This document shows, one piece after another, positions 1-64,000 of a stretch of DNA of 64,000 bases; position 1 is the stretch's first letter, and each line of letters opens with the position of its first letter. The DNA lies in NCBI GenBank assembly GCA_051362555.1, contig CM120644.1:22714534-22778533 (forward strand), read 5' to 3'. Made by a program: the position numbers and the translations under genes. The DNA comes from Lingula anatina (lineage: Eukaryota; Animalia; Brachiopoda). A model generated the notes under the pieces. It searched no databases and was not told the origin of the DNA. It saw nothing but the letters and a program-made list of their open reading frames with translations.

Positions 1-173
1 TATGAAAAATATGAGAAATCACAACAGCTATAGGAGCAAAAGGTGGCGCAAATGAAAATAAAAGGCCATATGATGTGAGAGAAGCTCACATCCCCGCCAA
101 CCGAGGAGTGCTTGTGAAAAAAAAGGGAATGATAAACAACATCTGACATTATATCTGAATCCTATGTGCTACT

Positions 174-239
<66 letters not shown>

Positions 240-2700
240 GTGTATATCCCATGAAGAACTAGCTACAGCTGAATGAAGGATAGGAAGAGAAACTGGCAAC
301 CATGAATAAAATTAAGGGAGCCAAATAAGGCAGTAAAATGGTGATCCCACCCTGTAATTTTTTTTTTTTTTTTTTTTTTTTGAAACATGAAACACACATA
401 ATTATAAAAACAATACCGCTATATAACTATCCTGAAAAAGCAAGGGCTTTGGATAATTACTAAGAAACATAAGAATAAGTGACCGGTGTTCCATCAATAA
501 ACTGAAATAAAGGACCTAACATATGCGTAAAAGTTCGTCGATAATAGAAGAAGGCTTGCACTTGGCAAAGGAGAGGGCGAGATGTACCTGTCGGACTCAA
601 ACAGCTGAGATAACGAAAAATTCAAAGCAAGAACTATAGGAAACGGTTCTTTAACTGTGATATGCCAAAGTGCAACAACCGCAACCCATTCATAAAGAAT
701 CACTGACAGCCAAAGACCGCCGCATAACCTATTGACCCCGAGGCATTTGTAAACAAGTGTAAGGTATCTGACGATTGTCATGATGAAGGCAGCAGGACCG
801 ATATTCCATTAAGTGATGTGAAAAATGAAGCCACATGCCTAGGTCCGCTCTTGCTTCACTATTGAGTCGAATATAATGACGGGGGCGCCTAACACCAACA
901 GTTAAATGAATTTAGCGGCGTAAGGGCGTAAGAAAGCCCTGCCCGGCACTACGCCTAAGCATGCAAAGTTTAAAAACCATAAGAGATGTAACTCTTTCAA
1001 TTGTACCTATTCGCCTTTGAGAAAGCTAGGAAACTAAAACATAACACTTTTCCAATTTGTCCTGTGGCACACGACCTACTAGCGAATCTATTTCAACGCC
1101 GCAATTAGTTGAACAAGTGGTCGGAATTAAGTTTTTTTTTTTTTTTTTTTTTTTCTTTTTTTTTTAGCCATCAATGGGAACCTTACTCCGTTTGCATAAT
1201 GCAAGAAAATTTTGTAAATTAACTTGACAGTTTTTGGAAATGGGGGTCCAATGAAAGAGAAATCTTCCAGTATATAGGATATGGCCGAGGCATGAATTTT
1301 TTTTTTTTTTTAAACATCCATTTTAGAGCTGTACTCAGTGATTTGGCACGAACGACTTGCACCCATAGGCAGACATGTTTCAAATTAAATAATTCATTCC
1401 AAGAAAAACAAAGAAGATGATAAACCAAAAGGCTAAGAGCTGAAATGCGGAAAACATCTAGAATGTCAGACCTAGCTAAAAGAGCACCAGGGCCGAAATG
1501 TTGGACATGGGCGATAATCGTATAATATATTGAGTTGTACAGAAAATACTGTGGGTATATTAGAATTAACCGAGTCCAGGTGGGGATAAGAAAGGTCGCG
1601 AATATCACGGAATTTATAAGGTTCAGATTTAGTAATAATGTGTAATGGTGAACATTTAAAATATGGAAGAGGGAGATAAAATTGGGCCAGCAATCCGCCC
1701 AGAGGATAAACCTGATTAATATAATCCAAAATCGCTTAAGGATGAGTACGGGCTGATAAATGATTATGAAATGCGTGAATGCTAGGAGTGGTGGTGCAAT
1801 GAAGGCAGGAACCCTTGGAAATATATTGATGAGAAAATCACCTGATGAGGATCCTAACCTTAAGTACCAATTGTAACAGGGAATGGGTAATTGGAGTTGT
1901 TAGACAATGTTGTAGGCGGGGTCTGTAACTGGGCGTGGGATGTGGGACAATCGATTTTAGGATGGGATCCCAGTACTGGCAACAGTGCTAAATTAACATA
2001 GACTAAAGGTGCATTATTCCCTTTTATAAAAAGCAAAAAAAAAAAAAAAAAAAAAAAAAAAGATGCCTAGACGAAAGGGACGTAGAAAAGGGGGGGTATT
2101 CATGGTTGCCACTTTTAACGGTAACACGGGGATAACTTATCCCACGGGACCAGTAGTGTTGGTCGTAAGTTGCAAAAGGCGTCATCATAAAGACGCCAAT
2201 CATTAGCATAAGGAGCTTCTTAATGTTCTAATAGATAAGCCGTACGTAAGTAAGTTTACAGAATCATATAAATTTTTTGTTAGAAAATCGCTGAAAACAA
2301 AAACAAAAACAAAAACTTCAGTCCAAAGGTAAAGGGAAATCAGCGATTTTTACGAGGGCATGTGGATCACTTCCAATTTCATCGGCTGGACCCGTGTGTT
2401 TACAGTGTCGAGAGTCTGCTGATACTGGGTACAGGGTATCTGCTGCTGAACGTTAGTCTCTTGCAGGGAGGAGTCGGGAGAAGGAGAAGCGCACGGCATT
2501 ACTGTGCCGGTGTGACTCGGCTTCTTTCCACCAGGAGCAGTGGATGCAGGAGCCAATCGTCGTTTGCTGGATAATGAGCGCGCATTGGAGACAACCGACA
2601 TCCTGGACCGCTTACGGTACTCCACCCGGGAGGGGTCTTGGAAGGCATGGTAACATAAAAACAAAGGAAACTAAGAAGACTGCGCAAAGGCAGTTGCATT
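1..2700 (-). mobile_element. Decayed DIRS-like (tyrosine-recombinase) retrotransposon: gag/RT/RNase H remnants
   Basis: Minus-strand fragments match DIRS RT motifs (CSPLHIITKSEPYKFRDIRDLSYPH at 1472-1729; GPGALLARSDILDVFRI...YHLLCFSWNELF at 1219-1608) and an RNase H-like KEPFPIVLAL (494-781). Many stops and frameshifts; boundaries approximate and it probably continues off the left edge. Confidence 0.7.
178..236. repeat. (TA)n microsatellite
   Basis: Directly visible TA run. Confidence 0.95.
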
Positions 2701-3043
2701 TATATATTAGACAATTCAGTAATAAAAATTTCCCGGGCCAGGTAATTCAAGTAAGTAAACGGAATAAGTAATATGAATAAAATATACACTTGTACAGAGA
2801 ACATATAAACCCGGCATAAACCCAACGAATAGCCTGGGTAGATATGGCATGAGCCATATTGATATAATAAGTGTAAAAAATTAAACATCTCCTAGTCCGC
2901 CGCCAGAGAAAATCCATGCAGGCAACAGCCTCAGCTTAGCCTTGCACGTAAAAACAGGGATATCTGGAAAACCGACTAGGCAGCGAACACATAGCTGGGT
3001 GACTCCCCAGAATAGGGACATAACAGCTCCCAAAAAATTAAAA

Positions 3044-3420
3044 CCTAGTATACCAGATACCACAAAGGGCTCTCACTACTAGGCAAGCAGTTAAAAAAAA
3101 CTGGGAATACACCCAGAACCTAGTATACCAGATACCACCAAAGGGCTCTCACTACTAGGCAAACAGTTAAAAACCTGGGATATACACCCAGAACCTAGTA
3201 TACCAGATACCACCAAAGGGCTCTCACTACTAGGCAAACAGTTAAATACCTGGGAATACACCCAGAACCTAGTATACCAGATACCACCAAAGGGCTCTCA
3301 CTACTAGGCAAACAGTTAAAAAACCTGGGAAATATACACACAGAACCTAGTATACCAGATACCACCACAGGGTTCTCACTACTAGGCAAACAGTTAAAAA
3401 CCTGGGAAGTACACCCAGAA
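3044..3420. repeat. Tandem repeat, ~75 bp unit x5
   Basis: Unit cctagtataccagataccaccaaagggctctcactactaggcaaacagttaaaaacctgggaatacacccagaa recurs at ~3044, 3119, 3194, 3268, 3345. Confidence 0.9.
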
Positions 3421-4479
3421 CAAAGAGCATAAAAACTCCAAAAATGCATATCGCCTAGTCGACCAGAAACCCCTAATAATACTCCACCTGGTAATGCGGA
3501 CACGGAGACAATCGGAAATAGGATATGAATAGATTACGGCATGTCAATGACAGCCAGGAAATAGGAAATATGAAAACTGCAAAAACACCTGGCCCGATAG
3601 GAATATAAACATAAATAAAATAGATTCACACAAAAGAAAAAAAAAATCAAAAATAACATGATGAGTGACACCTAAACAAAATAGGTAACAACTGTAGTTG
3701 CATAACACAACAATTATAAATGTATTGATAAGAACACGTGAAAAAAAGGGGGGGGGGGGAAATGAAAACAAATACTAGCCTGTGTGTGATCCAAAACTTG
3801 AAGTCATCCCGTAAAAGGAAACAGCCGTCGCCGAAACTTGAATAACAAATACTGGTGACTGGAGAAAAGTGAATATTGTCCAAATAAAATAAAGTCACTA
3901 AGTAACAAATAACCGTCAACAGCCGTCGCTGAATCTTGAATACCAAAACTGGTGGCTGGGGAAAACTGAATAATCCGAAGAAAATAGTCACCAAGTAACA
4001 AATAGTCGTCCCCAAATCTTGAAACCACAAAAGTGATGACTGGTAACCAGTGTACAAATAACAATAAAGAAACGTTAGTAATAATACAGTGTAGCTGCTA
4101 AAACTACGGGTAAATATATCCGCAGCTAAAAAGCTGAATGACTTCTCACTGAATGCAGCTCGATGGAATTAATCTCCAAAACATCTTTCATAGAATATAC
4201 TTGTGAGTGCCTTGATACACAGCAGCTAAGACATTCCTTAACCCTGGACATCTGTTAACACCTTGTCTTGGTCAACTACTTAAGGTCAAAATGTGCAGAC
4301 ACAAGACCCAAACAAAACGTTGATGTATTACCAAAAAGTTAATAGCACCACTAAAACAAACCATTTGCTACATAAATACAATTAATTCTCTTAATTGTAG
4401 TTTTATTCGGCTCTACTTAGGCTATGAATGCAATTTTAAAAAATCAGGAAAATATTTAATTGAATTCTTCATATTTATA

Positions 4480-5014
4480 ACAAATCCAACAAAACACTTG
4501 CTTTTGTTTTCCCGTTATTATTTTTTTTTCAAAAACTGAATGAAAAGTGGGGATAATTTAATGAAAAAAATGTAATAACTTTGCATTCTTGTGCCCGTGG
4601 GATTTTGACTCCCCTTGGTTATGAACGAAAATGAATATTTTTCCTGATTTTTTTCCAATCAATATTTTAACATCGAACTTCCAAATATTTCCAATATATT
4701 ATTCATAAAGTATACTAAAAGGAAAGATGTTGTAATATCACCAAATATCACCAAATATCAAATGAATAGCTTTTAGGGGATTCACTGAGTGGTAAATTAC
4801 ATATTTTTGATTTTCTTTTAATGAAAAATTTCACCTGCAAACTAACAAATTAAAGTGTCAATATATCCTCCATTATGCATACTTCAAGATAAAAGTCTTA
4901 TACTCAAATAAAATAACAATTATTGAGTTTTGTGGGGTGGGGGTCAAAATTTATCTTGGGGAAGTCTGATTTTCATTGTGAAATTTTGACTGGGGAGTCA
5001 GATTTTCATGGTAC
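4480..5014. mobile_element. Truncated copy (right end) of Ginger1-like non-autonomous family A
   Basis: Ends in ggggagtcagattttcatggtaca, the same terminus as 38479 and 41166. Internal caaaacacttgcttttgttttccc is shared with 36611. Left boundary approximate. Confidence 0.7.
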
Positions 5015-5109
5015 ACCTGCCATGTTGTAAATAAAGCCGTATTGCTTGAAAATACAATTAACTTAAAATGGTGACAGTGTAGGGCAACGCGAGCAGCTAG
5101 CCATTTTAT

Positions 5110-8100
5110 ACCTTGAGAACCATGAAATACATTCCTTTTGAGTTGATTCCATTTAAATATAGGTCATTTATTTTATTTGAATATAAGTTATTTAAACTGT
5201 AAAACAAAATTAAATAAGTATATTTTAAATGACACTTTAATAATTTTTAATTTTTATTGAGCACTAAAATGCATACATATTACATTTTACAGGCTCTCTA
5301 CACTAGTCATAACAACTTAGCAACAAATTATACAGATCTATACAATACTTATGGAATGATTACTGGGAAGCAGCACAGAATAAAACGACTATTGCTATTG
5401 ATGGGTGTGTCGTTTTTTCAAACTTTCAGTTATATAAAGATATAATGTTCTCAAACACGATTCACTTTTTGGACTGAGCAGCCACTGAATTTTTTCATGA
5501 TCTGTTTTCTGCTCAGGAGGTATCATAAATCGAATTCTTCTGTCACTATGTTCTTCACATTTCAGTAAAAAGTGGATCTCCGTTTCAATTTCATTACAGT
5601 GGGGGCACTTGCGATTTTCAGTAGGGGTTTTAGGGGACGTATAGCGGCCACGTTCAATTTCTAATTCGTGGTCACTAATCCGCATTTTTGCAATAGTCTT
5701 CATTTCTGATGGGGTGACTTTCATTGACAGATATTTTTCAGGGGTATAGGTTTTTTTAAGTAATCTGTATGTCCTGAGTTTACTGTAGTTATCACTTTCC
5801 AGGTCTTTCCAAAATAGTTCCTCAATTTTATTGTTGATAGCATCTCTTAGGTTTTCAAAGTTATTTAGTGTTTGTGTATCAGTTTTATGGCCCAGACCCC
5901 AACACTGTATAAATGTTCTTATTGATTCAGACCAACAGGGTCCTTTTTCTTTTTGTTCCTGTTCATAAATGTTTTTGACCAATCTGTTGGAAGGTAGCTC
6001 TTTCAGTTTGGCGCTGTATCTTTGTGTCTGTTTTGCAATATCAGAATAGAGTGGAAATCTTCCAAATTCAGCTCTACAGGCATTGTTCATAGCATTTTTT
6101 CGTACACCTAGTGCCCATTTGCACATTTTTAGATGTAGTTGTTCAAAAGGAAATTTATTTAGTTTTGTAAGTGACATTTGTTTTTCCTTAAATATTTCTT
6201 CAGACCAAACTTCACACCCATATAGTAAGATGGGCTTGATGGTTTTGTCAAAAAGTTTTAAGTTGAGTGTGGGAGATGTTATCTTGTTTGAGGACAGGGC
6301 TGCTTTAAGAGCAAAAGTTGCTTTTAGAGCCTTTTTCTTTAAATTTTCAATTGCTTTTTTCATTGAACCTGTATTTGTAAAGGTTAATCCCAGATAATTG
6401 TACTCTTTTACTGATTCAATGGCTATATTATTTAATGTAAATGTTGTTGCAGAGTCTAATTTTCCTTTTTTATTAAATATCATGATCTTGGACTTTTTTC
6501 ATTTATGTTTAGTTTCCACTTTTTACAGTAAGCTTGCAGTGCCATTAGTTTATTTTGTAGACTATCTTTAGATGCCGATATTAGGACAAGGTCGTCAGCA
6601 TACAAGATGTGATTCAGTCCGTTAATTGCACCGGGCTGGTTACAAGAGAGGAAAGCCTCCTTGATGTCATCCATGTATAAATTAAAGAGAGTGGGACTAA
6701 GATTATCCCCTTGGCGGATTCCTAATCTTGATAGAAATGGGGTAGTGTAGCCTAAACCTACCGAGATGCCTAATCTGGTGTTACTATACATGCTTTTTAT
6801 GACACGGTAGAATTTCCCCCTAATCCCGAGTTTAAGCAATTTCAGTAATAGTCCCTTGTGCCATACTGAATCAAAGGCTTTTCTCATGTCAATGAAACAG
6901 GCATATAGCTTTTTGTTTTGATTTAGATACCTGTTGACTATTGATTTCAAAGTAAAGATATGATCTGTTGTTCTATAACCTGGCCTGAAGCCTGCTTGTT
7001 CTTCACTTAATTTGTTTTCATTGTTAATATGTTGGATGAGCCTGTGTGCTAAAACTGAATTAAATAATTTCCCTAAGCAACTAGTTATGCAGAGGCCTCT
7101 ATAGTTTTCAGGGTTCATATGTTCTCCTGATTTAAAAAGCGGGATTATAATTCCTAGATTCCAAGATTCAGGGATTTCAGATGTATTTAGCACCATGTTA
7201 AATAGTTTTGTGAGCACAACTGCAAAATACTGTACTCCTGCTTTCAACATTTCGTTTCTCACCTTGTCTTCCCCAGGTGATTTCCCATTTTTTAGATATT
7301 TAATGGCATTTTTAACCTCTTTCACTGTAATAGGTTTGTCAAGTACTGCTTCACCTGGTAGGCTTTCATAAGATTTAATTTCATTATCTAAGGCATGGTC
7401 ACCTTCAGGAGGGATCCCACACAAATGGTAGAAGTGGCTAAACCATCTAATAATCTAACAATCTAATAATTAATGAATTCCGTCCGTTTCAAGAAAAAAA
7501 TATTTTGCACAGCTTTTAAAACACTGATGCACTGTATAACGCAAGCTGTCAAACATTTGAGTGGTAGTCATTGTAAGTCACGCGTATAGTTTTAAGAAAA
7601 GACACGTTTTGCACAGCTAAGCATCGCTGCACTGTATATGACTAGCTTACACATATTTATGAGTGGTAGTCAAATAAGTCACGCGTATGGGGGGGGGGGG
7701 CTAGTCCAAACGATCACAAGGCAATGAAAAAGAAATGAAATGTAATGAACAGTGTGTATAAAACATTTTACTGCGGCATGACACACACTGAGTTTACAAT
7801 AAGTAAAATATTTTATTTTCAAGTTAATTATAAGTGAAAAAAGAGTAAGAAATGGGAGGTACACGAATTTAAAATCCATTGCGTGACTCCAACCAATGTC
7901 TGTTACACCGTCATATTTATTCCAAAGTAAGCTCTTTGTCCGTGTCGCTCTCCACTACACCACCAGGTCGTTGTGCACACCACCGCCGTTTTGTTATATT
8001 ATATTTACTTGCATCAAAGGTTTGCTTTATTGCAATACTATTATGCCCAGATTGTCAATATAAAGCGCTTTTACTAAATATCTACTGTTCTACAGTAGGA

Positions 8101-8270
8101 CCCTAGATTTCAGACCCTGTGCGATATACAGTTTTTCTGTATGACAGTCGGACTCTGTGTTTCGTGATAGCTGTCATGAAACGTAGGGTCCGGTTAAATG
8201 CAGGGTCCAGGGGAACCTTTATATTATACCTAATTACCATGATACAGAGTTCGAGACCCGTTATTTCAGA
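5110..8270. mobile_element. Diverged, truncated copy of Ginger1-like family B, split by a LINE insertion
   Basis: 5110-5237 and 7465-8270 align in order with 46200-47220 (e.g. atacattccttttg, gtcacgcgtata, ccactacaccaccaggtcgttgtgca). Confidence 0.7.
5246..7463 (-). mobile_element. 5'-truncated non-LTR retrotransposon (RTE-X/CR1-like LINE), RT plus C-terminal zinc-finger
   Basis: ORF 6480-7424 has KSPGED, NYRGL, QAGFR, DMRKAFDSV, GIRQGDNLSP and YADD. A frameshift leads to ORF 5395-6483 with YLGL and CPHC...HFLLKC. Candidate 8-bp TSD taataatt at 5238-5245 and 7464-7471. Clade assignment tentative. Confidence 0.9.
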
Positions 8271-8756
8271 AACCAGGTGTCCTACGGAAACCAGGTGTCC
8301 TACGAAAACCCCAATTCCGAAAACGGCATTTCCCCCCTAAAATTGGTGCTATAGTGTCATCCGTTGGACACTGTACTTAATCTCCGTCTTTAATTGGCCT
8401 TTTGGGAAGTTTGTTTTAATTTTTAGTGATTTGCCACAAGAAAACATATTTTCATCTCTATAAGTATCTTTGTCCTCAATGAATTTGCTGTCATGTTCTT
8501 TTCCTCACTTATGGTGTTTTTCTTTCGAATTTATCGTTTAGTGAATTGGGGTTTTCTCTATAACCAAGACAGCTATTCAAGTGATTCAAATGGCCTCGTA
8601 AAGCTGTGTGAAGGCATTTCAGTGCAGTACCAGGGAATTGTCTTAAACTATTTACTTTTGATTTTATCATCTTTTACGTTAAATTACCCCATATTTCAAT
8701 GGGTTATTCACTTCAAAAGATGATAACTTTCAAACAAACAATTTCCTTTTAATTAA

Positions 8757-10640
8757 ACTAGGGAGGTCAGGTTACACCGCTCACGTAGTCGAAAACGGGA
8801 AGAAATCTAACCGCGCTGTTTGTTTTCCATCATAACTTCCAAGATTTGGGTCCTATGATAAATTTAGAAAAAATATTTAAAAAGTGCATTGAATGGGCTT
8901 TCGAACAATATATGTAACAATGTATCATGTCTCTGTTGTAAGCCTCCAGCCACGAAAATGCTGCGAGAAATCGCCGGTGATTTCACTTCCTCGTTTGGTT
9001 CCCGCTATTTACGAACTTTGCTCAACATGCGCGTTTGGCGCCATTTTTCTAAAAGCTCCGTAAGGCGTCCCGGACGTTATTTCCTCATATTTGGACACAT
9101 ATTCATGAGGAGAATGAATCAAGCGTTCGAGTGAGGGGTTAGAGAAGTTTACTCAACCGAAAACAGCAACTAAAACTAGCTTGTAAAGTTTTTAATCGTG
9201 TTTTAGAGTTAGAATAACGAATTTCTGAAGGTTCTGTAACCCCTACCTAAATTTTTTAACTAATTCACGATTCAAATCAATTTTTTATTTATTATTTTTT
9301 GGTAAGATAGAGCCGTAACAGCCGTTAGAAAATCAGTGACTTTGATCTTACCGCAAACAAAATGGCGGACGCACCATGCTGTTCTGCTGATGAAAAAGCA
9401 ACTGCACTTTCAGCACCCAAAGAGGATCAAGATATCAGAATATCTAATCAGAAAATCTTTGAATTGTTCACGAAACCCAGTAATATTGATAAAACGCTTA
9501 CAATTCAAGAATATAGAGTGTTTTTTTTTTATAGAGTTTATTTTATTTTTCAAACAAAGTATGAAATTACGTACGATATTGATGGGGCTGGTGCTTTTTT
9601 CGTCTTTGAACTCGTCAGTGAACATAAAAAGGGGAATCTTAATTAAAATCATGGAGATATGCAATAACTCTAGCATGGTTTATGACAGCCGAACAAAAGG
9701 GAACAAAAGAAATATTTATTTTTTTTTTCTTAACAACAAAAAAAAAAGGAAAAATCCTAAAACTGCCATTATGTTATGGCAGTCTCTCCAAAAAATCTCG
9801 CTGGTTTTTGTATAACCTACCTGCTATGATGTCCAATATCAATTAAATTTTTTGGCAAAATTATAACTTACCAAAATCGGATATCATTTATTTTCATTGT
9901 GCATTCTGGTATTTTTTACTTAAAATCGTATATGCAATTGTCATTGTAATATTGGTTGCCATGGCAACAGTGGCAGAGTATTTGTTTACTACTTAATTTA
10001 AATTCATAAACTGAGTACCAAGAGTGTTTCCCACTTCATATTCAGTTTAAAAGTTCATGATAATGTGTAAAAAATAATTCAAACAGTTACCATATCAACA
10101 GCTATCATAATGACGATTTTCATAGCAACAGATACATTAGAAACCATAGTTTTTTATTTTAGTGATGGCACATTGATAAGCATCATTTTCATCCAAAAGT
10201 AGCCTTTGGGCAGTGATGCTGAAGCCTTAGGTTGAAAAATCAAAAAAATAATATCGATCGCTATTGATATTTAGCAATGGTTGCCATGGAAATAAGGACA
10301 AATTACAGAAAATTGTATTTTGCCAGATTCTTCTTGGCATAGTGTAACTTTCCAGAAAATTTCAAATGGATATTTCACTCCATTCAAAAGTTATGCCAAT
10401 TTTGTTTTATTGATTGGGCAATTAGGTGACACTTTTGGCTTCCACTGTTACATATGCTTGCATACAAGACATTTTCAAAATTTTGTGGCCGACTAGCATT
10501 CTTGAAAATTTAATAACTTTTGATTGGCTTGCTTGATTTTCAAAAAATAAAATGTTTTGGAAAGCTCATGAATTGCTCTATTAGATAAGATCAGATGGCT
10601 GATATTTATGTAACTATGAAAGTTGACCTGACCTCTCTAC
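8757..10640. mobile_element. Non-autonomous TTAA-flanked DNA transposon (Kolobok/Sola-like)
   Basis: TTAA at 8753-8756 and 10641-10644. Imperfect TIR tagggaggtcaggt versus reverse complement of acctgacctctcta. No recognisable transposase. Confidence 0.6.
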
Positions 10641-12299
10641 TTAAGCCCCTGACATCAGCTCTGGAGAGGGCCCTAGCCTAGTGATGCCCAGTAGGGTGTC
10701 AAGGATATGTAAAAGGAAGCGCTAACAAAGGCGATTATGTTTAACCGCAATTTAAAGGTGTGAAGTTGCATTTGAACGTCTCAATGGCTCTTCCTCGGCA
10801 ATCGAGTAATTTTACCTGAGAGATTCCTTTTCTGTTATCGGCAAAGTGATCAGATAAAACTGTCTGTCGAGAGCTTACATTTTGCTCAGAAACCCCAATT
10901 TTACTCCCATAAGCATTACAAAAATCAGAAGACTGATTTACTGTACACATACCTTTATTGCTGTTGCACTTCCCAATAAACTTGCTGTATAATGAAGTTC
11001 AAATGGTTGATTTTTTAAAGGTGTACTATAGCTCTCCTTTCTGTCTTTCTCCGACAAGACACTTTGACAATCTTTGAAGTATTAGCGTTCAGCTCACAAA
11101 ATAAATTTATTTATGCTGCAAATTTGATGAATCAAAAGACAGATGTATGGGTGACAGTATTAGTTCTAAACTGATTATCCTGGCAACTGTGGGGGAGGGC
11201 AAGTTATTAATTTTTTAAGAAGATAAATATGATAAAAAAACTGGAGCATAAATATTCTATTATCATTAGTTATCTATTATTAGTTTTAAATAAACTTGCA
11301 CGTTACTGCTAGGCCCTATGTATTATTTTGGAGACAAATGTCAATGCATAAAGGCATTATGTTGCTTTAGATATGAAAGACATCATGCAAGTTACAAACA
11401 GACTTGCAAATTAGACATATTTTATTTTTACACACATGACACGAAGACCCTATTTGCTTTTTACCTGCTAGTCTTGACTATTCTCGGGGTCTTTTTTGTG
11501 ATTTTAATTTTTTGATACATTTTGAACTCTTTCTTCCCGCTTGATCAGTGATTTTGAAATTGTTTTACTCCAAACATCGCAAAATGCAAATCCGCTAACA
11601 TGCGTTTTTATTTTTATTGTTTTAATCATGCTGTCATCCCTTGCTTGGATTTCTCTCGTTTGGCCATTCACATCACAATTTTTCGCGTGTCTCTCAAGCT
11701 CCATGATATTATATCTTGGAGAATAAAATTTTATTTTGTCAACATTAGATTTGCCTTTTGCAAACGGCGACCAACAATCATTTCCGCTTTCGTAACGTGT
11801 CGCAGATACGCTCGCCGATATATATCGCAAAAATTAGGAGCTAGGCTAAAAGTATCCTTTTTATCGTTTTTTTTTAAATCTATTTTTCTTTCATTTGTCA
11901 ATTAATTAAGACGGTTCGATTAACTCTTTCACCCATTTATTAGGTATACAGAAATCAGTCATCCGACTGAACTAATATGGCCGGTTTTCCCCAACCGCCA
12001 CGCATAGGCCCTACTCTCTTTCAACATTTTCTTTCTTTCCTCTGGAAATGGACTTTTAACACGAATTTTCTCTTCTCCATAGGGTACTAGCTAGACTTCT
12101 TCGATGCTAAGCTGATGTAAGGCTAAAAACCTATTACCGCACACGTAATCGGCTTATAACTCATTAACTGTGCTCCGACCCCCTCATGGCAACGGCCCTT
12201 AGTAACAGAGGCGTGGCTTAGTTGTCAGCCTAGTTGCCTGACTGGGGCGCGTGCCGGTTGAAAAACTCATCAAAAGACACATTTTGCGATGCAAATTCA

Positions 12300-13080
12300 T
12301 AAAAATTATTACACCCAACGATAGATACTTTTTTGATTAATAAAAACACACAAAAAACTCAAAAACATGATTTTAAGCGTAGTTAACCCTATGACCGGCC
12401 TTAATTCTGTTTTGTGGATATTGTCCCATTCATCCGAAAGAGCGTGGCGAAATTTGTCCAGATTATTTAGAAATTGGTTCACCTGTGCAATGCACAATCC
12501 AATTAATGCCACATGTGCTCAGTAGGATTAGTATCAGGGCTCAAAGACGGTTGTCCCATCCTCCGAGCCTCGAGTGTCTGCAACAAATCGCTAACCAGAC
12601 GTGAACTGTGGGCAACTGTGTTGTCACAATGAAGACAGTAGCACCCCTGATGTCACCTCTTGCAAATGGAGTGAAATTTCTGTTCAGAATATTACAATAA
12701 AATGCCCCTGTTACGTTTTGTTCCAAAAAGAGCAATGTACAAATACCAAGGGCTTGGAATGTCCCCAAATGCGGACTGATCTAACACCTCAGGCGATATT
12801 ATGCTGCACACACTCTTCCAAGATGCAGTTTTGAACATGTCTGCGGACCCTCATTTGACCATCCATGGGATACGAGAAATAACTTGATTCTGCATCAAAA
12901 CCTTCTTCCTTCCAGTGATGGATGACCAGATTGATGTGCCTGTGGGATCACTGAACGAGATATTCTCAGCTGTTATAGTATCTCACTCCATCTTCAAGAA
13001 CTGACTTTGGGGTTAACTCCAGACTTCATTATGACAGCATCCTTGCTCACAAGTGACAATGCTCTAAGAATATAGCAACC
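12300..13080 (-). pseudogene. Tc1/mariner transposase relic
   Basis: Minus-strand translation gives GGSVRIWG-like, NVTGAFYCNIL and SPDTNPTEHMW (cf. Tc1 SPDLNPIEHLW) segments; frameshifted. Confidence 0.75.
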
Positions 13081-13574
13081 AGTGTGTAACCGAAAAAAAA
13101 AAAAATAATAAGGCCAGTTAAATAGGTCAATTTAAGACCAAATAATGAAGAGGTTGCAGTTAGTTGAGTCTTAAAAGAAACTAGCAGAAGTGTTTATATG
13201 CTTTAATGGAAATCCAAGCTCGGTTCAAATGTCTCTGTGAAAGACCAAACATAAAATTAAAAAGCAACAATGGGTGACTTTTTAACGAGTTTATTATATA
13301 AGTTTTAAATCTGACAAGCACACATTTAAATTTTGCTTTAAATCTGTATTTATATGAATGGTGAGATTTAATCTTGGTTTTAACTATTGATAACCGTTTT
13401 AGTAATTTTATCCGACATAACTGTATGTCTATGTATGTCATCAATATCAAACGGCTAAGAGAACGGTTTAAGTCGGATACTGAAAACTAATTTAAGTCAG
13501 TATCCCTGAAAAAATTTGTTAAGTGTGCTTCTAGGACGTTGAAAATGTATACATTCCTATTGAAATGCCTCATA

Positions 13575-13609
<35 letters not shown>

Positions 13610-13799
13610 GAATCAAGCAAATCAAACCAAAGCTTAAGCATACTATACTACCATGCATTACAAACAAACAAGAATACGGAGCAATATATTTCAATATTTA
13701 ACAACACATTAAAACCTTCTGAAAATAACAACAACTACCGTACTAGGATTAAGAATGTGTACATTTACCCCGTGGACCATTTGAAGATTACACTGCGAT

Positions 13800-16700
13800 T
13801 AATGCGGTGGAAAATACAATAGAGAGAGTGTATAATGATAGGGTCGCTAAACGATTGTTGACGGCATATAGTAACTAGCCTAATCCCCTGGTCGCCTGGG
13901 TAGCCACGCCCCCTTAGAGTACTTATGTAAACAAACGGTCTCCCGTTGCGAACTATCCTTTTGTTCAACAGCTTCGCGCGTGCAGCTGATTATGTATGTA
14001 GTGACACTATAGCTAACTGCATATAAATTTGTGCTAGCTGTTATTTGATTCATTCTGCTGTGTCGGATGTTGTGGATCAGCCCACTGGTTCGTTGACTTA
14101 TGTTTTTCTGAAGATTGGTGGTGCAGATTTTGAGATAAAAAGAGAGAGTGTCAAATGAAACGGGTAATGAGTAATACATTACATTAAATAAAGGGACTCG
14201 TGGTGGAAGAAACGATAGACTGTTTTGCATCAAGGTATGCCATTATAATCCGACATGGCCCATAACATGATCCATAACATGACTCATTGTTGTATGCCTT
14301 ATATTTGTGCCGACTTATATTTTACTCTCGTTCATTTCGTGAAACTATTTCCTTGAATAAAGTTTTGCCTGTGTAAATTAACTTTGTGACATGAAGTAAT
14401 TAATTAAACGCGCCTGTTGAAAAGGGGGCTTTTCGTAACTAATAAAGGTTCACTATTCAGAAAAATATCGTCGCTGTTCGTCGCCGCTACCTTCAGGAAA
14501 GCGTACCCTCCGCGTGGATCACCGGCATTTTTGATTATCTGACAAATTAGGGCAATTTACGTTTTAGCTAATAATTCTGAATTTACTAATATTTTGGACT
14601 AAATTCGATGTCAGATTCATAGCAATGACGGAGAGCCGCCAGAGTAACTGTTTAATTTTCTAAACTAATCAAACTAGAACGCGTGGCGATAAAATGTGTC
14701 GTTAGATCTTGTAAACACTCAGCGAAATGCACCTAGTGACTATATTCAATGTGCCGTCACTTAATTGCTTTCTCGATTTCATTAATTGACGATAGTAATT
14801 GCAGATAACAAGGAAGAGGAAATGCTGAAGACAAAACAACGTCGGGTCTTTGTGTGACTTTCTCCCTAAACACTTTTTATGTTGCTGTCAAAGAAAAAGG
14901 AGTCTAGAAGGCGATTTTTTAAACCACTGCTGCTGCTTTTGCAGGTGGACTTCCTCGTTCATCATTTAAATGCTCCCCTCCCCCAGCAGACTTGATGCAT
15001 GTACGTCTTGGTAGCTATAGTACAGATCTTGGTTCAAGTAATGAAAGGTTAAAGCACAAAACGATAATTTGAGGCTATTTTTTCATTCGAGACAAAATTA
15101 AGTATCTATGGTGTGTGACTTTACAAAGCTTAATTTGTCCTTAAATATATATTCCAGTAGCATAGGCGAGCGACGTAATTGTAACCTCAACTTGAGGTAT
15201 CCTCGATGAAAGCGGAGTACAAAAATTAACTTTTTTAAATATCGATTACAGCATGCTGTACAATGATATTGAGACTAAAGGGTTTAATGGACTTCTTTGC
15301 CTTAAAAGCAATTCATTTCAAAATTAAAAAAAAAAAAACAGTTTTTTCGGGGAGCGCGGGTAGACAGTTTACGTCAGGTGATTCGTTAAAGTCGAGGAGT
15401 GTTTCACTATCAAATGTGTAAATCATATATGTCATAAAACACTATAAGAAAGTTTTTTGTTACGATCTGCAACATTTGTTCATTTATATACCAGGGCGAA
15501 GTTAAAGCCAGAGGTAAATAGAACCTAATACCGTCATCCTCCTCGTCCATTTATTTAAATCGTATCAAAACGTTTGATACACAATGTTCATTAAATTCAT
15601 AATTTTGGCTATTTATAAAAACCATATCGGTACATAAAAGTTTAAGATTAGCATAAGTTAAGCAACAACCAGTATGAAGAACAACACCCTTTTTAAATGA
15701 GGCAGGACACCCTCTTCACACTGATTATAACCTTGAGAAAGACATTATGCAACTTAAGGCAAAGGAGTTATGCAAAGTTCTTTCAACTCGTGTGTGAATA
15801 CAACACATTCTTTGTCACTTTTACAAGACAATGGAGGCGAGCAAGTAGAGTAATTACTATATACAATAAAAAGGACATTAGTATAGAAAGCTCATTCGGG
15901 TCAGGCTTTTGCTTGTTCAAATGAAAGAGATAGATATCGCGCCGCGACTCCCTTTATTAAACCTTCATGTGTTTGTGTAAAAGTGTGAAAGACAGGCAAC
16001 GGTCTTTAGTCGCTGTTGATATTGTTCGCGATTAATATTGAAGTATAACTCCTTCGCCTGCATGTAAACGTGTTACTTTTCCTCATGTTCTCTATATTTC
16101 TTTTTGGTGGTTGAGACAATGGGATGAGATCGATAAAAGTAAATGTTAATCTAAACAATTAGATGCGATTTTTGTGAAATGACTTATTAAGTGATGTGCA
16201 TGTACCTAGCATGTTTAAATTCTTGAATTTCTAATTTGTTAAATCTTTCATACACGGCCTCATATATGTATTACTCTCAGGCCTTCGATATTATTGTGTT
16301 ACACGGGACTCCTGGAAACCTGAAGCACAGGTCTACGGAGTCTTGTTATCCTTCATGCAGTTTTATGGCTGGGATGAACACTGCGAAGTAGAAACAGGCT
16401 TTACTTAGCTTTACTTGATGCACGACAGTTTAAACAAAACCAGTCTGCAAGGCTTGCTTTGATTTGGCGTTAACCTTACACTGGTTTTAAAAAAACAAAT
16501 ATAAATATGTTCGATGGATTAAATGCCGGCTTCGTTATATTTTAACTAAATGCGTTCATTTGCACAGTTACACAGATAATATTTTTAAGTTGTCTGTCGT
16601 TCAGCACGCATTATAGGCGAGTAGCTAAATAGTGACGGTGATCAATCCAAGCTCAATCTTGGCAAGTATCGTTTACAAAATAGATCATGTTGAATAAACT

Positions 16701-18021
16701 TAATTACGCTTTCATAAATAATCAACACACGGTTCGGTTATTGTCACTTGAAAGCTTTCGATCAAAGACGTTCAATGAAATCACAAATCATTTGACGATT
16801 AAAAAATGGACATGTTCAAGGGGCAGTTTTTGTTTCACCTAAAGGGACTTCGGGTTCAGGTAGAGGGTTCAGTTACGTGTTTCATCGAATGATAGCATCA
16901 CGCCCTAGGTCTAAGCGAGTTGAATAGAAGCTTTTTTATCCAAACATCCTATTCCTAACTACTGAGTTAGGACAAAGGTCTAGTAACATGCACTGTGCAA
17001 TTACTATAATGGATCAGATGCATACTTGATTGTTTTTCCTCTGGTGTCGCACGTATGCATCCTTTCTTGAGTGATCTAAAACAAGACGCTAGTGTACCAT
17101 GTTTCTCACTGTAGCAAAATATGTTCGACATGGTGTTTCTGAACGGCAGCCGGAGACACAGTAATTGTATAGGCATGCTTTAAGCTTGTTCGAGAGATAA
17201 TAACAGTCGGGTTTAACAATAGATAGCGAGCTATAGTAAGACCCCCTCCTCTTTAACTGATGATTTACACTTTTAATTGACCGTACTTTCGTATATTGTA
17301 TGATCATACAGCCAGACTTCCCCCTGTTGCACGTTGTAGTTGGATTGTCATTGCGCCTATGTCAATGCACCTCATTTAATTTCAATATTATAATATAAGC
17401 ATAATATAAGTAATATGTTATTTCCTTATTCCTCTTTCATTATCATTCATGTTTTATAAATACTTGAACGCTTGAATGCAGATATTTCAAATTAAAACGT
17501 AAGTACATGAATAAATTATACATTTATAAATTAATGCAAAAGGAATTTTTTGAGACAGATTGATGCTGACGCTCATGCATTTCAACCAAACAAACAATAA
17601 TTAGTTCAATTTTTGACTGCGGAAATTTCATATAGGATGAAATAACTGATAACAAATTTAACTAGCAGTTGGTTAGCAACAGTAAAAACCAGCTGCGCGT
17701 GCCAAACTAGTGAACAAAAGGACAGTTCGCTTCGCGTGGCACGCCTTAGCATGGGTTTAGCCTCTTCAAGCTATAATCCTATCGCCGCAACAAACAATAG
17801 GGACCTTCTGGCTGATGTATCCTGCTGTTAATTACACCTAGTTACAGCGGATTGTCACGCTCGCGCTGGGCCACAGAAACCGGCGTCATGGGGTTCACTC
17901 GTATTAAGTATTGTGTTATTCCGCCTAAGCTATTGTGTTTGTGCGTTCGAATTTTGAAGGGATTTATACGGCCCTCCATTGTTTGTCTGCCCCCTTCTAT
18001 TCACAAGATAGGGATTAAAAC
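13800..18021. mobile_element. Unclassified interspersed repeat X, copy 1 (~4.2 kb)
   Basis: Colinear similarity to 26060-29520 at both ends and in internal blocks. Subterminal inverted motif aactatccttttgttcaacagcttcgcgcgtgcagctg (~13950) versus cagctgcgcgtgccaaactagtgaacaaaaggacagtt (~17690). Confidence 0.75.
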
Positions 18022-18089
18022 ATTGTTATTGTTATTTAACCAATTTATTTATAAAGAGGGTAGACGTACAAATTGAAAAAGTCATTTTT

Positions 18090-18480
18090 TCAAGGAGCAG
18101 CTGTCAATTTACAAGACAATGAGGGTAGAGAGAATTTACATTTAGCAACAGCAAACGGTTGTCCTAGAAAGGCAAAGAAAGTTCCTTATTTTGTACTTAT
18201 CTGCAATGAAAAAAAAAAAAAAAAAAAAAAGCGGGAGAACTTGGTATATCCAGCATTGGGGAAGGTTAAACCACACTTTTGGCTGGTAATGAAGGCCACT
18301 GGGTGCAGTTGACCGTTTACAGCATTCTGTAGGTTTAGGTGATGAAGACAGCTTTGGCATTCTTGGGGTGTTTATATATAACCGTTTGAAGATATTTGTT
18401 CTTACAAAAGAGATGCATCGGCATTGTCATGTGGTATTTAAGTCCGCGAATGATGCCACAAATGGGCATTTAACCTATTT
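18090..18480 (+). pseudogene. Highly decayed relic of the ankyrin-protease exon
   Basis: GAAVNLQDNEGRENLHLATANGC and KKVPYFVLICN match the downstream units (VNSQDNEGRSSLHLAAENGC; REVPYFEITCN). ggcattcttggggtgtttat matches the GSLGVFT block. Confidence 0.7.
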
Positions 18481-18970
18481 TACATTTAAATGGGGTCTGA
18501 CAGAGAGTGTTACTAGTGTTACTTTGTAAGTCGTCGAGAATTGTCGGTTATCATTAATTATGACAACAAAATCCGTTGTTCAATGTATGGGGAAGATCTG
18601 AGATCTTTTACAACTACCGTTTATTTGCGTCACATGGTTTTAATGGTTTCTTTTGAAGATAAACTACCAACTTAAGTCTCTCTGAAGTTTGCTTTTTGAA
18701 ATGTAATTTGAAATCAAGTGGCGAATTATAAGGAGATATAAAAAGCAGCTCTTGAATTTGTATCTTACGGCAGGACTGAAATTGTAGATTCGGTGAGTCA
18801 ATGCATCCTTTTCTGCCTATTGTATGATTTTATTCATTTAAAACATCATATATTTCAGGTTCAGGTACTGAAGAGAAGCGTTGTGCAATTTGACAATCAG
18901 CAGCCTTACAAATTGTTACATGAATCAAGAACTCTCAGTTGCAGAGCAGTAAGACAGTGAACTGTAAAGT

Positions 18971-19102
18971 ATGGATCAGCATCATCTTGACCAAATAAGC
19001 AAGAATCGCCTTGCCCTGATTCAATATATGAAACCTGATCCAGTTGTAGATTATCTGTGCCGGACAAAAGTTCTTTCCGCTGAAATGGTGGAGCGTATTA
19101 AG
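18971..19102 (+). CDS. CARD-ANK-protease gene, coding exon 1 (CARD N-terminal half)
   Basis: MDQHHLDQISKNRLALIQYMKPDPVVDYLCRTKVLSAEMVERIK resembles CARD helices 1-3. Donor AAG|gtaggc, phase 0. A candidate 5'UTR intron lies at 18793-18859. Confidence 0.8.
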
Positions 19103-19365
19103 GTAGGCCAGCATAAGGTTATTTTAACATTGAACGGAACAGTTTTCTGTACATTATCACGTTTGACTGATAGCTGACAATGGGAATTTATTAAGCCTTT
19201 CCATAAATAGAAAATAAAAAAATGAGAACCCATGACGATTTTAATGTTAATAATCAAACTGTTTTCTTTTGGGAGTTTGTCAGACAAGGTATTGAGAGAA
19301 ATGTTTCCTAGTGGTTGTATTTAATCATTCAGACTTATTTGAAATACATTATTTTTGACATCCAG

Positions 19366-19468
19366 CTTCAAAAGACAAAGGAAGAAAAAGTGAAGACAAT
19401 TATTGACATGGTTCAAGGAAAAGGGATTGCTGCTTTTGAACAATTTTGCAACGCGCTTATTGAAACAG
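19366..19468 (+). CDS. CARD-ANK-protease gene, coding exon 2 (CARD C-terminal half)
   Basis: Acceptor tttttgacatccag; LQKTKEEKVKTIIDMVQGKGIAAFEQFCNALIET matches the CARD KGxxAFxxFxxAL pattern. Donor G|gtgagt, phase 1. Confidence 0.8.
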
Positions 19469-20373
19469 GTGAGTTTGTTTTATGTCAGTATTTGATAAAA
19501 CTAAAAAATGTAACCGGATGATATGATATCAGATGGCATAGATTTCTTGCCAATTGTTATCACATGGGTCTCCCGAGGTGGGGATTAAGTAGAAATAGTC
19601 TGATGTGGAAAAGTGGAAACTGTTATTTAGTGATGTTCCTTAGGATATGCGGCCAATGGATGCAGCAGCTTCTCTTATTTCCTGTGGCCATGACTATTTC
19701 ATTGCACTTCGTAGGATCTTTACAATCTTCCTTGCAACACCAGTGGGCAGTGTTGCATGCGAGGGATCATTTACAGCCCTCCGTCGTCTGAAACTGTGGA
19801 CACGCACAAGCATACGTTTGTAAACAGGTATACAGCGGAAACATAATTACAACTAGGCCTGTAGCGTTTGTTGGAGGGAAATCCCCTTCTATTGTAAAGT
19901 CATCTGACATTTGTCGTGATTAGAATAAATGAGCAGGTATTAATGGCCAAGACAAAAGCAACACCCATCTAAATTCTTATATTTTCATACATCAATCGCC
20001 AACAAAGTAAAAGTCCACTAAGATATCTTTTATATTTTATCCCCGTAAAATTGGGCACTAATCCTTAGAAATACAGTTTTGAGGCCTCACATTTGGCAGA
20101 AGTTAAAAGGGTCCCCAAGGAAGGTATTTCAGTGCAATAAGATCGAATTATGTGAAACTACACCTTGCCGCACTTGCCAGGTGCTTAAAATATGGCACTT
20201 AAATCAACGAGGACATCCTTTAGTTTGTGCGCCCTCCGAGACTCGTATCGACCGGGCCTGTTCCTGTAGGTCAAATTCAACTTGAATGACGTCACGATCT
20301 CTAGCCGCCGCCATATTGGGGGTCCGGAACAAAGCGCGTGGGCAGGTAGCGCGGTTGCGGGCTTTGAATTAAA

Positions 20374-22000
20374 ATGCCTTCGTTTTGTGCTGTTTCTGGC
20401 TGTTAGAACAGGGGAAATCAAGAAAATGATCGATCATACTACAGGCTACCAAAATTAAGTTATAACACACAAAGGTGACCAGACTAAGGAATTATCGCAA
20501 GCAAGGCGTGATAAATGGTTATCTAACATCGGTAGATCAGACATCAAATAATCAAGCTATGAACACATACATGTGTGCTCAGACCATTTCGTAGGTGAGT
20601 TTTTATTACACGGAAAAGGATAATTTAGTTGTATCGTTTTGGGGAAAGTACCAGAGTGGAGTGGAGTGCTCAACTTCTGAGCTATCGAACCAAGGTAGAC
20701 CCTGGCCAGTCACTACATGTACATGGTGTAGGGAAATGCTATGTTTGGAACTACGAGAAGTTATATTTCTCAATAATTTTAGTCTAGTGACAGAGTTCAC
20801 ATCATGTAAGCATACGGTTTTGAAAGTTATAGTAGCATGCACTTGAAATGCTCAAACTCGGTCTTTTTGCTTGTTATGATCCACAAAAAAGAAACAACAC
20901 GAGGCAGCAACTGCATTACTTGATTTACAGAAGTCTGGAGAAGTAGCTGCAACTTTCGAGATGACTACAAATGTGGAGACTGGGACAGCATCTCAAAGTA
21001 CTGTCGACATGAAGCTGTATACAGCCATGGAAGAGGAAATAATGAGACTTCAAAGTGAAAATGCCGAACTAAAAAAAGCTTGCAAGGCAAAACAATTTCA
21101 TATTGACTTTTTTTGAAAATGACGCTGAAAAAGTAAGAAATTACACTGGCCTCCCAAATTACCCAGTTCTGAAATCATTGTATGATTATGTTGAGACTGA
21201 TATTATTCTCTACACAAGAGTGTTTTGGATAAATTTCAACAATTGATCCTTGTTCTTATGAAACTGAGACTAAACCTTGCAAACCAGGATTTGGCCGTCA
21301 GATTTGGAGTTTTTGATAGTACTGTTTCACGAATATTTAGAAGCATTTTGGGAGTATTGTTTGTTCTTTTGTCACCTCTCATTCATTGGCCTGAGAGAGA
21401 GCAACTGAAAAAAACAATGCCAATGAGTTTTAGAGAGCATTTTGGTACAAAAGTTGCCGTGATTATTGATTATTCTGAAATGCCTATGGAATGTTCATCT
21501 AACCTCAAAGCAAGAGATGAAACTTGGTCATCTTATAAACACAATACCACAGCAAAATATTTGATAGGTATTGCACCTCATTGAGTGATATGTTTCATCT
21601 CAGATAGGCATGGCGGCAGAGCTAGTGACAAAATAATTAAAGAAACTTGTTGTTTGCTTAATAAGCTTTTGCCAGGGAATGTAATTTTAGCAGATAGAGG
21701 TTTTGACATACAGGATAGTGTAGATAGCATGTGTGAACGGTTATACATCCCAGCATTTACCAGGGGTAAATCACAGCTCGGAGCTTTAGATGTTGAACAA
21801 ACGAGGAGGATAGTCAACAGTAGAATACATGTTGAGAGATTGATAGGCGTTGTTCGGCAGAAGTATTTAATATTATCAGCAAAATTACCTCACGATTTTT
21901 TACACCAGGAAAGGGTGATGACACACTTGTTATTGACAAAATTGTTAAGGTTTGTTGTGCATTGTCAAATCTTTGTGATTCTGTTGTACCATTCAACTGA
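20374..22000 (+). pseudogene. THAP-HTH-DDE (Harbinger/ISL2EU-family) transposase
   Basis: MPSFCAVSGC...RRDKWLSNI...HVCSDHF (THAP); LMKLRLNLANQDLAVRFGVFDSTVSRIF (HTH); [46 protein letters not shown] (DDE). Stops and frameshifts present. Confidence 0.9.
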
Positions 22001-22072
22001 AATGGATAATTTATTCATCATATGGCAAGAAACTTTTTATCACAAATGCACATTGCACATTTAGATTGCACT

Positions 22073-22077
<5 letters not shown>

Positions 22078-22134
<57 letters not shown>
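22078..22134. repeat. (TA)n microsatellite
   Basis: Directly visible. Confidence 0.95.
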
Positions 22135-22137
<3 letters not shown>

Positions 22138-22504
22138 AGCAGACTGCTGCATGACTGACCATTTTTTACAGAGATTGTAGAAATACAAGCATTAAAACAT
22201 CTACTTTAATAGCATGCTGGAGTTGTACTCTAAGTAAAACTATTTTTCTCCTATGGTTATTCAATTTAGATTGCATTTAAGAATCTTTGTAGAATCACAT
22301 CTATAAACGGGAATAAAAGTGAGTATTATTTGAACCTTGTATTGCTTTATGAATCATGTCAGGCATACATAAAATGACTGCTGCATGGCTGAGCCATGTT
22401 TTTTTACAAAAAAAAAAAAGAAATTCATACAAATGATAAAACATCCACAGTAATATTGACATCATACTGCAGCTGTACTCTAAAACTAATGATGTGCTAT
22501 TTTA

Positions 22505-24078
22505 TTATCCATTGAATATAGCTTGCTTCTTAAGCTGTGTGCAAAGAAATAAACCTGCACATAATTCAATTGCCAATGTTTGTATCTTAAAATGAAGAAA
22601 CATAGTTTTTCTACTGAGGATTCTTTTTTTTTTTCTCCTTTTCACAGCTTTTCTACAATCAGGACAGAACCATTTTCCTTTTGGCTCTCCCTTAATCCCC
22701 ACACACTTAAAGTGAAACCACTGAATGGCACAGTCCTTTGAATCGCAGCACACCATGCTCCCATGTTCCATATCCTTGCAGTAGCACCACTGCTCATCAG
22801 ATAACCGTGTATTTGTTTTGTCAGCAAGCAATGGCATTGGGGTTCTTGAAAAAAAAAAGTTTGCTACCAATTCTGGAAGTACTGCTTTCAGAAAAAAAAA
22901 TGCTAGACTTCATGTAAATTCCCTCCCAAAAACCAACACCAAAATAAATGTCCTCAACATGGAGATCTTGTTCAGTCAACACAACGAAAAACGCCCTCTC
23001 CAATTTGGCAACACCTAGCTGTGTCTGGACTGGTGGTCCCGTTTAAGTTTTAACTCTCCTCCCTTGTCCTTGACCAAATAAAAAAAGTCTTATCATTCCC
23101 ATCCAGGGTACTTTCCTTTTGCAAAAGGGACAGTTAACTTCCAAAATAGACTTTCCACAGCAATCACGTTCAATAATGCCATCTGGAGAAGCAGCAATGT
23201 AAGGGTAGTCTCGTGTCAGTATAAGTCCACTGTTCACTACCCTTATATTACTGTGGTCTTGGCTCATCTGCTGCAAAAAATCATCAACTGCCACACTTTC
23301 ATGACTACACCCCCATTCCATGGCGTTGCTGGAAAACTGCCTTGCCTGTGGATAACAGACCGTCTTTATCAGTGACATGGCTGGGCTGGCAGGGTTAGTT
23401 TTACATACCGATTTCATGTTCGAAGCAGTTATTCTCCCAGCACGGAAACGATTCCAGTGAGAAGTCTGGCTCTGGCGCTTAGTCACTGTCTCTACTTGTA
23501 GTACTTGCTCAACGGTTATTGTCAAACCTTCAAGTATGCTTTCACAGTGATCAATTAAATTGTTATATGCAAAGCCAAAAGTTTCCTTGTCCTTCAACTC
23601 TGTCAGCACTATGGGGAAATCTCCTTTTAATAACAAAGGGACAACATTTTCACAATATTCTGGCACATGGGCAAATATAGCCCGCTTTGATGGTGCCTTG
23701 CTGAGAGCATTGAAAAATCTGTCTAATCTTTCCTGTGTGGGAGGTAGTGTTGACGGCTGGGAACTGTTTTGGTTTGGGGTTGGTGGAGTTACTGGCTTGT
23801 CTGTGCATAAAGAAGTGCCAATTTATTTCAAGGAGGAGGCAGGTAAAATCAAGGTCCTTAAGCTTACTGTACGTGACACTTGAAAAGGGTGTTGGCAACT
23901 TCCAATATGCCTTCTCTTGCGTTACTTTTTTTGGTATCCCTGATCTTAACTGCAGCTTCCACAAAAATAGGAGTGTTGCAACATGGGTACAGGTTTCACC
24001 AAGTCCTGCCATACAGTTGCAGTGTCCTGTAATTACAGTCGCAGAGGACTGTCATTAAGGCACTGAGAGTGCAAGACC
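22505..24078 (-). pseudogene. Transposon second gene, exon 2: SWIM finger, YqaJ/lambda-exonuclease domain, PHD finger
   Basis: HCNCMAGLGETCTHVA (SWIM); QSQTSHWNRFRAGRITAS, WGCSHE, YIAASPDG, LEVNCP (YqaJ); WCYC...CCDSKDCAIQWFHFKCVG...WFCPDC (PHD). Acceptor tttttctttttag near 24079; frameshifted. Confidence 0.88.
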
Positions 24079-24950
24079 TAAAAAGAAAAATGGGCTTATT
24101 AATTAACATAGGGTTGATTTTAGGGATCAAGGTACACTGCACTTGCAAAACTGTGATACCACTTAATTAAATACCATTTTGTCAAATGGTGTCACAGGCT
24201 ACCAAGCTGATAAAAGGCGACTGCTATTTGAATTAAAGGCAACTATTTGTAATTACATCTACCTGGAGAGTTACCTGTTTTTCACAAGACATCACTTTTG
24301 TTCAGATGTTACATAACCCATTTTATGTAATAGATAGACCCCGAGTCAGCGAGGGTTATGTGACACACACGAGTCTTATTTAGACTACGGTCCATGAACG
24401 GGTTATAATGCATTCATGCGAGACGTGCGGTTATGCGAGTTACACCACGTCCGAGTCTTTTGTTCTTCACTTACACCGTGGTCTAAGTTGTCAGAGACAC
24501 CAATAACCTGAATCTTAAGAACTGAGATAATATCTAGTTTGAAAACTAATAAGGAAGTCTCATTCTCAACTGCTTTACAAACACTTGCTTTAGCAAACAT
24601 TCTTATGTTTATAGAAATAAAAAATTCTGTGCTACTGACCCTTTTTCTTAAAAAAATGTTAAAAGAAGAGGACAATGCACATGCATGTCACCCATGTGTT
24701 AGATAAGAAAACCAGTTGGTAGACTGTGATAAACATTATCATTTCAATTCTACCGAATACCTCTGGTTCAAAAAAAAAAAAAAAAAAAAACACTGCATTC
24801 AAACTTAGCTTCGGTGCCTAATTATAAAGCTGTAATCTATTAAGATCGTGAGATACAAAAGAAAGTCGTAACGACCATCAGTCAATACACTTGACAGTTA
24901 CTGTATATGTTGTTCACTATTACTAACTCACTACTAAATTTCTTACCTTG

Positions 24951-25229
24951 TATAGAAATCCCTTACGCTAATCAACTCTAGCTCCGGATATTTCTACTAA
25001 TAATCTGCTTACCTTAGCAGTAACGGAATCCCTTTCCTATAGATAACCACTAGAAATCAGGATTCCAACCTCTATCTCAATCTTGCTTCACAGTAATGGC
25101 GTCGCCCTTTGTTCTCAGTGCTCCTCGCTGTAAAACCACTCCTTACAGCTATCGAGTTTCTCGCAAACTGACACTCAGCCTCGACTTGGAATCGAGGCCA
25201 AGACAAGCCACCGATGCCGGATCACTACA
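24951..25229 (-). repeat. 3' LTR (279 bp)
   Basis: Matches 34884-35162 with two substitutions found by eye. Preceded on the minus strand by aaagtggggaggag (PPT). Confidence 0.95.
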
Positions 25230-25432
25230 CTCCTCCCCACTTTATCTGGATTGGAGGTAGCCATTACAATCCAACACCAACAACACGCTCTTACGATCCT
25301 TGTATCACTACTCGATCAGCCCATGCTAACCCAGCCAAGGAATCCATACACGGTACTCAACACTAGGAATACTCCTTCCCAGCATCTACTCCTGAGCAGG
25401 TCGTACCCCTCCTGGCCAGCTTCTTGGTGTTT

Positions 25433-25996
25433 TTACTCAACACTGGGCCCCAGTCGGTCTAGATATAACCGACGCCCATTCTCCTCGATGATCTTGAGAA
25501 TATCTTCCCAGTCACACCCACGAATTTTTGCGACGACTTCCGCTACTTTCCCCAGGAAAGCTGGAGTGGACTTACTTCTCTTCAGAAATCCGAAGTAGGG
25601 GGCATCAGTTTCCAGCAATAACCTGCCAGCAGGCATCCACTGTAACATCTCTATTGCTCTCCTACTCCTCGACGTATCCGTATACGTCCTGAAGATGGCA
25701 GTAGTTCCAAAGTAGGAATTGGGAAAATACTGTACCCACTTCTCTACCATCCTCCTTGACCCCGTGAAATAGTGACAGTGAAATAACTGGTCACTTTTCA
25801 CATTCTCAGCTAATCTAAGAATGTTCAAAACATGTCTCCAAACCAGATCACCAGCTGAGTCATCCTTGGGCCCTCGACAGTGGAGCACCAGTACCTGGTC
25901 TTCTCTTAATAATGTGAGAGCTCTTTCCAGGACTTCAAACTGAGCTTCCCACTGCCACGATGAGGTAGTGTAATCTACACCAGTCTCACCTACAGT
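25433..25996 (-). pseudogene. TatD-family nuclease, C-terminal part, inside the LTR element
   Basis: VGETGVDY, LVLHCR, HCHYF and RLLLETDAPY are the TatD metal-binding motifs. The N-terminal part lies beyond the repeat X insertion. Confidence 0.85.
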
Positions 25997-28900
25997 CATA
26001 AGATTATGTATGTGTGCATTTATTCCATCTAACGTAAGAAGATTAGATACAATTATAACGTCAGAAAATACAATAGAGGGAGTGTGATAATGATAGGGTC
26101 GCTAAACGAATTTGACGGAACATAGTGACTAGCCTAATCCTCTTGTCGCCTGGTTAGGCACGCCCCCTTAGAGTACTTATGTAAACAAAAGGTCTTCCAT
26201 AGAGAACTATCCTTTTGTTCAACAGCTTCGCGCATGCAGCGGATTATGTACCGGTATATAGTGGCGCTATACAGCTAAATGCAGTTAAATCTGTGAAAGC
26301 TGTTATTTAATTTATTCTGCTGTGTCGGACGTTGTGGGCCAGTCCAATGGTTCATTCACTCATTCTTTTCTGAAGATTGGTGATGCATATTTTGAATGCT
26401 TAATTATTTGCCCTCCTTCTAACAAGAGAAAGTAAAAGGGGAGAGAAACAGAGACAGTGTCAAATAAAAAGTGTAAAGAGTAATATAACATGCTGTACAA
26501 TGACTGAGTCGTGAAGGGGGTATTGGACTTCTTTGCGTTAAAAACAAATTCATTTCGAAATCAAAAGAGCATTTTTTGAAGGGCGCGTGGGGGGGGGGGG
26601 TAAATAGTAACTCATTCCGTAATCCTTCTTGCACATTTATTTAATCGTATCAAAATGTTTGATACACAATGTTCACTAGTATCATAGTTTTGGCGATTTA
26701 TTAAAACCATATTTGTACAAAGTAGGTTAGCATAAGTTACACAAATGTAGGCAAAAACCAGTGTGAAGAACAACTCCCTTTTTAAGTGAGGCAAGACAAC
26801 CTATTCAAACTGATTATAACCTTGATAAAGACACAAGGCAAAGGAGTTATGTAAACTAGCGTGTGAAAACACATTCTTTGTCAATGTTACAAGACAATGG
26901 AGGCGACCAAGTGGAGTAATTACAATATACCCCTGTACAGTCAAAGAGAAATTAGTTATGAAAGCTTACTTCGGGTCAGCCCTTAATTTGCTTGTTCGAA
27001 AGAAAGAGATGGATGTCGCAACGCGAATCCTTTTATTAACCCTTCATGAGTTTGTGTTAAAGTGTGAAAAACAGGCAACGATCTCGAGTCGCTATTGGTA
27101 TTGTTCGCATTTAATATTGGAGTATACGCCTACATGTAAACATCAGACAAGGCGTTGAGATCGATAAAAGTGGGGGTTTATCTGAAAAATTAGATGCCAT
27201 TTTTGTGAAATGACTTATCAAGTGATGTGCATGTACCTAACATGTATAAATTCTTGATTTTTATTATTTGAAACATCTTCATACACGGCCTCATATTTAT
27301 ATTTCTCTCAGGTCATACTCATTTTATTGTATAACATGGGACTCTAAAGCACAGGGCATTGTGAAAATCAATCTGCAAGGCTTGCTTTGACTTGATGTTA
27401 ACCTGGATTTAAAAGAAGAAATATAAATATGTTGGATGGATTAAATCACCGATACCGTTCTATTTTAACTTAACGTGGTCATAAAAACAGTAACACAGAT
27501 AAAGTTGTCTGTCATTCAGCACGCATTATAGGCGAGTAGCCAAACAGTGACTATGATCAATCCAAGTAAAATCTAGGCAAGTATTGTTTACAAAATAGAT
27601 CATGATGAATAAACCTACGCTTTAACGCTCAATGATATCAAAAATGATTCGACGCTTTAAAAATGGGCCGGTTCAAGGGGCATTTTTTGTTTCAGCTAGA
27701 GGGACTTCAGGTAGAGGATTCAGTGTAGGTGTTTCCTCGGATGATAGCAGCATCACACCCTAGGTCTTAGCGAGTTGACTAGAAGCTTTTTGTCTAAGCA
27801 TCCTATTTCTGCTACTAATCTAATAACTCTTAACCTCAAAGGTTTATGCGGTAAAAATATTTAAACTAAATGAGGTGCATTGACAGAGGCACAAGTACAA
27901 TCCAACGCCAACGTGCAACAGGGGAAAGTCTGACAGTGTATTACATAATATATGAAAGTGCGGTCAATATTAACAGTGACATCAGTTAAAGAGGAGGGGG
28001 TCTTACCATCTTTTGTTAAACGCGACTGTTATTATCTCTCGAACAAGCTTAAACCATGCCTTATACAATTACTGTGTCTCCGGCTGTCGTGCAGAAACGG
28101 CATGTCGAACATATTTTGCTACAGTTACAAACAGAGCAAACTAGCGACTTGTTCTAGATCGCTCTAGTAGGAAAGCATAAGTGCGGCGCCCGGGCAAAAC
28201 AATCAACTACCCGGTCTAACATTCATATCTTAGCGTTTACATAGGTCGCGCAAAGAGCTAAGTACATATGACGCGCAGGGAGCTAAGCAATTAGCCTTGA
28301 CAAAGTGGTCCGTTTTTAAACAACAACAAGAAAAAAGAACGCCTTGTCATAGTTATGAGACAAATCGCTTGCAACGTGCAACAAGGGGGGTGGCTGAAAG
28401 TGTGGTCACACTACATGTTTATGAAAGTACGTTGAATCAAGGAGTTATAAGTTATGGCCCTGATAATGGGTTGACACTCACCGCGTTAGCTGCGACAATG
28501 ATTATTTCTTCACAGCGATTTATTCATTCAATTATTAAATCATAATTTATTTATTATTTATTAATTTAATTTAATGATTTAAATCATCTAATTTTTATCT
28601 ATTTTTTATTTGATTCTTAATGTAACCTAATTATTTACTTTATTCTTTAAATAATATTTTTATTTATTTATTTATCAAGCCCGTAGCCAGCAATTTTAAA
28701 GGGGGAGTGTCTTTTTCTGAAAAAGTGGACCTTTTACCGAAAAATCCCCATGTACTTATGTCAAACTTTACCCAGAGTGGGCCTTTTTTAAGCAAAAGGG
28801 TTTTTTTTTTTCGATCCTCCCGAACTCCCCCTGGCTGTGGGCCTGTTTATTTATTTATTTATTAAGACTTTCTATTATTATCCTTTTACGGATTCGCTCT

Positions 28901-29579
28901 ATTATTTTATATAAAATGTAACTTAATGTAGTAATTGAGGCAACACGCCAGCTTGTAATGTGAATAAATTGTTTTAATAATGTTTCTTTCTTTGTTATCT
29001 CTAAACAGTAATGTATTTTTACACAGGTAGCGATGATGGAAATTTGTGTACGCAGCATCTTTAAACTTTTTGAGACGGGGTGATTTGTTGATCATGCTGA
29101 TGTACGATGTTGATGCATGTCTATCAAATTCAATTTTTGACAACAGAACACTTCATGTTGAATTAAAAAACTGATACTAAATTAAACTAGCAGTTTTCTT
29201 GCAACACTTAAAACATGATCAGCTGCGTGTGCCAAGCTAGTGAACAAAAGGATAGGTGGCCACGGGAGTATAATCCTATCGCCGCAACAAACAATGGGCA
29301 CTTTCTGGCTGATGTATCCTGCTGTTAATTACACCTAGTCACAGCGGATTGTCGCGCTCGCGCTAGACCACAGAAACAGGCGTCATGGGGTTCACTCGCC
29401 TAAGGTATTGTGTGTTATTACGTCTAAACTATTGTGTTTTGGCGTTCGAATTTTGAAGGGATTAGACGGCTCTCCATTGTTTGTCCGCCCCCTTCTATTC
29501 ATAGTATAGGGATTAAAACCTTTCTGACGTTTTTAAAACGTCGTACAACGGAAACTTAATTTTTATTACTACTGTAGAA
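25997..29579. mobile_element. Unclassified interspersed repeat X, copy 2 (~3.6 kb), inserted in the TatD ORF
   Basis: Similar to 13800-18021. Removing it rejoins NPEVS to AVGETGVDY on the minus strand (junction uncertain by a few bases). Confidence 0.75.
28676..28845. mobile_element. Small MITE (hAT-like CA..TG ends) inside repeat X
   Basis: caagcccgtagccag versus reverse complement of ctggctgtgggcctg; flanked by (ttta)n, so TSD length is ambiguous. Confidence 0.6.
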
Positions 29580-29700
29580 CAGACACCTCCGGGTTGCTTA
29601 CTGTCTGTTCAAACTTCGCCCAGCCCTCTGGGTCAAACTCGTGTCTGGGGTGCCAACCCACCGACACTACGGCTCCCTCTGCCTTTAGAGAAGCCACCTC
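29580..29700 (-). pseudogene. TatD-family nuclease, N-proximal fragment
   Basis: AVVSVGWHPRHEF...FEQTVSNPEVS: the GxHP motif that precedes the GExGxDY motif in TatD. Confidence 0.65.
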
Positions 29701-29701
29701 C

Positions 29702-32049
29702 TCAGCACTTGAGTCTCTCTTTAGTCCTAGAGACTCCCTGATGTCCTGCTGATGGTAAACAGTGGTGTAACTCGATTGCCTTAACTCGCAACTCATGTGG
29801 AAGCACTAACTTCTTATCGTCAGTCTTCGGATCTGACCAATACAGTACACCATCAATCACTACAAACATCTCTCTATCCAGCCAATAAGACTTAAACTCC
29901 TGGCTCCCTCTGAATAGAGTAGACTGATTTGGAATAATGGCGTTGTCCACATATTCCCTGATCAGATTCACATCATGATCTGCTTTCTGTGCCGCTTTCA
30001 CCTCTTCCACTGTCTACCCCCAACTGCGCAGCCCTGAGGTGCTCTTACCCTCAGCCTTCACAGTTGATCTCGACTCTGTACTATAAGAGCCCACTTCAGC
30101 TGGTCTCGACTCTATATCCTTAGAGTCCACTTTAGTTGATCTCGACTCTACACCAGTAGAGCCCACTTCAGGCGTTCTTCTCATCTTTTTAGCCTGCTGA
30201 CGAGTGGTGATCACATTAACTCGGACCAATTTCCCTGGGTCCCATGGAATATTCTCGATCACCTCTCTCAGCATCTGGTACTCAGGCATCTCTTTCACCT
30301 TTTCATCAGGCGAGGTATCTACCACTGGCCCCAATACCTCCGGTTCTGAAAACTCCCTCACTGAGTCAACCATAACAGTGTTTACCGTCTTGCCACTGTT
30401 ACTCTGTCGGTCACTTGAGGTTTCATCGCTTTCGACGCTCCTGGTACCCCCCTGGTTTTCCCCTTGGATCACCAATGGCACCATATCATCAACCTCCTCC
30501 TCAAACCTGGCCCAGTTTGAGTGAGCAAGCTTACAATATTCACATCCTCCACAGGGTGGGTCTCCAAGGCGCACCCCTATCCCAAACGTTAAACACTGCC
30601 CCGTGTGTCCAGCTCTTGACAGTGCATCCACGTTTGCATGAAGTCGCCCTGCCCGATGTGATAATACCATGTTGAACTGCGACAGCTCCTCTAACCATCA
30701 CGCCAACTGACCCTGCGGCTTCTTGAACCTCATTAACCAACGCAAGCTTGAATGGTCGGTTCTCACCATAAATGGCCTCCCCAGGAGATAGTGTCTATAC
30801 TGCCTGGTGAAACGCACATCAGCAAGTAGCTCTTTACGTGTTGTACAATACCGCCTCTGCTCTTTCGTGAGGCCGTAGCTTCCGTAAGCTACAACTTTTT
30901 CCTCGCCATCTTGTACCTGAAGCAGCTCTGCTCCAATGGCATACTCGCTCGCATCTGTGTCCAAAATATACTCGCCATCCTGCCTCGGAATAGCCAACAC
31001 TGGTGGTGAAGTTAATGCTTCCTTTAGTGCTCTAAATGACACACACTGCTCCTCACCCCACTGAAAATTGTTCTTACCAGCCATGGCATACAGTGGAGCA
31101 GCGAGTTTGGAAAAGTCCTTGATAAACGCCCTGTGGTAGTTTGCTAGGCCCATAAATTTCTCGACATCCTTTCCACATGTTGGCATCAGCCAATCTCTGA
31201 CCACCTGGATATCATGCTCCGACATGGCTAAGGTGTCCCCAGTCACTACTCGACCTAGAAACTCAATCTTTCTTTGGAAGAAAGAACACTTCTTCGGCTT
31301 TAACTTTAGCCCATACGCTCTAAACCTCATTAGAGCCTCACTCGACTTAGTCCCCTGCCCATCAAACGCTTGTCCAGATGTCACGACTTTTTCATAAGAA
31401 AAGCCCTCCCAATTTCTGACCCCTTCCATAGCAGCTTGTACCTGTCACTTGGGTTAATCAACACCATAATAGGGTCACTCCCCCTATTACGTATAACCCT
31501 TGGAACCAAGAAATTACACGTGCCCCTCTCCACTGGCTCTATGACATAATCATCGAGGTCCATGTCCATTTTACATGCCACTCTGACTACAGAGTTAGGA
31601 GGAATTACCCGGCGCTCTGACACCATAACGCGTGCTACTTGAGGAACACCCTTCTCCAGGCAACAGTCCAACGTTAAACTCATGTCATCGAAGTGCAGAA
31701 TCCCTCTTCCCACATCAATCATGGCTTGACCCCGATCTCTCAATATGTCGACTCCCAGCAACATTTCTTCCTCCAAAGGAGCCACGTATACTGTTTCCGT
31801 ATACCACTTGTGCCCAATTTTTAATTTTATAGGACCTGCGATAAAACCCGGCATAGCCATCTTCCGCCCTGCAGCCCACAATTGCACATCCTTTAATTTT
31901 CTCGGCGGATTTTTCAAGCTATTGTAGATACTGTCAGATAAAATGGTAACACGAGCACCGGTATCCACTAATGCCCTCACTGTTTTATCACCTACTCGGA
32001 CTTTTAGAGAGTAGTCGGATACGGATCCAATCTGGTTCACATACACCAC
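29702..32049 (-). pseudogene. Gypsy pol remnant: aspartic protease, RT C-terminus, RNase H, integrase zinc-binding start
   Basis: ALVDTGA (protease); LKLKPKKCSFFQRKIEFLG and FMGLANYHRAFI (RT thumb); LDTDASEYAIGAEL, YCTTRKELL, VRTDHSSL (RNase H); HHCLPSAGHQG (integrase HH). The RT YxDD core and the integrase DDE core are absent. Confidence 0.92.
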
Positions 32050-32156
32050 CTCTGGCTCAGGTGTGCTCTTTTCTGCTTCGGATCCAATTTTTCGAGCCTT
32101 ATCATCAGCTTCTTTGACGTCTGATCTAGCGTTGTCTCGGATCGAGGATAGGCCCC

Positions 32157-34620
32157 CTAACTCGACCCCTTGGCGTTTCCCTGATTCGCCCCTGAGACCT
32201 TATCTTGTCTCTTTTCCGAGGCATCACCCCATCTCGGGCAGTCACGGATGCAATGTCCCTTTTCCCGGCATTTAAAACAAGTCCCATCCATAGGTCTACT
32301 CACAAACTTGGACCCATTTTCTGCCTTTGGCGACCCACTTTTCTCGATCTCCTTCTTTTTCGCATCCAGTTGTAGAGACTTAATAGATTTCTCTGTATTC
32401 TCCATGCGCTGGACCCACTTGGACATATCTGGATTAGGAGGTGTTTTTCTTTTTCGCATCCAGCTGTAAAGATTTAATGGATTTCTCCATGTTCTCCATA
32501 CACTGGACCAACCTGGACATCTCAGGTATTCCGGCCGTCGCTACCTGATTTACTCTCGGGTTTCCCTGACGACCCCTCCTTGGCACCGTGTGTTCTATCA
32601 CCTGGTACATTTGCTGATGCATCCTCAACAAACTCACTGCCTCACGAACAGTTGGAGGACTCCGCATATAAATAGCATGCCCCGCCTCCTTGTCCAACAA
32701 ACCAGCACAAAACCGATTCACCGCCTGCATATCAGTGAATGATTCCGGCAAGCCCTCGTAAGCACGACCTGCCAAAGTTAACACACGATCAGCCCAGTCA
32801 TCTAACGACTCTTTAGACTCCTGAACTGAACTCTAGAAACGCGACTGTGCTGTAGCTGGCGTATCCCGCTCTCCGTACCGTTTCTCCAGTTCATGCAGCA
32901 ACACTCGGTATGTTAGGCCACCTACCCGCTGACTCAGTATAGCGTAGTAATCCTGAGCTTTTCCCCGCAGGCACCAACATAACCCATCGAGGGACAAGGC
33001 ATCATCCCACTGTTCACGAACTGCATGTCTGACAAATCAGCTCTTAAATGCAGTCCAGTTACCATCAAAGACTAAGTTCTTTAGTGGGTTAAACTTCCGT
33101 GTTGGGGCGCTAACTGTAGATCCCCATCCACCATGACTCCTATGTTCACCATCGTGTCCTCTATTAACACCACTGTATCCTCCCTGGACACCACGATGTC
33201 CTCCATGGACACCTCTACCTCCGACTTCCATAGAATAAGAAGCCTCATTAGTAGGAACTGGTTCCCAGGGTACATCAGCTCTCCTCTGAGAAATGACTGG
33301 AGCCTGGTATGGCCCCCCACATTCATATACTTGAGTGCTGATACCGGTAACTGGTACTGGTTCACCATGGTCCGGTCTCAACCAGTCTTGTCTTAATGGC
33401 TCTAGACCCCGACCACAGTTTTCACGATTCGGTCCACCATGGCTCAGTGTAAATTCACCTGGCAGCTGTCTACCATGCATATAAGCATGGCTCGGTCCAT
33501 AGTGATCTAGTGTGACCTGGTCTGGCTGCCACCCTGTTGGTCTGACATCTCGGTACAGTCCACACTGGTCTCGTGTGACCTCCCTTTGATGCTGCCCGCT
33601 TTGCATACAAGCAAGGCTCGGTCCACACTGGTCTCGTGTGACCCCACCTGGCTGATGCACATTTTGCATAAAAGCAAGATTCGATCCACACTGGTGTTGT
33701 GTGAACCCACCTGACTGCTGCCCATCTTGCATAAAAGCAAGACTCGGTCCACACTGGTCCCGTGTGACCACACCTGGCTGCAAAGTTACATGTCTGACCC
33801 CACTAGTCGGTCCATCTTGGCCTTGTGTGAATGGACCTGGTTGATACACTGCACCATAATTTTCATGACTCCCTCGGGTGTAAGCTGGGACTGGCTCTGT
33901 TTTCCAGTGTACAGTAGCCTGTCGCACTTGGCTGGTTCCTGTCTTCCATCCAGGTATACGCATATCCTGAGTGAATGGAATTTTCACTTCAGTGTCATCA
34001 CCATGCCCTGGATCCTCGGGAATAGGAGTTATTCCCCACGGAATTTTACTCAACGGCCCTTTAGCTGGCCCTCGAGATTCCTGTCTGGAACCCACAAGAA
34101 TCCCCCCAGGTGCCTGATTAACACCTGCCTTTTCCAGGTTTACATACCTCCTATGTAACTCGTCTCCAGTCTGTGTAGAAACCACCGTCTGCACTGAAGT
34201 GGAGACCATTTCCCTCATCCCCTCTCCTGTCTGTACAGGCGTGGAGACCAAACGCCTCTCGTCAGCCCTTGGTACCTCACTCAAGGGTGACCCAATGGGT
34301 GTAGAAGTCCATAAACACCCAGTCCCGAAACCCGAAGAATTACTGGGCTCCCTTGACACCATTTTCTGATCCGCGCTGGTGTTATCTCCAGAGGCTTGCT
34401 GTACTGTAGAGAGGGCAGTATTAGGAGTAAAGTCCAATAACTCCACCACATCATCCGTCAACTTCTTCCGAGTTATTAGTTGTAATTACTCCCTGGTGAT
34501 TTGTCCACCATTTTGTCTCGCTGACACCAAAGTTTCAGCTATTTTGTCACTAACACCCGGTATTAGTGACAGCTCCTGAACGTCAGCCGAGTTGACTTTA
34601 ATGACATGTACATTCTCCAT
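32157..34620 (-). pseudogene. Gypsy gag: N-terminal HhH, long spacer, capsid-like region, CCHC knuckle
   Basis: ATG at 34620, one in-frame stop at 34486-34488, then ORF 33037-34461. FDGNWTAF and FCAGLLD segments; CFKCREKGHCIRDC knuckle in 32157-32459. Confidence 0.85.
33430..33780 (-). repeat. 60-bp coding tandem repeat in gag (~6 degenerate units)
   Basis: 20-aa unit GVTRDQCGPSLAFMQDGQQS with variants; cggtccacactggtc recurs at 60-bp spacing. Confidence 0.8.
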
Positions 34621-34883
34621 ATTTAATATCAATATATATAAAAATGAAGAACACAAACGACTATAAATATATCTTTATTGAAAATATATAAATATAGCCC
34701 CCTCTAGAAATAATGCACCCACAATTTAATTGTTACTTGCAAAATTTCTACAAAACAGTAACGTCTGCCTAAGCAAACCGCTGAATAAACTAGAAAAACA
34801 GCTATTTGTGTGAAAAAACAAACAACTACTCGTTTTTTAACTTTTATTCAGCAACGTGAGCTCGATGTTTTCGCTGCCACTAA

Positions 34884-35162
34884 TATAGAAATCCCTTACG
34901 CTAATCAACTCTAGCTCCGGATATTTCTACTAATAATCTGCTTACCTTAGCAGTAACGGAATCCCTTTCCTATAGATAACCACTAGAAATCAGGATTCCA
35001 ACCTCTATCTCAATCTTGCTTCACAGTAATGGCGTCGCCCTTTGTTCTCAGTGCTCCTCGCTGTAAAACCACTCCTTACAGCTATCGAGTTTCTCGCAAA
35101 CTGACACTCAGCCTCGACTCGGAATCGAGGCCAAGACAAGCCACCTATGCCGGATCACTACA
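34884..35162 (-). repeat. 5' LTR (279 bp)
   Basis: See 3' LTR; minus-strand termini TGTAGT...TCTATA. Confidence 0.95.
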
Positions 35163-38100
35163 CTTGGCTGTTGTTACACGTTTTCCGTCGATTTCTACCG
35201 ACGCCAAATCCCTGGCCCATCCTGACACAAACTGGTTGTGGGCATCCAAACCCTTGTAACATTTTAACTGGTGTGGTGTGTATGGGCTTGGTTTGAATAG
35301 ATGATAGTTGACTATGTCTGTGTATATAACTCTGGGCAGTAATTCCACATCGCCGCTCGACTCCGTTAATTCATACGGGCCTTGCCCTTTCAGATGACCC
35401 AATTTCTCTTCATACCGAATTTTCTCCGCCTCTTGGAGCCCCTCTGAATATGGTAATAACTGATTTTCTTCGCTGCCAACAGATAAACTTGTGGATTTCG
35501 TGTTTTTTACTCGCAGTCGCTTATATTCCACCACCGGTGTAACATGAAAATCTGACTCCCATGAAAATGTGACTCCCCAGTCAGATTTTCATTATGAAAA
35601 TGTGACTCCCCAGTCAGATTTTCATAATGAAAATGTGACTCCCCCCATGAAAATTTGACTCCCCCTCCACAAAACTTCATACATCTTATTTTATTTGAGT
35701 ATATGATTGTGATCTTGTTGTATGTAAAATGGATGATACGTTGGCACATTTTTTGTAGTTTGCAGTGAAAATTTTAATGAAAAAATAAGAAAATTAAAAA
35801 TGAGCACATAATGAAAATCTGACTCCCCCATGAAAATTTGACTCCCCCATCATAAAACTTTATAAATCTTATTTTATTTTGGGTTTATGTCTGTGATCTT
35901 GTAGTATGTAAAACGGAGGATACATTGGCACATTTTTTGTAGTTTGAAGGTGAAAACTTTAATGAAAAATAAAGAAAATTAAAAATGTGCACAAAATGAA
36001 AATCTTACTCCCCCGTGAAAATTTGACTCCCCCATCATAAAACTTCATAAAACTTATTTTATTTTGAGTATATGACGGTGATCTTGTAGTATGTAAAAAG
36101 GAGGATAGATTGGCACATTTTTTGTAGTTTACAGGTGAAAAATTATGTGAAAAAGTAAGAAAATTAAAAATGTCCACTTAATCGCCTATTGTCTCCCCTA
36201 TGAAAAAGTTATTTAATATTTGATGATCATTTCATCACCTTTTCTTTTAGGATACTTTATGAAAAATATATTGGAAATATTTAAATGTTTGATGATAAAA
36301 TAGTGAAAGCATGAAAAAGAAATCATGAAAATCTTTATTTTTACACCCATGAGATTTGGACTCCCATGGAGAAAAGGACCTATTTTATATTCAGTCACCA
36401 TACCACTGTTTTCCACATTTTTTGCATAGAGATGGATATTTTATCAGCATTTGAAAGTTTGATGATGAAAATTTTGGTCAATATTTTTAAAACAAGTATC
36501 CGTCTTTATTCTTGTAGGTTTTGCACTCCCATGTCAAAACACTACATTTTTAACACAAGAAATTGGCCCCATCGCCTTTTTTTTAAATTCTTCTTATATA
36601 GCATACCCAACAAAACACTTGCTTTTGTTTTCCCATTATTTTCCCCAAAGCTGGATGAAAGATGGGGCTTAAGTAAGCAAAAAGGATAATAAGTATGCAT
36701 TCTTGCGCCCATAGGACTTTGACGACCCATCTTACAAATCAAATGTTTCATATTTAATATTTTTCCTTTAAGCTACGACATATGAATAAGCTACCACCAA
36801 ACATGTCACAGTCCTATCACATTTGAAAGTTTGGTGGTGATAACTTTTGTCAAAATTGAGAATTTTTTAGCAGCATTATTCATATGTTGGTGATATTTCC
36901 TTACTATTGTGTTTTTAAATTCCAATATGATTTTTTTAGTTAAGGGGCAAAAGTATTTTGATTTAGCCTAGTGTGCAAAGTAATCATTAAGTTTTCACTG
37001 CCACAAGGGAAAATATTGAAGAGAAGCAGAATTTTCTTGTCTCAGTGGATCCTTTTTACATTCATCTACATTTTGTTGATACTGTATGCACTTCATTGAA
37101 AAAATATTCTTTTCTGATATGACACAAAACAATTTTTATTTTCATATAGCTTAGTGTGCAGAGTTATCATTATATATACAATGAAAAGTATGAGGAAAAT
37201 AGTGATATAATGACTGAATAAAAAATAATTGTCCTTTTCATGGGTGTAAAATAAATATGATACTGAATTTCTCACTATTTTTAAATTTCAAACACAAAAT
37301 TTAAATATTCCACATATGTTCTCCATAAGAAAACTAAAAAGTAGAAACATTTAAATGTGTGCTAAATATGAAATAAGTGCTTTTAACTAGAGGAGTCAAA
37401 ATCCTACGGGTACAAGAATGCAAATTTATTATCCATTTTTCATTTATTTTCACGCAGTATTTTACCATAAAACTTTTTAATATTTCCAATAAATTTTTTC
37501 ATAAAGTATCATAAAAGAAAAGTTGCCAGAATGATCATCAAACATCAAATAAATAGCTTTTTATAGGGGAGCTATTGGGTGTTAGAAAACAAATCCTTAA
37601 TTTTTCTTACTTTCATGTGTTTTATTACTTTTTTCTCTCAATTTTTTAACCATGTGCACATTTTCAATTTTCATTATTTTTTCATTTAAAGTTTTCACTG
37701 CAAACTACAAAAAATGTGCCAATGTATCATCCATTTTCCATACTACAAGATCACAGTCACATACTCAAAATAAAATAAGATTTATGAAGTTTTGTGGAGA
37801 GGGTGTCATATTTTCATGGGGGAGTCAGATTTTCATTACGTGCACATTTTTAATTTTTTTCATTTTTTCATTAAAATTTTCACTGCAAACTACAAAAAAT
37901 GTGCCAATGTATCAACCATTTTACATAATACAAGATCACAGTCATATACTCAAAATAGAATAAGATTTATGAAGTTTTGTGGAGGGGGAGTCAAATTTTC
38001 ATGGGGGAGTCAGATTTTCATTATGTGCTCATTTTTAATTTTCTGATTTGTTCATTAAAATTCTCACTGCAAACTACAAAAAAATGTGCCAATGTATCAA

Positions 38101-38495
38101 CCATTTTACATACTACAAGATCACAGTCATATACTAAATTAATTAGAGCTTAATGCATGTTTTTATGTAGGGGAGTCAAATTTTCATAGGGGAACCACAT
38201 TTTCATTATGTGCACATTTTTAATTTTTCTCTTTTTTTAATGAAAATTTTCACCTGCAAACTACAAAAAAATGCCAATGTATCATCCATTATGCATACTA
38301 CAAAATCATAGTCATTTACTCAAATAAAATGAGATTAATGAATGTTTTTTTGGGGGGAGTCAAAATTTCATAGGGGGAGTCACATTTTCATTATGAAAAT
38401 CTGACTGGGGAGTCAGATTTTCATAATGAAAATCTGACTGGGGAGTCACATTTTAGGGGAGTCAGATTTTCATGGTACACCGGCACTGCCGCCAT
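35163..38495 (-). pseudogene. Transposon second gene, exon 1, interrupted by a Ginger1-like element
   Basis: ATG at 38495. Removing 35538-38483 gives MAAVPVVEYKRLRV...RYEEKL...DIVNYHLFKPSPYT...YKGLDAHNQFVSGW...TTAK in one frame. Confidence 0.8.
35538..38479. mobile_element. Complete non-autonomous Ginger1-like element, family A, with satellite-like TIR arms
   Basis: CCGG TSD (35534-35537, 38480-38483); termini TGTAACATGAAAATCTGACTCCC / GGGAGTCAGATTTTCATGGTACA. Arms are built from ~187-bp tandem units in inverted orientation. Confidence 0.85.
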
Positions 38496-38567
38496 CTTGG
38501 ATTTGTGTGTGGCCCCCAGTATGGCGGCGGCTCATTAATTAGGTCACGTGTCGGGTACGCTCTAAAA

Positions 38568-39654
38568 CCGTCTAACTTTGCACACGGCAAGCACGTGTAT
38601 CTTCAGGAGAAAATGTTCTTTGATAAGCAAAAAATACAAAAACATTGGGTATACCTTTTTCTTTTAGAAACATATTATTTATTTTTCACTTTACATATCT
38701 TTATTACAGTAAATGAAATAAAATAAAACAGAATTAAATCTGTTTTACGTTTCATTCTGGTCTGCTGACATTCAACTGCAGATTCATTGCGGAGCAGTTC
38801 TATTTGATTGACGGAAATCTAACGTGGCTGCTGTTCGTCAGAGCTTAGTAAAAGTGACTCCCAGGTATATTTGATATTTATCAAGCTAACTTTTACGTTG
38901 CTCTGACACCCAGGGTACGTCTACCGTGTATTAAAACAAATCCTCTCACTATTCTCGTCAATCGTCTATCTATTCTCGTCGATCCTGTAACGTCACTTCA
39001 TCATTCATCGATCAATCGCCAAAGGACGCTGCGGTAGCAACATGTGCTTCTGGCTGTCAATCACGCGGTATTTTTTTAACTCGGCCAGCCATGGTCAGGG
39101 TTGGAAACAACTAGAAAATAATGTTCATCCAACCGAATAGATTTTAATTATTTATTAAATATAGAAATTGTTGAGAAAATGTTCTTATTTCACTAACAAA
39201 CTGCATTCCGTAATCGACAATTATCTCGTTGTCTGCCATTTTGATAGTCATGTGATAGGCCACTGTTTAATACACCGTAGAGGAGAAATGTTTGACAATT
39301 GAATTGGCGAAAACCGATGCTGAATTTATAGGTTCGCTTAAACTTGAAACTGAATCGATGGAAAGGCAGTGAATCGATGAAACATGACGTCGAATTTTTA
39401 CCCTTTTGGTCGCCCATAGTAGTGAATCTGCAGTTGAATGTCATTAGAGCAAAAAGAAACGTAAAACAGATTTAATTCTGCTTCATTTAATTTTATTTAC
39501 TGCATTTAAGATGTAAAGTGAAAAATAAAAAAAAAAAATGTTCCTAAAAGAAAAATATATATCCAATGTTTTTGTATTTTTTCTTATCAACAAACATTTG
39601 CTCCTGAGGATGTAAACACAATACACGTGCATGCCGTGTTCCAAGTTTGACAGG
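38568..39654. mobile_element. Non-autonomous DNA element with ~210-bp inverted arms
   Basis: 38568-38790 is the reverse complement of ~39420-39654 (cacggcaagcacgtgtat / atacacgtgcatgccgtg; cagaattaaatctgttttacgtttc / gaaacgtaaaacagatttaattctg). Confidence 0.8.
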
Positions 39655-40244
39655 TACATGCCAGACACCACTATAAAGACTGCGCAATGGCTACACCAAA
39701 ATCAGTTGTTAAAGCAGAATGTTGCTTGTGTTGTGGCACTGACCTTCGACTGCAATATGTTCCTAGTTCAAACTTCAAACTCCGCTTTAGCCACTTTGCT
39801 TCTTGTCTGGTCTACACGAGATAACGTCAGAGCAAGGCGGAAAAGACAGCTCCAGGCAGTCAAAACTGTGACGTACGAGACTTATGACGGCAAAATATGG
39901 AGCTCCAGGTGGTTATAGCTCTGACGTACAAGACTTGTGACTTCCAATTATTGAAGCGCCCCAGGGAAAATATTGACAAACACGCCCCCAATCCGCCGCT
40001 AGTGGCTAGAGTTTCGTATGATTGATAAGGGTAATATATGAAATCAGGACTGAGCTGGTAATACGGAAATCTAGAACCTATGGTTGTGGATACAGGCAGT
40101 CTAAGTTCGCAGTGTAAATCTGGCTCCGTTTTTAAATCTTTACTTTCGTAACAATTGTATTAAGAACCCACTTTTAAGTCTGATTGCATGCATTCAGTTA
40201 GTGCACTGCGATGGAAATAGCCTCTAGGGATTGAGTCTGCATGC

Positions 40245-41166
40245 TTTTCACTGCAAACTACACAAAATGTGCCAATGTATCAACCATTTTACATGCTACA
40301 GGATCACAGTCATATACTCAAAATAAAATAAGATTTATGAAGTTTTGTGGCGGGGGAGTCAAATTTTCATGGGGGAGTCAGATTTTCAATATGTGCTCAT
40401 TTTTAATTTTCTCATTTGTTCATTAAAATTCTCACTGCAAACTACAAAAAATGTGCCAATGTATCAACCATTTTACATGCTACAGAATCACAGTCATATA
40501 CTCAAAATAAAATAAGATTTAAGAAGTTTTGTGGCGGGGGAGTCAAATTTTCATGGGGGAGTCAGATTTTCATTATGTGAACATTTTTAATTTTCTCATT
40601 ATTTCATTAAAATTTTCACTGCAGACTACAAAAAATGAGCCAATGTATCAACCATTTTACATAATACAAGATCACAGTCATATACTCAAAATAAAATAAG
40701 ATTTATGAAGTTTTGTGGAGGGGGAGTCAAATTTTCATGGGGGAGTCAGATTTTCATTATGTGCTCATTTTTAATTTTCTTATTTGTTCATTAAAATTCT
40801 CACTGCAAACTACAAAAAATGTGCCAATGTATCAACCATTTTACATGCTACAAGATCACAGTCATATCCTAAATTAATTAGAGATTAATGAATGTTGTTT
40901 TTTTTTGTAGGGGAGTCAAATTTTCATAGGGGAACCACATTTTCATTATGTGCACATTTTTAATTTTTCTTTTTTTTTATGAACATTTTCACCTGCAAAC
41001 TACAAAAAAGTGCCAATGCATCATCCATTATGCATACTACAAAATCATAGTCATTTACTCAAATAAAATGAGATTAATGAATGTTTTTTTTGGGGGGGAG
41101 TCAAAATTTCATAGGGGGAGTCACATTTTCATTTTCATTTTAGGGGAGTCAGATTTTCATGGTACA
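40245..41166. mobile_element. Right arm only of Ginger1-like family A (about 5 tandem ~187-bp units)
   Basis: Same unit as 37650-38479; ends catggtaca followed by ccgg. Confidence 0.85.
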
Positions 41167-41270
41167 CCGGGACATTTTCCCTTTATTTGACATGTTAACA
41201 TATCAAATTTTACCGAAGCGCCGATTGTTTCAAAAACGAAATAAAAACACAATGGTTTATTTAGGCTTAA

Positions 41271-41594
41271 GGTAGATGGGTCGTTGCATAATTTGAAGAT
41301 TTGCGCAATTCTTCAATAGTTTCTAACATACATTTTTTTTTTTTTTTTTTGAAAAATTGAAATGTAATTGGATGCCTCTTTACATAAAAGAGAAATATTA
41401 AAAAATAATTCGAACGTTAAAAAACCATAATGAAATTATGCTTCACTGAAAAATCAACAATTTTCCCATTGATTTGAATGGGGACTAGTGGGTTATGCAA
41501 GGTGTAACTTTCTTTTTTGCAAATTTTAACGTACTTAGGTGTCTCTTCAGACAATTTTTTTTTGAACGTTGGAACTTGTAACGTCCGATCTACC
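41271..41594. mobile_element. MITE with TTAA-like flanks (Kolobok-like)
   Basis: ttaa|ggtagatgggtcgttgca versus tgtaacgtccgatctacc|tcaa. Confidence 0.55.
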
Positions 41595-41826
41595 TCAAAT
41601 GTCCATCGCGTTAAAAACTTATATAGTCATGCAAAGTGTGACAATCGTGCATGTTTTATTCCCATGTGACCATATGATCAGTCGGGCATCGGTAAAAATA
41701 GGCTTGATTTTATTTATTTTTATTTTCTTTTTTGGCCATTTCGGCGGAGTTTGAGAACAAAGTAATTAAACTATCTGCTACAAATTTTATAATTTCTAGA
41801 TCACTGAAATAAAACTTTTTCCCTAG

Positions 41827-41961
41827 GACAACGGCACATTGTAGAACTAATATGCCCAGAGCGTTCTCAAACTCATGATGAAACTTCTAGTCACAAATCA
41901 GTGATAGAACAGGCGTCTGGGAACAGGAATGATGAAGAAGATGGAGAAAAACTCCCTGAAA
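41827..41961 (+). CDS. CARD-ANK-protease gene, exon 3a (end of CARD helix 6 plus acidic linker)
   Basis: Acceptor ttttttccctag; 135 nt, phase 1/1; (G)QRHIVELICPERSQTHDETSSHKSVIEQASGNRNDEEDGEKLPE; donor gtcagt. Confidence 0.7.
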
Positions 41962-42293
41962 GTCAGTAAATATATCATCTTGTCTGTCAACTTGGCCTAG
42001 AGTGTATGGTTTGTGGAATGTGTGTCAGCTGGATACAAAAAGTAATTTTAAGACAAGTTCACTGAAAAGAAAATCAATTTGACACATTCAAGTGTCGTAC
42101 AATGCTTTGACAGATGCTCCGTGTGCCTATTAGTATTTCTTGTTCAAAACGACTTAAGAAGCAATAATTGCTACCATATCTTCTATTATTTTGCTTCTCT
42201 TTCGCTCAAAATCATAAAAAAATAATGGCTTATTAAAAAAAACACCAATTTTCCCATTGATTTGAATGGGGACTAGTGCGATATGCAGGGTGT

Positions 42294-42358
<65 letters not shown>

Positions 42359-42756
42359 TGCTATAAAATGTTCTGTAGATACGCATCCGATACTAAGGTT
42401 TGAATTCTATTTCAACATTTTCACTGGCAATTCTGGTTTTTGAAAGCTATGGGCAATGCGTGACACTGTTGAGTTTTGCGAAGGAGTTTTTTTATTTTTT
42501 ATTTATTTATTTATTTTTTTTTTTTTGTGTTATTGCATTTATCATTTTGCAGATCATTACTGTCTTTGTTCAATAAAATTTCTTAAGTCTTAAGTTGCTC
42601 CTGAAGTAAAGGTATATTTGATACCAGAAACATGACTGTGCAAAACATTGCTGTATTGTTATAAAATTGCTAAATGTGTCGAACATTGTTATTGCATATA
42701 ATCGCATATGGCAGATGACAAGTCCGAGATTTTCAACGTCTATCTATTTATTACAG

Positions 42757-44486
42757 ATGCTGTGCTGCATGACCACGCCAAGCTGTTGGAGGGAAGAATC
42801 CATGGAGAATATACAACCGAGGATGCCTTGAGCTTATTGCCAACACCAACAAAGAGTGCCAGGTTCGAAACTGTGCAAGTGTACACAGGTGATATTTCCT
42901 TGCGTGGTGGAGGAAGTGATTTACTTTTAGCTGCAAAAAGAGATGACGATAAGGGTTATATGAGTCTTATATATGAAGGGGCATATGTCAATTTACTGGA
43001 CAGTCAGGGTAGGAGTTATTTACATTTAGCTGCAGAGAAAGGCCACAAAAACGTTGTCAAATCCCTAATTGGCATGGGAGTTGATGTCAATATACAAGAC
43101 AAGGAAGGCAGAAGTAGTATATATTTGGCACTAGAGAACCGTCATGGTCATATTGCCACCATGCTTTATGACGCAGGTGCTAAGCTGTCGGATGAGGGAG
43201 ATCTTGTACCCAGTCCTGAGAAAACTAAAATGCGGTGCATCATTCAAGAGAAGGCAGATGGTTTGGCAGAAAAACACGACAGTCTATGCGCTATGTACAT
43301 TTCTCGCAATAAGAATGGTACCAAAGAGGTGCCCTATTTTGAGATAACTTGCAATGGCAAAGAGGGAAAAGAGGTGTTCCCCAGCCAACTCGCGGGATAT
43401 GCCGTTCTTGTTAGGAAAGGCTCAGTCATTGTTTCCTCTGATAAAGGACAACCCGGTGCAGTTGGAGGATTGTGTGAGCTATTTTTAGGTTGCCCTGTGT
43501 TAGGTTCAGCTGGCAAACGTGGAAGTCTTGGAGTGTTTACGAATATATCAGTAGAAAAGCCACGAGGCGCATTCAAACCCAGAAAGACCAAACCAAATTC
43601 CTTTTTAACTTGCTATCACGTCTTTGGGACCTATAAAGATAAGGTTGGCTCTCAGAATAGTACAGAATGGGCAATTGATATCCCCGTTTCCGTTAATGAT
43701 AAGGAATGCGGTAGAGTATGCCATGGCTGTTTAGATAATTTCCACTGTGATGGAGAGCTATTTGGAATAGACGCAGCACTCGTTGGTCTTAGTGACCAGG
43801 CTTCAGCGAACTTAACTCCCAAGCTTCCAAACTACCCAAATATGGGAGTGGTACCATTTGGAAGCATTAAAACCTTGGATGTTTATAGATGCGACCGGAC
43901 AAAAGCTGATGTTCATAAGTACGGGTTTGTAACAAAGCATTCAAAAGGACAATTAGGCTTCATTCACATGCAATGTCTATTTTCTAAATTCTATTTTCTA
44001 TTCGCGGTGTGTCTTATGATCACGGTCTGTGCCCTGAATATCCCGCGGCGTAATTACTGGCAGCGCGAGCCAGTTACTATAAGTTACTATAAGTAACTGG
44101 CTCGCGCTGCCAGTAATTACGCGGCGGAATATTCAGGGCACAGACCGTGATCATAAGATAGCGCGAATAGAAAATAGATTTTTAGAAAATAGACATTCCA
44201 TGTGAACGAAGCCTTATACAGGAATTCCTCATTTGTCAAAATCCATGATGGTAAATGTTTGAAGACTTTCCATAGCATGATAGAGATGTTGAGCCCCTCT
44301 AATACAGAATTTAACGTGGAAAGAGATCCTGGTGCTGCTGCTTTTTATTAAAGAAAAGGGCGTGCACTACATAATAGGATTGGTTGTTGCAAAAATTACA
44401 AGTAAGAAACCAGGTCATCCCAATAAAACTTGCTCAGTCCTATGCTGAAGGCACTATCTGCTGAGATTCATACTTATGTTAAATAA
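42757..44486 (+). pseudogene. Exon 4a: ankyrin repeats + trypsin-fold protease domain (unit 1), disrupted at the 3' end
   Basis: Acceptor ttattacag is in frame with ORF 42708. About 3 ANK repeats (GRSYLHLAAEKGHKNVVKSLIGMGVDVN); FLTCYHV and GIDAALV. MITE at 43956; GDSG replaced by RDPG (44322-44333), followed by a frameshift. Confidence 0.85.
43956..44213. mobile_element. Fold-back MITE with TTA TSD (PIF/Harbinger, Tourist-like)
   Basis: 258-bp near-perfect palindrome ggcttcattcacatg...catgtgaacgaagcc; tta at 43953-43955 and 44214-44216; absent at the homologous site in unit 3. Confidence 0.92.
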
Positions 44487-45556
44487 GTAATTTTAACATA
44501 TAACAGTAAGCTAAATCTTTTAGAATTCAGGCAATTGATGTACTACTCATTGTGTGGTGAACATAGTCAGCAAAACATTTTACAGTTAACATATCCATCG
44601 CACCAAACTTAGAAATATTTCCACACAAATGAGTCGATGTGCATCAAGGTATCAACTTCAAGCAATAAGCCTATAAATGTAGGTGTTGTAGTAGCTTGTA
44701 CCCAGTACACCCACACTCTTCCTCCCGAAGTTTTGATAAATACTGTCTGTTTTGCAGAGAATGCACTTAGTACATACATAACATTAAATATGGAATAGTT
44801 CAGTTTTGAAGGTATGCCCGGTGAAAATGACTTCTTTTAAAAATAAAGCTTGAATCTCATATAAGATATGTGGATAAAGAAGTGTGTAGTCATGTGTGTC
44901 TCTAGCAATTAAGTGAATACCAGGTTTGTTGCGCCGCTGCATTCTGTAATGTGCGGTGATTTAATTGCGTAGTGCTCCTTTGGGCAGGTCATAGCTTGGG
45001 TTTAGCAAAGCATGGTTCTGTCAAAAAAAGTAGCCATATGTCTTCAACTACCGCATAGAAGAATTTGAAAATTTGCGTGCAAGTGTTTGGTTTTGCAAGG
45101 TGTAAAATGAGCTATGCAGTGCTTTACAAATATGTTTAGTTGTGGCAGACATTGCCAGACAGATTATTGCGCCGGACGGAAAGGCCCGCGCTGTTTTATA
45201 GAGTAATGCCCAGACTGATGTACCTACAGAGAGGCCACATCCAATGTATTGAAATCTTACCACCACGGTACAGGACCAACTGTCTTTCGGGATATACTGT
45301 TGCAACCAAACAAATCCACCCAGTCCGCTCAGAATGAGGGGTGATTGCCACTAAAATGCATTTTTCAAGGCCCTTGGTGAACACCAAACTGGTTTTAACA
45401 GGTTAGAATACCAGACGACCTCCGAGGAACCCACTGTAAACAGCAAAACATCGTTGTATGTTTCTCCTTTCTCCTTTTCCTTGACAGTTTCTAGGTTGAT
45501 GTGGCATGCGGCATTTGCGGTAAGCGTGCCAAGTTTTAGGCCGCTCCGATGCCCGG

Positions 45557-46729
45557 TGTCAAGCAACACAGAGTCCTACCATTCTAGGGTCCGGCGGACC
45601 CGGTGTTTTAAAACTGAGAGTCCGGCGGACTCCATGTCTGGAAATAACGGGTCCCGGACTCTATGTTCTGAAATGTAGAGTCCCCCTAGACACTCTATTT
45701 CAGTACGGAAAGTCCTAGGACCCTACGTTTTAACACTGAAAGTCCGCATTAAAGAGCAATAATGAAATCTCACACTTAAAACTTGCAATTTAAAATTACA
45801 TTGAACATGATGTTAACTGATATGGAGGGAAGAATTATAAGAATTAAAGGTAAAATAAACATTATTAACCTCTGTTAAAATGTAACGCGTAGTATAAATG
45901 TGCATTGTTCGCATTTCATAAACTTTAATTTACAGGATTATCTTTTGTATGCAATTTTATAAAAAAATTATTTTATTAATCAGTATAGTAATTGTTTTTA
46001 TCTCCTCATTGTCCGTTGTCACCCGCATTTTCATCATCATGCAAACTTGATAAAACATCTGTGCCAGTGCTTCGTCTAAAATGAGGGAAATATAATCCAA
46101 GTACATGTAGATATCAAATCTTTTCTTGTTGATACAATTTTGCTTTATTGTTGTCCATATAATACACAATGGAAAAAACTTTAATTAAGATTTCTAACGT
46201 TATTGAGAAACATGGAATACATTCCTTTTGGGTTGATTCCATTTTAATTTAGGGTATGCAACTTAAATTAAAATTTTATATAAATTGTTAAACAAAATTA
46301 AATGAGCACATTTTCAATTACACTCCATAAGCATGTATATTTAATAACTAATTAATTTAGTCAGTTTCCAGAAGATAGATATTTTGCACAATTTGGCATT
46401 GATGCACTGTATAACGCTAGCTGTAACACATTTATGAGTGGTAGTCGTTGTAGCCTGAGTCACGCGTATATAGTCTGGAGAAAAGAAACGCTTTGCTCAG
46501 TTTAGCATCGATTCATTGTGTACGACTAGCTTACACACATGTACGAGTGGTATTCAAATAAGTCACGCGTATATATAGTCCAAAGCATCACAATGCAATG
46601 GGATATGTGTGAGATATATTTAAAGTAAGTCCAATTAAAAAAGGTATGAAATGTAATCAAAAGTGAGTATAACACATTTTACTGCGGAATGAATCACAAT
46701 ATTTGGACAGTAAGTTGAATATTTAACTA

Positions 46730-46794
<65 letters not shown>

Positions 46795-47248
46795 AAGAGT
46801 GAAAATAGAGGAATTATAAAATCAACTCCAGTGTGGGACTCGAACCATCATATTGTTAAATTACTACATACTTCCCAGTCATTGGATACCATAGTAGGCT
46901 CATCACTCGTGTCGCTGTCCACTACACCACCAGGTCGTTGTGCAAACCACTGCCGTTTTGTTATATTATATTTACTTGCATCAAGGATTTGCTTGTTTAT
47001 AATTCTATTATACCCAGATTGTCAATATAAAGCGCTTTTACTAAATATCTACTATTCTGCAGTAGGACCCTAGCTTTTATACCCAGTTCTTCTGTATGAC
47101 GGGCGGACTCTGTGTTTCGTGATAGCTGTCATGAAACGCGGGGTCCGGTTAAATGCAGGGTCCGGGGGACCCTGTATATTATATCCAATTACCATGATAC
47201 AGGGTCCGAGACCCGTTCTTTCGGTCATGGGGAACCTGGTACATGACA
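45557..47248. mobile_element. Non-autonomous Ginger1-like element, family B
   Basis: ccgg|TGTCA...TGACA|ccgg. The paralogous empty site gatgcccggcagtatttt is at 54603-54620. Subterminal gggtcc/ggaccc repeats; internal poly(A) at 46737-46793. Confidence 0.85.
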
Positions 47249-47998
47249 CCGGCAGTATTTTATTTCAATTATTATGTTTAAATTTGTGGAATCTTGTTTC
47301 ACATGCTTACTCTATTTTATTGTCTCTATGGAGGTATGTGGGGACTTTATGTCATTCGGCTTGAAGGCTTTAACCACTTGTTATAGTTTATTTTTGCATT
47401 GTTTTTGGATTAATGTGGCAGTCTAAGGTTGTTCTATGTGATTTTCAAGTTTATGCACCCGTTTTTAAAATCATTTAGTGATATTACGACAATCGTTTAC
47501 TATCCAATCAAGATGACAGCCGAGCGTGACTTTGTTTTATGAAATGCAGAGTGTGTTTTAGGTATTTAAATCCAGAAATTGTAAGATTTGTATAGTTTAA
47601 GTGTTGAAGTTGAAAACAGAAATGATGGCAATGCAATTTTTTCTTAAAATGCTTGTAAAAGAAACGCGGCATGAATCTCAAAATCTATTTCCTCTGGGCC
47701 CGAAATGGTCCCAGTATGTCATCCGGAGGGCAGATAAGACAATGATATTAATTAGGAAGGCAGCATAGTTCCGTGTGTTTGAATTAACATTATTATTATT
47801 ATGTTTCTGGCATAGTTCGTGTTGTCTCGCGAAACATTGATTTTAAATGTCCCTTTATCCTTTATGCACTATAAATTAATAGGTACTGTTCATTTGTTTC
47901 ATTGTCTAGTTGTCATCAATAAAAATAAAAGTGATGTTACAGTCAATAAATAAAACTGCACTGTTTGATACAATAAATAACCTCTTCTTTTTCACTAG

Positions 47999-48136
47999 GA
48001 CAAGAGTACCTTGAATCCCGAATGTTCCCAGATTTTTATTCCCAAATTCAAGCTGAAACTACTAGGCCCAAACCAGTGATAGAACAGGCGTCTCGGAAGA
48101 GGAATGACGAGGAAGATTATGACAAACTCAGTGAAG
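47999..48136 (+). CDS. Exon 3b (paralogue of exon 3a)
   Basis: Acceptor tttttcactag, 138 nt open, phase 1/1, (G)QEYLESRMFPDF...VIEQASRKRNDEEDYDKLSE, donor gtcagt. Confidence 0.55.
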
Positions 48137-49511
48137 GTCAGTAAAAATAGCATCTTGTCTGTCAACGTGGTCTAGTGTGAACTGATGTCTACCCCGGAGT
48201 TTTGGGTCTACAAGTTTGATGTTATACTGTATGGAATGTATGTCTACTTGACACAAAAGTCATTTGAAAACAAGTTGACTGAAAATGAACTAAATTTGAC
48301 ACATGCCTTAGCAAATGATTCGTAATTTTATTAGAATTATCTGTTCAAAAGGACCAAAGAAACGGTTATTACTACCATACCATCGTAAAATAACATACCG
48401 CTGTAAAATTTGCTTCTACTTCTCACTCACATCCCAGCTCCTGTTGCACAGAACTTAGAAAAAATATCAATAGGTGTCGCTTGCTCGTGCATGCGACTCT
48501 CTTCATTGTCTAGTTCTGCAATTTGAGTAATTTAAAAATGTTTGTATTACCACGAAATAGTACAGCATTAAATTTACCTAGGATAAGACTTTGGCAATAT
48601 GCCGTTTATATCTAGGAGATCATACTTGGAGAACACAATTAAGGAGTGAACTGTAACAGCCCGTATTTCGAGAAACGGAGAGTTAAGAAATTGGAGACTT
48701 CACGTACAACATTTAGTTACAGAGTGTCGTAAATTGTATATCTGGTCATTCTGTGTCCTTGGGATTTCTTTAAGTACTTAGTGTGAGTCGGGCACGAACC
48801 ACGGAATCTACGGGTTGAGCTTTGCAAAAAAATATTTGAAAATGTAATGTCCTATTCCGGTTCAATCTTGAAGCTTTTCGCTTTATTAAATTTTAGAATT
48901 TAGGAACATTAAAAAAAATTATTTACCGTGTACCCCCAACTAAAAAAGTAATTAGCTAGCTCAACTTCATACACCCCTTACGTCAAAACTTCCAATTCAA
49001 GCTAACACAATAGTTAAAAGGTTAATATTCGATTTGTCCTAAAATAAGGGTGTCTCATATTTTTCTTAACTACTTTATATACCTGTATAACGTGACCAAT
49101 TGCGTGAGGCTTACTCAATCGCATAAATGAGAGACTTTACCTTCGGACTGAGTTTTGTCGACGCCATTTATAATTATGGCTTCCAGAGTTATGTAAGAGT
49201 TAATAAATTGTATATGAATGAGGTACATAGCATTGGTACTATATGCAACGGCCACGTCTTTGTCATCCTAAAGAAAAGGCGAAATGTTAATATAAAATGT
49301 AACCTACAAGATCCATGTGCATGCATTCGAGTTTTGCATAGTAGCTTACAATTGGCATGGCAATCATTTCAGTCGCATCATTTGACGTTGGGTGGCAGAT
49401 CATCTCTACACTGGGGACCCACCCCTCCTTACCTATTGCAAATGATATACGTGCACAAAATGTTTTGAATTATATTGTTGAAGATATAAAGATGTTCGGA
49501 AGACGCGTATT

Positions 49512-49544
<33 letters not shown>

Positions 49545-49839
49545 TATTTTGTTATTATTATTATTTTTTTGTATTTTGGAAAACTATAGTCAATATGTTT
49601 TGCAATGTTTGGGGCTCGAGAAGGAGTTTTTAAAAATACATTTACTAGATTGTAGGTTGTTGGTTAAATATAATGACTTCTTGCTTCCGTAGTAAATTTT
49701 GGTGTGATACCAGAAACATGTAAGTGCAAAACTTTGGTGTATTGTTCAAAAAAGTGTTAAATAAGTTGAACATCGAAATTGCATAAAATTTCATACTGTA
49801 GTTGGATAGGTCCTATTTTTTAACGTCTGTCCATTTATT

Positions 49840-51186
49840 ACAAACTTTTAGAGGAAGCCCATGGAGCATATTTAACAGAGGACGCCTCGTGCTCATCACC
49901 AGTACCAACAAAGAGTGACAGGTTCGAAACTGTGCAAGAGCACACTGCCACAGGTTTAGAAGAAATAATTCAAAATCTGCAAGGTAAAAGCAGTTCAGGT
50001 TATCTTTTATTTGCTTGTTAGCATAAAATATTTACATTTAGCTGCTATAAGAAGTGACATTAAAGGTATTAGCAATCTAATTGATGGGGGAGCGGATGTC
50101 AATTCACAGGACAATGAGGGCAGAAGTAGTTTACATTTGGCAGCAGAGAATGGGTGCACAGAAGTTGTGACATGCCTAGTAGTATATATTTGGCACTACA
50201 GTCTCGTCATGGTGATATTGCTACTAAGCTGTTTGATGCAGGTGCTTAGCTATCAGATGAGGGAGATTGTATTCCCAATGATGACAAAAAATTAAATGCG
50301 GCGCATCATTCAACAGAAGGCAAAAAGTTTTGCAGAGGAACACGACAGTCTCTGGGCGATAGCTATTTGTTGCACAGTCAATAAGAATTGGGCTGGAGGG
50401 ACCAGAGAGGTGCCTTATTTTGAGATAACTTGCAATGGCAAAGAGGGGAAGGAGGTCTTCCCCAGTCAACTCGAGGGATATGCCGTTCTTGTCAGGAAAG
50501 GCTCAGTCATATTTTTTCCTCTGGTGATGAAAAACCCGGTGCAGTTAGAGGATCGTGTGAGCTATTTTTAGGTTGTCCTAAGTTAGGTTCAGCTGGCAAA
50601 TGTGGAAGCCTTGGAGTGTATACGAATATACCAGTTGAAAAGCCACGTGGCGCATTCATACCCAGAAAGACCAGACCAAATTCCTTTTTAACTTGCTACC
50701 ACGTCTTTGGAACCTATAAAGATGAGGTTGGCTCCCACAATAGTATGGAATTGGAAATTGATAGCCCCGTTTCCGTCAATTGAAAGGAATGCAGTAAAGT
50801 ATGCCATTGCTGTTTAGATAATTTTACTGTGATGAAGAGCTATTTGGAATAGACGCAGCACTCGTTGGTCTTAGTGATCAGGCTTCAGCGAACTTAACTC
50901 CCAAGCGTCCAAGCTCTGGATGTTTATAGGTTTATGGGTGCAACCCGAAAAAAGCTGATGTTCATATGTACGGGTTTGTAACTAGGTATTCAAAAGGAGA
51001 ATCACACAGGAGATACTCATTTGTCCCAATCCGTCATGGTAAATGTATGAAGACTTTCCATAGCATGATAGAGAAAGAAATCAGGTTATTCCAAAAACTT
51101 TGGTATCGTTTGCAACATACCTGTAGCTTATCCCTACGCTGAAGGCAATGTCTGCTGAGATTCGTACTCGGATGGATATTAAATAA
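49840..51186 (+). pseudogene. Exon 4b: ankyrin + protease (unit 2), degenerate
   Basis: ANK (GRSSLHLAAENGC), FLTCYHV and IDAALV are present. Several frameshifts and stops; the GDSG segment is deleted after agcatgatagag (~51073). Confidence 0.85.
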
Positions 51187-51898
51187 GTAATTTTAACGTA
51201 TAACAGTAAGAAAAATCTTTTAGAATTTAGGCAATTGATGTACTACTCATTGTGTGGTGAACATATTCAGCAAAACATTTTACAGTTAGAATATCCATCG
51301 CACCAAACTTAGATATATTTCCACACAAATGAGTCGATGTGCATCAAGGTATCAACTTCAAGGAATAAGCCTATAAATGTAGGTGCTGTAGTAGCTTGTA
51401 CCCAGTACACCCACACTCTTCCTCCCGAAGTTTTGATAAATACTGTCTGTTTTGCAGAGAATGCACTTAGTACATACTTGACATTTAATATGGAATATTT
51501 CAGTTTCGAAGGTATGCCTAGGTGAAAATGAGTTCTTTTTAAAATAAAGCTTGAATCTCATTTAAGATATGTGAATAAAGAAGTGTGTAGTCATGTGTGT
51601 CTCTAGCAATTAAGTGAATACCAGGTTTGTTGCGCCGCTGCATTCTGTAATGTGCGGTGATTTAATTGCGTAGTGCTCCTTTGGGCAGGTCATAGCTTGG
51701 GTTTAGCAAAGCATGGTTCTGTCAAAAAAGTAGCCATATGTCTTCAACTACCGCATAGAAGAATTTGAAAATTTGCGTGCAAGTGTTTGGTTTTGCAAGG
51801 TGTAAAATGAGCTATGCAGTGCTTTACAAATATGTTTAGTTGTGGCAGACATTGCCAGACAGATTATTGCGCTGGACGGAAAGGCCCGCGCTGTTTTA

Positions 51899-53783
51899 TT
51901 TATTTATTTATTTATTTTATTGCAATAGAAAAAAAGCAAGTACATAAATTTTACAAGCACACAATATTCATTATAATACCAAAGTCCACAAGGATTTAAC
52001 GTATAAAAAAAATAACCAATAACTTGTATACATGCAACTACACAAATCCATATATACCTATCCATTTCTGCCATATAACATTGAATGTATCTACGTCTTG
52101 AGATACAATGTATTTTTGCTTATAGGTTTTGTATATATTTTCTAAATAAAGTTGAAGTTTTGTGAGAAACAGTGCGTCTTTCTGACATTTTGTTTTGTAT
52201 ATGAAAAACTTAATGTGTATAGTCATAATTATATTGGATACATTACGTTCATTAATGTCAATTAAAATAAACGGTATATTACTGAAATTTAAATATATAT
52301 TACAAGAAATTAACCATGCTTCTACTTGGCGTAAGAAATTTTGTACAATATCGCAATCCCAAAGTATATGATACAACTGTATATAGTTTCTACCTCCTCG
52401 TGGCAAAATGTACACATAGGTGATTGAGATAGGCCAGTTTTATATACAAAGTTATTTGTGGTGAGGATTCTATAGAAAATTCGAAACTGGAACCACAGCA
52501 TTTTTGTGTCCTATACCGACACATTAGTTTTCTTATATATCTCTTCCCAAAAATTATGATCCCGAGGAGTAAGAATATTTGACCATTTTTCCTCAAAAAT
52601 ACGCCTAGCATTCGAGCTATTTAATATGTCGTACATATCTTTTGAGCCCCTTGTTTGTCTAACAATAACTCGTATACTTTCTGGTTACCACGGACCGTAC
52701 ATTTTGATTTTATGCGGATTGTCATATTTTCTGTATAGATCATTTATTGTTGCAATAATACCATTGTATTGTAAAAAAATGATTTTAATATTGGTGAGTT
52801 CAGAAAATTATTTTTATGAATATAGTCTACCTTTTTCATTGATAAGATCGTTCACTTGTCTATATCCTTTGTCATACATCTCTTTATGGAACATCGTCTC
52901 TTTATTTATCCTCAAAGAGTCATTGTACCATAATGGGACTTTATTCAACTCGGTCATTTGTTCTTTTTTTTTTCAACAATTCCCGCCAAGCTAAAAAAAA
53001 CATCCTTCCAAAATAAATTCTGTGTGCCTGTTTGACAGAAGCGCAAATATTCACAACCACAGTTTAGCACCAAGTCTAATTTATATCTATGCAAAATGAT
53101 ATTTTGCCAAATACCCTCCGTATTTATCAACCGTCTCACCCAAGTTAATTTTAATGCCATTATTGAAGCTTCTACGTTTATCATATTTAGTCCTCCATCT
53201 TTTATTTTTTTACATACTATTTCCCTTTTTACTTTATCCGGCTTACCTTTCCAAAGAAATCCAAAGATTAGCTTTTTTAGCTCCTTAATTATTTGGTTAG
53301 ATTGGTTAGGCAGTGAAATAATTCGTCTTTCCCATAGTTTAAAGGTATAATAACTCTTCGTTTCGGCAAAAAAATGAATTTTCCTGGAGTAAACAACAAT
53401 TTTCCCATACTTACCAATGGTTAATGAATCCATTTTTACATTCAAAGTTAGTCCCTGGTTTTTTTCTAAAAAGTTTGGTTTTTTGTTAAAATCTCTTAAG
53501 AAATTTTAACAGAGTATATATAGCCATCAATGGAGGTCACGTGGTCTAAAGACACGCTCAGATATCAGAATAATAGCTATAACTGCCGTTTTTGTGGTAA
53601 AACAAAATATATTATATTTCTATGAGCTATTCCCAATGTTTTTATTGTGAAATATAGATCTCATACGAAGAGTTATTATCCCTTTAAGTAATCGTTCAGT
53701 ACTTTCAATTTTTCCACGATAATTCCTTTCACATATAGTATCTAGGTCGACATAGAATTTAATGCCTAATAATTTAAAAGACG
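51899..53783 (-). mobile_element. 5'-truncated L1/Tx1-clade LINE fragment
   Basis: FKLLGIKF, LIFGFLWKGKPDKVKREIVCKKIKDGGLNM, LKLTWVRRL, HILWDC; (ttta)n tail at ~51900; the insertion is absent from the homologous site near 45195. Confidence 0.85.
53343..53683. mobile_element. Kolobok-like MITE with TTAA TSD inside the LINE
   Basis: ttaa|aggtataataactcttcgt ... acgaagagttattatccct|ttaa (18/19 TIR match). Removal rejoins the LINE frame (RLLK-LWERR). Confidence 0.88.
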
Positions 53784-54826
53784 TTGGTTTTGCAAGGTGT
53801 AAAATGAGCTATGCAGTGCTTTACAAATATGTTTAGTTGTGGCAGACATTGCGCCGGACGGAAAGGCCCGCGCTGTTTTATAGAGTAATGCCCAGACTGA
53901 TGTACCTACAGAAAGGCCACATCCAATGTATTGAAATCTTACCACCACGGTACAGGACCAACTGTCTTTCGGGATATACTGTTGCAACCAAACAAATCCA
54001 CCCAGTCCGCTCAGAATGAGAGGTGATTGCCACTAAAATGCATTTTTTTTCAAGGCCCTTGGTGAACACCAAACTGGTTTTAACAGGTTAGAATACCAGA
54101 CGACCTCCGAGGAACCCACTGTAAACAGCAAAACACCGTTGTATGTTTCTCCTTTCTCCTTTTCCTTGACAGTTTCTAGGTTGAGCACTGAAACCTCGTG
54201 GCTTTTTTATTGATATCAGATTTCACCTGTACCGATCAACTTGTCAAAACAGAATTTAAAGACATCCAGAGGAGGCCGAAGACGAAGCGTTTGCTGCGTC
54301 TAAAGTGACTGAGGTCATTAACAGCATCAGTATTTGGAGTGGATACCACATTGGTGCCAAAACACTAATGGTAGTCATCAACGAAAACCTGAACCAGATC
54401 AAATAAAGGAATAATCTGTGAACCACTTGACTATCATCTAATAGTGGGCACCTTAGGAACAATTTTAGGTTGCACTTGTCGTAAAAGGGAATTTGGATTT
54501 ACGGTTTGATAGTGCGTATGCCATGCACGGAATTAACAAACGAGGGCGGTATGATGTGGCATGCGGTATTTGCGGTAAGCGTGCCAAGTTTTAGGCCGCT
54601 CCGATGCCCGGCAGTATTTTATTTCGATTATTATGTTTAAATTTGTGGAATCCTGTTTCACATGCTTACTCTATTTTATTGTCTCTATGGAGGTATGTGG
54701 GGACTTTACGACATTCGGCTTGAAGGCTTTAACCACTTGTTATAGTTTATTTTTGCATTGTTTTGGATTAATGTGGCAGTCTAAGGTTGTTCTATGTGGT
54801 TTTCAAGTTTATGCACCCGTTTTTAA

Positions 54827-57800
54827 GAGATTGTCCACGAGAGAACCAGCCCAGGTTGGCAAGGTGGGGGTCAGCGGATTTCAACCAAATTTGTTGTATG
54901 GAGGCATATTAGGAAGTTATTCATGAGTTAGGAAGAATCCCAAAAATATCCTTTCTTCAGAGAAATATAGCCTATTATAAGTCATGGCTTATGTAGCCTC
55001 TTTGAGACTCCAATTTTACCTTGGAAAAATAATGATATATTTTGTGTAAATTAAACAAAAATGGAGAAAACTAAAAAATATTAGACCTTACAAACATTGA
55101 AAACAATCATTTGGCTTGCCACAGATATATGTAGAATTCAGATAAGACCCTGCTTGGGCGAGCCACACCCATTTATAACACCCCTCCCCCCAAAGTCCAA
55201 TGTTGATACTACCATCTTTAATTGCATATATCTCCATCTTCACAGGGTTTACAGCTATAAAACTGCACGAATATTTTAGGCAGATATGGATCACTCCAAA
55301 TCAAGTTTCAAAAGTTACTGCTGTATTAAAACAGGTACTGAAAAATACCCCCAAAGTTGGCCATTTTTAAGGCAAAAAATCATGGTGGATTCATTCAAGT
55401 CTATGTAGACAGTGGGTTTGATTAATTTATTAAACCATTTTGCTCTACAATGATGTTACTAAATTAATAGGGCTGGTGAGCATGGAAAGTGGATGTGTAC
55501 TAATAAATATCAGGTCAGTGGGTCGTAGGTCAAGGTCACTGGGCTTCATATTTGTAAATTGCCATATATGGACTTTTTAATTTGTATGGACAAAAAGTAC
55601 AGAGGAAATAAATCTTAGATTCTGTTACTTTGGATAGGCACTGGCAATTAACTTGAGAGTTAACATGATAATTTTAATATATATATTTTTTAATATCATC
55701 AATTTGGTGAATACAAATTAAAATCTTAGTTTAGTAGCGATTTCTTTTTGGTGCAATATTTATCATATAGAGATCAGGATATGCCATAGTATTTATGAGA
55801 GCAAAGCCAGAACAAATCTTTTTTAATTATCAAGAGTTTTTTTAATCATCCACACCCTTTTTGGTGACTATTTATGAGCATACAGTAACTTAAAAATTAT
55901 TCAATTTAGTTTATTAATGTCTCAGATGAATAATTACAAATAATAAAAAAACAACAAAATTATAATACAGCAATACATGCAAAGCAGTGCAACATTAGTT
56001 GTGATCATTACAAACTATATCATAATGTAGCAAAACAAGATAATTTTCTATTCAAAAAGCAAAACTAACACAACAACAAAATATATCCTGGTGTTATGAA
56101 ACATCTTTGCAGTTTTATATCAAACATTACAGCTCATAACATCAAAGTTTTTAATACATTCAAAAATAACTGCCGATTTTTTCTTCCTGAATAGTGTGTA
56201 ACCCTTTTTACTGACATTTCAATCTCATCTTCATGCTCACAAATGCTAGGTTCTGCTGGCCTATTTCTTGTGCCCTTCTAAACTCCTTCAGTAAAAACGT
56301 TAACTCCTTTACTTTATTTGAATATAGTTTCAAAGGTTTAGATGACTTTAAAGCTCATCCATTGTGTAACTCAGTGAGATATTCAAGAGGGCGGAGTTCT
56401 CTCACAGCTGATGTGCTTTAAGTTTTTCTTTAGTCAGATTGTTGGCCCACTAGACTTTAATTTGATCAAAAGCTGTTTTTTTGGCACATTTCTTAACTGT
56501 GGTCTAAAAAAAGGACCTTACAATTACTCTTCAGTCTTGGTAGCAAAAGATTTCAGAGAAGACTTCTCTGAACAAGAAAAAATTTCCTTGTTTGTGAACT
56601 TGCTTGGTATAGTCCCAGTTGGCACATTTGCCTCAGAAAAACCCAAATTAACTTTAACATCAGTATCACTCATGTTAAAACTGCTCAAGGAAGGGAGACA
56701 CCTTTTCTCATGTTGTAGGAATCAAGAAAGCTAAATTGTTGTAATTAGACACTCCATTCCACGCAGGTTTGGAAGATGTCTGTCTAGCTGGATGTAAAAA
56801 ATGGCTCCAAGTGCAGAAACTAGGGCCTCATGCATCTCCTCAGCATTTGTTATATTGTGGCTTTCATTTACATACATGCCTTTCTACAACAGCCATCATT
56901 TCCACACTAGCTAGTTTCAGTTTCTGCAAGGCTTTGGACTCTTTTGCTGACCATAAGATCACTGTGTGTCAAATAACACTTCTCAAATATGCCTGAAATA
57001 TAAATATAGCTTACTATAGACACATGAAAACACTTATCTGAAAGTTAATTGATACATTGATGAAAAATAAATTATTATCCCATTTGTCCATGTTTTATAA
57101 GTAAGGCATGGTTTCGAATATTAATTATGATGAGCCTAGCAATTTTGCCAAGACCAGCCCTAGCTTCAATCTAATTCCAATTGTTACCCTTAAATTTATT
57201 TTACCCAAGCACCATTAAACCTACATAAATACGGTACCCACACAAATATAGCTTAAAAGATAAAATTATCACAGGTCCTTAGGCTGCAATTTCATTATTT
57301 GAAAGGGGGCATTTTTCTTTTTAAAAAATAGACCGTTTACCATTAAAAAATTACACCTAGATCATTTTTCTGAGTGAACTTTTTTTCTGGCATTTAGCCT
57401 GTATTAAAATACAAACAAACCCGTTTCTTACCTGAACCAAGTGGCACCAGTACATTCAAATGGCTTTTTGTCTACACTGACAACTGCAAGTTAATCCCAT
57501 GACATATTTCGTTATAGGCTCGTTTTTCCCTGTGTGGATGGTTTCCAGCACAAACCAAGCCCATATCCCAGTGCTGGTCACATGGTGTAACCCATTCATT
57601 CTCCCAAAGATCCTTGGAAATGTCCAATTGCGGTCATCGGAGACAAAATAATCCACACCTGACAAGAATCAGTTTGCTTTCGTAACTCACGCTGTTTTGC
57701 TTCACGTAAACGCGACGAAGATGACTGTTAATATCTCTGTTGCAATTTTTCAATACACTACATGTTTTTTTTATATCTGTAGACAGAGTATAAACCACAT

Positions 57801-58610
57801 GATATACGACTTCGTTGAGGAAGATTTGCAAACAGCCTGCGATTTCCGCCATGTTGGATAATGACGTTGTGTTGTTCTGACGTTAGTACATTAGTTTCAC
57901 ATGATTTTAAAATGTGTTAGATGCTTGTTTTAACCAGAAAAAAATTAGAATAGGTAAAATGAAAATAAAAAGTTCAACTAACAGTGTTTTAAACCATTTG
58001 TTGACTTGAAAGAGATAGCTGAAGTTGAGTGCACCGATATATGTGTCCGGATATATTTACGAAAAATGAAGAAATTAGGTCATGTTCTATCTGTTACAAC
58101 GGACAAGTTGTAGAACAGCAGTAAGTTTTGATTTCATGTATAAATAGATAAATGAGTTATCTGTTAGTCCTGAACACGCTTTACCCCAAAGACCTGTGAA
58201 GATGAAGATATTGTCAAAAATAGAAGGGGGGTGTTAAAAGCATGTGGTTTGTAGGCCTGAGAAAAACGCTTGGTTTGTTACCATGGAAACAAAGAGAGTG
58301 AAAAAAGTGTATATCATTTTAATCCCCTATCTTTAGGTTATAAATATCACCAAACTAAATCATTTAGTGACACCTGTATAAACGTTAAGGCCAATCAATA
58401 TAACCCTGTTTTTCAGAAGAATTTTTGGTTGATAAACCCCCCAAATTGTCACTGGCCATATCTCTGTAAGTAGGGATTTTTTTCAGGAAATATCGCAGCC
58501 TCAGATATTGTTCATATAAAGGTTCAAACACACCAAATATGATGTAAATCCGTTCACCCCCACCTTGCCGCATTTTCTACATTTTGTCTGGTTTTCTCGT
58601 GGACACACAC
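54827..58610. mobile_element. TTAA-flanked DNA transposon (Sola3- or Kolobok-like) with a decayed minus-strand gene
   Basis: TTAA TSD; TIR tgtccacgagagaaccag / ctggttttctcgtggaca; empty site at 47465-47468. Internal frameshifted ORF starts at 57852. Confidence 0.8.
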
Positions 58611-59140
58611 TTAAAATCATTTAGTGATATTACGACAATCGTTTACTATCCAATCAAGATGACAGCCGAGCGTGACTTTGTTTTATGAAATGCAGAGTGT
58701 GTTTTAGGTATTAAAATCCAGAAATTGTAAGATTTGTATAGTTTAAGTGTTGAAGTTGAAAACAGAAATAATGGCAATGCATTTTTTTTCTTAAAATACT
58801 TGTAAAAGAAACGCGGCATGAATCCCAAAATCTATTTCCTCTGGGCCCGAAATGGTCCCAGTATGTCATCCGGAGGGCAGATAAGACAATGATATTAATT
58901 AGGAAGGCAGCATAGTTCCGTGTGTTTGAATTAACATTATTATTATGTTTCTGGCATAGTTCCTGTTGTCTCGCGAAACATTGATTTTAAATGTCCCTTT
59001 ATCCTTTAAGCACTATAAATTAATAGGTACTGTTCATTTGTTTCATTGTCTAGTTGTCAACAATAAAAATAAAAGTGATGTTACAGTCAATAAATAAAAC
59101 TGCACTGTTTGATACAATAAATAACCTTTTTTTTCACTAG

Positions 59141-59278
59141 GACAAGAGTACCTTGAATCCCGAATGTTCCCAGATTTTTATTCCCAAATTCAAGCTGAAA
59201 CTACTAGGCCCAAACCAGTGATAGAACAGGCGTCTCGGAAGAGGAATGACGAGGAAGATTATGACAAACTCAGTGAAG
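59141..59278 (+). CDS. Exon 3c (essentially identical to exon 3b)
   Basis: Same splice sites, 138 nt, open frame. Confidence 0.55.
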
Positions 59279-60669
59279 GTCAGTAAATATAGCATCTTGT
59301 CTGTCAACGTGGTCTAGTGTGAACTGATGTCTACCCCGGAGTTTTGGGTCTACTAGTTTGATGTTATACTGTATGGAATGTATGTCTACTTGACACAAAA
59401 GTCATTTGAAAACAAGTTGACTGAAAATGATCTAAATTTGACACATGCCTTAGCAAATGATTCGTAATTTTATTAGAATTATCTGTTCAAAAGGACCAAA
59501 GAAACGGTTATTACTACCATACCATCGTAAAATACCATACCGCTGTAAAATTTGCTTCTACTTCTCACTCACATCCCAGCTCCTGTTGCACAGAACTTAG
59601 AAAAAATATCAATAGGTGTCGCTTGCTCGTGCATGCGACTCTCTTCATTGTCTAGTTCTGCAATTTGAGTAATTTAAAAATGTTTGTATTACCACGAAAT
59701 AGTACAGCATTAAATTTACCTAGGATAAGACTTTGGCAATATGCCGTTTATATCTAGGAGATCATACTTGGAGAACACAATTAAGGAGTGAACTGTAACA
59801 GCCCGTATTTCGAGAAACGGAGAGTTAAGAAATTGGAGACTTCACGTACAACATTTAGTTACAGAGTGTCGTAAATTGTATATCTGGTCATTCTGTGTCC
59901 TTGGGATTTCTTTAAGTACTTAGTGTGAGTCGGGCACGAACCACGGAATCTACGGGTTGAGCTTTGCAAAAAAATATTTGAAAATGTAATGTCCTATTCC
60001 GGTTCAATCTTGAAGCTTTTCGCTTTATTAAATTTTAGAATTTAGGAACATTAAAAAAAATTATTTACCGTGTACCCCCAACTAAAAAAGTAATTAGCTA
60101 GCTCAACTTCATACACCCCTTACGTCAAAACTTCCAATTCAAGCTAACACAATAGTTAAAAGGTTAATATTCGATTTGTCCTAAAATAAGGGTGTCTCAT
60201 ATTTTTCTTAACTACTTTATATACCTGTATAACGTGACCAATTGCGTGAGGCTTACTCAATCGCATAAATGAGAGACTTTACCTTCGGACTGAGTTTTGT
60301 CGACGCCATTTATAATTATGGCTTCCAGAGTTATGTAAGAGTTAATAAATTGTATATGAATGAGGTACATAGCATTGGTACTATATGCAACGGCCACGTC
60401 TTTGTCATCCTAAAGAAAAGGCGAAATGTTAATATAAAATGTAACCTACAAGATCCATGTGCATGCATTCGAGTTTTGCATAGTAGCTTACAATTGGCAT
60501 GGCAATCATTTCAGTCGCATCATTTGACGTTGGGTGGCAGATCATCTCTACACTGGGGACCCACCCCTCCTTACCTATTGCAAATGATATACGTGCACAA
60601 AATGTTTTGAATTATATTGTTGAAGATATAAAGATGTTCGGAAGACGCGTATTTATTTATTTATTCATT

Positions 60670-61987
60670 CATGTCAATTCACAAGACAACGAGGGCAGAA
60701 GTAGTTTACATTTGGCAGCAGAGAATGGGTGCACAGAAGTTGTGACATGCCTAATTGACAAGGGGGCTGATATTAATTTACAAGACAACGAGGGCAGAAG
60801 TTGTTTACATTTAGCAGCAGAGAATGGCTGCACAGAAGTTGTCACATGCCTAATTGACAAGGGGGCTGATATCAATTTACAAGACAAGGAAGGTAGAAGT
60901 AGTATATATATGGCACTACAGGTGCTGAGCTATCAGATGAGGGAGATTGTGTTCCCAATGATGACAAAAATAAAATGCGGCGCATCATTCAACAGAAGGC
61001 AGACAGTTTGGCAGAGGATCACGACAGTCTCTGCGCGATAGCTATTTCTTGCACAGTCAATGAAAATGGGACTGGAGGGACCAGAGAGGTGCCTTATTTT
61101 GAGATAACTTGCAATGGCAAAGAGGGGAAGGTTTTCCCCACTCAACTCGAGGGATATGCCGTTCTTGTCAGGAAAGGCTCAGTCATTTTTCCTCTGGTGA
61201 TGAAAAACCCGGTGCAGTTGGTGGATCGAGTGAGCTATTTTTAGGTTGTCCTGTGTTAGGTTCAGCTGGCAAATGTGGAAGCCTTGGAGTGTTTACGAAT
61301 ATACCAGTAGAAAAGCCACGTGGCGCATTCAAACCCAGAAAGACCAAACCAAATTCCTTTTTAACTTGCTACCACGTCTGTGGAACCTATAAAGATAAGG
61401 TTGGCTCTCAGAATAGTACAGAATGGGCAATTGATATCCCCGTTTCCGTTAATGATAAGGAATGCGGTAGAGTATGCCATGGCTATTTTGATAATTTCTA
61501 CTGTGATGGAGAGCTATTTGGAATAGACGCAGCACTCGTTGGTCTTAGTGACCAGGCTTCAGCGAACTTAACTCACAAGCTTCCAAACCATCCAAACATT
61601 GGAAGCATCAAAACTCTGGATGTTTATAGATGCAACCGGAGAAAAGCCGATGTTCATATGTACGGGCTTGTAACAAGGTATTCAAAGGGAGAATTACACA
61701 GGAGTTCCTCATGTGTCCCAATCCGTTATGGTAAATGTGTGAAGACTTTCCATAGCATGATAGAGGTGAAGGGTTCCTATAATACAGAATTTAACGTGGA
61801 AGGAGATTCTGGTGCTGCTGCTTTTATTATAGAAAATGGCGTGCACTACATAATAGGATTGGTTGTTGCAAATATTACAAGAGAGAAGCCAGGTCATCCC
61901 AATGAAAACTTTGGTATCGTTTGCAACATAGGTCCTACGCTGAAGGCACTGTCTGCTGAGATTCATACTCCAATGGATGTTAAATAA
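60670..61987 (+). pseudogene. Exon 4c: ankyrin + trypsin-fold serine protease with intact triad (unit 3)
   Basis: Two near-identical 99-bp ANK repeats. His 61373 (LTCYHV), Asp 61526 (IDAAL) and Ser 61808 (GDSG) lie in one ORF (61109-61987). The 5' part and acceptor are deleted; frameshifts near 60920 and 61188. Confidence 0.85.
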
Positions 61988-63727
61988 GTAATTTTAACAC
62001 ATAACAGTAAGCTAAATCTTTTAGAATTGAGGAAATTGATGTACTACTTATTGTGTGGTGAACATAGTCAGCAAAACATTTTACAGTTAAAATATCCATC
62101 GCACCAAACTTAGAGATATTTCCACACAAATGAGTCGATGTGCATCAAGGTATCAACTTCAAGGAATAAGCCTATAAATGTAGGTGCTGTAGTAGCTTGT
62201 ACCCAGTACACCCACACTCTTCCTCCCGAAGTTTTCATAAATACTGTCTGTTTTGCAGATAATGCACTTAGTACAGGCTTGATATTTAATATGGAATATT
62301 TCAGTTTCGAAGGTATACCTGGGTAAAAACTCCGATCTCATATAAGATATGTTAATGGGGAAGACGTGTGTAGTCAGGTGTGTCGCTACCAATTAACTGA
62401 ATACCAGGTTTGTTGCGTCGCTGCATTCTGTAATATGCGATGTTTTATTTGGGTAGTGCTCCTTTGCGCAGGTCAAAGCTTGGCTTTTGCAAAGCATGGT
62501 TCTGTCAAAAAAGTATCCATATGTCGGCAACTACTGCAAAGAAGAATTTGAAATTTTGCATGCAAGTGGTCAGTTTTACAGTGTGTAAAATGAGCTATCA
62601 AGTGATTTACACGTGTTAATCTGTGGCAGAATGGCACGAAAAAGACAGACTTTGACAGACGTATAATTGTGCACAGTCTTATGGAGTTATGCCCAGACTG
62701 ATGTACCTACATAGAGGCCACATCCAATGTATTGAAATCTTACCACCAGGGTACAGGACCCACTGTCTTTCGGGATATACTGTTGCAACCAAACAAAACC
62801 ACCCAGTCCGTTCAGAATAAGGGGTAAATTACCGTCAAATTGCATTTTCCAAGGCCCTTAGCAAACACCAAATCTGGTTTAAGCAGGTTAGAATACCAGA
62901 AGACTCCCGAGGAACCCACAGTACACAGCAAAACATCGTTGTATGTTTCTCTAATGAATTGGGGACCTTGGCCGTTTCTGGTGTGAACACTGGCTTTCCA
63001 TATTGAGGTCAGATTCCACCTGTATCGCCAACAAAACAGAGTCAAAACAGAGTTTACAGACATCCATGGGAGGCCAACGACGAAGCGTTTGTCGCGTCTT
63101 AAGTGACTGAGGTCATTCACAGCGTCAGTACTTGGAGTGGATACCACGTTGGTGCCAAAACACTAATGGTAGTCATTGACGAAAACTGAACTAGATCAAA
63201 TAATGAAATGATCTGGGAACCACTTGACTATCATTTGATAGGAACAATTTTAGGCTGCACGATGAGATTGACGGTATACGCAGTGCAATTTTAATACCAT
63301 TTTACTTACAGACCAAAGGGTATGAGCAGCTACCTTGGTCATTAAAATTGCCATATTTGAACCACATAGACAATATGCGGGTAGGCCAGTACTCGCCGAA
63401 TCAATGGCATACATGGTGCCCTACAACAAAACAGGACCAAATTAGACAGATTTTGACCGATGCCTGGAATGTTATCCCAGGTTGAACTCTAGCAACCTAT
63501 CCAAGGAATGACTTGCCACTTCAGAGCGCTGGTAGTAGGCAGAAGAGGTCAGGCGTAACAGCGACCGTTACTGTGACTACACTAACATGAGGGTCTTTTG
63601 CGGAGCGTGTAAGTCTTTTACAGACAATAATTTTGATAAAATGGAGATCCAAAATATCTCTTTTAACCCTCATCCACAAGGAAACGGAACCCTACGTAAA
63701 CCCTGAAACCGGGCCTCAGGGGCCCGG

Positions 63728-64000
63728 TGTACCATGAAAATCTGACTCCCCCCAAAAAACATTCAAAAATCTAATTTAATTTGAGTAAATGACTATGATC
63801 TTGTAGTATGCATAATGGAGGACACATTGGCACTTTTTGTTAGTTTGCAGGTGAAAATTTTCATGAAAAAATTTTAAAAAATTAAAGATTTGTATTTTAC
63901 CACCCAAGGACTCCCCTATGAAAAAGCTATTTATTTGACATTTGATGACCATTTGAACATCTTTTCTTTGAGGATACTTTATGAGGAATATATTGAAAGT
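63728..64000. mobile_element. Left end of another Ginger1-like family A copy
   Basis: ccgg|tgtaccatgaaaatctgactcccc; runs off the window. Confidence 0.85.

Follow-up and report, generated by a model that had tools for sequence, protein, structure and literature searches.

The 64,000-nucleotide window from Lingula anatina holds a pair of CARD-coding exons and four tandem copies of an ankyrin-protease unit, all of them decayed and none able to make an active enzyme; every gene feature described here lies on the + strand. Exon 1 (18971-19102, 132 nt) contains an ATG and the first half of the CARD and ends in a GT donor, and exon 2 (19366-19468, 103 nt), with AG and GT ends, contains the second part. 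Against the Pfam CARD profile (PF00619, cut-off 23.9 bits), exon 1 scores 31.2 bits (E 2.3e-7) over positions 4-40, and exon 2, which falls below the cut-off when taken alone, scores 21.9 bits (E 1.8e-4) over positions 42-73. Together they occupy consecutive stretches of the 85-position profile and match PF00619; the original prediction had likewise called them a CARD. Exon 1 is present in a single copy within the window, and DNA contigs of run X1 carry exactly the same letters; a word-index search for relatives of this exon returned nothing, which is weak evidence.

Just upstream of exon 1 lies unit 0 (18091-18379), a heavily decayed remnant of the exon that encodes ankyrin repeats, N-domain and protease. 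It was located by tblastn with P0001, a Lingula model annotated as 'ankyrin-3' (A0A1S3KHE), at 18091-18159 (E 9e-5) and at 18148-18264 and 18329-18379 (E 0.001), and by blastn against unit 1 (82% over 56 nt). Because this same-family remnant stands immediately ahead of exon 1, the array encloses the CARD exons.

Unit 1 and the decay of the array

Unit 1 comprises exon 3 (41827-41961, 135 nt), predicted to encode the last CARD helix (GQRHIVELI) and an acidic linker, and exon 4, the open part of which (42757-43955) encodes a linker, ankyrin repeats (about 42921-43187), a NAL1-type N-domain (about 43212-43430) and the first part of the protease, with the His at 43617 and the Asp at 43770. Its ankyrin repeats, also claimed in the original prediction, match Pfam ankyrin families at E 7e-12; exon 4 is 42% identical to P0001 over its whole length and matches the family profile at E 4e-60.

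The prediction of a working hidden gene, with a reading frame continuing to 44486, did not hold. The joined frame of the four exons stops at 44096, after 569 residues, within an inverted-repeat (MITE-like) insertion (43956-44213, assigned to neither strand) that is missing from units 2 and 3. This insertion of 261 bp has TTA on either side, a target duplication, together with a near-perfect inverted repeat, and it adds 46 residues of foreign origin, among them a hydrophobic stretch, before the stop at 44094-44096. In the protease remnant behind it (44214-44486), GDSG has become RDPG (44322-44333), and two indels, a 1-bp gain near 44343 and a deletion at 44431, shift the frame; the only CARD-linked copy thus lacks the catalytic serine and a complete triad. 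Assembly error was considered as a source of these lesions and rejected, as X2 contigs, whose independence from the window is not assured, repeat them exactly; the X2 contig covering 44325-44558 shows no difference from the window and no gap. X2 contigs also show the 33-bp deletion of unit 2 and its empty insertion site.

The remaining units are broken in other ways. Unit 2 (47999-51183) consists of an exon-3 copy and an ankyrin-protease exon interrupted by frameshifts of 46 bp and 1 bp, by stops and by a 117-bp deletion that takes out the serine loop. The 5' part of unit 3 (59141-61187) contains an exon-3 copy, ankyrin repeats (about 60640-60921) and the N-domain (60921-61187); the start of its exon 4 is missing, and a 40-bp deletion and a 1-bp loss separate the domains. 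Its protease domain (61190-61987) is open, with His, Asp and Ser at 61373, 61526 and 61808, and is out of frame with the upstream domains. This sole copy to retain a complete triad is thus frameshifted, and the window shows no CARD exons belonging to it. The segments 47465-49523 and 58611-60665 are 99% identical, and dN/dS between units ranges from 0.54 to 0.98.

A predicted join across a 22-kb intron

Exons 1 and 2 are separated from exon 3 by a predicted intron of 22,358 bp (19469-41826), in which nested mobile elements and 185-bp tandem arrays make up most of the length. Segments picked by hand from homology and repeat results cover at least 17,582 bp of it (at least 79%) and consist of transposase, YqaJ and PHD frames, tandem arrays and an LTR element whose 281-bp direct repeats are 99.3% identical. 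As originally proposed, the exons at 18971-19102, 19366-19468, 41827-41961 and 42757 onward have GT/AG ends, phases of 0, 1 and 1 and in-frame joins, and joining exons 2 and 3 in frame gives NALIETG followed directly by QRHIVELI.

We consider it likely, on the sequence features of the join, that exons 1 and 2 would have spliced onto exon 3 of unit 1, from which the sixth CARD helix is predicted to come. Scored against the CARD of P0021, a Lingula CARD-NACHT-protease model (XP_013389014.1) and the one template on which the ranking rests, the acceptor at 41827 comes first of the 333 open acceptors up to that position and third of 721 across the window, two acceptors further downstream scoring equal or higher. 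Exon 3 lengthens the alignment to this CARD by 11 points and reading through into the intron adds 0; once joined, the CARD reaches a score of 68, where shuffles average 27 and none of 1000 attains 68. Copies of exon 3 in units 2 and 3 keep both acceptor and donor. A hand-made helix-6 pattern also placed 41827 first, of 719, and was not counted, having been written post hoc.

An alternative is that the CARD exons belong to some other gene, either a CARD-only gene or one with a further exon beyond the window, so that a CARD-ankyrin-protease never existed here and the units had other 5' exons. The length of the gap would favor this, as would the absence of a junction read: in runs X11 and X17 no RNA reads fell on exons 1-2, where 6-25% of each run was read, or on exon 3, where repeats crowded the results, and the 19468/41827 junction left no loose ends, the sole trace it could leave when a 22.4-kb intron exceeds the 20-kb mapping limit. 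Because RNA reads are absent from the CARD exons and exon 3, the junctions remain predicted. Units 2 and 3 have no CARD exon remnant ahead of them in the window, P0001 has, upstream of the matching exon-4 boundary, an ankyrin stretch rather than a CARD, and none of the 47 relatives found combines CARD, ankyrin and protease. On the other side, the gap is mostly inserted DNA, unit 0 places the CARD exons within the array, the phase of exon 3 fits and its acceptor is the best of the 333 up to 41827. Reading through exon 2 gives no extension of the Pfam CARD match and leaves the CARD unfinished, on which ground a CARD-only gene of this form was rejected. We therefore regard the attribution to another gene as unlikely. 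A join from the CARD exons to unit 3 was likewise discarded, since the frame of unit 3 is broken before its protease begins and no enzyme would result.

Predicted fold of the protease domain

The C-terminal domain is predicted, from modeling of the unit 3 copy, to be a chymotrypsin-fold (PA clan) serine protease closest to rice NARROW LEAF 1 (NAL1; PDB 7Y77, 8PMG, 8PN2). The AlphaFold2 model of the unit 3 protease has a pLDDT of 85.7, and its best Foldseek match is NAL1 (E 7e-12), as are all of the first 15 matches listed. In VIA-align it superposes on NAL1 8pn2 with a Z of 21.7 (rmsd 3.3, 230 aligned) and on 5mrt with a Z of 22.5 (rmsd 2.2, 187 aligned). The triad occurs in order in the unit 3 frame (H62, D113, S207) with a GDSG elbow, and the His-Asp-Ser residues are kept in 37 of 40 aligned relatives. 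The NAL1/Ssy5-type fold and triad of the original prediction are thus upheld, and its motifs GSLG, FLTCYHV, GIDAALV and VHxYGxVT are all present, with GDSG, as it had noted, in unit 3 only.

Profile comparison points the same way. The family profile matches NAL1 at E 2.8e-19, the next family following at 1.4e-5, and aligns from inside the ATP-binding domain through the protease; it aligns to units 1 and 3 over the same N-domain positions as NAL1. Basic residues are present in the loop that matches the ATP-binding residues of NAL1, where the alignment is loose. Direct sequence searches gave less: no Pfam family was reached on the unit 3 protease, where the Nal1_C and NAL1_N cut-offs (PF25819, PF25608) were missed; P0001 scores 12.6 bits on these models against a cut-off of 26.1; and PDB searches with a single sequence and with four sequences returned nothing. 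For P0001, NCBIfam and PADLOC found nothing but ankyrin matches, and PADLOC gave no match on the CARD exons and one weak, unrelated match on the protease. The Atlas neighbors of P0001 are Nal1_C, S64 and trypsin clusters at 0.96-0.97. Folded from its single sequence, P0001 reached a pLDDT of only 36.

Relatives in Lingula and bivalves

The same protease stands behind different N-terminal modules in four Lingula anatina models: ankyrin repeats in P0001, LRRs in P0014, Roc-COR in P0016 and CARD-NACHT in P0021. P0001, which has a Glu at the triad Asp, and P0021 have between them CARD, ankyrin repeats and protease, neither has all three, and the name of neither in the annotation mentions a protease. 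A CARD is present in only one of 46 relatives scanned; at an E of 0.01, 36 of the 46 match models for Nal1_C, S64 or trypsin. Bivalves have many family members, most showing no recognized extra domain. The word-index search found P0001 as the only full-length relative, and none of the 47 pattern matches from a metagenome scan was confirmed. In a quick tree P0001 and P0014 clustered with the window (96%); in a careful tree the window's clade is not resolved, and the CARD-NACHT protease P0021 falls in a different Lingula clade.

Comparison with known systems and proposed function

NAL1, the closest known system, shares with the present family a two-barrel serine protease, the His-Asp-Ser triad and a small N-domain in front, but the identity is only about 17-18%, the window lies in an animal genome, the N-terminus consists of a CARD, a linker and ankyrin repeats, and all copies in the window are broken. 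Yeast Ssy5, which acts in nutrient signaling, is likewise an intracellular protease of the chymotrypsin type; P0001 passes the S64 cut-off (PF08192) at residues 510-628 (27.7 bits), over the C-terminal barrel only, whereas the unit 3 protease has no Pfam match and the long pro-domain of Ssy5 was not found. CARD-bearing initiator and inflammatory caspases have the same overall order, with an N-terminal CARD and a C-terminal protease, and a likely shared mode of activation, by clustering; to our knowledge the proteases recruited by animal CARDs are caspases; the present protease differs in being a serine protease of another fold, without the QACRG motif and with ankyrin repeats. Bacterial defense systems have CARD-like domains on trypsin-like proteases (PMC10312443), and bDLD-trypsin fusions are known (PMC8195603). 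The CARD-like proteases of gasdermin systems resemble the reconstructed protein in joining a death-fold adaptor to a trypsin-like protease; the latter is from an animal, is spliced and has a canonical Pfam CARD and intervening ankyrin repeats, and no linked gasdermin was seen within the window. A literature search found no description in print of a CARD-linked NAL1-type protease family, in keeping with the earlier remark that the architecture is not a named one.

We favor, with moderate confidence, the view that an ancestral gene at this locus encoded a cytosolic CARD-ankyrin-NAL1-type protease of innate immunity or cell death. The CARD exon pair would have spliced onto unit 1 of the array, the product would have been switched on by CARD-driven clustering, and the ankyrin repeats may have bound a substrate or partner. 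In rice, NAL1 has activity solely in the hexameric form, which its N-terminus closes (PMC12012508), and from this a CARD- or NLR-gated cytosolic protease would be the likeliest function; in the animal forms, CARD, NACHT, Roc-COR, LRR or ankyrin modules occupy that N-terminal position and may make activity dependent on oligomerization. The original immune reading draws support from the CARD-NACHT, LRR and Roc-COR fusions of Lingula, while the locus itself makes no active enzyme.

If the gene was as reconstructed, the family might still serve developmental or metabolic pathways by regulated cleavage, in the manner of NAL1 on transcription regulators and of Ssy5 in nutrient signaling, with the CARD as a general scaffold. 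NAL1, the only characterized structural relative, acts on FZP and OsTPR2 (PMC12012508), and immune domains are absent from most of the bivalve relatives scanned. Against this, the CARD-NACHT, LRR and Roc-COR fusions in one species, the mollusc structural neighbors with HEPN_DZIP3 (32% of one cluster's members) and the tandem birth-and-death at the locus all fit immune families, and we find such a role improbable.

On the immune reading, the family probably represents a kind of immune protease, distinct from caspases, that has been overlooked. More tentatively, and with somewhat less than even confidence, we suggest that brachiopods and bivalves run a caspase-independent, inflammasome-like arm in which NAL1-type proteases wired to CARD, NACHT, Roc-COR, LRR and ankyrin modules are triggered once the sensor or death fold builds the protease cage, an animal counterpart of the bacterial CARD-trypsin proteases. 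If true, a CARD-ankyrin member is recorded at this locus, and in XP_013389014.1 an NLR carries its own built-in protease; invertebrate immunity would then have a second kind of signaling protease, in which coupling of CARD/NLR modules to a NAL1-type serine protease mirrors the bacterial death-fold/trypsin systems. The value of the finding lies in the family, whose intact gene models already in RefSeq make the idea directly testable, and not in the locus, a pseudogene array that documents a further architecture and rapid turnover rather than serving as a test object.

Least probable, and in our judgment very unlikely, is that unit 1 remains in use as a decoy of 569 residues with a dead protease, made of CARD, ankyrin repeats and NAL1-type N-domain, which its insertion-derived hydrophobic tail would anchor in a membrane and which would dampen or scaffold CARD signaling: its stop falls in the last exon, the 1,569 coding bp ahead of the insertion are free of frameshifts and the 270 bp that follow it contain both of those in unit 1 (a chance of about 0.02, post hoc), and the tail hydropathy (Kyte-Doolittle, 19-residue mean) of 2.14 is reached by 28 of the window's 1,143 stop-free stretches, but the two statistics were devised with the sequence already in view, no RNA read falls on exons 1-3 or the unit 1 protease core, and the dN/dS of 0.54-0.88 against other units is not assignable to unit 1's own branch. 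Contigs of X3 enter the insertion only about 23 letters from either side, 31 being needed to count as bridging, and the summed depth of the insertion in X2 and X3 DNA contigs is very high.

Gene structure and the predicted exon 2-3 splice

This is a real but decayed locus, recording a new architecture within a branch of the NAL1-type proteases that is found in animals and so far undescribed. The original prediction placed four exons here, at 18971-19102, 19366-19468, 41827-41961 and 42757 onward, and this placement is borne out by GT/AG ends, phases of 0, 1 and 1, and in-frame joins. Exon 1 matches positions 4-40 of the Pfam CARD model (31.2 bits, above the cut-off), exon 2 matches positions 42-73 (21.9 bits), and ankyrin repeats are found by Pfam in exon 4; the CARD exons occur once within the window. 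In the joined protein the CARD comes first, and no hydrophobic stretch is present at the N-terminus. A frame open to 44486 had also been proposed and does not hold, as a stop at 44096 gives a joined product of 569 residues.

The predicted intron 2 is 22,358 bp long. Within it lie frames for a DDE transposase, PHD and YqaJ, as well as an LTR element and 185-bp tandem arrays, with at least 17,582 bp spanned by mobile or repeat DNA. The Pfam CARD match gets no longer when exon 2 is read through into intron sequence. When aligned to a single template, the CARD of P0021 (a Lingula relative), the join at 41827 adds 11 points and read-through adds 0; with this template the acceptor is the best of 333 open ones up to 41827 and third among all 721 in the window, and the joined CARD scores 68 vs 27 +/- 5 in 1000 shuffles. 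In the RNA runs X11 and X17, of which 6-25% each was sampled, exons 1-2, exon 3 and the protease core all show zero depth, and no RNA read confirms the exon 2-3 join. X17 reads are present over the exon 4 start, ankyrin repeats and N-domain (the small domain preceding the protease). Wherever differences were tabulated these reads all depart from unit 1, the first of the tandem exon 3 + exon 4 copies (e.g. 13/13 at 43063), and thus likely originate from a diverged copy. Near the CARD exons, a short repeat at 19680-19830 carries RNA reads from other copies; we take it to resemble the C-terminal dimerisation motif of hAT transposases.

Predicted fold and active site of the protease

Word-index searches returned one full-length match, the Lingula anatina 'ankyrin-3' P0001 (42% identity), a protein with ankyrin repeats that also matches Peptidase_S64; its initial residues suggest an incomplete gene model. 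This match makes a lingulid brachiopod the likely origin of the window. Among 1.84 billion representatives searched with a profile, 47 matched at E 0.001, and Nal1_C, S64 or trypsin models match 36 of the 46 relatives other than P0001. Sources looked up for 30 of these 46 comprise Lingula (4), bivalves (14), one bacterium and 11 entries without an organism name. His-Asp-Ser is kept in 37 of the 40 relatives aligned (P0039, P0041, P0046, P0047, P0051, P0055 and P0057 were excluded from the 47), with Glu replacing the triad Asp in P0001 and P0056.

The family profile matches rice NAL1 (E 2.8e-19) from within the ATP-binding domain onward, and units 1 and 3 span the same profile positions. The chymotrypsin-like fold originally proposed is supported by the predicted model of the unit 3 protease (pLDDT 85.7), for which Foldseek ranked NAL1 first (E 7e-12); in an independent aligner NAL1 (Z 21.7, rmsd 3.3, 230 aligned) effectively ties with the Lysobacter L5 protease (Z 22.5, rmsd 2.2, 187 aligned). 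Atlas results for P0001 are concordant with the NAL1-type assignment and add mollusc clusters, one of which has HEPN_DZIP3 on 32% of its members.

A decayed tandem array

Self-comparison of the window reveals three exon 3 + exon 4 units starting at ~41.8, 48.0 and 59.1 kb, and P0001, the closest homologue, locates the remnant of a fourth, much more degraded than the others, at 18.09-18.38 kb, directly upstream of the CARD exons. Unit 1 is open across the ankyrin repeats, N-domain and triad His and Asp, and is then interrupted by an inverted-repeat element (261 bp in total with its TTA target duplication), which we take to be a MITE of Harbinger affinity; 3' of it, RDPG replaces GDSG and the frame is shifted twice by indels. 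The element itself (43956-44213, 258 bp) is of very high copy and plentiful in RNA reads from other places. We considered whether unit 1 could itself be a tail-anchored, protease-dead CARD decoy, since its lesions are concentrated 3' of the insertion (chance ~0.02) and the insertion-derived tail is hydrophobic, with 28 of 1,143 stretches equally high, but both statistics are post hoc and no unit 1 transcript was seen.

The other units are decayed too. Unit 2 carries stop codons and frameshifts and has lost 117 bp across the serine loop. Unit 3 keeps a complete protease domain, but the deletion of 40 bp and the loss of 1 bp put it out of frame, and the start of its exon 4 is missing; dN/dS among the units is 0.54-0.98. 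Assembly error is an unlikely cause of the lesions, because DNA contigs from runs X1 and X2, perhaps not independent of the window, are identical to it wherever they overlap, RDPG codons included.

The 3' flanks of the units (44487-44698 and its counterparts at units 2 and 3) diverge by 4-5%, vs 8-20% synonymous divergence of the coding parts, a pattern suggestive of conversion or mosaic duplication. The unit 1 flank merges into a high-copy repeat from ~44.8 kb.

Relatives and a proposed mechanism

Lingula gene models place different domains ahead of the protease: ankyrin repeats in P0001, LRRs in P0014, Roc-COR in P0016, CARD-NACHT in P0021 (XP_013389014.1) and no recognised domain in P0015. 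XP_013389014.1, annotated as uncharacterized, ends in an intact NAL1-type protease in place of LRRs. Among the 46 relatives scanned, all predicted gene models, a CARD was found in one and CARD plus ankyrin in none. By tree distance P0001 and P0014 are nearest to the window, a grouping supported in the quick tree and unsettled in the careful one; P0021 groups with P0015 and P0016 in both. The portions of the literature covered contained nothing relevant on NAL1/S64-type proteases in animals or joined to CARD/NLR, and a domain list in Gerdol and colleagues' survey of Lingula immunity (PubMed 29278680) might mention such fusions; a term look-up in PMC11508797, PMC8662601 and PMC13475620 met no mention of an animal protease of this type.

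NAL1 is active solely as a hexamer sealed by an N-terminal strand, with inactive trimers (PMC12012508). In the animal forms, clustering or sensing domains occupy the end where NAL1 has this strand. The likeliest reading, all of whose steps we infer, is that the CARD would bring the enzyme onto a platform of CARDs, clustering would finish assembly of the active cage, and the ankyrin repeats would choose partners or substrates. Death-fold/trypsin fusions are known from bacterial defence (PMC10312443, PMC8195603). Because NLRC, caspase-1 and gasdermin E are reported in brachiopods (PMC11508797), gasdermin is a candidate substrate only.

Mobile elements and other repeats

The LTR retroelement of intron 2 (24951-35164) has 281-bp direct repeats, 99.3% identical, and gag-like, aspartyl protease and RNase H frames. 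It also encloses a TatD DNase frame (25433-26101), in a segment that matches 13.7-18.0 kb at 72-82%. The element apparently divides a DNA transposon (21201-24051 and 35145-35588) with a DDE_Tnp_4 transposase on the + strand and PHD and YqaJ nuclease frames on the - strand, a layout presumably like that of ISL2EU elements. The 185-bp tandem arrays lie in both orientations at 35543-41173 and 63732-63998, with partial copies near 4.5-5.0 kb. LINE-type reverse transcriptase fragments occupy the - strand at 5395-7454 and 52038-53505, identified by an RVT_1 match at 6483-7454 and otherwise by eye.
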